A stretch of 64,000 nucleotides of DNA from an uncultured virus (IMG/VR IMGVR_UViG_3300020349_000009) (IMGVR_UViG_3300020349_000009), one strand, 5' to 3'; shown: positions 1 through 64,000, numbered from the stretch's first letter. Numbers and translations: made by a program. Notes: generated by a model not told the origin, from the letters alone.

Positions 1-72
1 TACTTGAACCACACCACGAGATCCATCGCCCATCTTAGGATTGTATGCAGTACCTGCTGTTAATTGTGCCAT
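1..72 (-). CDS. 5' part of a hypothetical protein running off the window (MAQLTAGTAYNPKMGDG...)
   Basis: ATG at 72 preceded by AAAGGAA; frame open to the window edge, directly downstream of the fibre gene. Confidence 0.55.
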   Translation of the reverse strand, partial: MAQLTAGTAYNPKMGDGSRGVVQV

Positions 73-94
73 TTTGTTTTTCCTTTAGTTTAGA

Positions 95-2113
95 TTAAGA
101 TACGGCTACGATTAAGCCATCTTTGATTGTTAAAGTTGCTGAAGCTGATGCAGAGCCTGTGAATCCAGCTGTGCCATCAGATGACTTGTAGCCGCCTGAA
201 GGAGTTACAGTGCCGTTTACATTTACATTACCACTGCTATCAGCGACAACCATTGAACCATCGCCAGTGACTGGTACAGTTATGTCATAATTGCCAGCCC
301 AATTCTCACTTGCGGGTCTAAAAGTTACTTTATGCTCGCCTGCATTATCGTAATCAGCTTCCCTTAAACTAAGTTGACCACCTAAAGAGCTATTCCCTTC
401 AACTGCAATACCTGCTGTAACTGTTTGGAATTTTCTCTCACCACCATTGTAAAGTTGAACACTACCAGCACCAGCAAACAAATTCTGGTTGCTTCCATTT
501 TTTAAATAAAGATTCTGCCCTTTAATAGTTAAACTACCACTTGCATCACTTTCAGTTATTGTCGAATCATTACCGTCAGATTTGATTTCTAGGTTGCCAT
601 TAAACGTAAGAGGCTCGTTATCGCCTAAAGTGATAGCGTCAGCAGTTACAGTACCTGTTACATTAACACCAGCCGCAACACTTCCAGTGCCATCAGATGT
701 TTTTAACTTCATAGCTCCAGCAGAATAAAGAGCCACATCTTTATTTTCGAAAGTTTGAATAAAACTTTGTGAGGCATTTGAATTTGTGATGTTTATATTT
801 TCGCCCTGAATAGTTAGACTTCCAGAGCCGTTGCTTTCTTTAATGTAAGAATTATTGCCGTTATGATAAATTAATAAATCATCACCTGCTCCAACACTTA
901 ATCTATTTGTTGCGCCTGCCGCATTGCTAGCATCGCCAATAGACACTTCGCCTGTTACGTCTATGCCTGTAGGAGATACAAGCATTGTTCTATAGTCTGC
1001 GGCATCACCATCACCAGTATAAAAATGTATATTATTAGCTAGGTTAGCCCCATTTAGTGTGCCGTTACCAGTAACAATCCTTAGCTTGTTATCACCATAA
1101 ATCTTCACTCCATTGTTGTCACCAATATTTATTCTTTTATCGGTTGAGCTACTAGACTCTTGTAATAAAATTCTGTCACCAGTAATGTATAAATGTTTGC
1201 CTTCCGTTGTATTAGCTTCTGCTATATGTGAATGACCGCTTGCATCTACAAAAATTTGTAAACCGTCAGTGGCATTATCGCCTTGAAAAAATGAAAGTTT
1301 ATGGCCATTTTGTATATCAACTTCGCCATTAATTACTGAATTACCATCTATCGTTAAGCCATCAGCAGTTACAGTACCTGTTACGTCTATACCTGTAGTA
1401 AAAGTACCATTAGTTGAGTTAGGAAACGTCACAACCTCTACAACACCAGAGGACACCGCAGTATTCAAAGTAACCTGTGTAGATGATGTAGTGTAATCTC
1501 CAGCACTGCCAGAACCTTTAACAAGTAAGACTCCGTTTAGGAAGACTAGCGTATTGTCATCAACAGGAGTTGACGGTGTAAAGACTGTAGTGCTTGTAGA
1601 GATAGCAAAGGTTTGTTTAGTGCCTCTGTTATTAACGGACTCCCAAGCACTTCCAGTGTAAATCTGTAACAAGCCTGTAGCAGTGTTAAAGAATAAGTCA
1701 CCTGCTGTACCTGATGAAGGTGCGCTAGTACCTGAGCTATAAAACGTAGATGCTGCTAAGTTAGTCTCACTAGCTGTGTCTAAGGCTTCCTGTGCTATAA
1801 AGAACAACTGGTTTGCATCAGCATCTAGTGTGTCAGCGGTCAGCAACGAAGCATCAGCATAATCATTAAGACGTGTAGCTTGGCTAGATGCTCGAGTTAT
1901 TCTTATTGTTTGGCCATTGAAAGGTAAGTAGCCTGCATTAAAGGTAACTGCTGTACTCGCTAACTCGTAATGAAGCCCCTGTATTTTTAGTGACCCGTCC
2001 ACCGTGACCTTTATATCAGTAGCCCCTCTACCTTCGAGATAAGGGGGTGCTGTGTAGATAGTGGAGGTAGTTATAGAGCCAGCTGCTGTGTACTCTGTAT
2101 ATGAATATGCCAT
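95..2113 (-). CDS. Tail fibre protein, T7 gp17-like N-terminal anchor (module A)
   Basis: N-terminus with IRITRAS..TRLNDY.DASLLTA..LD....QLFFIAQEA typical of the T7 fibre attachment domain; G/T/S-rich TGIDVTG repeats; follows the gp16-like gene. Confidence 0.85.
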   Translation of the reverse strand: MAYSYTEYTAAGSITTSTIYTAPPYLEGRGATDIKVTVDGSLKIQGLHYELASTAVTFNAGYLPFNGQTIRITRASSQATRLNDYADASLLTADTLDADANQLFFIAQEALDTASETNLAASTFYSSGTSAPSSGTAGDLFFNTATGLLQIYTGSAWESVNNRGTKQTFAISTSTTVFTPSTPVDDNTLVFLNGVLLVKGSGSAGDYTTSSTQVTLNTAVSSGVVEVVTFPNSTNGTFTTGIDVTGTVTADGLTIDGNSVINGEVDIQNGHKLSFFQGDNATDGLQIFVDASGHSHIAEANTTEGKHLYITGDRILLQESSSSTDKRINIGDNNGVKIYGDNKLRIVTGNGTLNGANLANNIHFYTGDGDAADYRTMLVSPTGIDVTGEVSIGDASNAAGATNRLSVGAGDDLLIYHNGNNSYIKESNGSGSLTIQGENINITNSNASQSFIQTFENKDVALYSAGAMKLKTSDGTGSVAAGVNVTGTVTADAITLGDNEPLTFNGNLEIKSDGNDSTITESDASGSLTIKGQNLYLKNGSNQNLFAGAGSVQLYNGGERKFQTVTAGIAVEGNSSLGGQLSLREADYDNAGEHKVTFRPASENWAGNYDITVPVTGDGSMVVADSSGNVNVNGTVTPSGGYKSSDGTAGFTGSASASATLTIKDGLIVAVS

Positions 2114-2118
2114 TTGTT

Positions 2119-5100
2119 TTATTCTCCGAGTTCTGCTGCAAGAGCATTTGTTGGGATACGCATTAAGGGATGATTACTCATTATCATTCCACCTAAACCT
2201 CGTAGCCCTTGTTCTGTTACTTCTTCTCCCATTATTCCTTTTCCTATAGTGTCTACACTTTGATAACCTTTCTGAAATAGCTGGATTGTTGGGTTTTGAA
2301 TAATACCCATAGGGTCTAAACCGTTATAACCTAACGGGTAAGTACCTATGCCGCCCATGCCTATATAACTTAAAACAGCCCTACTCATTGTTGCAGGTTC
2401 AAAAGCTTTTTCAAGCATTTCTTCTCTGTCAGAACGGCCTTCAAGGTTCATGTAAGTTCTAGCGGTGTACATTAACGATCCTATAAAAGCAGCACCAAGA
2501 AAGATAGGTACAGGTGTTAAATCACCGTTTTGTAAACGTATCATTTGCCTAGCATATTGCTGTTCATTAGAACCTAAGACAAACCCCCAGAACTGAAATG
2601 CAGTTTTACCCAACTCACTTCGTATAAAAGGATTGGTAGAACCCATGTTAGTTACTTGGACATTCTGCGTAGTGTCTAGTGCTAAGGAATACTCAAAAGC
2701 TTCAACAGCATTTTTGTTTTCCCATTTAGCTAAGTTTAGTGTTTCTAGCTTATCACCGCCTGACCACCTTTTAGAAAAAGTAGCGTGTCGATCAATCATT
2801 TCTTTAATGATCTTCACGTTCTCAGGTGTTAAGTTTAATTGCTTCATCTTAACATCGCTGTATATAGGCTTACCTTTTCTAAGCTGAGTCACGAAGTTAT
2901 CACAAAAGTTAAGTGCATTAAGCCTAGATAAGAATATAGTTACTGGTGATAAACCGCCCGCAATAGACGTATACCTTCTCACATTAGCCATGAACTCATC
3001 TGTTTTAGTGTAATTACTTTGAAATACATCGGACACTTCAGCTATATCTTCATACCTGCCGATAAAATGGCCTGACTTTAGGTCAGTTCCTACACCAGTT
3101 GCGTGTTCAATCTCACGTAAAAGAGAGTTTTCTAAGTTACCTGCTTTAGCTCGTTTTATAATAGAAAGAAATCGAGGAGAATTGCGTAAGCCATGAACAA
3201 TTCCGTTTTCAACCATTACGTTAGATGTTTCTAACAAAGCTGCTAAACCTGCTTGACCCATAAGACGGAAGAAATTAAATTCTCTAATTCTTCTTAATCC
3301 TTTTTGAGTTGTACTGGCCATTTGCTCAGTAACATTGTAGCTACCTCGAATTGTTTCATACATATACTCAAGCGCCCTAATTTCAGGCTGAATTACGTTT
3401 TCTGCGCTAGTACCTTCTGGGTAGCTATCTACAACTTGCCTTAACAACGTGGCAAAACTATCGTCACCATCTATACCTACTTTAGCCAAGGATGTTGCAC
3501 CTGACATTCGGTGTGTATATTGTAATAATAACTTTTCAGTATTACGCTCTACTAAATCTGTTAATCTAAAATCAAAACTTTCTCCAAAGTCGGGGTGTCC
3601 TTCTTTGTAGGGTATTTTAATAGTTATCTTATCATCAATTAACATCCTTCTACGTGCGTGTACGTTAGGAGTTTTAGTTTTATTACTGTCAGAACCACTA
3701 AAGGCCAATGTCAACGCATCTATTTGCTCATCTGTAAGTTCTGGATCAATTTCTTGTAAAACTTCCTTAAGCTCGTCTGCTTCTCTAACACCTTCGTTTA
3801 TATTACCTTTACGGCCTTTATGTGAGTTAAGAAGCCTAGCTCTATATTGATCATTGCTTATAGCCTTCCAATACGCTTTAGCAGCTTTTCTAGCCAGCCG
3901 ATCGAAACCATCTTTACCTTGCGAAGGTCTTTTAGAAACTATCATCTGATAAAAGGCTTCTTCAAAATCTTTTGAACTACCTTTCTGCAAAGCAATTTCA
4001 ATTAGCTCAGGCTTAAACTGACGAGGCATATAATTTTCTAAGAATAGCTTTTCATCTAACCCTTTAACACCAGCATCTTGTGCTTCTTTAAACATATCGT
4101 TCATGTGTTTACGGATAGAGGCAGCAGCTTCAAGAAGAGGCTCAGTCATACCGTCTGGGTTGTTCCCGTTTAAATATAAGAAAAGCCTTTCATTAGCTTC
4201 CTTGTTAGTCATTTGACCTAACTGAGGACGTAGCACTGAATAAGCTTCAGCTATACGACCCATGTATTTTTTATAAAACATATCATGAAGTCTAGAGGCG
4301 TTCATATCGATGTTTACTAAGTTACCTTTAGAATCTCTTAAACCACTAGAGACTAATCCCATTTTAAAACCTAAGTCTCGCACTCTAGGGTTTACTGATT
4401 GCCCTACACGAGCGATGGCTGAGAGTGTTTTACGCATCTTTAAAGTATCCCAAATATTAGTCACCAACTTAGGGACATCTTCGGGATCAACAGGTTGTAC
4501 ATCACGTAGATCATCTTTTTTCTGTTGAGCATCTGCTTTTGCTCCAAAGACCTCTTCTAAGTCTTTTTGAGCTTCAAGCTTTCTAGCTTCATCTGCGTTT
4601 TTAGCTTTATGGTTAAAAACGTGTCTTATTACATCATCGAGTGAAGCTTCAGGGTCAACGTCAATTTTACTTATTGTTGAGTCTAAAAAAGCAGTATTAC
4701 TAATATTACCGTACTTATCTGTTAAGACCCAACCATCTCCATCTTTAGCAATGTAAACAGTTTTATCGCCATCTGTAACAGCCGTAGTAGATCGAACATA
4801 CTTTTCATCGGCCATAACTCCTTTACGTAACGGAGCTGCTGGTTTTATTTTGTATTTAACTTTGTCGATTGTTTTATTGACTAAACCTTGGTAGAGTTTT
4901 GCAAAGCGATAGCTCTCAAAACCTTTACCTTCTAATCGTTCTCTGTTTTTAGCAATACGGCCTTTAGCGCCTAGTTTAATCTGTGCGGCTTTCTGAGAAA
5001 GTTTATCAGTACCATCAATATCAGAAAGGTATCTATTAACTACACCTTTATTGATAACATCCTCTACAATTTCTTCTAGCTCATCCACCGTTTTGGTAGC

Positions 5101-6048
5101 GAACAACTCTTCAAGCTCTTTTTGCATTTCAGCTCTTGAGCCACCTTTAATACCCCAAGTGTTTTCCATGTGCCATTTAAAGCTTTCATCGTCTAACTTA
5201 GCGTATACGGAAGGATTGCTAAAGTCATTTAAGGCTCTTGAGTGTGCATCATCAAACCATTCTTTAGGAACTTTAACAGTCCCTTGTGTAGTGCCAGTGT
5301 CGATAGTGTCGAGTGTGCGAGATTCTTTAGCACTTGGTGTGTGATTAGCAAACTCTTTCTTACCTTTCGGTGTAAGCTCTACGTTATTGTGTTCAAAATG
5401 TTTAGCATCAATGTCACGCATAAGACGGCCTTGTACTGCGCCTATGCCTCCACCAACACCTCCACCTATAAAAGTAGATAAAAGAATATCATCTAGCTCA
5501 CCGTCAGGTCGCATAGCGTAATCCGCAGCACCTATAACAGTACCTTCAGCAGCACCGACAAGCATACCGTTCTTTGCATACTGAGCATAACGGCTTAACC
5601 CTGTGTAGTTTTTAGCAATGTTCTTGCCAAATCCACCGTAAGGTACAAACCATAAAGGAAGAAGAGCTGGGTCAGTAACACCAGCAGCAAGCATAGCACT
5701 AACACTAGAGAACCCTAAAGAACCCATCTTTTCATAAGACTTCATGGTGTTATCAGCACGTTGTTTTTTAAATTCAAACTCAGCTTTACTTTTTGAATTT
5801 ACAATATCTTCAGTAAAAGCTTTGTTGTATGTTTGAGTTACATTAGAAATATCCTCTTCTGTTAAAGAGAAGTTTTCTTCATCTTCAAAGTCTTGGTTAA
5901 AGTCTGAATCCTTGTAGAGCCTGTTAAACCATGTAACATCTCTTGCTGCATCAAACTTTTCACCAAAGGTTGTTTCTTCAGGCTTCTCAGGAATTAATCT
6001 ACCTTCATCAAGAAAGTTGAAGAAATTCTCTTTGGTTTCATTAGCCAT
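2119..6048 (-). CDS. Large internal virion/ejection protein, T7 gp16-like (module A)
   Basis: 1309 aa, position between gp15-like gene and fibre, ENYMPRQ motif, helical composition. Confidence 0.7.
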   Translation of the reverse strand: MANETKENFFNFLDEGRLIPEKPEETTFGEKFDAARDVTWFNRLYKDSDFNQDFEDEENFSLTEEDISNVTQTYNKAFTEDIVNSKSKAEFEFKKQRADNTMKSYEKMGSLGFSSVSAMLAAGVTDPALLPLWFVPYGGFGKNIAKNYTGLSRYAQYAKNGMLVGAAEGTVIGAADYAMRPDGELDDILLSTFIGGGVGGGIGAVQGRLMRDIDAKHFEHNNVELTPKGKKEFANHTPSAKESRTLDTIDTGTTQGTVKVPKEWFDDAHSRALNDFSNPSVYAKLDDESFKWHMENTWGIKGGSRAEMQKELEELFATKTVDELEEIVEDVINKGVVNRYLSDIDGTDKLSQKAAQIKLGAKGRIAKNRERLEGKGFESYRFAKLYQGLVNKTIDKVKYKIKPAAPLRKGVMADEKYVRSTTAVTDGDKTVYIAKDGDGWVLTDKYGNISNTAFLDSTISKIDVDPEASLDDVIRHVFNHKAKNADEARKLEAQKDLEEVFGAKADAQQKKDDLRDVQPVDPEDVPKLVTNIWDTLKMRKTLSAIARVGQSVNPRVRDLGFKMGLVSSGLRDSKGNLVNIDMNASRLHDMFYKKYMGRIAEAYSVLRPQLGQMTNKEANERLFLYLNGNNPDGMTEPLLEAAASIRKHMNDMFKEAQDAGVKGLDEKLFLENYMPRQFKPELIEIALQKGSSKDFEEAFYQMIVSKRPSQGKDGFDRLARKAAKAYWKAISNDQYRARLLNSHKGRKGNINEGVREADELKEVLQEIDPELTDEQIDALTLAFSGSDSNKTKTPNVHARRRMLIDDKITIKIPYKEGHPDFGESFDFRLTDLVERNTEKLLLQYTHRMSGATSLAKVGIDGDDSFATLLRQVVDSYPEGTSAENVIQPEIRALEYMYETIRGSYNVTEQMASTTQKGLRRIREFNFFRLMGQAGLAALLETSNVMVENGIVHGLRNSPRFLSIIKRAKAGNLENSLLREIEHATGVGTDLKSGHFIGRYEDIAEVSDVFQSNYTKTDEFMANVRRYTSIAGGLSPVTIFLSRLNALNFCDNFVTQLRKGKPIYSDVKMKQLNLTPENVKIIKEMIDRHATFSKRWSGGDKLETLNLAKWENKNAVEAFEYSLALDTTQNVQVTNMGSTNPFIRSELGKTAFQFWGFVLGSNEQQYARQMIRLQNGDLTPVPIFLGAAFIGSLMYTARTYMNLEGRSDREEMLEKAFEPATMSRAVLSYIGMGGIGTYPLGYNGLDPMGIIQNPTIQLFQKGYQSVDTIGKGIMGEEVTEQGLRGLGGMIMSNHPLMRIPTNALAAELGE

Positions 6049-6080
6049 ATTGTATACCTTTTATATTTTTAAAGCGTCAG

Positions 6081-7865
6081 CTATCTGTTTTGCTCTTCCT
6101 GTGCTTCTAAAGCTTTTTGATTAACAAACCTTTTAAAATCTTCAGGTGTTAAGGATTTAGAGCTATAAAATATACCATCACCAACAACTTGATACCTGTT
6201 ACTTGTACCTTGCCGTTCTAAGCGTATATGGTCTACATCTAAATGTTCAGCAAGTTCCATTATAAAATCACCTAAGTATTCTGTTTTATCTATATTAGGG
6301 AAAGCTTGGTGAGCTATATCTGTTTCAATGAGAGCGTTATCACCTTTAGTATTAATTTCCATGTACTTACTATTAAGCTCATTACTTATGTGGTCAAAAG
6401 CTTCATCTTCAGGTACACTATAACTCATTAATAAATTAAACTCATCTCTAGCTTTAGCTATTGGAACTTCCATCCCAAGAGGTGTTCCAAAGCTTAGTCT
6501 ACTATTAAGTTCTGCTCTAAAATCTGCGTCATCTTTATCACCCTTAATACCTGTAAAAGGTTTATTAGTCATTAAGACGGCTTGCTCAAAACCCACGATA
6601 CCACTTAATATACGAAGATGATTAAACTTTTGTTCTTGACCTTCGTCAACATAACTAGACACTGCTCGTGGAGCATTAACTCTTAAGTTCTGATAGAGTT
6701 CATAAGCCTCTGTAAGTTCTTTAACATCCTTTTCGTTTTCAATATCAAAGTCACCACTAAGGGCATCTACACGGCTTAACTTTGCTTTCCATTGTTCATT
6801 TACTAAACCTGTTCTAGCCCAGTTATCTGTAAGCTTGGCTAAAACAAAAGGTCTATCTTCTTCTGCAACACCTTCTAATGCTTGTCTAGTTTGTATTAAT
6901 AGTTGCTGCTTAACTCTTGTTTTCATTTGTTCAGCAGTAAACCCAACAGCAGAATAATCTGCACTTATAAAATCATCATATTCTAAACTACCAGTCATTA
7001 AGTCCTTGGCAGCTCTAATTACGATATTGTCCTGCGCTGCTTTTAATTGTGCCTTTGCCTCGCTTACTTCTTTAGCCTTAAGTCTGTTTTCGTAAGCTCT
7101 ATATCCTGATGTTAAATCTGAAGCTTCGGTGGCATTTTTTTGAACTTTAAATACATCTACACCGCTTTGTTTCATATCAATAAGGGCGTTATATAAAGAA
7201 GGGTCGTCCATCTCTAAAGATTGTTTAGCTGCTTTCATAATAAGGCGATTAACGTCACCTCTATCCATGTTCCATCTTGCAGAGAAGTTATTTATTTTGG
7301 TTTCTAAATTAGATAATGATTTATCTTCTCCAGTATTAAACGCAGTAACAAGGTCACTAAAACTATCTTCTTTTCTGTTAGCTGTGTTTTGCTTTTGCCA
7401 AAGGCCGCTTAAAGAAGCTTGCGCTGTTTGCGTTAGGTTCGCATAGCTTTGTTGGACATCTGGGTGTAATGACAACGCATACTCATCTACATCAGCATAA
7501 AAGTCATCTCTATAATCTTGAGTTTGTTGTTCGCTTATGTAGTTACCGTCTACATCAACTCTGTACTTTTCAGGGTTATTGGCTTGATCAGCAGTAAAGC
7601 TATTCTCAGCTATTTCCATTTTAACGGAAAGGTCGTGGCTTTGTTGTTTGATTAGTTTTTCTTCTGCTTCATTAGCTTTCTTTGCCTGTACTTGCCCATA
7701 CCGAGCAACTGCGCCAGAGGCTTGCTCAAGAGCCGCAGCTACTTGCATTCCTTTAGTGTTCCTCTCACCTTGTATGAAGGTATCGACAGGTCTTGCTGCA
7801 ACTTGGTAATCAGGGGCAGCCGCAGCTTGCTTGTAGTTCACTGATTTACTTATTGATGTTGCCAT
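6081..7865 (-). CDS. Internal virion protein, T7 gp15-like (module A)
   Basis: Synteny; N-terminal ARPVDTF motif; A/Q/E-rich helical sequence. Confidence 0.6.
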   Translation of the reverse strand: MATSISKSVNYKQAAAAPDYQVAARPVDTFIQGERNTKGMQVAAALEQASGAVARYGQVQAKKANEAEEKLIKQQSHDLSVKMEIAENSFTADQANNPEKYRVDVDGNYISEQQTQDYRDDFYADVDEYALSLHPDVQQSYANLTQTAQASLSGLWQKQNTANRKEDSFSDLVTAFNTGEDKSLSNLETKINNFSARWNMDRGDVNRLIMKAAKQSLEMDDPSLYNALIDMKQSGVDVFKVQKNATEASDLTSGYRAYENRLKAKEVSEAKAQLKAAQDNIVIRAAKDLMTGSLEYDDFISADYSAVGFTAEQMKTRVKQQLLIQTRQALEGVAEEDRPFVLAKLTDNWARTGLVNEQWKAKLSRVDALSGDFDIENEKDVKELTEAYELYQNLRVNAPRAVSSYVDEGQEQKFNHLRILSGIVGFEQAVLMTNKPFTGIKGDKDDADFRAELNSRLSFGTPLGMEVPIAKARDEFNLLMSYSVPEDEAFDHISNELNSKYMEINTKGDNALIETDIAHQAFPNIDKTEYLGDFIMELAEHLDVDHIRLERQGTSNRYQVVGDGIFYSSKSLTPEDFKRFVNQKALEAQEEQNR

Positions 7866-7877
7866 GTTTATTTCCTA

Positions 7878-8405
7878 TTATGTCATTGCCTTGTAGTCCG
7901 TAGCAGAGCTTAATAATCCACTGCCTATTTGCAAACCAGTAGCCGTTCTACTTGGTCTTGCTACAGAGTTAATACGAGACTGCGCTTTAGTAGCAGCACC
8001 TCTTCTATCTTCCCCTAACTGAGCCGTAGTACGCTCAAGGTTCTGTGTAGTCATGTTGTTAGCTACTAAGCCTTGTCTAACAATGTCTTGTATCACAGCA
8101 TTGTTGTTCAAGGTAAGGCCTGAGTCAGTTGCTTGCGCTCTTGCAGTTATCTGCTGTGTCTCTAGGTCTTGAGCTATCTTCTGCTGTGCTGCCTTCTCTT
8201 GCTCTTGTGATTGACGGAGGTTGATCATTCGCTCTTCATCCATCTTCGCTCTGTTAGCCATCTCAGCGTTAGCCTTGTAAGCATCAGCTTGAGCGTTTGC
8301 GCCTTGGATAGCCCCTAGCGTAGATAAAGCACCTGATGCAATAGCCAAACCTTTTGTGGAGGTAAGGGCTGAGCCTATAGTTGCTAAGGTTGCTGGTTCA
8401 CACAT
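7878..8405 (-). CDS. Internal virion protein, T7 gp14-like (module A)
   Basis: MCEP start, A/Q-rich, hydrophobic G/A-rich N-terminus, synteny. Confidence 0.7.
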   Translation of the reverse strand: MCEPATLATIGSALTSTKGLAIASGALSTLGAIQGANAQADAYKANAEMANRAKMDEERMINLRQSQEQEKAAQQKIAQDLETQQITARAQATDSGLTLNNNAVIQDIVRQGLVANNMTTQNLERTTAQLGEDRRGAATKAQSRINSVARPSRTATGLQIGSGLLSSATDYKAMT

Positions 8406-8862
8406 TTTTCTTAATCCTCACAAATTGGTAGAAGGGCTGTTTCCCTACTCCGTATTCTTCTTCTAGTTTTATGAATTCAAATCCTAATGATTTAAGCCAC
8501 TTCTTCGATACTGTATTATCTACGTGAACGAAATTAAGCAAGAGAGGGTAGATAGTGTTCATCTCCTCTACCCATGTCTTTGCTTGAGGGATAAATTCAT
8601 GCCTTGTTTCTATAATCTTATCTGTCCCCAGTAACCAAGGGCTACCAAAGACAGGGTTGCCAGCTACACCAAACATTCCTACAACACTGCCATCAGCATG
8701 GATGATTGAGTTACACACCTCAGAGACTCTGTAAGCCTCTTGAAGCGCTCTTAAAGGAGCTAAACCATTACTATAGCCTATCTCCGTAACGTCCTGAGAG
8801 CGCATGAGAGGGGCTATCTCACGACAGTCCAAGAACTCACTCTTACGATAATGGTGTCCCAT
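8398..8862 (-). CDS. T7 gp13-like putative acetyltransferase-fold virion assembly protein
   Basis: PWLLGTD, NFVHVDN..SKKWLKSLGFEF motifs; start moved to ATG 8862 (MGHHYR) next to the upstream stop. Confidence 0.7.
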   Translation of the reverse strand: MGHHYRKSEFLDCREIAPLMRSQDVTEIGYSNGLAPLRALQEAYRVSEVCNSIIHADGSVVGMFGVAGNPVFGSPWLLGTDKIIETRHEFIPQAKTWVEEMNTIYPLLLNFVHVDNTVSKKWLKSLGFEFIKLEEEYGVGKQPFYQFVRIKKNV

Positions 8863-8863
8863 G

Positions 8864-11800
8864 CTATATCCTTGTGTTTCTTGAATGTATAAAGCCTTCC
8901 CACTCAGCACTTTGGAAGGTACTGGGTAAGTGAGAGCTGTTGGTTATTGTGATAGCTGTCTCTTTAGCTTGTGATTGTACACCAACTTTAAAAGACCCGT
9001 CATCAACTACGGCTGCATACCCTAAGAGGTTGTTAGCTTGACCTGTAATACGACCAGTGAAGTTAGTGACCTTTGGTGTTCTTCCTGTAGAGACTGTAGT
9101 GACATCAAATGTCCCCGTGTCATTATACTTGAAGTTAATGTTGCGTAGTTGAAACCTAGCTATATCTGTGGTGTCGCCTTGTGCTGGTTTAAACACTTGC
9201 TCAGAAAGCTGATATTTAAAGGTGAAAGGTTCTCCTGCATAGACATAACTGCCTACAGTTGCTCCATTCTCAGTATGTTCCTTGTTATGAATAACAGCAA
9301 CAACTTTAGCTTTAGCTGCATCAGAGTTACCTGTAGCAATTAAATCACCTTTGTGATCTATGAACTGTGTTACGCTAGATGCGGTGTACGCAGTGTTAAG
9401 GTCAGAAGTAGTAAAAGAAGCAGCAGCAGAAGCGCTGGCTTGTAGTTTTACTTGGTGGTCTAAATGAACAGGGTAGTCCTTCTTAGTGAAAGTAGTAGAC
9501 ACCCTATTAAGAGTTATCTCGGTTGGAGCACTTGTGTTATTAAGTAAGGCGTTAAATTGAGTTTCTGTTATAGTAGCGGATATTGTAAGGAGCTGACTAT
9601 TACTTAAGCTATCAAGCGAGCTTTGATTATAGGTTGCATCCAAAGTCAGTGTAGTACCTTCTAAGGTAACAGAGGTTGGATAGTCTTCTATTTTATTTAT
9701 ACCAAGTTTAGTTCGATCTATTGTGCCGAATAAAGCATAAGTGCTTGTGTTCGGAGTAACACTTGTGTTTGTCTCTTTAAACAAAAAACACGATGTAATA
9801 GCCGCATTATTTATAGTACCAAAACCACTGGAGATGTCGGGGCTAAACCCTGAATAATCAACAGCCCTTTCTTGTGAAACAAAACCTTTAAGAATGTAAG
9901 TAAAGCCAGTTGAAGTGTAAGTTGTATTAATAGCAGCAGTAGGTGTTAAGTCAGCTTTAATATCATTAGTAACAACAAAGCTTATTTCAGGTGCTTGTTG
10001 TGACAAGTCCATCTTTTCAAACCTACCATCAGAAAAGGTAATGTATAAGTCAGAGTTATTAAAAGACATATCTACAATATCAGTATCAAATGTCCATTTA
10101 GACCAAGAGCTTTGTAGCCTCTCGCTAGACGAATCATAATACTTATAAATGTATGCCTCACTCTTTACAGAGCTTGTAAGACATATGAGCATATCTTCGT
10201 TAGTAGAGGCTATCATTCGTCTAATGTTACCCTCAAGGTAATAAGGAACGTGTTGTGTGACTAGCGTAGCATCTTTAATCTCAGTGTCATTATCAGTGTA
10301 GTATTCCCTTACACCTGCAAAGCTACCAGCTTTTGTGCCAAAGAATACACTGTTACCTGCACCTACTGGATTTGCTGTAAGATCACACTCAAAGCTCGTA
10401 GAGGTATCTATAGACACTTCTGCTGGTGTGAGGAGTTGGTCAGCGGATAAGGTAAACTGGTTAAGCTCAGAGAACAGTAGGAGCTGCTCTTGGAATGGTA
10501 TAGCAGCCTTTAGTATTGATACTTCATTTTGACTGACTGCTACATCAATAGGAGCAGAGTCAAGTAGGGATCGTACAGTTGTTCTAAATAAGTTGAAGTA
10601 ACCGTTGGCTTCACTAAAGATTACATTCTCGTCTGATAGGAAACCTAAGCGGTTGCGGTGAAAGAAGACATCGTTAATCTTTCCTCCAACAAAACTTGGG
10701 AAAGGGTTAGTGTCATCATCTCCAGCCTTTCTTTCGTCCCATGTACCTGTGGTAAAGCTAAAGCTTTCGTCACCATTCTGTATTAAGGTGTGGGGCATCG
10801 TAGAAGCAGTGAAGGAGTGGTATTGACTAGCGTTAGGTCGTGAAGGAGCTGGACACTCTGTCCAAGAACCTGCTGTATTAGAGCCACTATACTTAACGTA
10901 AAAGTTATCTTCTTTCTTTTGATTATCACCTATGACTTGTATGGTAAAGTTTTCCTGACAGTATTTAGGAAGGGTAGTAAAAGTAGCTACTGTGTCTTTA
11001 TGACTGAATAAGCTATTACCACCGTTATCGTCTGTCGCCTGTAACTTAAAATCTGTCGTACTATGAGAGATTGTAAAGAAGGGTAGTCCACTACCAGCAT
11101 ATCTTATGTGGCCGTTTGCACTAGGAAACGTCATAGACCCAGAAGAAGAGGCTGCGCCTCCAGAGGCAGCTAAGCCTGAAAGAGTCGCTATTATACTACC
11201 TGTTCTTAAGCTATCCTTTTCCGAAGCCTCGCTTCCATCTTTAGTTATCCAGAAACCTCTATCTAATTGAACGTCACTCGTATTTAGTAATCTAGCGTCA
11301 TAAACCTTATCGTAATCAGTACTCTTTAAATAAAACATCCCTTCGTGGGGTCTTACATTATCAGGAGATGTTTCATCTCTAGCCACAACCTTTTCTTTAT
11401 TTACATAAAACGTGTAGTCAGCCACAGAGGTTGCCGTGACTTGTTGGCTGTTAAGGCTTGTGCCAAAGTATGCGCTAAGTATAGCTGCATCTGAGTTAGT
11501 AGCTAACTGTGAGCCTGTTGCACTCCAACTTCTTACTCCTGACTCGTACCGAAGTCTACCTTCAATGTCATAGACGTAGAGCTTAGGTGTTGCTGGTACA
11601 AGGATAACAGTAAACTGTTCTGCAGCACTTCTCTTGTACGTGTGGATGTGTGCTGTTGATAGCTCAGTAGCTGTTAAGTACGTGCTGCTTGTAGGGCTAC
11701 CTGTATTTAACTTTCTTAAAAATTTAGTATGGGGTCGTTTCTTTAAACCATCAACAACGTCAGATAAACCGTTTTCCTGTACTTCCCCTTGCGTACCCAA

Positions 11801-11869
11801 ACGGAGCGATGGGGGTTGTTGCGATATACCATTAATCAGATTGGGAATGCTTTTAGAAACTAGAGCCAT
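8864..11869 (-). CDS. Tail tubular protein B / nozzle, T7 gp12-like (module A)
   Basis: SIPNLINGISQQP..LR, TMPHTL, AGDDDTNPFPSF, FHRNRLGFLS, QSSWSKW motifs. Confidence 0.92.
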   Translation of the reverse strand: MALVSKSIPNLINGISQQPPSLRLGTQGEVQENGLSDVVDGLKKRPHTKFLRKLNTGSPTSSTYLTATELSTAHIHTYKRSAAEQFTVILVPATPKLYVYDIEGRLRYESGVRSWSATGSQLATNSDAAILSAYFGTSLNSQQVTATSVADYTFYVNKEKVVARDETSPDNVRPHEGMFYLKSTDYDKVYDARLLNTSDVQLDRGFWITKDGSEASEKDSLRTGSIIATLSGLAASGGAASSSGSMTFPSANGHIRYAGSGLPFFTISHSTTDFKLQATDDNGGNSLFSHKDTVATFTTLPKYCQENFTIQVIGDNQKKEDNFYVKYSGSNTAGSWTECPAPSRPNASQYHSFTASTMPHTLIQNGDESFSFTTGTWDERKAGDDDTNPFPSFVGGKINDVFFHRNRLGFLSDENVIFSEANGYFNLFRTTVRSLLDSAPIDVAVSQNEVSILKAAIPFQEQLLLFSELNQFTLSADQLLTPAEVSIDTSTSFECDLTANPVGAGNSVFFGTKAGSFAGVREYYTDNDTEIKDATLVTQHVPYYLEGNIRRMIASTNEDMLICLTSSVKSEAYIYKYYDSSSERLQSSWSKWTFDTDIVDMSFNNSDLYITFSDGRFEKMDLSQQAPEISFVVTNDIKADLTPTAAINTTYTSTGFTYILKGFVSQERAVDYSGFSPDISSGFGTINNAAITSCFLFKETNTSVTPNTSTYALFGTIDRTKLGINKIEDYPTSVTLEGTTLTLDATYNQSSLDSLSNSQLLTISATITETQFNALLNNTSAPTEITLNRVSTTFTKKDYPVHLDHQVKLQASASAAASFTTSDLNTAYTASSVTQFIDHKGDLIATGNSDAAKAKVVAVIHNKEHTENGATVGSYVYAGEPFTFKYQLSEQVFKPAQGDTTDIARFQLRNINFKYNDTGTFDVTTVSTGRTPKVTNFTGRITGQANNLLGYAAVVDDGSFKVGVQSQAKETAITITNSSHLPSTFQSAEWEGFIHSRNTRI

Positions 11870-12476
11870 TGCTTATCACCTTTGTCCCGATGTGACGGTC
11901 TAAGATACTTGCAGTACCGTAGTCATCGAATATATTGTAGTCGCCATTGTCTCCTTCCATCTCTCGGAGGGCGTACAAGGCTTCTTGTTCATCTGTTCTG
12001 TTCATAGAAGATAATGTATCACTACCCACGACTCGCTCTTGAAAGATGCGAGCTGCTTTTACAGCTATGTAGCGTCTTGCCACTTCTGGGCATAGTTCAA
12101 AATCTAAAAGAACAACAACGTCTAGCTTAAGTGTCTTGGCAATGTTGTATGTGTGGTTAACTTTATCATACATCTTGTTACCACGTTGGACGTATTCATT
12201 TGTTGAGCTTCTATACTTAGTCTCACTTTGCGCTAAGTCAGCTCGTATCACTTCTGTAGGAAGGATAATATCACCACTGGAATCAGCAGCGATAGAGTAA
12301 TCAGGTTCAGAGTTAAAGTTCCAGCCATGTGCTTGAACACTCCGTGAAACTTCATTGAGTATTGTTTCAGCAGTCTCAGCATCTACTAAACCTGAACTCA
12401 GATTGTTTACTGGTGCTTCACCAATAGTAGAGAGCATAGAGTTTACTGCTTCTAATCTTGTTGTAGGAGTTGTCAT
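11853..12476 (-). CDS. Tail tubular protein A / adaptor, T7 gp11-like (module A)
   Basis: LEAVNSMLSTIGEAPV, GWNFN, YIAVKAARIFQ; start taken at ATG 12476 with GAGGT RBS. Confidence 0.92.
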   Translation of the reverse strand: MTTPTTRLEAVNSMLSTIGEAPVNNLSSGLVDAETAETILNEVSRSVQAHGWNFNSEPDYSIAADSSGDIILPTEVIRADLAQSETKYRSSTNEYVQRGNKMYDKVNHTYNIAKTLKLDVVVLLDFELCPEVARRYIAVKAARIFQERVVGSDTLSSMNRTDEQEALYALREMEGDNGDYNIFDDYGTASILDRHIGTKVISNGSSF

Positions 12477-12488
12477 GTTTACCTCAAT

Positions 12489-12528
12489 GAAAAAATAAAG
12501 AGAGAAGCACCCCCGAAGGGATGCTCTC
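12489..12528 (-). terminator. Intrinsic terminator after major capsid gene A (position equivalent to T7 Tphi)
   Basis: GAGAGCATCCC-TTCG-GGGGTGCTTCTCTC followed by TTTATTTTTT on the minus strand. Confidence 0.8.
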
Positions 12529-12541
12529 ATTAAAACAATTA

Positions 12542-13591
12542 TTACGTACCAGACGCAACTAATTGGATACAGCCTTTGCCACGTAGTTTGTTGTGACCCA
12601 TGGCATATTTAGCTACCATTAAAGTACCTTGTCGATCAATCTGGTACTCAGACTCAACACCTAGATCAAGCAACTTAACAGTCGCAGCACAATCTTTAGT
12701 AAAGATCATACCGTGAAGTCCTGTGTAGTTACCTTTGTACTCACCATAACCACCTGAAGCTGCTGTTGGAGTAGCAGAGGTTGATGACTCGTCAGTGTTA
12801 GGGATGTGGTTAGACATTAACACTTTAACACCACCGATAGTAGGAGCTTGGCCTAAAGCGTTGCTACCGTTACCACCGAAATCACGATCCATGATTGTAG
12901 ATGAAGCGTTATTGAATAGCTCATAGTAAGCTTGAGGAGAAACTACTAAGAATTTCTCACCAGTTACGTCATTCTTGTCAAACAACTCTAAAGCTTTAAA
13001 GACAGAATCTACAAGCTGTGCAGAATTAAAGACGTTTACAGTGCCGCTTGCACCGTTCATGTCAATAACACCACCAGTAGAAGCGCCACCAAAACCTGTA
13101 AAGTCTCCATCAGCCCAACTTCCAGCTTGATCACCACCAGTAGGTTGAGTGAATACAGCAGAGTCAGCGATGACTTTAGCAATGTTTTTGTCAGCAGCGT
13201 TAGCTAGAGCGTTACCCATTTCTTTACTGTAAATAGAGCGTACATCGTAGTGGTTCATTGCTTCATCAATTTTAGGGATGAAGGTAGCACTTACGAGTAA
13301 GTCATCTACAGTTACAATGGTTTCACCGTGATCAACAGAGTCACCAAGAATGGTTTGACCTGCTGTGTGGTAAGCTGCACTCACTGTTCCGATGCTTGGG
13401 AACTGAGCTGATTTACCGCTAGAGATTGTGCGTACTCTATGCAAAGGCATAAAGACGTTCTTTTCTTCAAATGAAGTTAAAACCTCACCTGCGAATTGTT
13501 TGAGAAATAATTCTCGATTGGTTGTTCCACCTTTTTGTAGACCTAACCGTGATACCTGAGTTGTATCAGTTGTACTTCCGTTCCATACCAT
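12542..13591 (-). CDS. Major capsid protein, T7 gp10-like (module A)
   Basis: LFLKQFAGEVLTSF, RTISSGKSAQFP, HYDVRSIYSKEMGNALA, QGTLMVAKYAMGH motifs. Confidence 0.95.
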   Translation of the reverse strand: MVWNGSTTDTTQVSRLGLQKGGTTNRELFLKQFAGEVLTSFEEKNVFMPLHRVRTISSGKSAQFPSIGTVSAAYHTAGQTILGDSVDHGETIVTVDDLLVSATFIPKIDEAMNHYDVRSIYSKEMGNALANAADKNIAKVIADSAVFTQPTGGDQAGSWADGDFTGFGGASTGGVIDMNGASGTVNVFNSAQLVDSVFKALELFDKNDVTGEKFLVVSPQAYYELFNNASSTIMDRDFGGNGSNALGQAPTIGGVKVLMSNHIPNTDESSTSATPTAASGGYGEYKGNYTGLHGMIFTKDCAATVKLLDLGVESEYQIDRQGTLMVAKYAMGHNKLRGKGCIQLVASGT

Positions 13592-13728
13592 GATGTTTTA
13601 CCTTTTAGTTAAATGTTTAAATGAATGAATTCTACTCAGCCACTTAACACCTATTCGTTCTCTAGGATTATCCTCCGCAGAGGGTCAAAGGTAATTGTAA
13701 TCTGTGTTGTCGTTTCTTTTGGAATTTT

Positions 13729-13749
13729 AAAAAGCTCCCCGAAGGGAGC
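13729..13749 (-). terminator. Hairpin with cUUCGg loop and short U tract between scaffold and capsid genes
   Basis: GCTCCC-TTCG-GGGAGC-TTTTT on the minus strand. Confidence 0.6.
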
Positions 13750-13757
13750 AAAAGAGA

Positions 13758-14543
13758 CTATAGTTGGCTTCGTCCAAGTTTGGACTGCACCTGTTGACGG
13801 TACGCTGGATCACTTTCGTATCGGGAATCCTTCATAGCTGCGGTCACTTCTGACCACGAACCAAAATTACCGCCTGTTGAGGTAGTAGATTGTCCACCAA
13901 TTAATGATGGGTCTGCACCTTCAGCAGCTTGATACTGATTACGTAACCCTGATACGGCCAACTTCACCATATCTAAGTCTCCTGATTCTACAGCTCGATC
14001 ATACGCAGCAGTCTCTTGTGGAGATAAATTATCTGCTGCCCACGAAATCATTTGGCTGTAGGATTCTTGCCCACCTACGCTGTCGTAGATAGACTGTTGG
14101 TAATTGTTGGCGAGAGCTTCTTGCCCTGCGATCCAACTCTTAACCAAATCGTTTGAGAACCCTTTTTCTTCTAAAGCTGCCATAGCCTCTTCAGAGAGTT
14201 CTCCGTTTTCGTTATATTCCTGTTGAAAAGAATCAAAATCTAAACCTGCATTGTCTAAAGCTTGGGCTACATCGCTTGCGTTTTGCGGGTTTTGCTCAGA
14301 GTCTGTTTGCTCTTCTTCTTGAGCTGCCTCTTCTTTAGCACCCTGACCTAGTTTTTGCTCCAAGTTTGTATAAGCTTCAGCCATATCTTCAGGTGACTTA
14401 AACTTATCGGGAAGCCAATCAGGACGCTCTGGTGTTTCGGGGTTATTATTAGATTCTAATTGTTCGCCCTTAGCAACCATTTCATCTATATATGCTTGGT
14501 TTTCTGTTTGATCTTCTACTGTGTTAATACTTTGTTCACTCAT
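13758..14543 (-). CDS. Capsid scaffolding protein, T7 gp9-like (module A)
   Basis: ERPDWLPDKFKS.EDMA.AY..LE.KLG; C-terminal AMKDSRY..DPAYR..V..KL; acidic; start at ATG 14543. Confidence 0.9.
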   Translation of the reverse strand: MSEQSINTVEDQTENQAYIDEMVAKGEQLESNNNPETPERPDWLPDKFKSPEDMAEAYTNLEQKLGQGAKEEAAQEEEQTDSEQNPQNASDVAQALDNAGLDFDSFQQEYNENGELSEEAMAALEEKGFSNDLVKSWIAGQEALANNYQQSIYDSVGGQESYSQMISWAADNLSPQETAAYDRAVESGDLDMVKLAVSGLRNQYQAAEGADPSLIGGQSTTSTGGNFGSWSEVTAAMKDSRYESDPAYRQQVQSKLGRSQL

Positions 14544-14576
14544 ACTATAATCTCTCAATTAAAATTAATTTTGTTT

Positions 14577-16133
14577 TTATTCTTCTAATTGTTGTTGTTG
14601 AGCTGCATCTGCCATTCCTTTAACAGCAGGAGCTACGCCCTTCTCGGCCATCTGCATCATCATCTGCTGTTGTTGAGCTTGCTGTGCGGCCTCAGCCTCA
14701 GCTTGCTTTTGTTCAGGAGATTTGACTAAGCCTTGAGTGTCTATACCCAATGACGCACCTAGACGATCTAAGTAATCATCTATGTTAAGCTCTTGTGCAA
14801 TCACTTCCTGACCTAAAGGTTGTAAGTATTGCAAGAATGCTTGTAGTTTATTTAAGTCCTGACCTCGGCCAAGAGCTTCTAAACCAGTTACAATTTGTGG
14901 CTTTAATGTGTCTTTGGGGAACTTAGGCATCTTACCTTCTTTCTGCATCTTCGCAAGGAGCAGGTTAACGAGAGGTACTTGGAATTCTTGAGACAACACA
15001 GAGTAGATACCACCAAGTGCTGTTTCTAATTCTTGTGCCATGTAGCGGACTTCTTCGGCTGTAACTCGTTCGGCATTACGCTGAACAGAACTATTTAATA
15101 GAAAAGCAAAGGAAAGTCTTTCAGTTATACTGTTCATTGTTTCTTGCGCTACTCTAAAGTCATTAAACTTATTTGCTTGTAGAGTCGTAACATCATTAGC
15201 ATCACCAGAGATGATCCCACCATTAGGACTATCGGCAATAGAGCGTATTTTAGTTGAACCGTTTGGCCTAACCATAAATAAAAGTTTGGCACTTGCTGCG
15301 CTTCCTTCTACTATAGCTCTTGTTAAAGCCTCTAGCGATTTAATGTCACCTACGTATTCCTCAACATAAGACCTTCCATAATCTTCACCGTCTATAGAAA
15401 TAAAACGAAGAGCCATCCACGGTAATTTATCCTCTGGGTAACTTCCATCAGATTTAGGAATTGTAATTCCTTTAACTTCTTGATGCACCCTGAACTTCTT
15501 ACCTTCTCTACGAATACACGTATACAAGTCACATTCTTTTTTGTTTACACTTTGCTGGTATTCGGGATTTTCAAGTAAAGCTTCTTGCACAATAAGAGGA
15601 AGAGCATCGTATGCTATAGTTTCTTTAACAACAATCTTCAACACATTACCCATCGTATCACGTTGGACAACGTAACGGTCTAGGCGGAAAACTTTCATGC
15701 CACCTTTAGGTGCTAGGTGTACAAGTGCATTACCAGAAACGATTAACTGTTTTAGAGCTTCGAATGTTGGTACACGTATAGCCTTAGCTTCAATAACTTG
15801 AGCAGCCGATCTTTCGATACGTGCTAGAGCCTCTTCTGCCTTACCTCTTGCATCTCCACCGAGTTCCAGTAAATCAAAATCATCAATAGTTAAACGGAAG
15901 AAAGGACTGTTTGGAGGTAGGAGTGTCATTAACAATTTAGAGGCAAGGTTATTTACCCCTCTTGCACCTACAGACTGATATGGTGTGTTATATTTGCTTG
16001 TCCCTGTGTGTCCTTCAGGAGGCATAAGCGTTGGGATAGTTAATTCAGCACAAGACCTAGCTCTTGATAAGAACGCATCACGCTCTGCCGCCATGTTCTC
16101 GTAGGATTTGGCTACGCCTTGATCGTTATTCAT
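14577..16133 (-). CDS. Portal (head-tail connector), T7 gp8-like (module A)
   Basis: QSVGARGVNNLASKL...LLPPNSPFFRL, GEDYGRS, AERVTAEEVR, TGLEALGRGQD. Confidence 0.95.
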   Translation of the reverse strand: MNNDQGVAKSYENMAAERDAFLSRARSCAELTIPTLMPPEGHTGTSKYNTPYQSVGARGVNNLASKLLMTLLPPNSPFFRLTIDDFDLLELGGDARGKAEEALARIERSAAQVIEAKAIRVPTFEALKQLIVSGNALVHLAPKGGMKVFRLDRYVVQRDTMGNVLKIVVKETIAYDALPLIVQEALLENPEYQQSVNKKECDLYTCIRREGKKFRVHQEVKGITIPKSDGSYPEDKLPWMALRFISIDGEDYGRSYVEEYVGDIKSLEALTRAIVEGSAASAKLLFMVRPNGSTKIRSIADSPNGGIISGDANDVTTLQANKFNDFRVAQETMNSITERLSFAFLLNSSVQRNAERVTAEEVRYMAQELETALGGIYSVLSQEFQVPLVNLLLAKMQKEGKMPKFPKDTLKPQIVTGLEALGRGQDLNKLQAFLQYLQPLGQEVIAQELNIDDYLDRLGASLGIDTQGLVKSPEQKQAEAEAAQQAQQQQMMMQMAEKGVAPAVKGMADAAQQQQLEE

Positions 16134-16143
16134 AGGTTAATCC

Positions 16144-16350
16144 TTATTTATTAATCGTTAAGCCTGAACCTTGTGACGAAGATGCCACTTGCATACCTGC
16201 ACCTCTTCGTAGTTTTCTCTTGCCTAAACGCTTCTTCTTCATCTGTGTAGCATTAGAGTCTACAGCGTTCTCGATTTCATCAGGGGCTGGGTTAGGAGCT
16301 GGTGGTGGGGCTGGCGGTTTAGGGGCTTTAGGTGTACTTGGTAAACACAT
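16144..16350 (-). CDS. Small Pro/Lys-rich virion protein preceding the portal (T7 gp6.7/gp7.3-like position)
   Basis: MC start, proline run, basic patch, GSGLTI end; synteny. Confidence 0.6.
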   Translation of the reverse strand: MCLPSTPKAPKPPAPPPAPNPAPDEIENAVDSNATQMKKKRLGKRKLRRGAGMQVASSSQGSGLTINK

Positions 16351-16352
16351 AG

Positions 16353-16529
16353 TTAAATCTCATCTGGGTTGTCGTCATCGTAGATAAACAACATTCTTTC
16401 GATGACTGATTGTTGACCTTGAAGAAAAGCAATGTCTTCAGGCGTGGTATCCCTATTACGTGGTAGTTGATTAGGGAACAGTTGTTTAAAATGTTCAATT
16501 AATTCTTTAGTAATATTTAATTTTCTCAT
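16353..16529 (-). CDS. 58-aa protein at the T7 gp6.5-like position (MRKLNITKEL...AFLQGQQSVIERM...)
   Basis: Translated by hand, below the ORF-track cutoff; fills the gap before the structural operon. Confidence 0.6.
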   Translation of the reverse strand: MRKLNITKELIEHFKQLFPNQLPRNRDTTPEDIAFLQGQQSVIERMLFIYDDDNPDEI

Positions 16530-16659
16530 CTTTTTGTTTCTCTAATGTGTAACCTTTTACTGAAAGTAAGTAATTCAAGGGCTTAAGGGGAAGTGTAACC
16601 ATGTGTTTGCGATGATATGGAGGCAGGTTATCACCTCCAATACCACTATCGCTTTAGTC

Positions 16660-18570
16660 TTAGATTTCACACTGACCAGCTACACAAGCTAACTCCTGTG
16701 TCCCTGTCGTGGTGTCTTCTTTCTCAAACTCACCTAGTCTATCCCACTCAATCTCTGAGGGCATATCTAACTTGAGCTTCTTGTACGTTTCTTCATCAAT
16801 AGCCTCGTAAGGGGCTTGCTGATAGACATGATCAGTGCGGGGTAGGAAGCTAATACCTGAGCAGCTATCCAGCCTGTCCCATAACCATTGACCTGCTGCT
16901 AGGAACTCAGCATCAGAATAGTAAATAGTTACACTCGGCTTATGCTCACACCAGTTGTCCTGATAGACTTCCCACAGATCAAGCTGTGTCTGTACGTTCA
17001 GCTCGTCTACACTGACAGCACCGTCAGGAGCTTTGATGGGGAACGAGAACACATAGTTCTCATTGTTCATCACATCTTTCTCCCAAGGTACTCCAGCATT
17101 CTTAAGAAACGCTGAGATAGGATCTTTCCCGTCCGAGCGTACTCGTCTGATGTAGTACGGAGAGAACCTAGCGTGTATGCCTGATGCACTGTCTACTAAC
17201 TGACTGACCGTACCTGATGGTTTCACACAAGTAATAGCTGTTGATTGGTTAAGACCTAGCTCGTTAGCCCATCGTTTGTTAGTGTCGATAGCTACCTGCT
17301 TTAGCCTCAGCAATACGTCACTAAGGATAGGCTGATTAGGGTGATCAAACCATGTACCGCTTGTCTGCTTCCCTGAGAGTACCGAGTGATCCATGATGCC
17401 TGTCATGCTAACACCAAGTAGACACTCCTCTTGTGTGTTCTTCTTCCAGACAGAGCGTACGTAGCGGAAGTCAGTTAAGGATGACTGTAGTGTTCCTAGT
17501 ATGGTAGCAATCTCAACCTTGCGTTTTAAATCATCAAAACTATCTGTTGCTCGTACTACCACCTCGGAAAGATTACATACCTGAGCAGACCTTAAGATTA
17601 TCTCAGAGCAAGGGTTTGTACCGAACGCATGATCTACGTCTCTTCGTCCACTCTTCTCTGCTTGTTTCTTTGCAGCACTCCTAGAGAAGATACCACGCTC
17701 ACCAGCTTTCGACTTATAGAGAGCAGTCCACTCCTCCAAGAAGGTTTCAAAGTCTGGCTTGTCTGTGTAGACAGCACTGTTATTAGCAAGCGCACGTTGT
17801 GTATCAGTCTCCCACCAATTACCAGACTTAGCATGACGCATCCGATCATCGCTAAGGTTAGACAAACTAATAAGCGCACTCCTGCGGACACCACCCACCA
17901 CCACAATCTCTGCAATTTTGCATACAATGTCATGGCACTCTAAGCTTGTGAGCTTCCGACCAGCAGCATTCCTAAAAGTATTGACAGTGAAATGAAACAA
18001 AGCAACGAGAGGATCAGGGCCACTGCTCCGCCCTCCGAAAGTTCGTAGCCTGTCGCCTTTTTTACGGAGGCGGCTAACATCCCAAGTAGGTATTTGACCC
18101 GAATACAAAAGGCTAACCAGCTCACGGAAAGCTTTAGCCCAACCAATTTTAGAGTCTTGCACAACGACTGTAGTATCTGTTTCATGAAATTCCTCCGCCA
18201 CTTCTGGCAATTTATTTACTGATTGACGTTCGACAGAGAAGCCTACTCCTGTGCCGCACATAAGAACATATAATATCTCATCAAAAACTCTGATGTGATC
18301 TACTGCTACATAAGAACAATTGAATCCTGCCATGTTGTCTCGGTCAAGGGCTTCGCCTGCTGTCATGAGGCAACGCATTGAAGGCATTACTTCTAAGTTA
18401 TAGATAGCATGATACAACAAGTCTGCTGTTTTTTGATCTATTTGATCCCTGTCTTGCCAAAAGTCTACATATCTTTGCACTGTTTCTTCCCAAGTCTCTC
18501 GCCTATTATCTTCTTCACGCCAGCGAGCATAACGTGATTTGTGTATGTACTGCTGATAACTATCCATCAT
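16660..18570 (-). CDS. nrdJ: Class II (adenosylcobalamin-dependent) ribonucleotide reductase
   Basis: PSMR, FNC, VVVGGVRRSALISL, TNPCSEI, CNLSE, KPSGTVS and C-terminal CVAGQCEI; no beta-subunit gene nearby. Confidence 0.92.
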   Translation of the reverse strand: MMDSYQQYIHKSRYARWREEDNRRETWEETVQRYVDFWQDRDQIDQKTADLLYHAIYNLEVMPSMRCLMTAGEALDRDNMAGFNCSYVAVDHIRVFDEILYVLMCGTGVGFSVERQSVNKLPEVAEEFHETDTTVVVQDSKIGWAKAFRELVSLLYSGQIPTWDVSRLRKKGDRLRTFGGRSSGPDPLVALFHFTVNTFRNAAGRKLTSLECHDIVCKIAEIVVVGGVRRSALISLSNLSDDRMRHAKSGNWWETDTQRALANNSAVYTDKPDFETFLEEWTALYKSKAGERGIFSRSAAKKQAEKSGRRDVDHAFGTNPCSEIILRSAQVCNLSEVVVRATDSFDDLKRKVEIATILGTLQSSLTDFRYVRSVWKKNTQEECLLGVSMTGIMDHSVLSGKQTSGTWFDHPNQPILSDVLLRLKQVAIDTNKRWANELGLNQSTAITCVKPSGTVSQLVDSASGIHARFSPYYIRRVRSDGKDPISAFLKNAGVPWEKDVMNNENYVFSFPIKAPDGAVSVDELNVQTQLDLWEVYQDNWCEHKPSVTIYYSDAEFLAAGQWLWDRLDSCSGISFLPRTDHVYQQAPYEAIDEETYKKLKLDMPSEIEWDRLGEFEKEDTTTGTQELACVAGQCEI

Positions 18571-18710
18571 TCTAATATTTCCTTTTCTATTTGTGATTTA
18601 ATGTTTTTGTTTTCTTTGCGTCTAACACTTTTAAGTTTGGTAGATGTCTGAACTTTGTTGTATTTCTTTTTCCTATCAAACCTATCTCGTCTTTCATCTT
18701 TCCTATCCAT
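18567..18710 (-). CDS. 47-aa basic hypothetical protein (MDRKDERRDRFDRKKK...)
   Basis: Hand translation; overlaps both neighbours in coupled start/stop fashion. Confidence 0.5.
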   Translation of the reverse strand: MDRKDERRDRFDRKKKYNKVQTSTKLKSVRRKENKNIKSQIEKEILE

Positions 18711-19023
18711 ATCCCTTCTCGTTTAGTTCTATAAGTTTATTCAAATACCAGATAGCTTTTCGAGCATCCTCAACTGGCTTGTGCTTTTCAAAAAGTCTAC
18801 TGCCTGTGTATTTAAGAATGTTACCATGACAGTAGTCAATAGCTCCCTGTCTGCCAAGCACATCTATAATGTAGTCGATGGTTTCTATTTCTCCAGCATT
18901 GTAATGTGGAGGATGATCAACGGCATCTCTAATTGCTTTAGATGCTCTGTCCCAATCAGCAGGACTAGCATCGTCTATACTTGACATATTATCTCCATCG
19001 TAAGCGTTAAGTTTCATCGTCAA
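18703..19023 (-). CDS. DUF3310 / T7 gp1.7-like putative nucleotide kinase
   Basis: VDHPPHY..G.IETIDYI, GNILKY, EDARKAIWYL. Confidence 0.8.
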   Translation of the reverse strand: MTMKLNAYDGDNMSSIDDASPADWDRASKAIRDAVDHPPHYNAGEIETIDYIIDVLGRQGAIDYCHGNILKYTGSRLFEKHKPVEDARKAIWYLNKLIELNEKGYG

Positions 19024-19480
19024 AAGTCTCTCTCTTTAGTGGGTTAATCCAAGAATCAGGAATAGAATCTTCACTGAACCATTTAAAATCATTTGCTGTA
19101 GCCCATTCGCCATGCGATCTTTTAGTCCCATCTTTTCTCCGCTTTGCGGCTGGCATTGGTGCGTTGGGGTTTGCAAACAAGAACACAAGCTCAGTGTCAG
19201 GTGGCAATACTTTAGCTACCCAAATGTATTTACTGTATTCTGCATAGTCCCAGAATCTTCCTTTAGCTTCAAGCAAAATTTTCTTACCGTCAATCTCTCG
19301 TAAGAAGTCGGGTTCGTATTTGTGTTCTACAACATAGGAAACTGTGTCAGTATGGAAATCCCAATCTTCAAGTATTGTATTGTGAAGAAGACATTCCCAA
19401 TTAGAATCATAACCTTTTGGTACGTTCTTTTCAACAGGCCGTTTAGCTCTTATTTTTCTAAATCCTTTTCTTACTTTCAA
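19007..19480 (-). CDS. T7 endonuclease I-like Holliday junction resolvase
   Basis: YDSNWE, HKYEPDF, LLEAKGRF PD-(D/E)xK pattern. Confidence 0.8.
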   Translation of the reverse strand: MKVRKGFRKIRAKRPVEKNVPKGYDSNWECLLHNTILEDWDFHTDTVSYVVEHKYEPDFLREIDGKKILLEAKGRFWDYAEYSKYIWVAKVLPPDTELVFLFANPNAPMPAAKRRKDGTKRSHGEWATANDFKWFSEDSIPDSWINPLKRETFDDET

Positions 19481-19668
19481 TGAACTTCTCCATACCTTTC
19501 GGCTAGTTTAGTTTCTATTCTAATAGATAAAGAAGCCGCAAACGTATCGTCTAAGTCTTCAAACTTCCTATCTCTATCGCCAAGTAACCACAAGCCGACT
19601 GCAATCATCATAGTTTCTAAGTCTTCGTAGTTATTATAATCTAGTTGAGCTTTGTCTACAAGATCCAT
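19477..19668 (-). CDS. Hypothetical protein
   Basis: ORF coupled to both neighbours in the operon. Confidence 0.55.
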   Translation of the reverse strand: MDLVDKAQLDYNNYEDLETMMIAVGLWLLGDRDRKFEDLDDTFAASLSIRIETKLAERYGEVH

Positions 19669-19934
19669 TGTATTTTCCTATAGTCAATATCTTCTATTTT
19701 AATGTTGGGAAACTTTCTGTGGAAAGCTTTTATTTTTTTAAAAGTCCAACGCAAACTGTAAGGCTGTAATTTAAATGCGTCATTTATATAAAGATAAGTT
19801 TGGTCAGGCAACATCTCAAGGCAATTTTCTTTTGTTATTTTACTAGCCTCTTGTTCATTGACCAAACTTTTGAGCCAATCAACTAATATAATATTAGCTT
19901 GCGCTCTAAGTTGTTTAGATTTTTTACCGTTCAT
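19656..19934 (-). CDS. Hypothetical protein
   Basis: ORF with ATGA overlap to the upstream exonuclease gene. Confidence 0.6.
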   Translation of the reverse strand: MNGKKSKQLRAQANIILVDWLKSLVNEQEASKITKENCLEMLPDQTYLYINDAFKLQPYSLRWTFKKIKAFHRKFPNIKIEDIDYRKIQWIL

Positions 19935-20788
19935 AGTAGCTCCTCTACTTTAGGTTCTGCAACTACCTTTGTTAAGTATACTAGACCTTTAGAATACTTA
20001 AAGGTTCTAAGTCCTTGGCCATCGTTAGCATCCTTATGGCATTCGTATTTGTACTTGCACCACGAACAACCTTTAGGGAGTTTCATGTTGCCTTTTATAC
20101 CGTCAGCAATAGTATCATAGCATAAGTCTGGAGCAGTGTCTAGCTCTAATGCAGGAATAAGAGTATCTATTTTATCAGGGATATTCATTTTGTTTTCTTT
20201 ATCAGGCAAGTGCATACACAGCTCACCACTTTCTTTGTTCATTACAAGAAAGCCACCGTTGCTTGTGCCTTCAGCCGCTTCGTAAGCCGAGAGCTGACCA
20301 AGATAACCAAAGGGATCATCGTTTGCTAAGCCGTTGTTCTGGAACTTATTGAATGCAAACCTTGAGGCTGTCTTGACATCTACCACCTCACCGTTTATCT
20401 TACAGTCCATGTGGCCTTTGATGCCCTTGATGTCTACTTCTTTCTGTTCGTCAGTTACTGTATGGCCAGACATGCGAACAAGCATAAGAACTATTTCTTC
20501 CAGTAGATGGCCGTACAAAAACTTTAGTTGTGTTGGAGCATCAATGTCACGCTTAACGCTTTCGTCTCTTTTCTCAAACCAAAGCTGTCGTGCTGGTTTG
20601 CCAACATTAGACATCCGAATAGTGAAGTCTTTGTTGCGCTCTTCTGGCTTAGCCCAACTAAGAAGAGCTTCACGAATTCCTTCAACAGTTAAGTCAATAT
20701 CTTTTTCTGTTAGTGGTAAAGCCACACCGTCTGAAAGACTTTGAAGATGTGAATATATGTCTGGTACTACTTTAGTTAGATCACGCAT
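19931..20788 (-). CDS. PD-(D/E)xK (Cas4/RecB-like) exonuclease
   Basis: RMSNVGK, GHMD, VDVKTAS, Q...Y and CSWC..K..C motifs. Confidence 0.8.
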   Translation of the reverse strand: MRDLTKVVPDIYSHLQSLSDGVALPLTEKDIDLTVEGIREALLSWAKPEERNKDFTIRMSNVGKPARQLWFEKRDESVKRDIDAPTQLKFLYGHLLEEIVLMLVRMSGHTVTDEQKEVDIKGIKGHMDCKINGEVVDVKTASRFAFNKFQNNGLANDDPFGYLGQLSAYEAAEGTSNGGFLVMNKESGELCMHLPDKENKMNIPDKIDTLIPALELDTAPDLCYDTIADGIKGNMKLPKGCSWCKYKYECHKDANDGQGLRTFKYSKGLVYLTKVVAEPKVEELL

Positions 20789-21338
20789 ACTTTGTTCCGT
20801 CCATTAAGTTTAAGGCTTCTAGCGGTGGAGTGTTCCAAATGTTTACTTGAAACCCATATCTTTTTCCGTTGTGTATTGGCATTACTCTATGCCATCTTGA
20901 TGGGTCAAACACAACAAGTCTATTATACACTGGTTCTATTCTTTCTGTAATTAAATTATCCTGTTTTCCTTGTTGATTTATTTCAAGATAGCCGCCAGTA
21001 AGTTTATGCGGGTAGCCATAGAACACAGTGCTTGTGTTTGCACACACAGTTTTTCCTGTTGAAACAAACTCTAATTCATTTTTATCTTGATGCCAGTTAA
21101 GTGTCTCAACAGGGCTTAATATATTTCCCCAATACTCAAAGCAACCGTAACTTTCAGGATCTAAATGCCCCCAGATATTGTGGATAAGTCTTTTCCAAAT
21201 ATTGTCAAGCTCGCCTGTGCCATCCCACCATTCTGAGAGATAAGTTTTTTCTTCATCTAAATCTAACCAAAGCTCTTTATGCCTCAAGTCTTTTAAAAGT
21301 TGAGAGTCTTTGTCTAAAAAATTATCTTTAAGATACAT
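20781..21338 (-). CDS. 2OG-Fe(II) oxygenase superfamily protein
   Basis: WHQD...GGYL...NRLVVF...WHRV...R facial-triad pattern. Confidence 0.75.
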   Translation of the reverse strand: MYLKDNFLDKDSQLLKDLRHKELWLDLDEEKTYLSEWWDGTGELDNIWKRLIHNIWGHLDPESYGCFEYWGNILSPVETLNWHQDKNELEFVSTGKTVCANTSTVFYGYPHKLTGGYLEINQQGKQDNLITERIEPVYNRLVVFDPSRWHRVMPIHNGKRYGFQVNIWNTPPLEALNLMDGTKYA

Positions 21339-21763
21339 TACTTTAACTCCTTTAAGTATTTAATAGCTCGCCAAAGAGTTTGTGTCGCATCATCAAAGCC
21401 GCCTAATGCTCTGTTGCATTTATGACATAGCCACCCTCTAAACTTTCCTGTCTCATGGCAATGATCAAGTACCCATGATCCGTTCCTTGTATTGCCTGTA
21501 CCCTTAACTTCTTCTGCGTTCTTGTTACAAATGGGACAGTGATAGCCTTCGGGTGGCATACCATGTTCTTCTCGTAAAGCTTTACGCACCTTCTGCATTT
21601 CGTTATTGCAACTACGGCATTCAGCTCTAAGATAATTACCACCAGACGCAAAATTAAAAGCGTCAAGCGGTAAAAACTTTTTACATTTACTGCAAGTCTT
21701 TCCGTCCTCGCAACCGAGATCGGAGTGTTCGTGTAACATCATATCTAATGCTTGTTGTTTCAT
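21338..21763 (-). CDS. Endonuclease VII-like HNH nuclease with N-terminal Cys motifs
   Basis: CSKC/CRSC, CPIC, LDHCHETGKFRGWLCHKCNRALG. Confidence 0.85.
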   Translation of the reverse strand: MKQQALDMMLHEHSDLGCEDGKTCSKCKKFLPLDAFNFASGGNYLRAECRSCNNEMQKVRKALREEHGMPPEGYHCPICNKNAEEVKGTGNTRNGSWVLDHCHETGKFRGWLCHKCNRALGGFDDATQTLWRAIKYLKELK

Positions 21764-23526
21764 TAGTGTGTCTCCGACCAGTTAGCTCCTACCTGATACT
21801 CGCCATCAAGAGGACATTTTAATGCTAAGGATTCTCCAGCTTCCATGATTGCTCTGACACCTGCTTTACCTACAGCATCGGCATCATCCTGATGGCATTC
21901 AATCTGCCACTCATCATGTACGTTGGCTACAAACTTAGCTCGTAGTTTATTTCTTTTAAGATCATCTGCAAGAAACACTAACGCTTGCTTCATTACTATA
22001 GCACCAGCACCCTGCAATAATGTATTCAATGCGGCATGTTCTGATCTTACAGTTAGCTTACGTCCGTCAAGCCCTTTGACATATCCTCCTTTTGCTTGGC
22101 GTTGTACTCGTGACGTAAGAGACTTAAATGATGGTAGATTATCAAAGAATGATTTTCTAAGTCCTTTGCCATGCTCTCTACCTCTGCCAACCACCTGTCC
22201 AAGCTTTGCATCTCCAGCTCCGTATAGGAGGGCATAGATGAAAGTCTTTGCCTGATTTCTTGATTCAAGCCCACCAAGTTTTTGATTAAAGGTGTGTATG
22301 TCTCCGTTAAGGATTTCATTTGTATACTCCTCATCGTTCATGTAATGTGCAAGCATCCGTAATTCTAAACCGCTTGCATCTATACCTACTAATTTATGTT
22401 TGTCTGGAACAGTCCAACAACTACGACACTCCTTGCCATAAGGCGAGTGAGAGCTAGGTATCTGTGCCATGTTGGGATGAGAGTGAGTCATGCGGCCTGT
22501 TACAGCACCGTTAGGATTAACGTACCCATGAACTCTACCCTCATCTGTCATCTCTTTCATCCAGCTATTGACTTGAGCCAAGCGTTTCTGTACCATTAGA
22601 TACTCAGCGATAAGCTGAGCTTCTGGTATATCTTTGATCTTGCTTAGTGTACCCTCATCAACTATCGGCTGACCAGTAGCAGTATGCTTCTTAGGCTTCC
22701 AACCAAACTCAATCAGGTACTCGCCTATTTGTTTACGAGATCCAAGATTAAACTCCACTACAGTCTCACGTTCGATAGGCTTTGATGGCGCTAACGACAA
22801 TTGAAACCACTCAGCGTCAGTAAGTCTCACTCCTTTACCGTCCTGATCTTTTGCCAGTTTTGACAGCATGTTAGACTTAGTGCGCTGAGCAGATAATAAT
22901 TGAACTGTTACTTTAGGTTTAAACACTTGTTGTACTTCCGCTACAATCTCCGCAAGCTTCTCCTCGAACTGTGCGATAAGAGTCATAGCTAACTGCTGGT
23001 CAACAACAAAACCATTCTCTCGTTGATCATTTACAATCTTAGCAACGTCATGCTCTAGCCGAACTGACTGAGCAGTAAAGCCTTTAGATTCAAACTTGAG
23101 AGCATTGTAAACTTTAAGATTAAGGAGTACATCATTACGGCAGTACTCTAGCATCTCAGGATTGTAAGCATCCCAAGCACCTTCGCTTTGACCGTAGTCT
23201 CCTTTCTTGAAGCCAAGTCGATAGCCCCAAGACTCAAGGCCATGACCACCCTCACGAGTAGGCTTGAACAAGCGTGATAGTACTAACGTATCTACAATCT
23301 TTTTATCTGACAAGTCAATGCCAGCTACTTTCTTTACAGCAGGAATGTCATAGCCAATAATATTGTGGCCTATAAGTTTGTCTGCTGATTGGAGAAGCTT
23401 ATAGCCTTCCTCAACTTCAGGACAGCCAAAGCTATAAACATCTTTAGTATCTACATCTATTGCTACAATGCAGAATATTTGTGTCGGGTCAAGGCCATTA
23501 GCCTCTATGTCGAATAGTAAATTCAT
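21763..23526 (-). CDS. DNA polymerase family A with 3'-5' exonuclease (T7 gp5-like)
   Basis: FDIEANGL, GHNIIGYD, motif A DASGLELR, motif B AKTFIYALLYG, motif C NVHDE. Confidence 0.95.
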   Translation of the reverse strand: MNLLFDIEANGLDPTQIFCIVAIDVDTKDVYSFGCPEVEEGYKLLQSADKLIGHNIIGYDIPAVKKVAGIDLSDKKIVDTLVLSRLFKPTREGGHGLESWGYRLGFKKGDYGQSEGAWDAYNPEMLEYCRNDVLLNLKVYNALKFESKGFTAQSVRLEHDVAKIVNDQRENGFVVDQQLAMTLIAQFEEKLAEIVAEVQQVFKPKVTVQLLSAQRTKSNMLSKLAKDQDGKGVRLTDAEWFQLSLAPSKPIERETVVEFNLGSRKQIGEYLIEFGWKPKKHTATGQPIVDEGTLSKIKDIPEAQLIAEYLMVQKRLAQVNSWMKEMTDEGRVHGYVNPNGAVTGRMTHSHPNMAQIPSSHSPYGKECRSCWTVPDKHKLVGIDASGLELRMLAHYMNDEEYTNEILNGDIHTFNQKLGGLESRNQAKTFIYALLYGAGDAKLGQVVGRGREHGKGLRKSFFDNLPSFKSLTSRVQRQAKGGYVKGLDGRKLTVRSEHAALNTLLQGAGAIVMKQALVFLADDLKRNKLRAKFVANVHDEWQIECHQDDADAVGKAGVRAIMEAGESLALKCPLDGEYQVGANWSETH

Positions 23527-25190
23527 AGCTCTTCCTCGGCATTGAATTGGTTAGGGTCGTAGTCGTCTACTTCTCTAAGTCTACCAGACTCGTTGTCGAA
23601 TAGCAAGTGTGTAGCTACTCCAACGTCTCCAGTGTACCTAGACTTTAAGACTCTTACTCGTGTGGTAGATGCTTCGATCTCATCGTCAGCTTGCTGGTTG
23701 CGCTCTAAAGATATAACGCAATCAGACAACTGTGCGATACTTTGTGATCCACGTAGATGTGATAAACCTGTCTCGATACCATTCTCGTGACCACGATTAC
23801 CGTCAATGCGTCTAAGATGGGAGACAAGAATCATGCCTGCACCTGTCTCTTCTACAAGGGATCGTAGTCTTGTCATGATAGAGTCAATGTTCCTACGCTC
23901 ATCGCCTTCTGTGTTTGCTGATACAAGCATATGCAAATGATCTACTACAATCCATTTACAGCCGCAACCAACAATCATAAAGCGCAACTTGCTGAAGATA
24001 CTGTCGATGTCGTTGACACCGAAGTGCGAATGAATCCAAACTCTGTCAGCATTGCTGTTGGCAAATACATTGTTGAACATAGTATCTAGCTCTTCTGCGC
24101 TGTACTTGTCACGAACACTGTCGATGTGTAGCTTTGCGCTGGCTTCGATAGACAGTATACCATCTACTGTCCTACGCCAATCTTCTTCCAAAGCTACAAT
24201 ACCTACGTTATCTTCTGTGTTTTGTATCAACCAATGCTCTAGCTCACGAGTAACACTTGACTTACCTAAACCAGTTCCGCCACACAGCGTAACCAATTCG
24301 CCTGCCCTTAGCCCTTCAAGCTTACTGTTTAAGCCGTGCCACGGAAATGGAATAGATGTTTTGCGTTCTCGATTGTTGAACTTTTCTTTCTGCTCAGTGA
24401 TGTTCATGACACCTGATGGCGTATACATCTTAGCAGACCACCAGAGTTGAACAAACTCTTGCCTACGATTCTGCCGTAGCATATCGTTAGAGTCTTTTAT
24501 CTCAGCAGGTAAAGAAAAGATCCTAGCCTTTGCAGGACTAAGGACTCGTGCTACTTTCTTTGCAGCTTCACGACCGTGCTTGTCATTGTCAAAAGCTATG
24601 ATAACATTCTCGAATGATTCAAGAAATTCTAAGCTATCCTTAACATCTCGTACAGCACCTGCCGCACCTGATCTTATAGATACGACAGGCCATTTGCTAC
24701 CTAGTAATTCATAGGCGGCCATTGCATCGCACTCACCCTCCACAAGTGTAATGTATTTACCGCCAGCCTTGAACAGTTGCTCTCCGAAAAGACCAACACC
24801 TTTGGGCGAAGAAGTCCATGCAAAAGATTTGTCTTGCTTTCTAATCTTACAAGCAACTTCTTCGTTGTTGATGAAGTAAGGATAAGAGTGGTCAATGATC
24901 TTACCAAAACTTTCCTTACTGGTTACGCCATACTTCTTGGCAGTTGCTAAACTAATACCTCTGTCTGTAAGCTCGTTGAAGTTTCTATGTACGAAGCCCT
25001 CTTTGCTTGCACCTTGATGAACTGTAAAGTCGATGGTATTATCCTCTTGAGTTTGTTGTACGTCCGATGTACTGTAGTCTTTAAAAAATGTGTTGCAACT
25101 AAAGCAGTATGCAGACCCATCATCGTTTATAGATACTGGATCGCTCCCGCCACATGAGTGGCAGGGTTGATTATGTTTAACAAAGGCCAT
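23523..25190 (-). CDS. Primase-helicase (T7 gp4-like)
   Basis: CHSC/CFSC zinc finger, EGECD and FDND Toprim, GGTGLGKS Walker A, VVDHL, LRGS; start at ATG 25190. Confidence 0.95.
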   Translation of the reverse strand: MAFVKHNQPCHSCGGSDPVSINDDGSAYCFSCNTFFKDYSTSDVQQTQEDNTIDFTVHQGASKEGFVHRNFNELTDRGISLATAKKYGVTSKESFGKIIDHSYPYFINNEEVACKIRKQDKSFAWTSSPKGVGLFGEQLFKAGGKYITLVEGECDAMAAYELLGSKWPVVSIRSGAAGAVRDVKDSLEFLESFENVIIAFDNDKHGREAAKKVARVLSPAKARIFSLPAEIKDSNDMLRQNRRQEFVQLWWSAKMYTPSGVMNITEQKEKFNNRERKTSIPFPWHGLNSKLEGLRAGELVTLCGGTGLGKSSVTRELEHWLIQNTEDNVGIVALEEDWRRTVDGILSIEASAKLHIDSVRDKYSAEELDTMFNNVFANSNADRVWIHSHFGVNDIDSIFSKLRFMIVGCGCKWIVVDHLHMLVSANTEGDERRNIDSIMTRLRSLVEETGAGMILVSHLRRIDGNRGHENGIETGLSHLRGSQSIAQLSDCVISLERNQQADDEIEASTTRVRVLKSRYTGDVGVATHLLFDNESGRLREVDDYDPNQFNAEEEL

Positions 25191-25206
25191 AGGGATTTTC
25201 CTTGCA

Positions 25207-25434
25207 TTAAGTTTCTGTTTCCTCTTCTGTTTCCACAAGAGCTTCTTCGGACACTAACTCTTTTACTTTATTTGTAAGAGCTATCGAGCTTGCTCGTAAG
25301 ATGTCTAGTTTCCTAGACACCTGTACGATTTCTCCTTGTACTTCTTGGAGCAAGGAACAAGCCAGTGTTGCTTCGTCAGAAAGCTTATCAAGATCATAAA
25401 CTTTACTGTCGATTGTTACTGTGTTGTCTACCAT
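25207..25434 (-). CDS. Hypothetical coiled-coil protein
   Basis: ORF with GGAG RBS, coupled to the SSB gene. Confidence 0.6.
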   Translation of the reverse strand: MVDNTVTIDSKVYDLDKLSDEATLACSLLQEVQGEIVQVSRKLDILRASSIALTNKVKELVSEEALVETEEETET

Positions 25435-25865
25435 TAAAATTCTCCTTCCATATCATCGTCATCAAATGAATCAAATTCAGCACCGTCTGGGCTACCGATC
25501 TCAACTAAACTAATTACCTGCATAGCTTGCAGGTCTAAGCCTTTAAAAGTTTTGCCTTTCCAGTTAGACTCCCACTCTTTGTACTGAACTTTAACCTCAG
25601 AGCCGTTACCTACCTTGCAGTCTATCGGTTGCTTAAACTTATCAACAAGCTTTGGAGCAGGGCGAATCATGCCATTTGGCCCATTGACTTTACGTTTAAT
25701 TACAATAGCTTTACCCTCATCCATCTCCTTGATGGTGAAGCCACGCTCTCTAAAGTCTTCTGCTGTTTCGTCAGAGACTACTAGATTAACTGTATACACA
25801 GGCTCGAACGTGGTGTTCGGGTTAGTGATGCTTGCCCAATATGCAGTACCTTCTAAAATTGCCAT
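25434..25865 (-). CDS. Single-stranded DNA-binding protein (T7 gp2.5-like)
   Basis: YWA, VGNGS.V.V, LQAMQV and an acidic tail ending in Phe; upstream of primase. Confidence 0.75.
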   Translation of the reverse strand: MAILEGTAYWASITNPNTTFEPVYTVNLVVSDETAEDFRERGFTIKEMDEGKAIVIKRKVNGPNGMIRPAPKLVDKFKQPIDCKVGNGSEVKVQYKEWESNWKGKTFKGLDLQAMQVISLVEIGSPDGAEFDSFDDDDMEGEF

Positions 25866-25903
25866 ACTATTTTCCTCGTTAGTTTATGTTTAATGAAGCG
25901 GCT

Positions 25904-25933
25904 ATTATAACACAGCCAGAAATAAAGTGTCAA
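25904..25933 (-). promoter_or_regulatory. sigma70-type promoter for the replication operon
   Basis: TTGACA (25933-25928), 18 nt, TATAAT (25909-25904). Confidence 0.75.
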
Positions 25934-25941
25934 CTATTTTT

Positions 25942-26301
25942 TTACCTGTTCCCGATTGAATCATGGTCGTAATCATCTTCAGACTTTATAAAGATTCCGT
26001 CAACCATTGTACCTTTGCGGTGCTTAATATCATTGTAAGCGTGATCAACGCAGTCTTTAATAGAAATATTATTGCGCTCTGCTATGTTGACTAACACTAC
26101 AATGATGTCGCCTATATCATCTATAGGTGTCCTGCCTTTACAAATACTATCTGATAGTTCGCCTACCTCCTGTATTAATTTTAATACTTGTTGTTTATCG
26201 TCTGAGCCTGTGATTAAATTGCGAGCGTAGTGCCACTCGACAATGTTACCTATTGAATGTTCCAATCCTGTCTCTATCATTGTACCTCCTAACCTATCCA
26301 A
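25942..26301 (-). CDS. MazG-like nucleotide pyrophosphohydrolase
   Basis: KLIQEVGEL, DDIGD..VVL, AYNDIK.RKG.MVDG.F.K; true start may be ATG 26280. Confidence 0.8.
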   Translation of the reverse strand: MDRLGGTMIETGLEHSIGNIVEWHYARNLITGSDDKQQVLKLIQEVGELSDSICKGRTPIDDIGDIIVVLVNIAERNNISIKDCVDHAYNDIKHRKGTMVDGIFIKSEDDYDHDSIGNR

Positions 26302-26465
26302 CCTAAGTTTACCATACCTGATGCCATAATAAAACAGCAGGTGATTAAATTAAAAAGAACCCACACTGTCCTGATGCCAGCAACTATGTCGGCTTCTTTA
26401 TTATCCTTGCCAGACTTCTGCCCAAGGCTCAAAGCCCATAGTCGCCAAGCTCTTTTAATCATCAT
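26289..26465 (-). CDS. Small membrane protein (MMIKRAWRLWALSLGQKSG...)
   Basis: C-terminal hydrophobic helix; start taken at the internal Met. Confidence 0.5.
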   Translation of the reverse strand: MMIKRAWRLWALSLGQKSGKDNKEADIVAGIRTVWVLFNLITCCFIMASGMVNLGWIG

Positions 26466-26613
26466 AGCCTCGCTTCTTCTGCTCTTTCTTTTTATCCACA
26501 TGGACTGAAGTCTTTGCATGGTCTGGCGTTTTCTTTCTTACGCTAAAGATTCTATCATAGTTAGAATCAAACGTCAACTTATTTGTTGGCCGTTGTCGGC
26601 TACCTTTACTCAT
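26455..26613 (-). CDS. 52-aa basic peptide (MSKGSRQR...FDSNYDRIF...)
   Basis: Hand translation; GGAG upstream; shares a motif with 41232..41390. Confidence 0.55.
   Translation of the reverse strand: MSKGSRQRPTNKLTFDSNYDRIFSVRKKTPDHAKTSVHVDKKKEQKKRGYDD
26549..26577 (-). promoter_or_regulatory. Possible sigma70 promoter inside a small ORF
   Basis: TTGACG-17 nt-TAGAAT. Confidence 0.35.
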
Positions 26614-26750
26614 CTTCTACTTTCTCCAAGCTAATATAAATTGTATTTTCTCTATCAAGTAAGTCGCCATGAAAGAGACGAGCGTGTTCAGCATTACCAA
26701 ACAACATCTCCCAATCTTTTTCAGTCCCATCACTTTGGGATGTACCCCAT

Positions 26751-26900
26751 TTAATTAAGATCATCTTCATCTTCCTCGTCAACCATTAAGATTATTTCAA
26801 AGCCACCGTCAAGCTTTTCAAACTTCCACTGCCAGTTCTCGCCATGATATTTGCTCAGCAAACTATCTAGTTCATCTAAAAAAGTTAAGTCACCTTTCAT
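26751..26900 (-). CDS. 49-aa acidic hypothetical protein
   Basis: Hand translation; AGGAGATAGATATG start context. Confidence 0.55.
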   Translation of the reverse strand: MKGDLTFLDELDSLLSKYHGENWQWKFEKLDGGFEIILMVDEEDEDDLN

Positions 26901-27194
26901 ATCTATCTCCTAATTAAAGTGGATGGAGATGCTGGCGTAGCTTCTATAAATTTCCTCACCCGTCACAGCTCACGCAGTCTCCACTACGGATTTAAAGTTT
27001 ACTCTTGGTCGTTTGCTTGTGGTAGTAAACCACCTCCTCATCGAGTGACCAAGCCCCGACTAGCCAGTTACTAGCTGGCGTGTTCGTTTACTCATCGTCA
27101 TCTATATCATCTAATAAGTTACTTAATAATATTAAAGCACAGCTAAGTCCATATAGAAGAACCATTAAAAATCCTAAGCCCAATAGTTCAGCCA

Positions 27195-27776
27195 CTATCT
27201 TTTCCTCCTGTCGCCCAGTTTAATTGGAGACTTATCTATCGTTGGATAGTCAGTCCATATAGTTATAGAATATTTCTCACCGCTTGTAAGCTTATTGCAA
27301 AAGTGCGGATGAGTTATACTGGCTGGCCACATAACAAGCTCGCCTACACCCATGTCTTTATTTGAAAAGACTTCTTCGGGAAACATCAACTCTCCTCCCT
27401 CGTAGTCGTTGTTTAGTTTTATACTACCACTTACATAACTTTCATCCCGATGAAGCGGCAAGAATGTTTGAAGCCCTGCCGCATACTTTATAGCAAAGAT
27501 CTGATGTGGGTCAGGTATATCTGTATACATTAGTTCTTGCAGTTGCGGAAACACTAAAGCTTTTAAGCCCATCTGAATGGTGTCAAAAAAATCTGGTAGC
27601 TCTTCTTTAAAGTATATGTCTTGGGTAAAGTAATCCTCATCGTCTGCTTCAGATCCCCAAGTATTTAACTCATTGCATTTGTTTAAAATGAATTCGCTAA
27701 ACTCTTTAGTTAAAAAGGGCGTAGTGAATATATAAGGTGCTTTCTGTTCTATCTTAGGGTCTTCAAAAAAATTCAT
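27195..27776 (-). CDS. 2OG-Fe(II) oxygenase (prolyl/lysyl hydroxylase-like)
   Basis: LHRD, LNNDYEGGEL.F, THPH, G.KYS. Confidence 0.8.
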   Translation of the reverse strand: MNFFEDPKIEQKAPYIFTTPFLTKEFSEFILNKCNELNTWGSEADDEDYFTQDIYFKEELPDFFDTIQMGLKALVFPQLQELMYTDIPDPHQIFAIKYAAGLQTFLPLHRDESYVSGSIKLNNDYEGGELMFPEEVFSNKDMGVGELVMWPASITHPHFCNKLTSGEKYSITIWTDYPTIDKSPIKLGDRRKR

Positions 27777-27968
27777 CTATTTCCTCCACCCGACTGTCTT
27801 GCCCTCGCACTGAGCGAACCAAAAGTTTATGTCGTCTGCTATCTGCTGTGCTGTAGCGTCACCGTCTATAATCTTGATGTCCTCAGGCTTAACCTTTACA
27901 GACCAGTACTTTTCTTTTACATCTTCGTAAGTAGTGATGTCACTGCCATCCATATAATACTGTAACAT
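27777..27968 (-). CDS. Hypothetical early protein
   Basis: ORF with GGAG RBS in a tightly packed array. Confidence 0.55.
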   Translation of the reverse strand: MLQYYMDGSDITTYEDVKEKYWSVKVKPEDIKIIDGDATAQQIADDINFWFAQCEGKTVGWRK

Positions 27969-27970
27969 TA

Positions 27971-28150
27971 TTAAAGCTCCACTAAATCATCAGGGTCTAA
28001 CCAAGCTGTAACGTGTGAACAATCCTCATCTGGCATGATGAACTCAATGACATCACCTTTCTCGTCACACAATTCATCACCAGTTTCAGGGTCTATTTTA
28101 TAATATGTTAGTCGCCAAACACCTACGCCATATACTTTTTCGTTACTCAT
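27971..28150 (-). CDS. 59-aa acidic hypothetical protein (MSNEKVYGVGVWRL...)
   Basis: Hand translation; GGGAGATAGATTATG start context. Confidence 0.55.
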   Translation of the reverse strand: MSNEKVYGVGVWRLTYYKIDPETGDELCDEKGDVIEFIMPDEDCSHVTAWLDPDDLVEL

Positions 28151-28153
28151 AAT

Positions 28154-28396
28154 CTATCTCCCGTCTACTCTTATAGATATAAACTCTGGATCGTTCGGGT
28201 CTGTTATAGTTATAACATTACCATCGTCATCTGTTTTGGTGGCGTATATATCTAACCCAAGCTCTTCAGTGTGCTGGTTGTAGTATATGTTTACATCAAA
28301 CAGATCACCGCTCAGCTCGAATGTTTTCCATTCGTCTATGTCAGCTAACTGATCTTTGATAAAGTCCATTACTTCATTACGTGTCATTTGATTCAT
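28154..28396 (-). CDS. Hypothetical early protein
   Basis: ORF with AGGAG RBS. Confidence 0.6.
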   Translation of the reverse strand: MNQMTRNEVMDFIKDQLADIDEWKTFELSGDLFDVNIYYNQHTEELGLDIYATKTDDDGNVITITDPNDPEFISIRVDGR

Positions 28397-28698
28397 GCGT
28401 AACTATCTCCTATGTATTGATCATCCATCAACGGCACAACTTCAGTTGCGAACTTCTTAGTAAATACTATTTCAAGCTCCCAGATATTTGGGTTGGAATT
28501 AGACACAAACAAATTGTGCATAGACTTTACTTTGAAAGCATCGCTCAGTGTAAAGTCTTGAAAGAAATCACTGCGGTAAGTCTGTATCACAGCTTGAATA
28601 GTTGCTTTGGGGTAGTCCCAATCTGTTATCTTAACATCAGCAGACTCAAAGCCGTCAAAGAATTTCTCTGCGGCAGGTATAGATAAAGCACTTTCCAT
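28393..28698 (-). CDS. Hypothetical early protein
   Basis: ORF with GAGGAG RBS, coupled to neighbours. Confidence 0.6.
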   Translation of the reverse strand: MESALSIPAAEKFFDGFESADVKITDWDYPKATIQAVIQTYRSDFFQDFTLSDAFKVKSMHNLFVSNSNPNIWELEIVFTKKFATEVVPLMDDQYIGDSYA

Positions 28699-28923
28699 TT
28701 AAAACTCCTCGCCTTGTGTGTAGCATTTACCAAACGTGATTGAAAAGAAAGGGAGCAAGACTATTGCCCCCACGAATACACCAGCTTCGATGTCATCATC
28801 AAGCGATTGACTAATCCAAACAGCTTTACCTTCGTGGAATTCTAAATCAATTCCACAGCCGTTCCGAAAGTTAAACGCTAATGATCTATTGAATAATTTA
28901 AATGTCATGCGGCAATACTCCAA
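28699..28923 (-). CDS. Hypothetical protein
   Basis: ORF; probable start ATG 28908 overlapping the upstream stop. Confidence 0.5.
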   Translation of the reverse strand: MEYCRMTFKLFNRSLAFNFRNGCGIDLEFHEGKAVWISQSLDDDIEAGVFVGAIVLLPFFSITFGKCYTQGEEF

Positions 28924-29852
28924 GTATCTATAGCAGTTCTTACAGTCTCTCTGCGCTTATGCAATCGAGCCGCAAGATTAGCAGGGTTAGCATTCTTAGA
29001 TGATGGTGCATGACTAGACCAATCAGTAAGAGCATTGTAGACTGCCCATTGATTCGATCCGAAAGCAGGGACATAATGCTCTATAAATCTATCCCAGATG
29101 TAAGTAAGATTATTATTTGTTCTTGAATCAAGCATGATTGCAAATGGTGAGGCATATTTATACGCATCTTCTTTCATTTTATCTAAAGCAGATGTAGCAT
29201 TGACTGTTCTGGCAAAGAACTTAAACGCATCAGCCTCAGACATTTCTGTCTTCATCCAAGTACTCCACTGTTCTCTTTCGTTCTCGAAAGCATCAAGGCA
29301 TTTGACTATTACGTTCGAGCCATGCTCAATATCTAAACCTTTCATGTGCTTAGATTTATACACTGCAACAGTACCAGAAGTAAAGACTTGAGTATTCAAG
29401 CAAGCCGCTTGGTGCGCCCCAACACTAATCATGAACGGCCAAGTACTATCAAGTGACGTAGTAGCTAATAGCTCTAGCGTTGCTGTGTCACCGTCTGGAG
29501 TAGGGTAAGTATGATGCGGCATAGTATATCTTACATAAGTTCTACCGCCATTGTGAGACATCTGAATGTCTTCAGTGATGCCTTCAAGATTAAGATCAGA
29601 TCGCTCTATAATCTTACGGGCAGACTCGATCATATCTCTAGGAGCTACTGGCACATAGCGTTTGCCATGAACACCAAGCTCTGAACCATCGTCATCACGA
29701 TAAACAATACGCTTACTGCAAGTCTTTTCACCGTATGGAGTATCGTAAGTCAAAGCACCCTCGAAGATTCCAAAGCCTGCTTCGCCATAGCCATTAAGTC
29801 TTATGTTATCCATTGCTGATTTGTTGCGGTACATATTAAATACATTGTTCAT
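28905..29852 (-). CDS. DUF932-like protein
   Basis: LGVHGKRY, NGGR, S.D...P, CLN.Q, WAVYNALTDWSSH pattern. Confidence 0.65.
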   Translation of the reverse strand: MNNVFNMYRNKSAMDNIRLNGYGEAGFGIFEGALTYDTPYGEKTCSKRIVYRDDDGSELGVHGKRYVPVAPRDMIESARKIIERSDLNLEGITEDIQMSHNGGRTYVRYTMPHHTYPTPDGDTATLELLATTSLDSTWPFMISVGAHQAACLNTQVFTSGTVAVYKSKHMKGLDIEHGSNVIVKCLDAFENEREQWSTWMKTEMSEADAFKFFARTVNATSALDKMKEDAYKYASPFAIMLDSRTNNNLTYIWDRFIEHYVPAFGSNQWAVYNALTDWSSHAPSSKNANPANLAARLHKRRETVRTAIDTWSIAA

Positions 29853-30013
29853 AGTTTTATTCCTATTTGCTAAGGGTTAAATTAATGTCGGCAGTTTTTG
29901 GTTTAAAGAGTAAAAACTGCCATCGTGCCATATAGAGCGTAACTTGGGACACAAACCTCTAGCGGTCTATAAGACTATCAGAAAGCAACCGTTGACTCGC
30001 TGATAGAATACTA

Positions 30014-30286
30014 CTATAGAATTGTTTCTTTACCTTCGTGATCTTTGATGCCGTTAAAGTATACACCTCGACCTTGCTTATGCTCTAAGCTAAAAGCCCA
30101 CAAGCCACAGTGCATACTTCTAAAGCACTCGCCTTTTCGATATGATGGACTACGCTGTAAAGCTTTACGCTTTCTTAGAATATAAGAACGACCAAAGAAC
30201 TTACCACGCTTATTAACTTTACCAAAGACTAAGTATACTAAAGCTGATACAGTTACATTGAACACAGATAAGAATAAATTTTTCAT
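30014..30286 (-). CDS. Basic hypothetical early protein
   Basis: Start ATG 30286 with GGAG RBS, downstream of a promoter. Confidence 0.6.
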   Translation of the reverse strand: MKNLFLSVFNVTVSALVYLVFGKVNKRGKFFGRSYILRKRKALQRSPSYRKGECFRSMHCGLWAFSLEHKQGRGVYFNGIKDHEGKETIL

Positions 30287-30321
30287 AATATTTCTCCAAT
30301 AGTTTATAAGTGTGAAAGAGT

Positions 30322-30350
30322 ATTGTAAAGGATTCGGCAATCGTTGTCAA
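30322..30350 (-). promoter_or_regulatory. sigma70-type early promoter
   Basis: TTGACA-17 nt-TACAAT. Confidence 0.75.
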
Positions 30351-30370
30351 CCCCTCCAAGCTGACGTTTG

Positions 30371-30432
30371 TGACTTAATAAGCCCTTTTAAAACATTCAC
30401 AAGTGAATGTGTTTTAAAAGGCTTATAAGTCA
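30371..30432. repeat. 62-nt near-perfect inverted repeat
   Basis: TGACTTAATAAGCCCTTTTAAAACATTCAC-AA-GTGAATGTGTTTTAAAAGGCTTATAAGTCA. Confidence 0.85.
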
Positions 30433-30441
30433 TTTAGATAA

Positions 30442-30672
30442 TTAATAAGTAACTGTCTCGACCTCATCGTGAGTCACCATAACTATTCTAGCACCGCACG
30501 ATAACAATGGCTTGTCGGTCGTTGACTGTATCACCTCGACCTCGCCCTTGACTATAGCCTTATGGCAGTACACATTAGACTTGCTAGTCTTTACTGTTAT
30601 AGCTGGCTTGTTTTCGCCATGCTTCAGGTTAGACTTTATAACGTGTTGATTTACATGGATATATGTTTTCAT
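30442..30672 (-). CDS. Small phage protein (IHVNQHVI...KPLLSCGAR)
   Basis: ORF with GGGAG RBS; motif pattern I recall from small phage proteins of unknown function. Confidence 0.65.
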   Translation of the reverse strand: MKTYIHVNQHVIKSNLKHGENKPAITVKTSKSNVYCHKAIVKGEVEVIQSTTDKPLLSCGARIVMVTHDEVETVTY

Positions 30673-30675
30673 AGT

Positions 30676-30921
30676 CTATCTCCCAGACGTTACAGTTTTA
30701 TATAATTCACCATAGTCAGCATCATAAGACGGATCAGCTTCGCATATTGCATCAAGTAATTCGTCATAATTAAGATACCTATTGTGATTATTATCTAAGC
30801 AGAACATAGCAGTACCAATGCTAGTACACCAAATTTCAGTAACAGTCTTGCCATTTAGTGTATCGCCTACTGCAATATAATCATTAAGCACATCGCCATT
30901 AAATTTAATTTCTTTAGTCAT
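30676..30921 (-). CDS. Hypothetical early protein
   Basis: ORF with GGGAG RBS. Confidence 0.6.
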   Translation of the reverse strand: MTKEIKFNGDVLNDYIAVGDTLNGKTVTEIWCTSIGTAMFCLDNNHNRYLNYDELLDAICEADPSYDADYGELYKTVTSGR

Positions 30922-30924
30922 AGT

Positions 30925-31560
30925 CTATACTCCCAGTAGATAGTTTATGTGTACTTCAGAGACATGATTACCATCACGCCATTTTGGTGACTTCGTTGCT
31001 AGATTATCGCACCACTCATCCCATAGGGATTCAGTACCATAATCATGGCAGATCGCTATATAGTTTCTAAGCTTAGTCTCGTTGGCTTGTAAGCCCTTGA
31101 TAGTCTTAGGATTCTTAGCCAGTACGAATACTTTAGGATCTAGTTTATACATTCTGATATTGTGAACATCCATACAGCCAACCAAACCCATAGTCAATTG
31201 ACATAAGAATCCAGCTTTAGGTAAACCTAATCCATCGACTCGCAAAAAGACTTGCATTAAACTATATGCCTTATCATCATTTGACTTATGGCTATTCGCT
31301 ATAGCTTTGACCTGAGCATATAACTTATGCTTATTAGAATCTAAATACTTATAAGTCTTTGACTTAACACCCCACAAATACTTAGAATTAATACCATTTT
31401 CCTTGACATCTTTTAACTGGTCACCACAACTTAACCAGTTTTGTTGGATGCTAACACTAACCAGCATCGCAACATCCATTAGATTATTAGCGGATGCCAT
31501 AGCATATTCTTGACATTGGATTGCATGAGTTTGATACATTTTTGGATTGCCTCCCGACAC
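30925..31560 (-). CDS. Helix-hairpin-helix (DNA glycosylase-fold) protein
   Basis: LRVDGLGLPKAGF...GCMDVHN resembles an HhH motif followed by catalytic D-x-H; start may be ATG 31539. Confidence 0.5.
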   Translation of the reverse strand: MSGGNPKMYQTHAIQCQEYAMASANNLMDVAMLVSVSIQQNWLSCGDQLKDVKENGINSKYLWGVKSKTYKYLDSNKHKLYAQVKAIANSHKSNDDKAYSLMQVFLRVDGLGLPKAGFLCQLTMGLVGCMDVHNIRMYKLDPKVFVLAKNPKTIKGLQANETKLRNYIAICHDYGTESLWDEWCDNLATKSPKWRDGNHVSEVHINYLLGV

Positions 31561-31574
31561 TTGGAAATAAAATA

Positions 31575-31621
31575 ACTTTTAAAATACATAATCGCTTTAG
31601 GCTCTTATGTATTTTAAAAGT
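31575..31621. repeat. 17-bp perfect inverted repeat
   Basis: ACTTTTAAAATACATAA ... TTATGTATTTTAAAAGT. Confidence 0.85.
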
Positions 31622-31650
31622 ATTTTAACAGATATTTATTTATTAATCAA
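31622..31650 (-). promoter_or_regulatory. Possible sigma70 promoter
   Basis: TTGATT-17 nt-TAAAAT with TG just upstream of the -10. Confidence 0.45.
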
Positions 31651-31795
31651 AGTCCCATTCAGTCATTTCAAATTCATCTTCTACCGCTATCAATATATCT
31701 AAAGGATTAGATATAGTCCCATCTTCCTGCTGAGTCTCTGCAATAGAGAACATATAGTCTGTTAGATATGCTGATTGTTTTGTTGGATTGCTCAT
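31643..31795 (-). CDS. 50-aa acidic hypothetical protein (MSNPTKQSAY...)
   Basis: Hand translation; GGGATATAGACTATG start context. Confidence 0.5.
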   Translation of the reverse strand: MSNPTKQSAYLTDYMFSIAETQQEDGTISNPLDILIAVEDEFEMTEWDFD

Positions 31796-31827
31796 AGTCT
31801 ATATCCCGTAGATGCGTTAATAGAATT

Positions 31828-31860
31828 AAAAAAAAACCCCGATCACTTTCGTGACCGAGG
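31828..31860 (-). terminator. Intrinsic terminator after the first early gene
   Basis: CCTCGGTCAC-GAAA-GTGATCGGGG followed by a run of T. Confidence 0.85.
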
Positions 31861-31870
31861 CGGTATAGAT

Positions 31871-32359
31871 TTATTTAGATTGAATAGATTCTAAAATCAT
31901 TCCGATGCCAGCTTCAATGTCGCCAACCTTAGAGACTAAAGTCTCAAAGCGATTTTCCATATCGTCTAATCGGGCATTGATCTTTTTGACGTTAGAGTTT
32001 TCGGCATGAACCTTAACAGGTTCAACTGGCTTAGCCGTTCGTTCGATATAATCTATCACTTCAGGCTCAGGCTTAGACTTCTTTGAAGTCTTTTTAGCTT
32101 TCGGCTTCGGTGCTGTCTTAGACTTAATGCGTGACTGAATAGATTTTGGCACTGTCTCACATTCAAAATAGCTTTGAATGTCGGCATGAGTCAGTTTGGC
32201 TTCGCCATGCTGAGAGTTTAAGATGGCGTTATAGACTTTCGTAAGTCCGTAGCGCTCAGATTTTTCTGCGGCACACAGCGAAGCAAAGCGATTTGCGACT
32301 GCCCAGATTTGCTTTGAAGTGGCGATTCGATTCGAGTCGATTTCAGCGAAGTTTGTCAT
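31871..32359 (-). CDS. First early-arm gene; hypothetical with Lys/Pro linker and C-terminal coiled coil
   Basis: GAGG RBS, own terminator, ATSKQ motif. Confidence 0.7.
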   Translation of the reverse strand: MTNFAEIDSNRIATSKQIWAVANRFASLCAAEKSERYGLTKVYNAILNSQHGEAKLTHADIQSYFECETVPKSIQSRIKSKTAPKPKAKKTSKKSKPEPEVIDYIERTAKPVEPVKVHAENSNVKKINARLDDMENRFETLVSKVGDIEAGIGMILESIQSK

Positions 32360-32376
32360 GGCGATTTTCCTCTAGT

Positions 32377-32511
32377 TGGTTTATTAAATTACTTAAAGAT
32401 TCTAAAAAATACCTTTTTCACTTTAGTTCAAAAGTATTTTTTAGAATCGTAATTTAATAAACCACCTTCACCTTACTTTAAAACAGTTATTAAAGTTTTA
32501 AAGTAAGGTGA
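32377..32511. repeat. Two adjacent long inverted repeats
   Basis: 32377-32464 (16-bp outer and 15-bp inner stems) and 32468-32511 (17-bp perfect stem TCACCTTACTTTAAAAC). Confidence 0.85.
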
Positions 32512-32579
32512 TTTTTTAACCAGCTTCATAAACTTAACCAGACTTCTAAGCTCTGCTTAGTTAATGCTACAAGCCATTG

Positions 32580-32750
32580 AAATCTTTGAAGACTTCCGAG
32601 AAGATTCTAAAGAATCTTAAAAGTCTCTAAAGCTCCACAATTTGTAAACTAGAGCTACGCTCTTTAAAGGCTTTGAAGCCCTTTGAAGACTTTTAAAGTC
32701 TTTACAGGCTATGCAGAGGTGTCCGTCAAGACTTTTAAAGTCTTTAACGT
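32580..32750. repeat. Array of degenerate CTTTAAAG/CTTTGAAG units including a 19-nt direct repeat; candidate terminus or origin region
   Basis: AAGACTTTTAAAGTCTTTA at 32686 and 32728, with related short units around them. Confidence 0.7.
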
Positions 32751-32941
32751 GCGTGTGAGCTTGAGGGTAGGCAGGTGGCCATACCCCCTCCCCCCTATAT
32801 ATACTCAATCTTATACATTTTCGGTGAAAAGAGGTGTCAACCAGTTTGTGCCGCAGCTTTAAAGAGCTTCAAAGGGGAGGGGGAAGTGAGGTAGGGTGTG
32901 GTGAGTGCTATAACTATATAACGGTGGGGACGTTAATATCT

Positions 32942-32970
32942 ATTATAATGATTATTTAAGGGTTTGTCAA
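32942..32970 (-). promoter_or_regulatory. Consensus sigma70 promoter, leftward
   Basis: TTGACA (32970-32965)-17 nt-TATAAT (32947-32942). Confidence 0.8.
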
Positions 32971-33001
32971 GTGTAAGTATATAACTTTTAGGAATAAAGA
33001 C

Positions 33002-33030
33002 TTGACAAAACTGTAAACTAGCTATATAAT
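33002..33030 (+). promoter_or_regulatory. Consensus sigma70 promoter for the terS/terL/structural arm
   Basis: TTGACA-17 nt-TATAAT; ATG begins 8 nt after the -10. Confidence 0.85.
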
Positions 33031-33037
33031 AAGTAAT

Positions 33038-33436
33038 ATGAATAATAAAGATCTAACAGAAAAACAAGAATTGTTCCTTAAACACTTACCAACCGTAGGA
33101 GGTGATCCGAAAAGAGCAGCAGAGTTAGCTGGTTATTCGGAATCCAGCTATCCTGCTGTGGTTAAGGCATTAAGATCGGAGATATTGGAGCTTGCTACAG
33201 GAATATTGGCTCAATCTGCACCAAAAGCAGCCATGAAGCTAGTAGATATTATGGATAGTAACGCTCCTGTGCCTCAAGCGAATGTAAGAATACAGGCAGC
33301 TCAAACGATCCTAGACCGTGTAGGCTTGGGCAAGAAAGAAACGCTTGATGTAAATGTAAATAGTACAGGCGGCTTGTTTATACTCCCCACAAAAAAAGAA
33401 ACAGTAATAGAGGGAGACTATGAGGAGATCGAGTAG
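33038..33436 (+). CDS. terS: Terminase small subunit
   Basis: LTEKQELFL...AAELAGYS HTH, AAQTILDRVGL; upstream of terL. Confidence 0.75.
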   Translation: MNNKDLTEKQELFLKHLPTVGGDPKRAAELAGYSESSYPAVVKALRSEILELATGILAQSAPKAAMKLVDIMDSNAPVPQANVRIQAAQTILDRVGLGKKETLDVNVNSTGGLFILPTKKETVIEGDYEEIE

Positions 33437-33650
33437 CACTATTCCGTTTGGTTACAAACTAAACGATGAAGATACTGCGACTTTAGAGCCTGTAGAAAAA
33501 GAATTGGAGGCTTTAAACGAAGTAGTTCCTTTGATTCAAGACAAAAGCTTGTCATTGCGTGAAGGAAGTTTATATATTTCGCATTTAACTGGCAGAAGTT
33601 TAAGTCATCAAGGTTTAAAGAAGATAGTGGAGAAGCGAAACTTTGGATAA
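33420..33650 (+). CDS. Small protein resembling a serine-recombinase DNA-binding (recombinase) domain
   Basis: IPFGY...E...L...SLR pattern; no catalytic resolvase domain. Confidence 0.5.
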   Translation: MRRSSSTIPFGYKLNDEDTATLEPVEKELEALNEVVPLIQDKSLSLREGSLYISHLTGRSLSHQGLKKIVEKRNFG

Positions 33651-35307
33651 GCCAGATTGGGAACTTAATCCAGAGAAGTATGCTACAGACTCAGACGGTA
33701 ATTTTATCCTGAAAGTGGATGGGACTCCAAGAAAGAAGTCAGGTAGAGCAAAAGGGTCTAAAGGAAGAGGCTATAACTTTCATTCTGAAACTAAAGCAAA
33801 GCAGGCTGCAAAACGTACAGTTCGAGATAAGCAGAAAAAAATAAAGCAGGCTCAAGATAAAATAAGTAGACATAAGAAATCAATTGAAACTACTAACAAG
33901 GCTTTAAAAGAAGAAGGCGTACTTAGCTCAGAAGAGCTAGAGGCTCTGCCAAAGTCAATAAGATCAGAAGCTAACGAGAATGTAATCTTCAAGGCTAATG
34001 AAGGGCCACAAGAAGAGTTCTTAGCTTCAAGCGAAACAGACGTATTGTTTGGTGGAGCAGCAGGTGGCGGTAAGTCCTATGCGATGCTAGTAGATCCGTT
34101 GAGGTACGCACATAGGTCAGCGCATAGGGCATTGATACTTAGGAGGTCTATGCCAGAACTCCGAGAGCTTATAGACAAAAGCAGAGAGCTGTACCCTAAA
34201 GCCTTCAAAGGTGCAAAGTACAAAGAAGTCGAAAAGCTTTGGAACTTCCCAAGCGGAGCAAAAGTAGAGTTCGGCTTCTTGGAACGAGATGCAGATGTAT
34301 ACCGCTACCAAGGCCAAGCCTATAGCTGGATTGGCTTTGATGAGATCACGCACCTGCCAACAGAATTTTCATGGAACTACTTAGCGTCACGTTTACGAAC
34401 AACTGACCCTGAGATAGTTCCTTATATGCGCTGCACAGCAAATCCAGGAGGTACTGGAGCGCATTGGGTGAAGAAGAGGTACATAGACTCATCTCCGCCT
34501 AACGAAGCTTACAGAGGCTCTGACGGCCTTACACGCAAGTTCATCCCAGCAAGATTAGATGATAATCCTTATCTAGCTAAAGATGGACGCTACGAGCAGA
34601 TGCTGAAAGCACTGCCGCCAACTCAGCGCCAGCAGTTACTAGAAGGTAACTGGGACGTTGCAGAAGGAGCAGCCTTTACAGAGTTTGATAGGAACTTACA
34701 CGTAGTTACTCCTTTTGACATTCCAATTAACTGGGAGCGTGTAAAAGGCATTGACTACGGTTATGCGTCTGAATCAGCTTGTGTATGGGGAGCAGTAGAC
34801 CCAAGTGACGGTACATTAGTTATTTATCGTGAGCTGTATCAAAAGAATTTACTAGGTACAGACTTAGCAAGTTTAATAACAAACATGGAACTAGAAGATC
34901 CTTTTTCAGTCTCAGGTGTGCTTGACACAGCTTGCTGGAACAGGACAGGAACAACAGGCCCAACAGTAGGAGAGACACTTGTTCGTGCAGGTCATAAGCT
35001 ACGAAGGGCTGATAAGAACCGTATTCAAGGAAAGATTCAAATCCATGAATACTTGAAGATTACTCAAAGCGGTAGACCACGCATTCAAATATTTAATACA
35101 TGCCCGAACCTGATACGAGAACTTCAAAGTATTCCTCTGGACAAATCAAACCCAGAAGACGTAGACACAAAAGCGCCAGATCATGCTTACGATGCTTTAA
35201 GATATTTAATAATGTCTCGGCCTCGTATGAGTAATCCTTTAGACAGGATGCGAGATCTTAAACGAGAACAGAGCTACGCTCCTGTAGACACAACATTTGG
35301 ATATTAA
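33643..35307 (+). CDS. terL: Terminase large subunit with basic N-terminal extension
   Basis: GGAAGGGKS Walker A, IGFDE Walker B, TANPGG, GIDYG and DHAYDALRY nuclease motifs; TTG start. Confidence 0.95.
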   Translation: MDKPDWELNPEKYATDSDGNFILKVDGTPRKKSGRAKGSKGRGYNFHSETKAKQAAKRTVRDKQKKIKQAQDKISRHKKSIETTNKALKEEGVLSSEELEALPKSIRSEANENVIFKANEGPQEEFLASSETDVLFGGAAGGGKSYAMLVDPLRYAHRSAHRALILRRSMPELRELIDKSRELYPKAFKGAKYKEVEKLWNFPSGAKVEFGFLERDADVYRYQGQAYSWIGFDEITHLPTEFSWNYLASRLRTTDPEIVPYMRCTANPGGTGAHWVKKRYIDSSPPNEAYRGSDGLTRKFIPARLDDNPYLAKDGRYEQMLKALPPTQRQQLLEGNWDVAEGAAFTEFDRNLHVVTPFDIPINWERVKGIDYGYASESACVWGAVDPSDGTLVIYRELYQKNLLGTDLASLITNMELEDPFSVSGVLDTACWNRTGTTGPTVGETLVRAGHKLRRADKNRIQGKIQIHEYLKITQSGRPRIQIFNTCPNLIRELQSIPLDKSNPEDVDTKAPDHAYDALRYLIMSRPRMSNPLDRMRDLKREQSYAPVDTTFGY

Positions 35308-37482
35308 ATGGAAAATAATAATACATTAATGCAGAATAGCGACCAGATATATTACGCTCCAGTAGAGGGCGAAACTGCTATGAAGCTAGAGTTAGAAAAT
35401 GATGTTAGGAATAGGTTTGTAGGTTTAATTGAAGATCGTTTTGAATTAGCTAAGAATGCTAGGGATCATGATGAAGACAGGTGGCTGAAAGCGTACCACA
35501 ACTTTAGAGGCTTATATCCTAAGCACGTTAAGTTTCGTGAGTCTGAAAAGTCTAAAGTATTTATTAAAGTAACAAAGACAAAAGTTCTTGCAGCCTTTGG
35601 TCAGCTTGTAGATGTAATCTTTGGTACTGGTCAGTTTCCAATAGGCGTAAGAGAAACTAACATACCAGAAGGTATTTCAACGTATCAGCACTTAGATATG
35701 TCTGGAGCTGATATAGAAACTTCTAAGCCTGACGAAGAAAACAAAAAAGAAAAGAAAGAAATAGATCCTTTTGATATTGGATTCAAAGGAGACGGTAGAA
35801 CATTAAGAGCAGGAACTACTTACGACTCAGGCGAATCTTTTTTTGAAGACGAACTTAAAAAAGGAGAAGCTACTTTTGTAAATGGGCCTTCTCCCGACCC
35901 TAATGTTTTAGAAATCTCTCCAGCTAAAGAAGCTGCTCGCAAGATGCAAAAGCTTATACACGATCAGATAGAAGAATCAAGTGGCTCAAGCGAGTTACGC
36001 AATGCAATTTTTGAGTCTGCTTTATTTGGCACAGGAATTATTAAAGGCCCATTTAATTTTAATAAAGAAATAGGCCGATGGAATACTGACGAAGACACTG
36101 GAGATAGGAATTATAGTCCTGTAGCTGTACGTGTTCCACGCATTGAGTTTGTTAGCATTTGGGATTTTTTCCCAGACCCTAATGCAACAACAATAGAAGA
36201 GTGCGAGTTTGTTTGCCACAGACACAAAATGAATAAGTCTCAGCTACGAGCGTTATCTAAGATGCCTTATTTTAATAAAGGAGAGATTCGTGAGTGTTTG
36301 CAGATGGGGCCAAACTATGAAGAAGAGGATTACGAATCTGAATTAAAAGACGATAGGCGCTCAGAAGATTATGGTTCAGGACAGTATGAAGTTTTAGAAT
36401 ATTGGGGAATCATAGACGCAGAGTATTGTCGTGAAGCTGGAATGGAACTTCCAAAAGAAATAGACGATTTAGATGAAGTACAAGTAAATGCTTGGATCAG
36501 TAACGGTAAACTTCTGCGTTCAGTTGTAAATCCTTTTACTCCGCATCGCATACCGTACAATGCTTTTACATACGAAAAGAACCCGTACAGCTTCTTTGGT
36601 ATTGGCGTTGCAGAAAACATGGACGACTCTCAACAGATTATGAACGGCCACGCACGTATGGCTATTGACAACCTTGCGCTTAGCGGCTCTCTTGTATTTG
36701 ATGTTGACGAGTCTGCGCTTGTAGGCGGGCAGTCAATGGACATCTATGCAGGTAAAGTATTTAGACGACAAGCAGGCATGGGTGGTCAAGCAATACACGG
36801 AATTAAATTCCCTAATACATCTCAAGAAAACATGATGATGTTTGACAAGTTCCGACAGCTTGCAGACGAACAAACAGGCATTCCAAGCTATAGTCACGGT
36901 CAAACAGGCGTACAAAGCATGACACGAACTGCGTCAGGGATGTCTATGTTGCTAGGTGCAGCGTCATTAAATATTAAAACAGTAGTTAAAAACTTAGACG
37001 ACTTCTTGTTAAAGCCTCTTGGTGAAGCTTATTTTCAATGGAACATGCAATTCTTTGAAGGCCCATTGCAAATAGAAGGCGACCTTGAAGTAAAAGCTAT
37101 GGGTACAAATAGTCTAATGCAAAAAGAAGTACGCAGTCAACGACTAACAACTTTCTTACAAACAGCGCAAAACCCTGCCATTGCTCCATTTGTTAAGATG
37201 TCTAAAATAGTAAGTGAGCTTGCTTATAGTTTAGATCTCGATCCCGATGAAATACTCAATGATCCAGAAGAAGCTAAGATAGCGGCACAGATTATAGGAG
37301 CGCAAAATGCTGGACAAGCAACTGGCGGCCAAGCTGGCGGCCCTGACCAACAACAAGCAGGTATGGGAGGCGGTGCAGGAACACCTGAACAACCTCAAGA
37401 CGCTGGAGTTACAGGCACTGGTGGCGGCACAATCGGAACAGGAAATGTTCCGCAGGCAGGGGAGAGTGAATTCTCTGGATAA
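35308..37482 (+). CDS. Portal protein (module B)
   Basis: Follows terL; KTKVLAA, GTGIIKGP, DFFPDP, FFGIG, RTASGMSML; G/Q-rich tail. Confidence 0.88.
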   Translation: MENNNTLMQNSDQIYYAPVEGETAMKLELENDVRNRFVGLIEDRFELAKNARDHDEDRWLKAYHNFRGLYPKHVKFRESEKSKVFIKVTKTKVLAAFGQLVDVIFGTGQFPIGVRETNIPEGISTYQHLDMSGADIETSKPDEENKKEKKEIDPFDIGFKGDGRTLRAGTTYDSGESFFEDELKKGEATFVNGPSPDPNVLEISPAKEAARKMQKLIHDQIEESSGSSELRNAIFESALFGTGIIKGPFNFNKEIGRWNTDEDTGDRNYSPVAVRVPRIEFVSIWDFFPDPNATTIEECEFVCHRHKMNKSQLRALSKMPYFNKGEIRECLQMGPNYEEEDYESELKDDRRSEDYGSGQYEVLEYWGIIDAEYCREAGMELPKEIDDLDEVQVNAWISNGKLLRSVVNPFTPHRIPYNAFTYEKNPYSFFGIGVAENMDDSQQIMNGHARMAIDNLALSGSLVFDVDESALVGGQSMDIYAGKVFRRQAGMGGQAIHGIKFPNTSQENMMMFDKFRQLADEQTGIPSYSHGQTGVQSMTRTASGMSMLLGAASLNIKTVVKNLDDFLLKPLGEAYFQWNMQFFEGPLQIEGDLEVKAMGTNSLMQKEVRSQRLTTFLQTAQNPAIAPFVKMSKIVSELAYSLDLDPDEILNDPEEAKIAAQIIGAQNAGQATGGQAGGPDQQQAGMGGGAGTPEQPQDAGVTGTGGGTIGTGNVPQAGESEFSG

Positions 37483-37537
37483 TTTATTAACATTAAAAGA
37501 GCAAGTTGCAGAAGCTCGTAAAAGAATAGGGGACTAA
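37307..37537 (+). CDS. Small post-portal protein
   Basis: AGGAG RBS; overlaps the low-complexity portal tail in another frame; FRRQGR motif. Confidence 0.6.
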   Translation: MLDKQLAAKLAALTNNKQVWEAVQEHLNNLKTLELQALVAAQSEQEMFRRQGRVNSLDNLLTLKEQVAEARKRIGD

Positions 37538-37542
37538 ATAAA

Positions 37543-39135
37543 ATGCCAAACGAAGAAGAAATGAAGGTCAAGTACGCAGTAGGTTCTGTAGCTCAAAAGG
37601 CTGCGGAGGGTTCAGACTCTCTGCTAGAAGCAGCTAAAGAAGACGTTAATCGAATTAATCGTGGGCCTGCGGAAGATACTCTTCTATCGACTCCTGATCG
37701 TGGTACTCCAGAAATGCAAGGCGCAGAAGAAATAATGGACGATCCAGAAATGGACGCTGATGACGAACTAGACATACCCGTGCCTGTCCTTGCGTCAGTT
37801 TGGTTTTCTGAAAATACAGAGCCGCCTAAGCAAGAGCAATTAGAAGATTTTGAAGATGCTTTTGTAGACGCAGTTATTGACGACTCCCCTGTTTTTGAAT
37901 TCCAAGATAAGGTCTATAGCATAGATAAAGCTTCTAAGATGGAAATCGAAGAAGATCTGGCAGAAGAAAGAGAGCAGTTTTTCTTTGGTGGCTTTACTAA
38001 AAAAATTGGTAGAATGATTGGCGGCAAAAAGAAAATGAAGAAAAAGCTAAGCGGAGGCTTTAGAGGAATCTTTGGTCGTTTAGCTAAAAGAATAAAAGAA
38101 CAAGAAAATCCACGAGGCACAAAAAAATTAGTATCTGATGCACAAGCAGACGCAGCAAAAGCAATGGCTACTGCACAATTTTCAGGTAATCCAATGTTAC
38201 AAGGAGATTCTGCTCGTCAAGCTCAAGTAGGCGTAGCTACAAAACTAGGAAATGTAGTAGCTCAAAAGTTTCCTAACGCTGCTCGAAGAGAAAGAAACAA
38301 GGGCAGAAGCGGTTTCTTTGGAAGACTTGGAAGTATTTTTGGAAGGCGCAGAAGACCTATAAGAAATACTTCCCCTTTACTTGCGTTAAGTTTTTTTGGA
38401 AATAAATTTAGAGTGCCGATCGGAACTAAAAAACAGTCAAAAAAACTAGGAAATAAACTTTTTAAAAAAGTAAAAAGAAGTTTTAAAAAAGTAGCGAAGC
38501 CGCAGCAAGAACAAACTTTTTCTAATTTTGGAAGAAAAAAATTCGGCAGAAAAGTTATAAAATCAATTGGTAGATTTGGATTTGACGAAGGCGGTATGCC
38601 TGTAGACACTTATTCAAATATTCCGCCTGAAGAAATGGAAGCAGTAAAAGCTTCGCAACTTCCAGACAGTGAAATGGAAGCAAAGTACGAAGAGTTTGTA
38701 CTAGACGAAGCGTTGAGTCCTGTAGATCAAGACTACTTAGCATCTGCCCTTGAGCAAGACGCTAAGCTTGCTACGCTTTTTGATCGAGTAATGGACACAG
38801 CAACAGAATTTTCTGGTGCAGGTGCTGTAGAAGGCATCGGTACTGGCACATCAGATTCGATACCTGCTAGGTTATCGGACGGTGAATTTGTTTTCACCGC
38901 AAAGGCTGTAGAGCAGTTAGGCGCAGATAATCTTCAAATGATGATGGATCAAGCCGAAGCTGAGTTCGACAGTCGAGAAGGTCAAGCATATGGAGGAAGT
39001 ATGCGAGACGGCTATGCGTATGGTAGTATGGTGTCAGATGACGAAGACGATTCAACTATGTTTGAGGATGACGAAGACATGAGTGAAGAGTTGAAGTCTA
39101 TGATGCTTGATGCGAACCAGATGCCTAGAGCATAA
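37543..39135 (+). CDS. Head-associated protein with acidic flanks, basic core and GTGTSDSIPARLSDGEFV motif
   Basis: Position between portal and scaffold; composition; motif. Confidence 0.6.
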   Translation: MPNEEEMKVKYAVGSVAQKAAEGSDSLLEAAKEDVNRINRGPAEDTLLSTPDRGTPEMQGAEEIMDDPEMDADDELDIPVPVLASVWFSENTEPPKQEQLEDFEDAFVDAVIDDSPVFEFQDKVYSIDKASKMEIEEDLAEEREQFFFGGFTKKIGRMIGGKKKMKKKLSGGFRGIFGRLAKRIKEQENPRGTKKLVSDAQADAAKAMATAQFSGNPMLQGDSARQAQVGVATKLGNVVAQKFPNAARRERNKGRSGFFGRLGSIFGRRRRPIRNTSPLLALSFFGNKFRVPIGTKKQSKKLGNKLFKKVKRSFKKVAKPQQEQTFSNFGRKKFGRKVIKSIGRFGFDEGGMPVDTYSNIPPEEMEAVKASQLPDSEMEAKYEEFVLDEALSPVDQDYLASALEQDAKLATLFDRVMDTATEFSGAGAVEGIGTGTSDSIPARLSDGEFVFTAKAVEQLGADNLQMMMDQAEAEFDSREGQAYGGSMRDGYAYGSMVSDDEDDSTMFEDDEDMSEELKSMMLDANQMPRA

Positions 39136-39140
39136 CCGTA

Positions 39141-39434
39141 AGGCTACCTGATTTTTATCTCAGCCCCTTACACAATCATATAAACCTAGAGGCCACCTTT
39201 TAAGTTCAAGCCCTTATGATGTTTAGCTAACATTATAGCCACCTTGAAAGACTAAAAGCCCCAAAAGGAGAGCGACAAAATGACAGAACAAGTAGAGCAA
39301 CAAGAAGTAGATGAACCAAAAGCAAATCCGTATAATAAGGAAAAGTCTTGGCACACGCCAGACGCTCCCAATAAAGGACACGCTGATTCTTTATTCTTTA
39401 ATGATTCTCAACAGGCCACCTCGGAAGAAGCCCC
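39141..39434 (+). repeat. Four copies of a GCYACC-N-AGCCC motif around the scaffold start
   Basis: Copies near 39142, 39191, 39237 and 39414. Confidence 0.65.
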
Positions 39435-40134
39435 TGAAGAAGAAGCACCGAAGAAAACAAGAACTAACTATAAAAAACGATACGATGATTTAAAAAAGCA
39501 CTACGATGAAAAGGTAGCTAACTTTAAACAAAAAGAAGCTGAACTGACAGCAGCAGCGAATAGTAGAGGGGACTCTGACTACGCTCCGCCTAGAAGCCCA
39601 GAAGATCTTGAAGCGTTTAGACAACAGTACCCTGACTTGTACGAGACTGTAGAAACTGTAGCGCACATGCGTACCGCAGAAGAAACAGAAGCTTTGCGTC
39701 AGCAATTAAGTGTTCTTCAACAACGAGAACAAGGAATTGCACGTAAAGAAGCTGAAGCCTCTCTACAAGATCGTCATCCTGATTTTAATGAAATTAGGCA
39801 GGACGATAACTTTCATGCTTGGGCAGAGACTCAACCAGATCAAATTCAAGGTTGGATCTACAAGAACCCAGACAATGTAGAGCTTGCAATTAAAGCTATT
39901 GATCTTTATAAGCTAGAAGCTGGCATCACTACTAAAAGCCCTAGACGTACTGCATCCAAGTCGCAATCTTCTGGATCTGCCGCAGACATGGTATCTACTC
40001 GAACAACTTCGATAGATTCTAAAGAGCCAAAGATCTGGACACGGAAAGAAATTAACTCTCTTTCTATGGCCGACTATGACAAGTATGAACAAGAAATAGA
40101 TCAAGCCATTATGGAAGGAAGAGTTGTTTCTTAA
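39280..40134 (+). CDS. Capsid scaffolding protein (module B)
   Basis: YKKRYDDLKKH, HPDF..I.....F..W, C-terminal I..A..EGR; directly before the capsid gene. Confidence 0.8.
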   Translation: MTEQVEQQEVDEPKANPYNKEKSWHTPDAPNKGHADSLFFNDSQQATSEEAPEEEAPKKTRTNYKKRYDDLKKHYDEKVANFKQKEAELTAAANSRGDSDYAPPRSPEDLEAFRQQYPDLYETVETVAHMRTAEETEALRQQLSVLQQREQGIARKEAEASLQDRHPDFNEIRQDDNFHAWAETQPDQIQGWIYKNPDNVELAIKAIDLYKLEAGITTKSPRRTASKSQSSGSAADMVSTRTTSIDSKEPKIWTRKEINSLSMADYDKYEQEIDQAIMEGRVVS

Positions 40135-40168
40135 AACTTTTAACTCTTTTATATAAGGAAACATTATC

Positions 40169-41170
40169 ATGGCTAAATTTCAGAACTCCACTGCTGCCAA
40201 TAGCAACTTTAATATGGGTACAGCAGGTCAAACTAACGGTTTCTTCTTACCAGAAGTCTACTCGAAAAAAGTACAAAACTTTTTCCGTAAAGCTTCGGTA
40301 GCTGAAGCAATTACAAACACTGACTATGCAGGCGAAATCTCTGCGTTCGGTGATTCTGTAAACATTATCAAAGAACCAACTATCAGCGTAAGTGCTTATT
40401 TGCGAAATAGTGATGTAACTGAAACTCGTCTTACTGACGCAGAAACTCAGTTAGTTGTTGATCAAGCTAACGCATTTAAATTTATCGTAGACGACATTGA
40501 AACTAAAATGTCTCACGTAAACTTTAAAGAAGTTGCTTCGTCTTCAGCAGCATATGCTCTTAAAGATGAGTTTGATAAAAACATCTTAACTGCTATGTTA
40601 GCAGGCGCTAGTGGCTCTTTCACACCTCATGGCGGATCAGGCACTTCTGATCACATCATCGGTGATGATGCTGCTCACAGTAACGGTGGTAGCTTAGCGC
40701 AAGGCGCTGCTCCAATTGATGTTGGTTTTAACACTGACGAAACAGATCCTCTTGATCTTTTAGCTCGTATGGCTCGACTTCTTGATGAGCAAAACGTACC
40801 AGAAGAAGGACGTTACTTTGTAGCAGCTCCTGAGTTCTACGAGATCTTAGGTCAGTCTGGTTCTAAGTTAATGTCTGTAGACTTTAACGCAGGCCAAGGC
40901 TCTATCCGTAATGGTCTAGTAAGCTCTGGCAAGTTGCGTGGCTTTGAAATGTATAAGTCTAATAACATCCCTGCTACATCTACTGGCGGTGTTGTTAAGC
41001 AAGTACTAGCAGGTCACATGTCTGCTGTTGCTACAGCGCAGAGCATCACAAGCACAGAGGTTCTTCGTGATCCTACTAGCTTTGGTGACATCTGTCGAGG
41101 CTTACATGTCTTCGGTCGTAAAGTATTAAGACCAGAAGCATTAATTAAAGCTTTCTACAGCACAGACTAA
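40169..41170 (+). CDS. Major capsid protein, non-T7 type (module B)
   Basis: FLPEVYSKKV..FFRK, ITNTDY.GEI..FGDSV.IIKEP, F.VDDIE, RGLHVFGRKVLRPEAL. Confidence 0.92.
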   Translation: MAKFQNSTAANSNFNMGTAGQTNGFFLPEVYSKKVQNFFRKASVAEAITNTDYAGEISAFGDSVNIIKEPTISVSAYLRNSDVTETRLTDAETQLVVDQANAFKFIVDDIETKMSHVNFKEVASSSAAYALKDEFDKNILTAMLAGASGSFTPHGGSGTSDHIIGDDAAHSNGGSLAQGAAPIDVGFNTDETDPLDLLARMARLLDEQNVPEEGRYFVAAPEFYEILGQSGSKLMSVDFNAGQGSIRNGLVSSGKLRGFEMYKSNNIPATSTGGVVKQVLAGHMSAVATAQSITSTEVLRDPTSFGDICRGLHVFGRKVLRPEALIKAFYSTD

Positions 41171-41188
41171 TAGCAAGTAAATAAACTT

Positions 41189-41216
41189 GAGGGGCGTAAA
41201 AACCCCTCTTGTTTTT
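41189..41216 (+). terminator. Intrinsic terminator after major capsid gene B
   Basis: GAGGGG-CGTAAAAA-CCCCTC-TTGTTTTT. Confidence 0.75.
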
Positions 41217-41231
41217 AAACAGGAGTAAAGA

Positions 41232-41390
41232 ATGCCAGCAATAGCAAGTGTAAAAGAACCACTTAGAGTAGGAAGCAAACAAAGAGTAAGAGTAAACTCT
41301 AAGTCATTTAGTGGCGAAGCAAAACAAAAGTACGATAATAATTACGACAGAATTTTCAACAACACGAAGAAAACAAAAGAGGCTAAGTAA
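41232..41390 (+). CDS. 52-aa basic peptide (…GSKQR…YDNNYDRIF…)
   Basis: Hand translation; AGGAG RBS; stop abuts the next ATG. Confidence 0.65.
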   Translation: MPAIASVKEPLRVGSKQRVRVNSKSFSGEAKQKYDNNYDRIFNNTKKTKEAK

Positions 41391-42161
41391 ATGGCAAAGA
41401 CGTTTTTAGAACTTACAAATATTATTCTTCGTGAAATGAATGAAGTAGCTTTGACTGCAAGCACGTTCGTAAATGCAGTAGGCATTCAACAACATATAAA
41501 AGACTGCATAAACAGATCTTATTTAGATATTATACTAGACGAACCTCAATGGCCTTTCCTTGCATTAGGAGAAAGCGGAGCATCAGACCCTATGTACGGT
41601 AACGTGTCTGTAGACACTGTAGCTGGCACACGCTGGTACGAACTCAAAGCATCAAGCAGCTCGGTTCAAGACGACTACGGCTCTATTGATTGGGATAATT
41701 TTTATCTTACTACAGTAGGCGTAGGTGGAGAAACAGCTCCCTACGTTTCTAAGAACTTGCACTTTGCAACTACAGAAGATTGGACTCGCTTTAGACGAGA
41801 AACTGAAAACGCAGACGATGCAGACCAAGCGGTAGGTGGCGAGCCTACTCACGTTATACGCAGTCCAGACTCTAGGAAGTTTGGCCTTAGTCCTATCCCC
41901 GATAAAGCTTATAAAGTATGGTTCTTTGCGTGGACGCAACCTACAGAGCTTTCTAACTATACTGATACTCTTGTCATACCAGACACTTATACTAACGTAG
42001 TTTTAGCAAAAGCTCGTTACTACTGTTGGCAGTTTAAAGACAATCCTCAAGCAGCTTCTTTTGCTTTGGAAGACTATTTAAAGTCATACGATCAAATGCG
42101 CTCTAACTTACTAGAACCTACGCCTACCTATATTACAGACGACAGAGTGAGATTTATTTAA
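41391..42161 (+). CDS. Head-tail adaptor / tail tubular A equivalent (module B)
   Basis: TFLELTN.ILREMNE, WPF, SPIPDKAY; synteny. Confidence 0.75.
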   Translation: MAKTFLELTNIILREMNEVALTASTFVNAVGIQQHIKDCINRSYLDIILDEPQWPFLALGESGASDPMYGNVSVDTVAGTRWYELKASSSSVQDDYGSIDWDNFYLTTVGVGGETAPYVSKNLHFATTEDWTRFRRETENADDADQAVGGEPTHVIRSPDSRKFGLSPIPDKAYKVWFFAWTQPTELSNYTDTLVIPDTYTNVVLAKARYYCWQFKDNPQAASFALEDYLKSYDQMRSNLLEPTPTYITDDRVRFI

Positions 42162-42162
42162 G

Positions 42163-43881
42163 ATGGCGCAAACTCAACCGTTTGGCTTTGCTTGTAAAGG
42201 CGGCCTTGACATTAACCAAAGTCAGTTTATGCTTCAAGCAGAAGCAGGTACGGCTGTAGAGTTAGTTAATTTTGAAATAGATACTGATGGTGGTTATAGA
42301 AGAATAAACGGTCATTTAGGAATTGGCACGACTGCTTCTCCAAACACAGGCAGAATACTAGATTATACAGATTCAAATGCTGTAAAAACAGACAAGATAT
42401 TAGGCATTACAGGCTATGCTGCTGGAGGCGTTGCTGCTTCAGGCACTAACTTATATTTTGTATCAAGAGCAGATTCTGGAACTTTGTGGGTTCCGTTAAA
42501 CAGAATATCATCTGTGTCAACACTTAGTTATTCTACGCATACAGGATTTCTATCAACTAATCCAAATCCTAGAACAAACCAAGAAAAGATTCATTTTAAA
42601 CACTTTGAAGGCTCTTTAGCTGGCAACGGATCGCTTGTTGTTTGTGATGGAGTAAACAATCCTGTAGTCATTGAAATAACAGGAGGCAGTAATCACAATA
42701 TAAATTCTTTATCAAGAACTTATGCCTACACTGAAATTCCAGTAGGCAGAGCAAGAACTGATACTGACAACAACATACATCCTCAGTTTTCTGAAGTGCA
42801 TCAAACAAGATTATTAGTATCAGGAGATCCTAGTACTCCTAACACAGTTTACTACTCAAGTGTTAATTTTCAAAATACAGATGATTGCAACGGTGGCTCA
42901 GTTACAGTTGAAGATAAAGTAACAGGTCTTAAATCGTTTAGGGGCGATGTTATTATCTTTTGCGAAAATAGTATATACAGACTTAAAAGTTTAGGGGACG
43001 CAACCAATCAATTAGTCGAGCCTGTCTCAAAAAATATAGGTTGCCTTGATTTCCAGACTATTCAAGAAGTAGGCGGTGACTTAGTGTTCTTAGCTCCTGA
43101 CGGAATAAGAACTCTTGCAGGCACAGAAAAAATAGGCGACACTGAATTAGGGTCTGTAAGCCGCCAGATACAGACTTTAGTCAGAGACAACATCGTAAAA
43201 AAATTAAATACTTTAACACTTGCAAGCGTAGTAATAAAAGAAAAAGCGCAGTATCGTTTGTTCTATACAGCAAAAACTGGAGAAGATCCGTCAGGTAGTA
43301 AAGGAATAATTGGAACTATTACAAACGAAGGCTTTGTATGGTCAGAGACTTTAGGCATACAATGCACTGCTATTGAATCTGTGTTTGATCCTGTTACTGG
43401 ACTAGAGACAGTTTATCATGGCGACAAAGACGGTTATATTTATACTCATGAGTTTGGAAATGATTTCTATAATGCAGGCACGAAAAAAACTATTTTTGCA
43501 GCTTATAAGACACCTTTCTTAGATTTTGGAGATGCAGGAACAAGAAAGACTTTAAACTACTTAAAGATTTCAATGCGTCCAGAAGGGAACGTCCAGCCTA
43601 CTTTGCGTATACGCTACGACAACTCAGTAGCTCACATACCACAGCCTGACAATATAATAATGGACACAGTTCCTGCTCCTGCTGAATTTGGAGTAGCTGT
43701 TTTTGAAAACGCACCAAACGTAGCGGGCAATATTTATGGTGGCACAGCAGATCCTTTAGTAAGGCAGTCTGTTCAAGGAAGCGGTTATACAATGAACTTT
43801 AGATTGTTTAGCGATGACAATAACGACTCTTACACAATTAACGGCATATATGCGGATTACTATCCGTCTGGAAGGAGATAA
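42163..43881 (+). CDS. Tail nozzle / stabilisation protein (module B)
   Basis: GGL, NFE..DGGYRRING, NIGC....IQE.GGDL.FLAPDGIRT beta-propeller-like motifs; synteny. Confidence 0.75.
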   Translation: MAQTQPFGFACKGGLDINQSQFMLQAEAGTAVELVNFEIDTDGGYRRINGHLGIGTTASPNTGRILDYTDSNAVKTDKILGITGYAAGGVAASGTNLYFVSRADSGTLWVPLNRISSVSTLSYSTHTGFLSTNPNPRTNQEKIHFKHFEGSLAGNGSLVVCDGVNNPVVIEITGGSNHNINSLSRTYAYTEIPVGRARTDTDNNIHPQFSEVHQTRLLVSGDPSTPNTVYYSSVNFQNTDDCNGGSVTVEDKVTGLKSFRGDVIIFCENSIYRLKSLGDATNQLVEPVSKNIGCLDFQTIQEVGGDLVFLAPDGIRTLAGTEKIGDTELGSVSRQIQTLVRDNIVKKLNTLTLASVVIKEKAQYRLFYTAKTGEDPSGSKGIIGTITNEGFVWSETLGIQCTAIESVFDPVTGLETVYHGDKDGYIYTHEFGNDFYNAGTKKTIFAAYKTPFLDFGDAGTRKTLNYLKISMRPEGNVQPTLRIRYDNSVAHIPQPDNIIMDTVPAPAEFGVAVFENAPNVAGNIYGGTADPLVRQSVQGSGYTMNFRLFSDDNNDSYTINGIYADYYPSGRR

Positions 43882-43887
43882 AATAAA

Positions 43888-46800
43888 ATGGCAGGATATT
43901 CACAAATAACGTCAGGCGGTCAATCAGGCTTAGTAGCTGGAGGCGTAATACAGCATACTTTATTTACAGAAGAATTCACAGCAATAGTAAATGCCTTTAA
44001 TGCGACTACAGGCCACACACATGACGGTACTGCTGGCGAAGGCGGCATTATAACTACGTTGCGTTCAAACCCTTTGACCTTTGGTGCTGTTGATACAAAT
44101 GACGTAGTTATTACATTTGAAGGCGGAAGCGGCAATGACGGTGTTCTTACTTGGGATCAAAGCGCAGACAAGTTTATATTTTCAGATACTGTAGACATTG
44201 CAGGAAATCTTAACGTAACAGGCACTGCTGATTTTGGAGAATCTAACTTTACAAATGTAGGCACTATTGCTCTTGATAGTATTAAAGGCGATGAAGATGG
44301 CGACACCTCTATAACCTTCTCAGGCTCTGACGTAATTACAATGAAAACAAGCGACACTACTAGATTCGTTGTAAACAGTGCAGGCGTTGCCGTTACAGGC
44401 ACATCGACATTAACAGGCGCAACGACAGTAGACGGAGACTTGACTGTCTATCATGAAGACTCAGACAGTGATGGCACGGTAGCTGGCCCAACTTTAACAA
44501 TTCAAAGAAAAACAAGCGGTGCGCATCCGCAAGTCAACGATAACTTGGGACAAATTATATTTAAAGGCGAAGATGGGGGCGGTGCTGATACTGATTATAT
44601 TAAACTATTAACGTCAATAGCCGATGCAACTGCTGGCAGTGAAGATGCTAAGTTTGCAATCCAAGGCATAAAAGGCGGAGCAAACAAAAACATTGCGCTG
44701 TTTAGATCAGGCTTAATTAGTTTTGGTCAGCGAAACACCAATGAAAGTCAGCCAGTAGAATTCAATGGCCCTTTTTACAGCAGAGTTGGTGGTTTGTCTG
44801 GAAGTCGTTTTGCTCACAGCGAGCAAGGTTTAAACTTAGAAGGCGCATACACTGTCCCAATTAAGAACTCACGGACAATAGACACTATCACCAATACGTC
44901 TGCTGGAACAGCTTGCCTAGTAACAACTGATCTTGATCATGGCTTTTCAGACAATATGCTTTTGTATGTCGATAACACAACCATTGATATACTAGATGGC
45001 AAAAGCTTTTTTATAATGACAGTTGCTGGTCAGCCTAAACAACTTACTCTTCATAACGCTTACGATGGCGCAGATCCTCAACACTCTGGAGCTGCGTCAA
45101 CAACTGGCAACATTGGTGGCTTAGGTTATGGTTTAAGAATACACAATACTCAAACTGATTCTAACCACGAGCAAGATTGCCACATTGAACTAGGCGGCAA
45201 TGATGATGTATTTATTGATCTTAAAAAACCAAATGACAATGACTATGATTTACGGGTAGCACACCTCAGTGATAACGTAAGCTATGTGTCATCAAAAACA
45301 GGCCACTTAGTATTAAAAACAGAAACAAATGGCTCGTCTGTTTTGCTCCAGCACGAAGGCCCAAACACTAAACTACAAACTACTGACACTGGTGTAACCG
45401 TAACAGGCACTGTAACCGCTGACGCTCTTACAATGGGTGATAATGAAAAGATTACTCTTGGAGCTGGCGGTGATTTAGAAATTTATCATAATGGTTTAAA
45501 CTCTGTTATTGAAGAAAAAGGAACTGGTAATCTTTTTATCAAAGGAACTGATCTTATTTTAGAAGACACAAGCGGTAATAAATTCTTCAAAGCTGTGTCA
45601 GGAGGCGCAGTACAACTTTGGCACAATTCGGCTAGTCATACCGATTCTAAATTAAGTACCACAGATACAGGTATAGACGTAACTGGCGAAGTTAAGGGCG
45701 ACAGCTTAGACATTGACGGCAATTCAGCGCTTACTGGCACAGTCACGATTGATCCACCCTTAGTTAAAAGCGCACCGCAAGGGCTTGGTGCTAAAGGCGT
45801 TATTATGAAGCAGGGCGACTTGCGAATGAAGGTCGATGGTAATTATGATGCAACTAATGCCACAGACGTACTAGGCGGCTCACTGCAAAATAACTCAAGG
45901 ATTATCTTTGACTCAGAGCAACACGAACATATTCAATATGAAGGTAAAGGCTATCAAAAACCCGCATTTGTTATACAGGCAAATTATGATGCGTCAAATA
46001 CAGCTTATGGTAGCGTAGGAACTGATGCCCAAGCATACTTAAACGCAAACATATCGCAGTTAGGCAACGGTGATTTAACTATAAGCTCTGGCAAGTTGCA
46101 TTTAAGAGGTAAACTTTCCACCGACACCAGCACCGCTGATGGCAAAGTAGCAGGAGACGGCTATTTAGAACACGAATCTTACATGGCTATTACAATAGAT
46201 GGCGATGCAACAAACGGTACACTTACTAATTTACATTTTGGTAAAGCTACCAACAGCACTCAAAACATAAGACTACAACCCAGTGCGGGCGGCATTATTG
46301 TTGAGGGCATGGGAACTGCTGGGTCGCCTACAGCTTCCAAAGATAATAGCGGAACAATCGGCACATTTGATGATGAAGACTTATTAACTTTAGCAAATCA
46401 AAAACTAACAATCAAAGGCGACACTACTGCTGGAGGCATTGGAGACAGTGATCATGCTTTAGTTGTTGAAGGTGCTGTTACGATAAAAGGCACTAGCGAT
46501 GGCGGCCAGTTAATTATTGAAAATTCTGGAACTTCAGGCAGCGACAACCCCGACATTGTTTTGTTTAATAACAACACAGGCAGCGGTGCTGACGGTGACA
46601 AGTTAGGCGGATTGCACTTCTATGGCAAAGACAGTGCAGGCAACCACACTAACTATGGCAATATTGTTGCAGAAATAGTTGAGTCTCAGGATGGCTCTAC
46701 AGAGGCAGGTAAAATTGTCATTAGACCACGAACAGCAGATAGTGCTGGAACAGATATTTTGACCATAGGCGGGACAGAGGTTCAAGTACCTGACGACATA

Positions 46801-47721
46801 AAAATGGCGTTTGGAGATAACAGTGATTTAGTCATTAGCCATAAGTCTGCCAATGGTAATTCTGTTATCAAAGAAAGTGGCTCAGGCAACCTTATACTTC
46901 AAGCAGATGATCTTACTTTAGAAGATACAAACAGCAACCATTTTATAAAAGGCGTTGAAGGCGGGGCAGTGCAAATCTGGCACAATGCGGCTAGCTATGC
47001 TACGGCAAAACTAGCTACTACAGCTACAGGTATAGATGTAAACGGCACTGTAAGTGCTGATGGAGTTGCTTTAGCCGATAGTAAAATAGCTGGTTTTGGT
47101 ACTTCTGAGGATAGAGGGCTTAGCTACAATAATATTGCTCTAGGTAATCATTTTGACTTAGAAATATATCACGATGGTGTTAATAGCTATGTAAGAGATT
47201 TTGGCTCTGGTAATCTTGCTATACAAGGTACTGACGTATCTATAAGAGACAACTCTGGTAATAGACGAGTTTATGCCGTTGATGGCTCTACTGGTAAGAC
47301 TTTCCTTTATTATGGCAATGATTCTACTGCTAAATTAACTACTGAAGCTACAGGTATAGACGTTAATGGCACTGTGACTGCTTCTTCTTTAACGGCCAGT
47401 TTAACTGTAGCGGTTGAAAGCGCAGCTAAAGATGCCACAGCAATGACAGCTCTTATTGGCAAACGAATCATACACACAGGCGGAGCAGTAGCTTATACAA
47501 TGCCTGACGTTGGTGCTGGTGACGTAGGAAAAACATGGACTATTATGAATAACGGAACTGGTTCTTTGACTATTAATCGAACAACAAACTCTGAGTTCTT
47601 TGAATTAGTAGCAGGCCTAACAAGCTCAGCAACTACGTCTATAACTTTAGTTAAAGGTGGTGCGGCTGAGTTTATTGTTCAAGAAGCTAATAAAATTGTA
47701 GTTGTCGGTTCTGGGATCTAA
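43888..47721 (+). CDS. Tail fibre protein (module B)
   Basis: EF.AI..AF....GHTHDG..GEGG N-terminus; TGIDV.G.V and DLEIYH.G.NS repeats. Confidence 0.85.
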   Translation: MAGYSQITSGGQSGLVAGGVIQHTLFTEEFTAIVNAFNATTGHTHDGTAGEGGIITTLRSNPLTFGAVDTNDVVITFEGGSGNDGVLTWDQSADKFIFSDTVDIAGNLNVTGTADFGESNFTNVGTIALDSIKGDEDGDTSITFSGSDVITMKTSDTTRFVVNSAGVAVTGTSTLTGATTVDGDLTVYHEDSDSDGTVAGPTLTIQRKTSGAHPQVNDNLGQIIFKGEDGGGADTDYIKLLTSIADATAGSEDAKFAIQGIKGGANKNIALFRSGLISFGQRNTNESQPVEFNGPFYSRVGGLSGSRFAHSEQGLNLEGAYTVPIKNSRTIDTITNTSAGTACLVTTDLDHGFSDNMLLYVDNTTIDILDGKSFFIMTVAGQPKQLTLHNAYDGADPQHSGAASTTGNIGGLGYGLRIHNTQTDSNHEQDCHIELGGNDDVFIDLKKPNDNDYDLRVAHLSDNVSYVSSKTGHLVLKTETNGSSVLLQHEGPNTKLQTTDTGVTVTGTVTADALTMGDNEKITLGAGGDLEIYHNGLNSVIEEKGTGNLFIKGTDLILEDTSGNKFFKAVSGGAVQLWHNSASHTDSKLSTTDTGIDVTGEVKGDSLDIDGNSALTGTVTIDPPLVKSAPQGLGAKGVIMKQGDLRMKVDGNYDATNATDVLGGSLQNNSRIIFDSEQHEHIQYEGKGYQKPAFVIQANYDASNTAYGSVGTDAQAYLNANISQLGNGDLTISSGKLHLRGKLSTDTSTADGKVAGDGYLEHESYMAITIDGDATNGTLTNLHFGKATNSTQNIRLQPSAGGIIVEGMGTAGSPTASKDNSGTIGTFDDEDLLTLANQKLTIKGDTTAGGIGDSDHALVVEGAVTIKGTSDGGQLIIENSGTSGSDNPDIVLFNNNTGSGADGDKLGGLHFYGKDSAGNHTNYGNIVAEIVESQDGSTEAGKIVIRPRTADSAGTDILTIGGTEVQVPDDIKMAFGDNSDLVISHKSANGNSVIKESGSGNLILQADDLTLEDTNSNHFIKGVEGGAVQIWHNAASYATAKLATTATGIDVNGTVSADGVALADSKIAGFGTSEDRGLSYNNIALGNHFDLEIYHDGVNSYVRDFGSGNLAIQGTDVSIRDNSGNRRVYAVDGSTGKTFLYYGNDSTAKLTTEATGIDVNGTVTASSLTASLTVAVESAAKDATAMTALIGKRIIHTGGAVAYTMPDVGAGDVGKTWTIMNNGTGSLTINRTTNSEFFELVAGLTSSATTSITLVKGGAAEFIVQEANKIVVVGSGI

Positions 47722-47730
47722 AGGTTAAAG

Positions 47731-48168
47731 ATGGTAGGAACTACAGGAGTTATTGCAGAAGCGCAACATAAACAAGTATTAACTGTAGGCGTAGTTTCTG
47801 ATAAAATTTTAACTGCTTATGGATTTACAAGATCTACAGGCATGGGTTCAATTAATGATAACAATGTTTATCTTAATGGAGTGTCTTATCGGGTAGAAAA
47901 TTTAAATGCTACAAGCCTTGCAACAAGTTTGTTAGCATTAAAAAGACTAGACGGAACTAATCCAACTACAGGTGACAAGCTTACAGTTTTTGAAAAAGTT
48001 GAAGTTCTTCCGCAGCATGGAACTATTACTACTATACTAGATCCAGCAACTGTCACTTCCTGTTATGTTGCTGGAGATACAATAACTTGGTCATGGGGCT
48101 ACCCAAACAATACTTCATTCGGCACAACAGCAGGAGCTATTAGCTCAATAACTTGGTACGAGCCTTAA
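47731..48168 (+). CDS. Hypothetical, probably fibre-associated protein
   Basis: T/G-rich; directly after the fibre gene. Confidence 0.5.
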   Translation: MVGTTGVIAEAQHKQVLTVGVVSDKILTAYGFTRSTGMGSINDNNVYLNGVSYRVENLNATSLATSLLALKRLDGTNPTTGDKLTVFEKVEVLPQHGTITTILDPATVTSCYVAGDTITWSWGYPNNTSFGTTAGAISSITWYEP

Positions 48169-48169
48169 T

Positions 48170-48694
48170 ATGTATAATTGCACTTTAATAGAAAAAGTTG
48201 ATGATACTATTTTTGAAAGTATCTATCAACAAAACAAAACAAAAATAGATCTTAATATGGGCTTTGCAGGAACAAGCTTTGACACAGACGAGAAAAAAAT
48301 AGAATTAATGAAAATTAATTTTAATGAAAATATAGAAGGTTCTGTTCTTGTTCAAATTGCTAAGCAGTCAGACAATGAAGTTGTAGGATATATTAAAGGC
48401 TTAGGAACTGGAACGACTTTAAAGTTTACAAATGCTGTGTTTAGAGATGATTTAATAGGAGATAGCTACGGAAACGATTTGTTTATAGATACTCATTCTT
48501 TTTGGAAGTCTCTTGGTTTTAAAGAATTAAAAGCCTGTTTAGTTAAAACAGCTACAGAAGTTGTAGAATTTACAAAGAATGAATGTCATCAGCCAGAGCT
48601 ATTTCAATTTAGAGCTGAAGACGAACATCCAAAAGTACATGAAGACGAGGAGTTCCCCGACTTAACTCTTGTAACTTTAAAAATAATTAACTAA
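48170..48694 (+). CDS. Hypothetical protein, weak GNAT-like pattern
   Basis: EVVGYI...V.RDD..G..YG..L......K.LG spacing. Confidence 0.4.
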   Translation: MYNCTLIEKVDDTIFESIYQQNKTKIDLNMGFAGTSFDTDEKKIELMKINFNENIEGSVLVQIAKQSDNEVVGYIKGLGTGTTLKFTNAVFRDDLIGDSYGNDLFIDTHSFWKSLGFKELKACLVKTATEVVEFTKNECHQPELFQFRAEDEHPKVHEDEEFPDLTLVTLKIIN

Positions 48695-48710
48695 AGGTAT
48701 ATATAAAACT

Positions 48711-48896
48711 ATGACAATCAAAGACCTGTTAGCTCGAATAGAAAAGCATGAGGCGGAGTGCGCTATACGCTGGAAGAATGTTGAAGACCAGCTTAAAAGC
48801 GGTGGAGCAAAGATGACACGCCTTGAGACTAGGATCTACGGCTTTAACGCAATACTGCTAACAGGCATTGTTGCAATCTTATTTAAAATAGTTTAA
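48711..48896 (+). CDS. Small coiled-coil protein with C-terminal membrane helix
   Basis: HEAECAIRW...RLE followed by a hydrophobic tail. Confidence 0.6.
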   Translation: MTIKDLLARIEKHEAECAIRWKNVEDQLKSGGAKMTRLETRIYGFNAILLTGIVAILFKIV

Positions 48897-48917
48897 AAGA
48901 ATAAAGGAACTAAACTA

Positions 48918-51188
48918 ATGAGTAAATATTTAAATGCTTTAAAAAATAAAAGGTCTAAGTTTCATGGAGGCGGCCATAATAACCTTGCGGATGGGACTTG
49001 GAGTCCTCATGATCCAAACGAAAGAGCGCATGTAGACAAAGAACTTGAATATTTAGAAAGTGATGCAGACTTTGATAATGATGGTAAAGTTTCTGAAGCA
49101 GAAAGACATAAAGCAAGGCAAGCTCTTGGAAGAACAAAAAATACAAAATATGACATGGACAGAACAAATGCTGCTGGTACTGATGTAAGGGCAGGAAAAG
49201 ACGGCATAACTTCAAAAGAAAATAGGAACTTAAAAGAAGGCGACATAGCTCTTCAAGGTACAGACAGTTCTTTAGCACGGCAGAAAAAAGATAATGAGTT
49301 CTTAGTTAATAAAGGATATGATCTTAATAATGATGGTGTAGTATCTAATCAAGAGCATGTAGCAGCCAAAGAAGATAAAGCTCTTTTAAGAACTGAGGAG
49401 CAAGTAAAAAAAGGACAGAAGGATCGTAAGCTAGGCTATGATACAAAGTATGCTCCAGTAGATATTCATACTGAAAAACAAGCAGACAAAGCTACGGTAA
49501 CTGATGCAAAGACAGGCCTTGCTGCGGATATTTCAAAAGATGATGAAGCGGCTGCTCCTTTTTTAACTGATACAGACGACATTCAACAAATTTCAACAAC
49601 CCCTACTGCAATAACATCACAGACTGTATCGGCTGAAACCTTAGCGCCTGCAGCAGCACTTAAAGCAAGTCAAGCGGCATCTAGCGATCCTGTAAAAGCA
49701 AGTAAATATCAAGCAGTAATGGCTGTAGATTTAGTAGGTCAAATGACTCCTGCTGAAAGAAACCAAGCGGCTGGCGAATTTCAAAACAGTCCTGAAGTAA
49801 AAGAATATAATAGGCTTTCTACTGAACTTCAAAACAGCCCCGCTTACAAAAATGCTGCAAAGAAGATTAATCTTTTAGTTGGCGCTGGCGTAGATCCTGA
49901 GTCTTCTGAATTTAAACAAGCTATAAAAGAAATGGAAACCCTTCAAGCTCCATTAGTAGAAAAATCAAATAAACTTGCAATAGCTCAGCAACAACACATA
50001 AAAGATTTTAAAAAGAATCTTTTAGGAGAAGTCCCGCAAGGTACTGCCGTTTCTGTTTTAGATGCAATAGACGTTACTAAAAAACAAACTACTGCTCAGG
50101 CAGGCTCTAAGTTAGCAAACGAAAATGGCGTAGACAGTGAATTAAGTGACGCTATTGCAAATGATCCTGTAGGCGCTTTAGATAAAATGGACGGCACAGA
50201 CATTGAAAGTCGTGCAAATATAGCAGACCTTCCAGAAGAAGCTCTTATGTCTACGCAACTAGACGGTTTACTTGCAGGCATGGAAGAAGGAAAGACTCCG
50301 CTATGGGCAAAGCCAGCAGTAGATAAAGTAAATGCTATGATGGCTGCAAGAGGCATGTCTGCTTCTACTGTAGGCCGAGATGCTTTGTTTAGTGCTATTA
50401 TTGAAAGCGCAATGCCTATAGCACAAGACAATGCTAAAGCCTTGCAAGCACGAGCAGCTCAAAAATTAGATGCTGCTGTTCAATTTAAAAAGCAAGAAAA
50501 AGACTTCGAGCAACAAATGAAGATAACAAATCTTCAAAATCAACAACAAGCTTTTATTCAAGGTCGAGAGCTAAGACAACAAACTATGCTTGCAAACCAA
50601 GCGGCTCAAAACGCTTCTTTGCAATTTAATGCGTCAAGCCAACAGCAGACAGATCAGTTTATGGCTTCAATGAAAAACAACATTAATCAATTTAATGCTA
50701 CTCAAGATAACGCAATGAAGCAGTTTAATACAGCCGAAATAAATAAAATGAATGCAATAAATGTAGGGAATAAATTACAAGCAGATCAATTTACTGCCAA
50801 TTTACGACAAGACGCTGAAAAGTTTTATGAGTCTAATGTACTTCAACGTGAACAATTTAATGCAACGAATGCTCAAGCAGTACAGCAATCGGATATAGCT
50901 TGGCGCAGGAATACAAACACTGCCGCTACCGCAGCTTTCAATGCTGCAAATCAGCAAAATGTTCAAAACGAATATAACTTAACAGCTCTTGATCAGGCTC
51001 AAGTATGGTTACAAATAAGAGACAACATGGCTTATATACGACAAAACTACGAGAATGAACAACAACGCATAGCTCAACTGTACGCAACTGCAATAGGTAA
51101 CGAAGCGTCTATGGGAGCAGCTAAATCATCTGTAACAACGGCTAATCAAAAAGCGTCTGCTGATTTTATTGATACCCTGTTTAGTTAA
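48918..51188 (+). CDS. Internal virion/ejection protein, Q/N/A-rich, with two EF-hand-like loops (module B)
   Basis: QFNA repeats; DFDNDGKVSEAE and DLNNDGVVSNQE. Confidence 0.6.
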   Translation: MSKYLNALKNKRSKFHGGGHNNLADGTWSPHDPNERAHVDKELEYLESDADFDNDGKVSEAERHKARQALGRTKNTKYDMDRTNAAGTDVRAGKDGITSKENRNLKEGDIALQGTDSSLARQKKDNEFLVNKGYDLNNDGVVSNQEHVAAKEDKALLRTEEQVKKGQKDRKLGYDTKYAPVDIHTEKQADKATVTDAKTGLAADISKDDEAAAPFLTDTDDIQQISTTPTAITSQTVSAETLAPAAALKASQAASSDPVKASKYQAVMAVDLVGQMTPAERNQAAGEFQNSPEVKEYNRLSTELQNSPAYKNAAKKINLLVGAGVDPESSEFKQAIKEMETLQAPLVEKSNKLAIAQQQHIKDFKKNLLGEVPQGTAVSVLDAIDVTKKQTTAQAGSKLANENGVDSELSDAIANDPVGALDKMDGTDIESRANIADLPEEALMSTQLDGLLAGMEEGKTPLWAKPAVDKVNAMMAARGMSASTVGRDALFSAIIESAMPIAQDNAKALQARAAQKLDAAVQFKKQEKDFEQQMKITNLQNQQQAFIQGRELRQQTMLANQAAQNASLQFNASSQQQTDQFMASMKNNINQFNATQDNAMKQFNTAEINKMNAINVGNKLQADQFTANLRQDAEKFYESNVLQREQFNATNAQAVQQSDIAWRRNTNTAATAAFNAANQQNVQNEYNLTALDQAQVWLQIRDNMAYIRQNYENEQQRIAQLYATAIGNEASMGAAKSSVTTANQKASADFIDTLFS

Positions 51189-51201
51189 TTAGGAGAAAGA
51201 A

Positions 51202-52686
51202 ATGGGATTAAAATTTAAACTTAAATTTAAAAAATTTAAAAAGTCTGTAAAGAAACGTATAAAGAGCGTTGGCAAAGTAATTAAAAAAATAGCCAAAGCT
51301 ACAGGCATAGACAAAGCTGTGCGTTGGGTAGGCGGCAAAATTAAAAAGGCTTTTAAATCTTTTGGAAAGTTTATGGGCAAGATAGGTGTCGTAGGTCAGA
51401 TAGCTATGATGTTTATACTTCCTGGAATTGGTGGAGCTTTAATGAAAGGTCTTTCAGCTTTTAGTCAAGCTGCAATAGGCGCAAGTAATTTTATTGTTCA
51501 AGGAGTTGGGCATTTAGCTAAGTTCGCACATACAGCAATAAGTACGGTTGGTAACGTATTTAGCAATGTTACAAAAGGTGTAATGGACACGCTTGGGAAC
51601 TTTGGTAAAACGCTTGGAAAGAAAATGGGCTTTGATACTGGAGGCGCACAGAACTTTTTTGGTTCAGGCGACAGTGCTTTTAGTCGAAGCTTTACCAATA
51701 AAGACGTTAGCCGTTTTCAAAATTTAACTTTAGGTGAAGACGCTTATCAGAAAAAACTTCTTAGCGGAATGGAAAAAATAAATGCTGAAGCTGCTTTAAA
51801 GGCTTCTAATATTCAAGTAGTAGAAAGCAAGCCAGACTTTGTTAAGGGCGCACCAGACGCTTCTCAAGTTTATGGAGATACTGTTCCTACAATAGATTCT
51901 ACTATGGGAATGACAGACCAACAAATTATAGAGTTTAATAAGACAGCTATTGATGGTGGAGTTACTGTAGCAAACCCTGACGGAAGTTTTAGTCTTTTAG
52001 ATCAGCAAGTAGTTACTCCTGAAGTAATGGAAATACCTGTAGGGGAATTAGGCACAACTGGATCAAATCCTTTTCTTGATTCTAGGGGCGGTTTTGAAGC
52101 TGTTTCAGATAGCGTACTTTCGCCTGAATTAACAATGGATCAAAAAATAGCTCAAGGTTATGCAGGAAAAGGAGCAGATCTTTTAGCTTCTCAACAAAAT
52201 GCAGGAATGAATTTATCAAATCAAAGTTTATTAGATAAAGCTAAAACAGGAATAAGTGATTTTTATCAAGACTCTAAAGCTGCGGTAGGTAAAAAAGTTG
52301 GTGAAGGTATTGATTTTATTACAGATCCCGAAGCTATAATTGATAAAGGCGTTGAGCTAGGTGGAGATGCAATAGGTAAAGCGGTTCAAGTTTATGGAAC
52401 AACACGAGCGCAAGAAATGGCTTTAGTTGCTGAGCATGGAGAAGGCTTTAGGACTCCTGTTGATAACAGCGTAAGTAATGTTTATAGAACTTACATACCT
52501 GAATTTACTACAGCAACTATGGGGCAAACAGGTGCAGGCTATGCCGACACAACTAACCAGTACGAGTCTCTTGCTTATAGTGGACAACAATACGGAAATA
52601 CAGCTTATCAATTAGACACTGGTTGGAGTTCTTATATAAACAGAGTAGGGCAAGGCTCTCAATTTAATGCAAGTAGTTGGGGTTAA
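51202..52686 (+). CDS. Putative ejection/pilot protein with very basic amphipathic N-terminus
   Basis: K-rich first ~60 aa followed by a G-rich hydrophobic segment; synteny. Confidence 0.55.
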   Translation: MGLKFKLKFKKFKKSVKKRIKSVGKVIKKIAKATGIDKAVRWVGGKIKKAFKSFGKFMGKIGVVGQIAMMFILPGIGGALMKGLSAFSQAAIGASNFIVQGVGHLAKFAHTAISTVGNVFSNVTKGVMDTLGNFGKTLGKKMGFDTGGAQNFFGSGDSAFSRSFTNKDVSRFQNLTLGEDAYQKKLLSGMEKINAEAALKASNIQVVESKPDFVKGAPDASQVYGDTVPTIDSTMGMTDQQIIEFNKTAIDGGVTVANPDGSFSLLDQQVVTPEVMEIPVGELGTTGSNPFLDSRGGFEAVSDSVLSPELTMDQKIAQGYAGKGADLLASQQNAGMNLSNQSLLDKAKTGISDFYQDSKAAVGKKVGEGIDFITDPEAIIDKGVELGGDAIGKAVQVYGTTRAQEMALVAEHGEGFRTPVDNSVSNVYRTYIPEFTTATMGQTGAGYADTTNQYESLAYSGQQYGNTAYQLDTGWSSYINRVGQGSQFNASSWG

Positions 52687-52691
52687 TAATA

Positions 52692-53378
52692 ATGGTTGAT
52701 GAAGAAGTTAAAAAAGAACAAGCACAAGAAGAATTAGATTACGATACTTATTCAAAGCAAGCAATGATAGATGGGCCTATTGCTGGACAGTCTTTATTAA
52801 CAGACCCAGCAAGTCCTCGACCTGACGAAAAGCCTCCGTTTTTTACGGCTCTCAAACCTGCTTTAGAATATGTGTGGTCTAAATTAATAGAGCCTGAAAA
52901 ATATACAAAAGTTATGCAGCTTTTAGGCGCTGAAGTTCCTGTGCTTAGTTTAGCTAAAGGCATGTTGTTTGTAGGCGTAAGAGATGGTAAATGGAACCCT
53001 GACATGATGTTACTTTTGTTAGAGCCTGTTTCTTATATGCTTATTGCCCTTGCAGAACGTCAAGGAATACCTTTAGTTATCTATGAAGGCGAACAAGACG
53101 ATGAAGAAGCTGAAGAAGATATGATGGGAGTTTCTATTGAAGAGGAGCAACTTGCAGATCTTAGACGTAGCGCAGAGTCTAGTCGAGTACCAGAAGGTAT
53201 TTTGTCTGCAAAGATGCAAGCAGATTTAGAATCTATTCCAAAGCGTTCAGGTTTTGAGGTAGATGAAATGAACACAGGCGCTTCTGGAGAAGAACGCCCA
53301 AGCACATCTGATGAGCCTATGCCTGAAGCGGAACGGCCAGCAGAGCCTCAAGAAAGTTTAATGTCTAAACCAGAATAA
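52692..53378 (+). CDS. Acidic hypothetical virion-module protein
   Basis: PIAGQSL...P.EKPP, G.WNPD..LLL.EP motifs; start taken at ATG 52692. Confidence 0.6.
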   Translation: MVDEEVKKEQAQEELDYDTYSKQAMIDGPIAGQSLLTDPASPRPDEKPPFFTALKPALEYVWSKLIEPEKYTKVMQLLGAEVPVLSLAKGMLFVGVRDGKWNPDMMLLLLEPVSYMLIALAERQGIPLVIYEGEQDDEEAEEDMMGVSIEEEQLADLRRSAESSRVPEGILSAKMQADLESIPKRSGFEVDEMNTGASGEERPSTSDEPMPEAERPAEPQESLMSKPE

Positions 53379-53392
53379 AGGAAATATATAAT

Positions 53393-55387
53393 ATGTCTAT
53401 TCAAGATGTAGGTCAGTCGTTATTAGCTAATGTTCGTGAGCGCAAAGATCAACAGTATGAGCAATATAAAAAAGATCAAAGAGATGCTCAAAGAACTGCG
53501 GATCGCAAAGAGCGTCAAGAGAAATTGCTTAATTATGGAATTGGGTTTTTAGTTGATGTAGGCAATAACATTGTTGCTAACAAAACAAAAGATTTTTTAA
53601 CTTCTGAAGATCAACTTGCAAAAACAGCGAGCATTAAAAATGCTAACGCTTTTGCTCAAGACTATGCAAACACAGAAGCGCAAATAAAAGCTTATAGTGG
53701 CACTTCTCAAGATTATTTTGCTGAGCAAGCTTTGCCTACCGTTCAAACTTTAATTAATACTAAGTATAGCGTAGGCTATAACGAAGCTGAAAAGCAAGCC
53801 GCTACGGCAGCTTTATCTATGAAGTATGGCAAGTCGCTCTACGATGCTCATGAACTACAAAGAGGTGTTTACGATAGGCTAGTTGCAGGAGACGTAAACT
53901 TTATAGAATATAAAAAAGAAATAGCTGATCTTCAGCCTACAACTATGCTAGGCGCTTTAAAACAAAAAGCTGCTAGTTTGTTTAGTAAAGGCGAAGACAT
54001 TGGTTATCAGACAGCAAGATCAATGGGCATGTTAGATATTGTAGATAGCGCATTAGATACTGATGACGATGGTATAGTTAGTGCGGAAGAAAGAGGCAAA
54101 AAAGCTTTTTATAATGTTTATCGGCAGTCAAAAAATAATATTTTTGCTACCCACGATCTTCTTCAAGACCTTAAAGACGCAGGAATTAACATATCTAAAG
54201 CTACTCCAACGCTAGGTAAGCCTACTAATATTTATACAGTAAATGACTATGGAGAACAAAGACAAGTATCTATTCAAGAAAAAACAATTAATGGCGTTTC
54301 TGTTGGTTGGTATGAAGTAGGAACAGGCAACCCTTTTACAAGTCAAAATGGTGAAAGCGTTGACGTTTTAAAAGAAGCGGCAGTAGTACAGTTAGCTAAA
54401 GTTAAATCAATACAGCCTCAAATTAATGAACTTATAAACCAAAACGATGATGCAAGAGACGCTTGGTCAATAGCCATGAATGCTTTAATAGGAGATGCTT
54501 CAGATTCAACAGTACAAAAAGAACGTACAGAATTTGTTGAACGCAGAATGTTTTGGCCTATTACTAAGACAGCTAAGAAACTTCAAAATACTTATGGAGT
54601 AAGTAACCGAGCAGCAATGCAAATAGCTGTTGAGATGCACACTTTAAACTATGGGTTTATTGCAGAAAAAGGTGGTTTTTTTCGTCAGAAAGATGAAGTA
54701 GACATGAGCATGAGCTTGATGCCTGATTTAAAATGGAACAGTCAGCTTGCAGCCGCAGCGGTCTATAATATAGAACAAGACCAAAGATGGAGTTCGTATG
54801 TCCGAGTAAATGACTCGTCAGTAGGAGCAAATGATGGCCTTATGACTTCGTTACTTAATGAGCCTCCAAAAGACATGTCCCTTAAACAAGTAGAGGCTTT
54901 TATTGGTGATGTAGAAGAAGGAGGCAAAGGTGGTTTCTTAGGTCAGGCTAGGTTTAGAGGTATGCCTTTTTACAGTGAAGTAACAAACCAAATAAAAGTA
55001 CAACAAGTTAAAAACATTACTCAAGCTGAAGAATCTGTAAATACTTCACAAAGAGATTCGGTTGATGAAGTTGTTCAGTACTCTCAAGACGAAGCTAAAC
55101 ATTGGTTTATACAACATTTTGGAGCAAGTAGAGATTACGAAGATGCTATTAAAGCAACTCCAGAACAGCAACAAGCATTGATTAGAGCAACTGGTGGCGA
55201 TGTTTATTTAAATAAACGTAGAAACAGAGAGCTTGTTCATCAAAAAGCTTACGATTGGATTGGTAATAAATTATTAAAAGCTAAAGCTATTAGCGAACTA
55301 AGTCCTACTGATCAGTTGCTTTATAGAAGAAGCGAAGACAAAGACGCTTTCTTAGCTAATATTTACGGAGAAAAATTCAATGGTTGA
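53393..55387 (+). CDS. Internal virion protein (module B)
   Basis: Helical; precedes the giant protein; one DTDDDGIVSAEE loop. Confidence 0.55.
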   Translation: MSIQDVGQSLLANVRERKDQQYEQYKKDQRDAQRTADRKERQEKLLNYGIGFLVDVGNNIVANKTKDFLTSEDQLAKTASIKNANAFAQDYANTEAQIKAYSGTSQDYFAEQALPTVQTLINTKYSVGYNEAEKQAATAALSMKYGKSLYDAHELQRGVYDRLVAGDVNFIEYKKEIADLQPTTMLGALKQKAASLFSKGEDIGYQTARSMGMLDIVDSALDTDDDGIVSAEERGKKAFYNVYRQSKNNIFATHDLLQDLKDAGINISKATPTLGKPTNIYTVNDYGEQRQVSIQEKTINGVSVGWYEVGTGNPFTSQNGESVDVLKEAAVVQLAKVKSIQPQINELINQNDDARDAWSIAMNALIGDASDSTVQKERTEFVERRMFWPITKTAKKLQNTYGVSNRAAMQIAVEMHTLNYGFIAEKGGFFRQKDEVDMSMSLMPDLKWNSQLAAAAVYNIEQDQRWSSYVRVNDSSVGANDGLMTSLLNEPPKDMSLKQVEAFIGDVEEGGKGGFLGQARFRGMPFYSEVTNQIKVQQVKNITQAEESVNTSQRDSVDEVVQYSQDEAKHWFIQHFGASRDYEDAIKATPEQQQALIRATGGDVYLNKRRNRELVHQKAYDWIGNKLLKAKAISELSPTDQLLYRRSEDKDAFLANIYGEKFNG

Positions 55388-58300
55388 TTCTTTAGCTCAA
55401 AGAACATTAGACTTATATGCTCAAAGAGAGGCGGGAGGAGAAATTACTCCTGAAGATACTTTAATACAAACACAAGAAGAAGCAAACAATATTCAACGGT
55501 TATTAAAACAACCAAGAGACGTTACTGCTTTTGATCAAGATCCTGAAGTTCTTAAAGACTTTGAAACTGTAACAGACTACTTTGGTAACAACCAAACTTT
55601 CATGAGTGGTCTGCTTGATCCTGCAAGCATGTTTAATGATAGACCTTCTGAAGCTATGAGAGACGAGTTTAGAATTTCTACGCTTGCAAACAGAGCTATG
55701 GATATGAAAGATGCAACTCCAGAAGTTAAAGAGGCGTATAATAGACTTCGAGAAAAGTGGGAAGGCGCAGACATTCAAGGCTTTGACGAGTGGGCGGGTT
55801 TTGTAAAAGACTATGGCATAGATCTTATAGCTAATTTTGAAACAATACCAATGATAGCTGCTGCTTTTTATTCAGGCGGAACTGCCCCTGCTGCTGCAAA
55901 TGCAACGGTTAGGAAAGCTCTTCATAGCTCTTTAAAGAAAGGAGCTACAGCGGCCAGTAATAATCCGTTTAAGTTTGGTGCGGCCTATGGTGGTACGTTT
56001 AGTGGTGCTGCGGATATAGCAGCTCAGAATTTAAACATGAACTTAGATAATCAAGAAGAGTTTAGCTACGGTCAAAATGCTTTGTCTACTGGTCTGGGCG
56101 CTGTGCTAGGTGGGGGCATTAACTGGGGCTTGTCTAAAGTAATTAGCAAAGCGGCAACAAGACGAGCAGAGCGAGCGACCGATAATAATAGCGTTCCTTT
56201 ATCGCAATCAAGAGGCTTAGAACTTTTTGATGAAGGAATAGAAGGCGAGTGGATTCCTGCTTCTGGCGATGAAATACTTGATGGAGTAGATCAACTACTT
56301 GCAGGCAATAGATTTGCAAGAGAAGTAGATCTTGATGATATAGATCTAGGAGACTTTGATGAAATCTTAGACGACTTTGTAGCTGATGTTGGTGGCGGTC
56401 AAGCTACACGAGATCAGTTAGATGAAGTTGTACTAGGCGAATTAAAGTCTGGAGCAACTGGAGAAGTTATAAAAAATAATATAGCTTTTGCCTTGTGGAA
56501 AACATCTACCGAGTTAATTGGCACAATGTTTGGTGGCAAGTCTTCAGGTATTCTTACAAGCTACGTGCCTTATTCAAAGACTGCTGAGACTTTAAGGCAG
56601 CGTTTGTCTTTTGACTTTGGCATAAAAGCTACTCAAAAACAAGACGAAGTGGTAGGCATGGACTTTGCTGAAGTAGCTCGAAGATATACTGGTATTTTTA
56701 GAGAAAGGTATAGAGAAGCTTTAGCTCCTGTTGGTTTAGATTCTGTAAATGGTTCAATTGAAGACAGCGTTAGTGGTGCATTAAATAGAGCTATTCGTGG
56801 TCAAATGTCTCCAGACATGACTATAAATACAGCGGCAAAAAACATACAGAACATGTTTAAGCAGATAGGTGAAGAGCTACATGCGGCAGGTGTAATAGAC
56901 GAAAAAGTAGAAAACTACATTCCTCGTATGTGGAACGGCAAAGCTATTAAAAATAACAGAGATGAGTTTGAGCGTTTGTTAGTTGAAGAAGGCGAAGCTG
57001 ATAGTTTAATAGAAGCACGAAGAATTGTAGATGAAATGCTAGATATTAAAAATCAGTTAGATGGTGGGACAACAGGGCATTTCTTTTCTTCTAAGCGTAA
57101 ATTTACAGATATAAAAAATGAAGCTAAATTTACAGAGTTTTTAGAAGACGATTTGTTAAGCGTTATTGAAACTTATAACTTTCAAGCTGGTAAGTCTTTA
57201 GCTAAAGTAAAAGTATTTAAAGCTAGAAACGAAGAAGAGTTTAAAGAACAATGGTTAAATCCTATAGTAGCTGAAATGCAAAAGGCTGGAAGAACTTTAA
57301 GTCCAGCAGATAGAAAAAGAATTGTAAATCTTTATCGACTTACTACTGGAGAAAACGTAGAGCGTTTTGGCAACTCGCTACAAACAGGAGTAGATGGGTA
57401 TCAGTTAGCTACTCGTTTAGCAATGCTTCCATTAGCTACAGTAGGTAGTGTAACTGAGATACTTATTAATCTTGGTAAAGGAGGAGTGTTAAATACTGCT
57501 AAAGGTTTTAAAGAAGCCTCCGAAGTAGCTTATAAAACTATTACAAATGACCTGCACTCAGAACTTAAAAACAGACATGGTTTAACAACTAATGAAGTAT
57601 GGCGAGAGTTGCAGTCTTTTGGAAAAGCAATGGATCAGTCTGTAGGTCAAATAGGTAATCGTCTCGCAGGCGATGATTTAATCCACGAAGGGATGCAAGA
57701 AGTAAGCAATAAGTTTTTCCGTTTAAACTTGCTAGATCAATGGACAAAGTTTGTTCAAATATCTTCGTATGCTACAGGTAAAAATTTAATTGAAGATAAT
57801 TTAAGAGCTATAGCTGCTCACGGATCTAAAGCTAGAACAGGCAAAATAGATTCAATGCTTGGCGAATTAAATGAACTAGGCATAGACTATAAAGCTGGAG
57901 TAAATTGGATTAATAGTGGAGCAAAAAAATCTGACGATTACTATAAAGAATTTACACGAGGCGCATCACGATATGTAGATGGCGTAATTTTACAGCCTAC
58001 AGCAATGTCTAACTTAAAGCCAACTCTTTACTCTAATCCTAAGACTACTATTTTATTTCAACTTTTAGGTTATCCAGCAGCTTTTACAAATACTGTTCTT
58101 AAAGGAGCTGCAAAGTCTGTAATGAAAGACCCTAAACGAAACGGTGCTAAAGTAATGGGCGCTGCTTTGTCAATGACTGCGGCAGCTAGGTTCATGAACT
58201 GGGTACGTTCTCGTGGCGAAAGCGAAGCTTGGCACATAGATGAGTCAGAAAAAAACCTAAGAGCTATTGCACGTTGGGGCGGTAATGGTTTATTTTTAGA

Positions 58301-61300
58301 TACTTTTTCAAGATCTAAAAAGGAAGCTCTTTACGGTCAAAACCCTGCTGGCTATCTTACAATGCCATTCGGCCCTTTTGCTGGAGAAATGTTAGACATA
58401 GCTAGAGGCAGACCTGCCGAAGTGCTTGGAAACAAAGTCCCTCTTGTTGGATTAGGTACAACTCTTTTTGGTCAGGACGCAATGCGTAAGTACCGTAAGA
58501 CTTTAAAAAATATTGATAAAGGTATTTCTGACAAGTACGTTCCTGACTTTGAATATAACGTAGGCAAAGAAATGTTTTCTAAAGGTGGCGAAGTTGAAAT
58601 AGCTAGAGCAGCTTCAGAGCCTGATGAAAGAATGAATAAAGTAACAGGCGTACCTTACAACGTAGAAGCTGGCACAGCCTTTATGGACGAGCTTGATGAA
58701 GGAAGAACCGAGCGCTTTGGTTTTAATATAGGCGGTAAGATAGGTCAAAAATTATCTTCTAAATTGGCTGAAGAAATAAATGTGCATACAGAAGGCTTGT
58801 TTAATTCTAAAGCTATTAATAATGTAGCGGACGACATTAATGAAACTGTTACTCTTGGAGGAAACCTTAAAGGCATACAAGACGCACCAGCTACTACAGA
58901 CGACTTTGATACTTTAAGTTTACAAAGTATGTTTACTGACGAATACGATTTTGACGAATATGTAGACGTTGTAACTAAATCAGTTCTTGAAGGAAATGTG
59001 TCGTCTAATGAACTGCTTACAGAACTTGCAGAAGAAATAGATCCAAATTACGAAATGTTTGGAGCAATTAATGCGTCCCTTGAAAATTTAAAAATTAAAA
59101 AAGATAACTTGCTTCGGCCTGAGTTTAAAGATTTAAATTTAGGAGAAGAAGAAGAGTTAATTGAGCCTCTTACTAAATTTGTAAGTAAGCATATTAGCAA
59201 GATGTACTCTAATACTTTAAGTAAAGAAGGCGCAGAAAAAGCAGCTAAGCAGCACATAGCTAATTTAATAGTTAAAGCTGACGCAGATGATGAGATGGCT
59301 GGGTTTATAAAAGAAACTGCGGAAATAACTCCAATAGATAGAAATAGTGATGTTGCAATTGCAGCTAATAAAAATTTAAATGTTTCTAAAGAAGAATTTA
59401 TTGCTGACTCAGAAGTCACAGTCCCAGTATTTAGAGGTGTGTCTAGTTTTAATAATCATAACTACGATATTGCGTATGCCTTTCCACGAGAAATGGGAGT
59501 CCATTACGGCAATCAAGGTCAAGCAAACTACCAAGCTTTAAAAGAAATTAATTTTGATAGTGCCGTAGATAATTTTGCTTTGGCTGCAACAGGCAGGCAG
59601 AGAGTAAGTAAAAAAGCAATGTTTGATACGTTTAGAAAAGAAATGGAAAAAAATAAAAACTTAACTAATCAAGGTTTTGAAGAAGATGTTCCTCCTGTAA
59701 CTATATTAAAAGGTTATTTAAATATTAAAAATCCTTTGTTTATAAACTCGGATATGGGATCTTGGAGCGTAGACAATCTTTTAACTAAAGACTATGACTT
59801 AGTAGAAAATGCGATAGAAGATGAACTTGGTAGAGAACTTAATGATATTGAAATAAATTTAATAGATGAAATGTCTTTTAGAGCTGTTGCTCTTGAATCT
59901 AAATTTATTCTTGAAGCTTCAGAAGATGCAAACAGTGGAGGAACAAACAAGGTTCAAAACGAAATTGCAATGCTTCTTGATCATGCAAGACTAACAAAAG
60001 ATTTTCAAAGTTTCTTAAAAGGTTTAGGTTTTGATGGCATTAAATACAAAAATCAAGTAGAGCCACCGTTCCAAGGCGAAGAGTTTTATTCATATATTGC
60101 TTTTGACCCACAGCAGTTTAAAAATGCAAGCGCTGCTAAGTTTGATTTAAATGATCCTAGAGATATGTACTCTGAAGGCGGATCAGTTATAGCTAGGAAG
60201 CTTGGTATTCCTGACGAAGCTTTGTCGTGGGCTAGAAGCCAACGAGATAGGTTTCCAAAGAGCGAAAGCTATGACGGAATCGGAGATGCGGCAGCTCATT
60301 TAGCTCTTGGTTTTATAACTAAAAATGCTAAATATCCTAAAGCTGCTTTGTTTGCAGCAAACGCTAGGGAGTTTGTAACTCTTGATCATGTTGGCGGCAA
60401 GATGGATATTCATAACAATAAACTAGGTTCTCAAATAAAGGCTAGGGATTTTAAACAAGCAGAGCAGGTCATTGATAAATTAATAGCAGACCGAAAAGCT
60501 GTATTTATGACTCCATCTGAAAGTAAAGCAAGACGAGGCTACAGTGAAGGAGGCCAAACTTCATATACAGTTGAGTCTGGAGATACTTTAACATCTATAG
60601 CTAGGGATGCTGGCACAACAATAGAAGCTATAATGGGCGTTAATGATATTAAAGATGCTAATTTAATTTATGTAGATCAAAAGATTGTATTGCCTACAGA
60701 AAAAACATTTGAAGAAAATAAAGTAGTTAGTTCTCTTTCTTCAATGCGTGAAAAACAAGGAAGAAACAATAAGGCAGGAAAGGCGCTTAATAGACTCCGT
60801 AAACTTCGTCAAGATTCAGGCATATCGTCAGATACTTTAAAGGCTTTAAAAAACATTAAAGAAAGATTAGTGCCTAAAGAAAAAGAGCCTGAAGAAAAAA
60901 GTTTTATTGCAAGCATACGGCAGGCCGCAAACAATCAAGTGGTTAGGAACTTTGCAGATTTCTTTAATCCGTTTCAAGGAGACAAGACAGAAGCAGACTA
61001 CAACCCAAGTGTAATTGAAGCGTTGCGTTTTGCAGCAAAGAGCGCTTTAAACAAAGGTAAATTTAATATTGACTACAGTGATTACAATTTACAAGAGTCT
61101 AATGTTAGAGGTCAAGTAGCTTATCCAGAGCAAAGAGAACGAGACAATCTGCAAGCTCGTATGATTCGAGGCGACATTACGCCTACAGAAGAAGCGGCTT
61201 TTTCAGTAGGTGGCGCTCAGCTTGCTGTTGAAGACGGCAAAGTATACGTTACAGATGTCTATAACTTTAATAACATAGGCGAGCGTATATCTACAGCACT

Positions 61301-63077
61301 GCCTGACAACTACACTAAACTTAGGACTCTTATGGGTAAGATTAAAATACCTACTAATGACTATAAGAGCAAAATATATGTAGGAGAATTAGATGAGCTT
61401 CAAGACAACAGCAGATCTAAAGTAAACATAGGCGGCAAGATTGCTGCAAAATTAGCTCCTCGTATGGCAGAAGGTTTTTATAGCCCTTTAGAAAAAGCAG
61501 CATTGAATCTTACTCGTGAAAAAGGTACGGGTAATTCGTTCCTGCAAGATTTAAAAAAAGGCGACAAGGGCAGAGTAACTGACGAAGAATTACTTTTTAC
61601 AGGCGTACAAAACAAACTGAAAGGTTTGCCTAGTACAACAAAAGAAGAAGTTCAAAAAGTTGTTTCCGATAATAAAATTGAGTTAGATACTCTTAGAGGT
61701 AAAAGAGGATTGACGCTAGAAGAACAAGGTTTTGATGAGCTTTCTTTTAACGAAGCTGTTGAAGAACATGGTCTGTATGCTTTTGATGATAATTTTGTCC
61801 GTAGCACTTTAACTCCAGCACTGTTAAGAAAAGTTGAAGCTGGTATAATAGATCCTAATGATCCTAAATATGTTGAGCCATTAAAAAAAATGTATTTAGC
61901 TAAGATGACTAGAGTAGCTAAAAAAGACATAGGCGAAAAATCAGGGGGCAAGTATGCCTTTGCGGCTGAGTTTTCAGATTATACACTAGCTAGTCAAGCT
62001 GGCTATGAGCCTTCTAATTACAGAGTTATTGCACTGCGTACTCCAAAAGACACAGGCAACCCTATGTTAGATAATATTTCTCATGCAGAACCCGAGCATT
62101 TTGGCGCTGTTCTTGAAAACACTAATGAGTCAATTGATAATATCATAGCGCATATTAGGGTTACTGACGGTTTAAGTGGCGACAATTTTAATAAGACAAC
62201 TATGTTAATAGAGGAGATACAATCTGATTATCATAAGCAAGGCGGCAAACACGGGTATACTAAAATAGATAAGCCCCTTCCTTATAATAAAGAAGAAAAA
62301 GAAAAAATTTTTATGACAGAATCAATGAAATTTTACGATGGTTATTTAAAAGAAGTAAAAAAATACTATGATGACTTTGAAGAAGCAGACAAATTAGCTG
62401 AAGAATTTTCTGATGACGCTGCTGTTATAATACAAAATTTATTAGATGCTAAAGTACCTGCAAAAGAAATTAAAATGTTTTCTGATAAATTTCTTGAAGT
62501 TAAAAATAAAGAATTAAAACTCCAACAAGAATATGTCAAGGCAGTAACGGAGAAAAAACCATTAGCGGTTGCAACGGAATTTCAAGCAGAAATATATTCT
62601 TTAAACAAAAAATTTATAAAGGATTTAAATGAAGTAAGTCCAGAAGTACATAATATTTATTTAGACTATGAAGATGTTGCTGTTCGAGAGTCTTTAGATG
62701 CTGTTGTTGATGCTCCGTTTAAAAATAGCTGGCCTCGATTAACCCTAAGCAAAGCTCTTATTGAAGCTGTTGAACATGGAAACAAACGAATTGCTTTAAC
62801 TACAGGCAAGTCTCAAGCTGAAAGATATATAGATGAAATGGGGAATAAACAAGTAGGCTTAGGTGAAAAGTATGATACTAAGTTCTTAAAGCAGTTCAAG
62901 AAGCTTGGCAGTAAATACAATTCAAAAGTAAATGTAGAAGAAGTTGGCGTTGCTATAGACGGCAATGAAGTATTAGCAACTGAGCCTATGTATGTTATGG
63001 ATATAACGCCAGAGCTAGAAAATGCTGTGCGGCAAGGGTTACGGATGTTTTATGAAGGAGGTTTGATTGATGCCTAA
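55380..63077 (+). CDS. 2565-aa polyvalent virion protein: gp16-like N-terminal part, ADP-ribosyltransferase-like module, LysM and uncharacterised modules
   Basis: ENYIPRM; VFRG...GYLNIKNPL...GFDGIKY...YIAFDPQQFK; YTVESGDTLTSIA...NLIYVDQKIVLP (LysM); IEEIQSD. Confidence 0.7.
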   Translation: MVDSLAQRTLDLYAQREAGGEITPEDTLIQTQEEANNIQRLLKQPRDVTAFDQDPEVLKDFETVTDYFGNNQTFMSGLLDPASMFNDRPSEAMRDEFRISTLANRAMDMKDATPEVKEAYNRLREKWEGADIQGFDEWAGFVKDYGIDLIANFETIPMIAAAFYSGGTAPAAANATVRKALHSSLKKGATAASNNPFKFGAAYGGTFSGAADIAAQNLNMNLDNQEEFSYGQNALSTGLGAVLGGGINWGLSKVISKAATRRAERATDNNSVPLSQSRGLELFDEGIEGEWIPASGDEILDGVDQLLAGNRFAREVDLDDIDLGDFDEILDDFVADVGGGQATRDQLDEVVLGELKSGATGEVIKNNIAFALWKTSTELIGTMFGGKSSGILTSYVPYSKTAETLRQRLSFDFGIKATQKQDEVVGMDFAEVARRYTGIFRERYREALAPVGLDSVNGSIEDSVSGALNRAIRGQMSPDMTINTAAKNIQNMFKQIGEELHAAGVIDEKVENYIPRMWNGKAIKNNRDEFERLLVEEGEADSLIEARRIVDEMLDIKNQLDGGTTGHFFSSKRKFTDIKNEAKFTEFLEDDLLSVIETYNFQAGKSLAKVKVFKARNEEEFKEQWLNPIVAEMQKAGRTLSPADRKRIVNLYRLTTGENVERFGNSLQTGVDGYQLATRLAMLPLATVGSVTEILINLGKGGVLNTAKGFKEASEVAYKTITNDLHSELKNRHGLTTNEVWRELQSFGKAMDQSVGQIGNRLAGDDLIHEGMQEVSNKFFRLNLLDQWTKFVQISSYATGKNLIEDNLRAIAAHGSKARTGKIDSMLGELNELGIDYKAGVNWINSGAKKSDDYYKEFTRGASRYVDGVILQPTAMSNLKPTLYSNPKTTILFQLLGYPAAFTNTVLKGAAKSVMKDPKRNGAKVMGAALSMTAAARFMNWVRSRGESEAWHIDESEKNLRAIARWGGNGLFLDTFSRSKKEALYGQNPAGYLTMPFGPFAGEMLDIARGRPAEVLGNKVPLVGLGTTLFGQDAMRKYRKTLKNIDKGISDKYVPDFEYNVGKEMFSKGGEVEIARAASEPDERMNKVTGVPYNVEAGTAFMDELDEGRTERFGFNIGGKIGQKLSSKLAEEINVHTEGLFNSKAINNVADDINETVTLGGNLKGIQDAPATTDDFDTLSLQSMFTDEYDFDEYVDVVTKSVLEGNVSSNELLTELAEEIDPNYEMFGAINASLENLKIKKDNLLRPEFKDLNLGEEEELIEPLTKFVSKHISKMYSNTLSKEGAEKAAKQHIANLIVKADADDEMAGFIKETAEITPIDRNSDVAIAANKNLNVSKEEFIADSEVTVPVFRGVSSFNNHNYDIAYAFPREMGVHYGNQGQANYQALKEINFDSAVDNFALAATGRQRVSKKAMFDTFRKEMEKNKNLTNQGFEEDVPPVTILKGYLNIKNPLFINSDMGSWSVDNLLTKDYDLVENAIEDELGRELNDIEINLIDEMSFRAVALESKFILEASEDANSGGTNKVQNEIAMLLDHARLTKDFQSFLKGLGFDGIKYKNQVEPPFQGEEFYSYIAFDPQQFKNASAAKFDLNDPRDMYSEGGSVIARKLGIPDEALSWARSQRDRFPKSESYDGIGDAAAHLALGFITKNAKYPKAALFAANAREFVTLDHVGGKMDIHNNKLGSQIKARDFKQAEQVIDKLIADRKAVFMTPSESKARRGYSEGGQTSYTVESGDTLTSIARDAGTTIEAIMGVNDIKDANLIYVDQKIVLPTEKTFEENKVVSSLSSMREKQGRNNKAGKALNRLRKLRQDSGISSDTLKALKNIKERLVPKEKEPEEKSFIASIRQAANNQVVRNFADFFNPFQGDKTEADYNPSVIEALRFAAKSALNKGKFNIDYSDYNLQESNVRGQVAYPEQRERDNLQARMIRGDITPTEEAAFSVGGAQLAVEDGKVYVTDVYNFNNIGERISTALPDNYTKLRTLMGKIKIPTNDYKSKIYVGELDELQDNSRSKVNIGGKIAAKLAPRMAEGFYSPLEKAALNLTREKGTGNSFLQDLKKGDKGRVTDEELLFTGVQNKLKGLPSTTKEEVQKVVSDNKIELDTLRGKRGLTLEEQGFDELSFNEAVEEHGLYAFDDNFVRSTLTPALLRKVEAGIIDPNDPKYVEPLKKMYLAKMTRVAKKDIGEKSGGKYAFAAEFSDYTLASQAGYEPSNYRVIALRTPKDTGNPMLDNISHAEPEHFGAVLENTNESIDNIIAHIRVTDGLSGDNFNKTTMLIEEIQSDYHKQGGKHGYTKIDKPLPYNKEEKEKIFMTESMKFYDGYLKEVKKYYDDFEEADKLAEEFSDDAAVIIQNLLDAKVPAKEIKMFSDKFLEVKNKELKLQQEYVKAVTEKKPLAVATEFQAEIYSLNKKFIKDLNEVSPEVHNIYLDYEDVAVRESLDAVVDAPFKNSWPRLTLSKALIEAVEHGNKRIALTTGKSQAERYIDEMGNKQVGLGEKYDTKFLKQFKKLGSKYNSKVNVEEVGVAIDGNEVLATEPMYVMDITPELENAVRQGLRMFYEGGLIDA

Positions 63078-63420
63078 GTTTAAATATTTTAGCATAGACG
63101 AGTTTAATTGTCAAGAGACAGGAGAAAATAATATAAGTGAAGAGTTTATACACAGGCTTGACGAGCTTAGGGAGGCGTGTGGGTTTTCGTTCACTGTTAC
63201 TTCTGGCTATCGTAGTCCTAATCATAGCATTGAAAAGCGCAAGTCTAAAGCAGGCACTCATGCTCAAGGCATTGCCGCAGACATCAGAGTCTCTGGCGGT
63301 GGTCAGCGAAGAACAATAATTGAAGAGGCTTTGAAGCTAGGCTTTAATGGTATAGGAGTAGCTAAGTCTTTTGTTCATGTAGACATTAGAGAAACTACTC
63401 CTGTAATATGGTGCTATTAA
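63070..63420 (+). CDS. Peptidase M15A-family endolysin
   Basis: TSGYRS..H, H..G.AADI, GIG....FVHVD. Confidence 0.88.
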   Translation: MPKFKYFSIDEFNCQETGENNISEEFIHRLDELREACGFSFTVTSGYRSPNHSIEKRKSKAGTHAQGIAADIRVSGGGQRRTIIEEALKLGFNGIGVAKSFVHVDIRETTPVIWCY

Positions 63421-63421
63421 T

Positions 63422-63799
63422 ATGTTTAATTTTACATCACTGATTGCTCCAGTTGCAAACTTAGTAGGTTCGCATTTAAATAACAAGAAAGAAGAAAAGC
63501 AAGCTAAGCACAAAGCTAAACTAGCTGTCATAGAAAACAACGCTGATTGGGAATCTAAGATGGCTGATGCGTCTGCTAACTCTTGGAAGGACGAGTTCTG
63601 GACTATTGTGCTTTCTGTGCCTATCTTTATGATTGGCTATGCAATAGCGGCTAATGACGTTGCTGTAATCGAAAGAGTTACTTTAGCTTTTGCAGCTTTA
63701 AATGACTTGCCTGAATGGTATCAGTATCTTTTATTCATAGCTATCTCTAGTAGCTTTGGAATAAGAGGCGCTAAAAGTTTAATGAATATGAGGAAATAA
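63422..63799 (+). CDS. Holin (3TM/GTA-holin-like)
   Basis: SWKDEFW, hydrophobic helices, LPEWY, SFGIR; next to the endolysin. Confidence 0.75.
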   Translation: MFNFTSLIAPVANLVGSHLNNKKEEKQAKHKAKLAVIENNADWESKMADASANSWKDEFWTIVLSVPIFMIGYAIAANDVAVIERVTLAFAALNDLPEWYQYLLFIAISSSFGIRGAKSLMNMRK

Positions 63800-63802
63800 T
63801 AT

Positions 63803-64000
63803 ATGGATATGGAAAATGTTCCTATGGTTAGATTAACTTGGGAAGATGCTCAAGACTCTGATGGAGCTTGGACAGACATTGAAGATATTTTAAAACACGA
63901 ATGCGCTATATGCCAAGAAGTTGGTTGGCTTGTATATAACAGCGATGATAAAGTAATAGTAATGAGATCTAGGATAGTAGCTGAAGAGCTAGAAGAAGGT
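63803..64000 (+). CDS. 5' part of a hypothetical protein (V.LTWEDA...C..VGWL)
   Basis: GAGG RBS; frame open to the window edge. Confidence 0.6.
   Translation, partial: MDMENVPMVRLTWEDAQDSDGAWTDIEDILKHECAICQEVGWLVYNSDDKVIVMRSRIVAEELEEG

Follow-up and report, generated by a model that had tools for sequence, protein, structure and literature searches.

The DNA analysed here, referred to below as the window, is a stretch of 64,000 nt from an uncultured virus; genes are cut at both of its edges, and the contig from which it derives must therefore be longer than 64 kb. The left part of the window (1..17796, minus strand) is a segment of a T7-like (Autographiviridae-like) marine podovirus, here called phage A, as indicated by matches to the loci L002 and L259, by gene order and by PHROG and Pfam assignments. 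It contains, from left to right, genes for the fibre, internal virion proteins, tubes B and A, capsid, scaffold and portal, followed by two small ORFs and two-thirds of nrdJ, counted from its 3' end. The T7-type tail fibre (95..2113; PF03906 in its N-terminal domain, phrog_21412 and phrog_13481) is followed by internal virion (ejection) proteins (2119-6048, 7878-8405 and 8398-8910), among which an ORF without family match (6081-7865) is placed by its position, and by tail tube B (8864-11869), the PHROG matches across 2119..11869 being phrog_342, phrog_805, phrog_308 and phrog_457. Beyond these lie tail tube A (11853-12530), a gp10A-like capsid (12542-13591, also PF21703), the scaffold (13758-14558) and the portal (14577-16133, also PF12236 with 314 bits), with phrog_446, phrog_267, phrog_1052 and phrog_449 as the PHROG matches across 11853..16133. 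Portal, scaffold, capsid, tubes A and B, internal virion proteins and fibre thus stand in T7 order, and the same order is found in the T7-like relative loci. The capsid, scaffold and portal are 100% identical to those of L002; tube A falls outside the coverage of this locus, its best relatives (in L003 and L053) being 90% identical.

The right part belongs to a podovirus of HTVC103P type, here called phage B, and consists of two divergent modules. The replication and early module (17896..32359, minus strand) is assigned from PHROG and Pfam and from its identity (100% from 17830 on) with the contig G002, also listed as L216. It encodes a nucleotide kinase-like protein (18703-19023), an endonuclease (19007-19480), a Cas4-like exonuclease (19931-20788), an ORF (20781-21338), endonuclease VII (21338-21763), a family-A DNA polymerase of 587 aa (21763-23526; PF00476 and PF01612), a primase-helicase fused in one protein according to Pfam (23523-25238), a gp2.5-like SSB (25434-25865), MazG (25942-26301), a 2OG-Fe(II) oxygenase (27195-27776) and a DUF932 protein (28905-29852), together with further early ORFs. 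An intergenic region of 678 nt, rich in short palindromes (32360..33037), separates this module from the packaging module; since the region is contiguous at 100% in G002, the junction between replication and packaging genes is genuine. The packaging, structural and lysis module (33038..64000, plus strand) is HMO-2011-like by PHROG and Pfam and belongs to the same phage B, the identity with G002 remaining at 100% through 57872. It comprises a possible terS (33038-33436), terL (33643-35307), an SU10-type portal (35308-37482), an ORF (37543-39135), a possible scaffold (39280-40134), a second capsid (40169-41170) that is 58% identical to that of HTVC115P, an SU10-type adaptor (41391-42161), a possible nozzle (42163-43881) and a fibre-like gene (43888-47721). 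ORFs without assigned function then extend to 55387 and are followed by a LysM/transglycosylase protein of 2565 aa (55380-63077), an M15 peptidase (63067-63420), an ORF (63422-63799) and another, from 63803, that is cut by the window edge. For terS, scaffold and nozzle, which the first-pass annotation had named outright, the ORFs are present, but all three names derive from position only, and terS has no family match. The genome of phage B would need about 4.3 kb past the right edge, and hence amount to about 50.5 kb in all.

This layout creates a puzzle: How did two structural modules, both with full-length ORFs, come to lie around a single primase-helicase, DNA polymerase and nrdJ? The first-pass annotation had described two morphogenesis sets around a single replication module and had offered three readings, namely one phage making two types of particles, a natural recombinant or co-integrate, and an assembly chimera. 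The genes are indeed present as placed; what does not hold is that they belong to one phage. The key lies in nrdJ itself (16660..18570, minus strand; phrog_367, PF02867, PF21995 and PF17975), a class II ribonucleotide reductase gene which, judged from sequence alignment, is a composite of two alleles, its 3' part being T7-like and its 5' part of HTVC103P type. The C-terminal part of the protein is 99.8% identical at the aa level to that of L002 (T7-like) and 83.5% to that of L139 (HTVC103P type), whereas the N-terminal 229 aa are 87.3% identical to L002 and 95.2% to L139. The breakpoint can be read directly from the nucleotide alignment: the window has 2 mismatches with L002 over 12681-17883 (~5,200 nt) and then 139 over 17884-18570. 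In steps of 100 nt, the identity left of 17.9 kb is 97-100% with L002, versus 59-87% with L139 over 16.6-17.8 kb and 32-46% further left; to the right of this point, the identity with L139 amounts to 83-100% up to 19.2 kb and 78-89% beyond, versus 66-90% with L002 within nrdJ and lower values beyond the gene. The previous estimate that one ordinary podovirus genome extends rightward from 16.6 kb was therefore nearly right, the true boundary lying at about 17.8 kb, inside nrdJ.

The crossover interval defined by these alignments (17797..17895) is identical in the nrdJ genes of L002 and L139, which share an overall nucleotide identity of 76.8%; its 99 nt are the longest exact run common to the two, the next being 32 nt. 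Recombination between homologous sequences during co-infection would likewise tend to use the longest run of identity, and the position of the crossover alone consequently cannot tell an artefact from a real recombinant.

Other contigs are informative in this respect. G002 (40,043 bp) starts precisely at 17830 and agrees with the window at 100% as far as 57872, matching nothing of window 1-17829 except for short and weak similarities to fibre repeats; L286 (50,496 bp), likewise 100% identical, covers 17833-24570 and has its end at 17833; on the other side, L259 covers 12485-17788 at 99.7% identity and stops at 17788. Because separate assemblies of an identical phage B stop there, the nrdJ stretch represents a branch in the assembly graph, which argues against a molecule formed by recombination. 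Loci that do cross the stretch do so within their own type. L002 passes into a T7-like 5' part of nrdJ and then into a kinase gene with only 72% nucleotide identity to that of the window, while L139 runs from nrdJ through ~3 kb to the convergent end of an HMO-like module, where it matches window 62108-64000 at 91%. Since the nrdJ of L139 meets the end of its HMO-like module, a genome of ~50 kb is directly seen to close without any T7-like structural genes. This evidence needs to be qualified, as L216, L286, L002 and L259 may stem from related samples and are not fully independent of the source of the window. An exact search for the 141-nt string spanning the junction (17785-17925) gave 0 matches from metagenome_contigs and likewise 0 from viral_contigs; as it required identity over all 141 nt, it would miss a variant junction.

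The two halves also differ in abundance, as estimated from the word depth of Logan contigs of four public runs, which gives one figure per contig and is not read depth. In run X3 the listed pieces left of 17.5 kb have depths of 17.6-45 (bin means 17.6-45.3, mostly 30-45), against 1.3-4.7 right of 18.0 kb; in run X4 the left side has 3.6-10.4 and the right side 0-2.6, and in run X5, from another study, the listed pieces of the right side reach 81-109. In run X1, the possible source of the window, the two sides have similar depths, ~10 for the left and 14.1 for the right; here one Logan contig ends at 17800 and the next begins at 17854, with no bridge over 17800-17854 among the listed pieces. 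Hence the depths of the halves are unrelated across runs, which is one of the outcomes that the first-pass annotation had anticipated as contrary to a phage with two modules; the graph branch and the depth step in nrdJ, also anticipated, were both found.

Surveys of relatives lead in the same direction. Among 80 loci around relatives of the phage A portal, none has genes of window 26-64 kb, barring 4 distant capsid-to-capsid matches (26-28%), and T7-like structural genes occur in none of 80 loci around relatives of the polymerase. Each of the six long T7-like loci examined has a primase-helicase and a DNA polymerase of its own upstream of nrdJ, with identities of only 38.5-42.2% to those of the window, and the SSB is matched in three of the six. 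A survey of nrdJ covered 159 loci (130 unique), 53 of which (39 unique) could be typed on both flanks: 35 were T7/T7 and 18 HTVC103P/HTVC103P (26 and 13 unique), with no hybrid flanks in any of the 53 (39 unique). Contigs of T7-like relatives reach ~43 kb and those of HTVC103P-type relatives 49-52 kb, the window alone measuring 64 kb. Relatives of each half have accordingly been found only as separate genomes, as the earlier reading had also foreseen for the case of an artefact.

These results bear most directly on the idea of one phage that forms two types of particles, with a single replication module serving both morphogenesis modules. Full-length ORFs in both modules and the single replication module visible in the window would speak for it; yet the identical phage B exists without module A in G002, nrdJ joins up with the terminus of the HMO-like module to close the genome of L139, the T7-like phages related to module A have replication genes of their own, and nrdJ is visibly a composite of two alleles. 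As all the evidence for a chimera counts against this idea too, it finds no support and we regard it as barely conceivable.

Could the window instead be a real recombinant or co-integrate, produced when co-infection and a crossover in the identical stretch of nrdJ joined the whole of phage B to the structural genes of phage A? The longest identical stretch would be a plausible substrate for recombination, and both parents are present in X1 at similar depth. The latter values (10 and 14.1) are compatible with a minority recombinant beside both parents. Moreover, the nrdJ proteins of the two lineages are 85% identical, versus ~40% for their DNA polymerases, which shows gene flow between the lineages, and HTVC103P-type phages themselves have been suggested, in the preprint 10.1101/2019.12.14.876532, to stem from an exchange of modules between T7-like and HMO-2011-like phages. 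However, the junction recurs in no independent contig, either among the typed nrdJ loci or in the two collections searched, and the halves lie about tenfold apart in the depth of X3, while X5 has abundant phage B. A molecule of more than 64 kb would exceed the contig sizes of both lineages (~43 kb and ~52 kb) and, if packaging is by headful or unit length, would probably be too big for either capsid; a single crossover, furthermore, would produce a hybrid of ~40 kb, not a molecule keeping both structural modules. The recombinant is therefore not supported, and we consider it very unlikely.

Another conceivable source, two prophages lying side by side in a bacterial chromosome, may be evoked by the integrases that some HMO-2011-type phages carry, according to passages in PMC9038755. 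The window has no tRNA, the ORFs scanned include no integrase, and host genes are absent between its halves; the halves meet within a composite phage gene that reads through, not at an attachment site, and phage A is without its entire early and replication half at the join. This origin is just as hard to credit as the phage with two types of particles.

The best explanation is that the window is an assembly chimera, in which a T7-like podovirus is joined to one of HTVC103P type, and not a real feature, a conclusion that we hold with high confidence. Breakpoint in nrdJ, contig ends, depth and relatives all back the last of the three original readings, each half being observed directly as a separate entity. 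Two unrelated marine podoviruses co-occurring in the same sea water would have been stitched together by the assembler, rather than by recombination in a cell: phage A accounts for window 1 to ~17.8 kb and phage B, in which T7-related replication genes accompany an HMO-2011-like structural module, for ~17.85 kb to 64 kb, with the join inside the ~90-100 nt of nrdJ that are identical in both. De Bruijn assemblers can cross repeats that are shorter than, or close to, the read or k-mer length. The sole replication module in the window is that of phage B and not common to both structural sets, whereas the replication genes of phage A, which lie upstream of nrdJ in its relatives, would have been lost at the join.

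With respect to known systems, window 1-17.8 kb has the order nrdJ, portal, scaffold, capsid, tubes A and B, internal proteins and fibre that is found in T7-like marine podoviruses of the Autographiviridae. This family is defined by a single-subunit RNA polymerase and direct terminal repeats, and the window contains neither the early region and the ends of phage A nor its RNA polymerase, replication genes and terminase. Cultured phages include none that is close to phage A, the portal and capsid of the isolates roseophage CRP-118, Pseudomonas phage LUZ100 and the Prochlorococcus P-SCSP phages being 55-58% and 39-45% identical to those of the window, respectively; uncultured relatives with portal identities of 80-88% form contigs of up to ~43 kb with their own T7-like replication genes.

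For phage B, the closest systems are the pelagiphages HTVC103P, HTVC104P and HTVC115P, with genomes of ~54-55 kb versus the estimated ~50.5 kb. HTVC115P has the same two-module layout as window 17.85-64 kb, with SSB, primase, DNA polymerase, endonuclease and RNR on one strand and an HMO-2011-like packaging and structural module on the other, head-on to the RNR end as in phage B; its annotation lists alpha and beta subunits of class I, whereas phage B has a single class II nrdJ. HTVC103P-type isolates are the best matches for the capsid of phage B (50-58%) and, by BLAST ranking only, the best isolate matches for its DNA polymerase (47.5-48.4% for the three pelagiphages, 43% or less for others); as the identities are only 48-58%, phage B is a distant relative of these isolates. 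The preprint 10.1101/2019.12.14.876532 characterises the group by the union of a replication module related to that of T7 and a structural module like that of HMO-2011, and the right part of the window has precisely a T7-related polymerase, primase and SSB together with a structural and packaging module homologous to that of HMO-2011. In phages of HMO-2011 type (Puniceispirillum phage HMO-2011, roseophages CRP-1 and CRP-3, pelagiphage HTVC033P) the capsid is 42-45% identical to that of phage B, and the agreement extends to the SU10-type portal and adaptor and to the order of structural genes. Passages in PMC9038755 place the RNR of this type within the replication module and attribute to all its members separate helicase and primase genes and a partial DnaJ domain between the exonuclease and polymerase domains of the polymerase. 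Pfam finds only PF00476 and PF01612, and no DnaJ domain, in the 587-aa polymerase of phage B, and its primase and helicase are fused; in both respects the right part departs from the HMO-2011 type. The window as a whole shows no difference in kind from the chimeric contigs of short-read metagenomes, which likewise join in an exact repeat common to two co-occurring genomes, are broken at the join in other assemblies, have halves that differ in depth between samples and attain a total length greater than that of either parent.

The two sets of structural genes that the first-pass annotation had placed on opposite strands are borne out, at the positions it gave, by the ORF listing and family scans. 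The minus-strand set, at 95-16133, is in T7 order and comprises a portal (PF12236), a scaffold, a gp10A-like capsid (PF21703), tail tubes A and B, internal virion proteins and a fibre which, by family scan, carries the T7 N-terminal domain; the plus-strand set, at 33038-63799, contains terL, a portal and adaptor of SU10 type, a second capsid, large structural proteins and an M15 peptidase. The minus-strand stretch between the two sets carries a single family-A DNA polymerase gene and a single fused primase-helicase gene, besides one class II RNR gene (nrdJ, 16660-18570), nucleases, a gp2.5-like SSB, MazG and early ORFs. Both edges of the window fall inside genes, no tRNA is present in it, and megablast of positions 1-25000 against cultured phages returned zero matches, nor did its first 40 nt have an exact match in viral_contigs; GC content, 0.35-0.45 along the whole window with no step between the halves, is uninformative either way. 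How did one contig come to hold two such structural sets? That a single phage makes two types of particle is extremely improbable, and a phage with two sets of capsid and portal would, if real, be unprecedented. We consider it very probable that the window is an assembly chimera of a T7-like and an HTVC103P-type podovirus, and not a real feature.

The passage from one genome to the other lies inside nrdJ. L002, a T7-like relative contig of 6,957 bp, differs from the window by 2 mismatches over 12681-17883 and then by 139 over 17884-18570, while L139, a contig of the HTVC103P type, matches it per 100 nt at 59-87% over 16.6-17.8 kb and at 83-100% over 17.9-19.2 kb. The identity switch, at 17797-17895, coincides with the longest exact run common to the nrdJ genes of the two contigs (99 nt, the next longest being 32 nt), which makes the nrdJ of the window a composite: the C-terminal part shows 99.8% amino acid identity to L002 and the N-terminal 229 residues 95.2% to L139. 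The assembler would have crossed from one genome into the other via this shared exact stretch of ~99 nt. As a separate observation, the nrdJ genes of L002 and L139 are 84.7% identical in amino acids and 76.8% in nucleotides whereas the DNA polymerases of these lineages are only ~40% identical, which suggests either a fairly recent exchange of nrdJ among co-occurring marine phages or its very strong conservation.

IMG/VR contains many relatives of the T7-like portal, 151 of them confirmed, and 80 of these were kept for comparison of their loci. They share with the window its structural genes and nrdJ (91-95% amino acid identity in the closest); in polymerase and primase their identity to the window is only 40-47%. 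None of the window genes right of 26 kb occurs in the 80 kept loci, save for four distant capsid-to-capsid matches. The T7 order of primase-helicase, polymerase, kinase, nrdJ, portal and subsequent genes recurs in all six long T7-like loci, each of which has replication genes of its own; SSB was matched in three of the six. A further relative, L259, is 99.7% identical to 12485-17788 of the window and terminates at 17788.

The T7-like half has some heterogeneity of its own. Contig L003 agrees with the window at 100% over 13.9-17.4 kb; left of 13.9 kb the identity falls to 62-88%, with 64% amino acid identity in the capsid and 90% in tube A. In sequencing runs X1 and X3 the contigs break at 12.7-13.6 kb, where their depth is roughly half that of the adjoining ones. 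Either two capsid alleles seem to coexist among T7-like phages that are otherwise identical, or 11700-13900 contains a second mosaic point at strain level.

The HTVC103P-type half is found as a separate genome. L139 runs from polymerase through nrdJ and ~3 kb of small genes to the convergent end of the HMO-like module, where it matches 62108-64000 of the window at 91%; the genome of the right-hand phage would therefore consist of window 16.66-64.0 kb plus ~3 kb, about 50 kb altogether, without T7-like structural genes. A search with nrdJ itself returned two relatives that are 100% identical to the window up to 24570, L216 (a 40,043-bp IMG/VR contig) from 17830 and L286 (a 50,496-bp contig) from 17833, and it is at 17830 and 17833 that they terminate. 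G002, the record from which L216 comes, matches window 17830-57872 at 100%, and positions 1-17829 are absent from it beyond short matches to fibre repeats; its lack of a match to 61000-64000 is uninformative on the phage, as the record ends at the equivalent of 57872. Its identity across 17830-57872 also shows the divergent junction at 32.4-33.0 kb to be genuine. By arithmetic, the other end of L286 would fall at ~68.3 kb in window coordinates, close to where distances from L139 place the shared nrdJ stretch after a full turn of a ~50.5-kb genome; L286 is probably a complete HTVC103P-type genome opened at the repeat, its 50,496 bp fitting a full circle.

Parts of window 13000-22999 are present in 20 runs from 11 studies, and four of these runs, all in the form of Logan contigs, were mapped on 8000-27999, depth being the word depth of each contig. 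In X3 the pieces left of 17.5 kb have depths of 17.6-45 and the bins right of 18.0 kb of 1.3-4.7; the corresponding values are 3.6-10.4 and 0-2.6 in X4. In X5, a run of another study, the right-hand pieces listed reach 81-109, while the sequence on 8-12.5 kb is that of a relative with many differing letters. Uncovered parts, such as the X5 bins at 12.7-16.7 kb (depth 0-1.6) and several right-hand bins of X4 (depth 0), were not counted as absence. Where both halves are covered, their per-contig depths are clearly unlinked. In X1, a possible source of the window, left-hand depth is ~10 and right-hand depth 14.1, and of its listed pieces none bridges the gap between 17800, where those on the left stop, and 17854, where those on the right start. 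Loose contig ends at 17810 and 17841 in X5 are those of other variants, which on comparison by eye agree with neither L002 nor L139 at these columns; they show only a wider sharing of the conserved core.

Could the junction have formed in nature? If a T7-like and an HTVC103P-type podovirus had infected one cell together and undergone homologous recombination within nrdJ, the hybrid would be a real co-integrate present in the source sample, and podovirus module exchange would then have been caught in the act, an event of the kind proposed for the origin of the HTVC103P-type group. We regard this as very unlikely, because the surveyed loci and collections contain no independent copy of the junction, other assemblies break at the same stretch, and at more than 64 kb the molecule would be longer than the contigs of either lineage (~43 kb and ~52 kb). 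None of 80 loci around polymerase relatives has a T7-like structural gene. Both flanks could be typed in 53 of 159 nrdJ loci (130 unique once identical or contained sequences are taken out), an upstream flank being called HTVC103P-type at a best identity of at least 55%, a threshold set by us, to the endonuclease, exonuclease, polymerase or primase of the window; 35 were T7-like on both sides and 18 HTVC103P-type on both (26 and 13 unique), with no hybrid among the 53; in the remaining 106, at least one flank was too short or could not be assigned a type. Neither metagenome_contigs nor viral_contigs contains an exact copy of the 141-nt junction string, whose single match in the window verifies only the string itself.

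As a chimera, the window is a clean worked example of inter-genome joining in a viral metagenome contig, at a 99-nt identity in the widely shared auxiliary gene nrdJ. Such contigs make genomes look larger than they are and can give rise to false claims of novel architecture; since this one formed in a shared nrdJ, conserved RNR genes are a place to check marine viromes for mis-joins. Its components are real but ordinary: the structural half of an uncultured T7-like marine podovirus and a near-complete uncultured HTVC103P-type genome of ~50.5 kb.

Several features of these components may be recorded here. The T7-like fibre (95-2113) and a 1277-aa fibre-like protein (43888-47721) both match phrog_19195 and phrog_13518 and share repeat units that are 33-36% identical, and there are short nucleotide matches of 74-93% as well; a common host for the two halves was dropped, such repeat-unit identity being too weak. 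Among the early genes of the HTVC103P-type phage are those for a MazG pyrophosphatase (25942-26301), a 2OG-Fe(II) oxygenase (27195-27776) and a DUF932 protein (28905-29852). The 678-nt intergenic region at 32360-33037, flanked by the divergent replication and packaging modules and 100% conserved in G002, is dense in short palindromes and repeats, including two copies of a 19-nt palindromic unit spaced by 42 nt and, at 32468-32511, a perfect 17-nt hairpin; these may be elements of a bidirectional promoter, operator or origin. The structural module ends with a 2565-aa protein (55380-63077) that matches phrog_7348 with 956 bits; besides a LysM domain it has, near residues 1700-1800, a stretch resembling a transglycosylase. 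This is probably a virion protein that is ejected and degrades the cell wall, and HTVC115P has a 5.7-kb gene at the equivalent place.

Regarding the owner of the replication module, the second capsid finds its best matches in the Pelagibacter phages HTVC115P (58%), HTVC103P (52%) and HTVC104P (50%), followed by HMO-2011-type phages at 42-45%. The DNA polymerase is 47.5-48.4% identical to those of the same three pelagiphages, against at most 43% for T7-like isolates. According to the preprint 10.1101/2019.12.14.876532, phages of the HTVC103P-type group combine a replication module related to T7 with a structural module like that of HMO-2011, which accounts for the T7-like look of the replication genes in the window. 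All HMO-2011-type phages have a DnaJ insert in their polymerase, according to PMC9038755; with a polymerase in which Pfam finds no such insert, the right-hand phage is not of the strict HMO-2011 type. By its annotation, HTVC115P has the same topology as window 16.6-64 kb, with SSB, primase, polymerase, endonuclease and RNR on one strand and a structural module on the opposite strand that meets the RNR end head-on.
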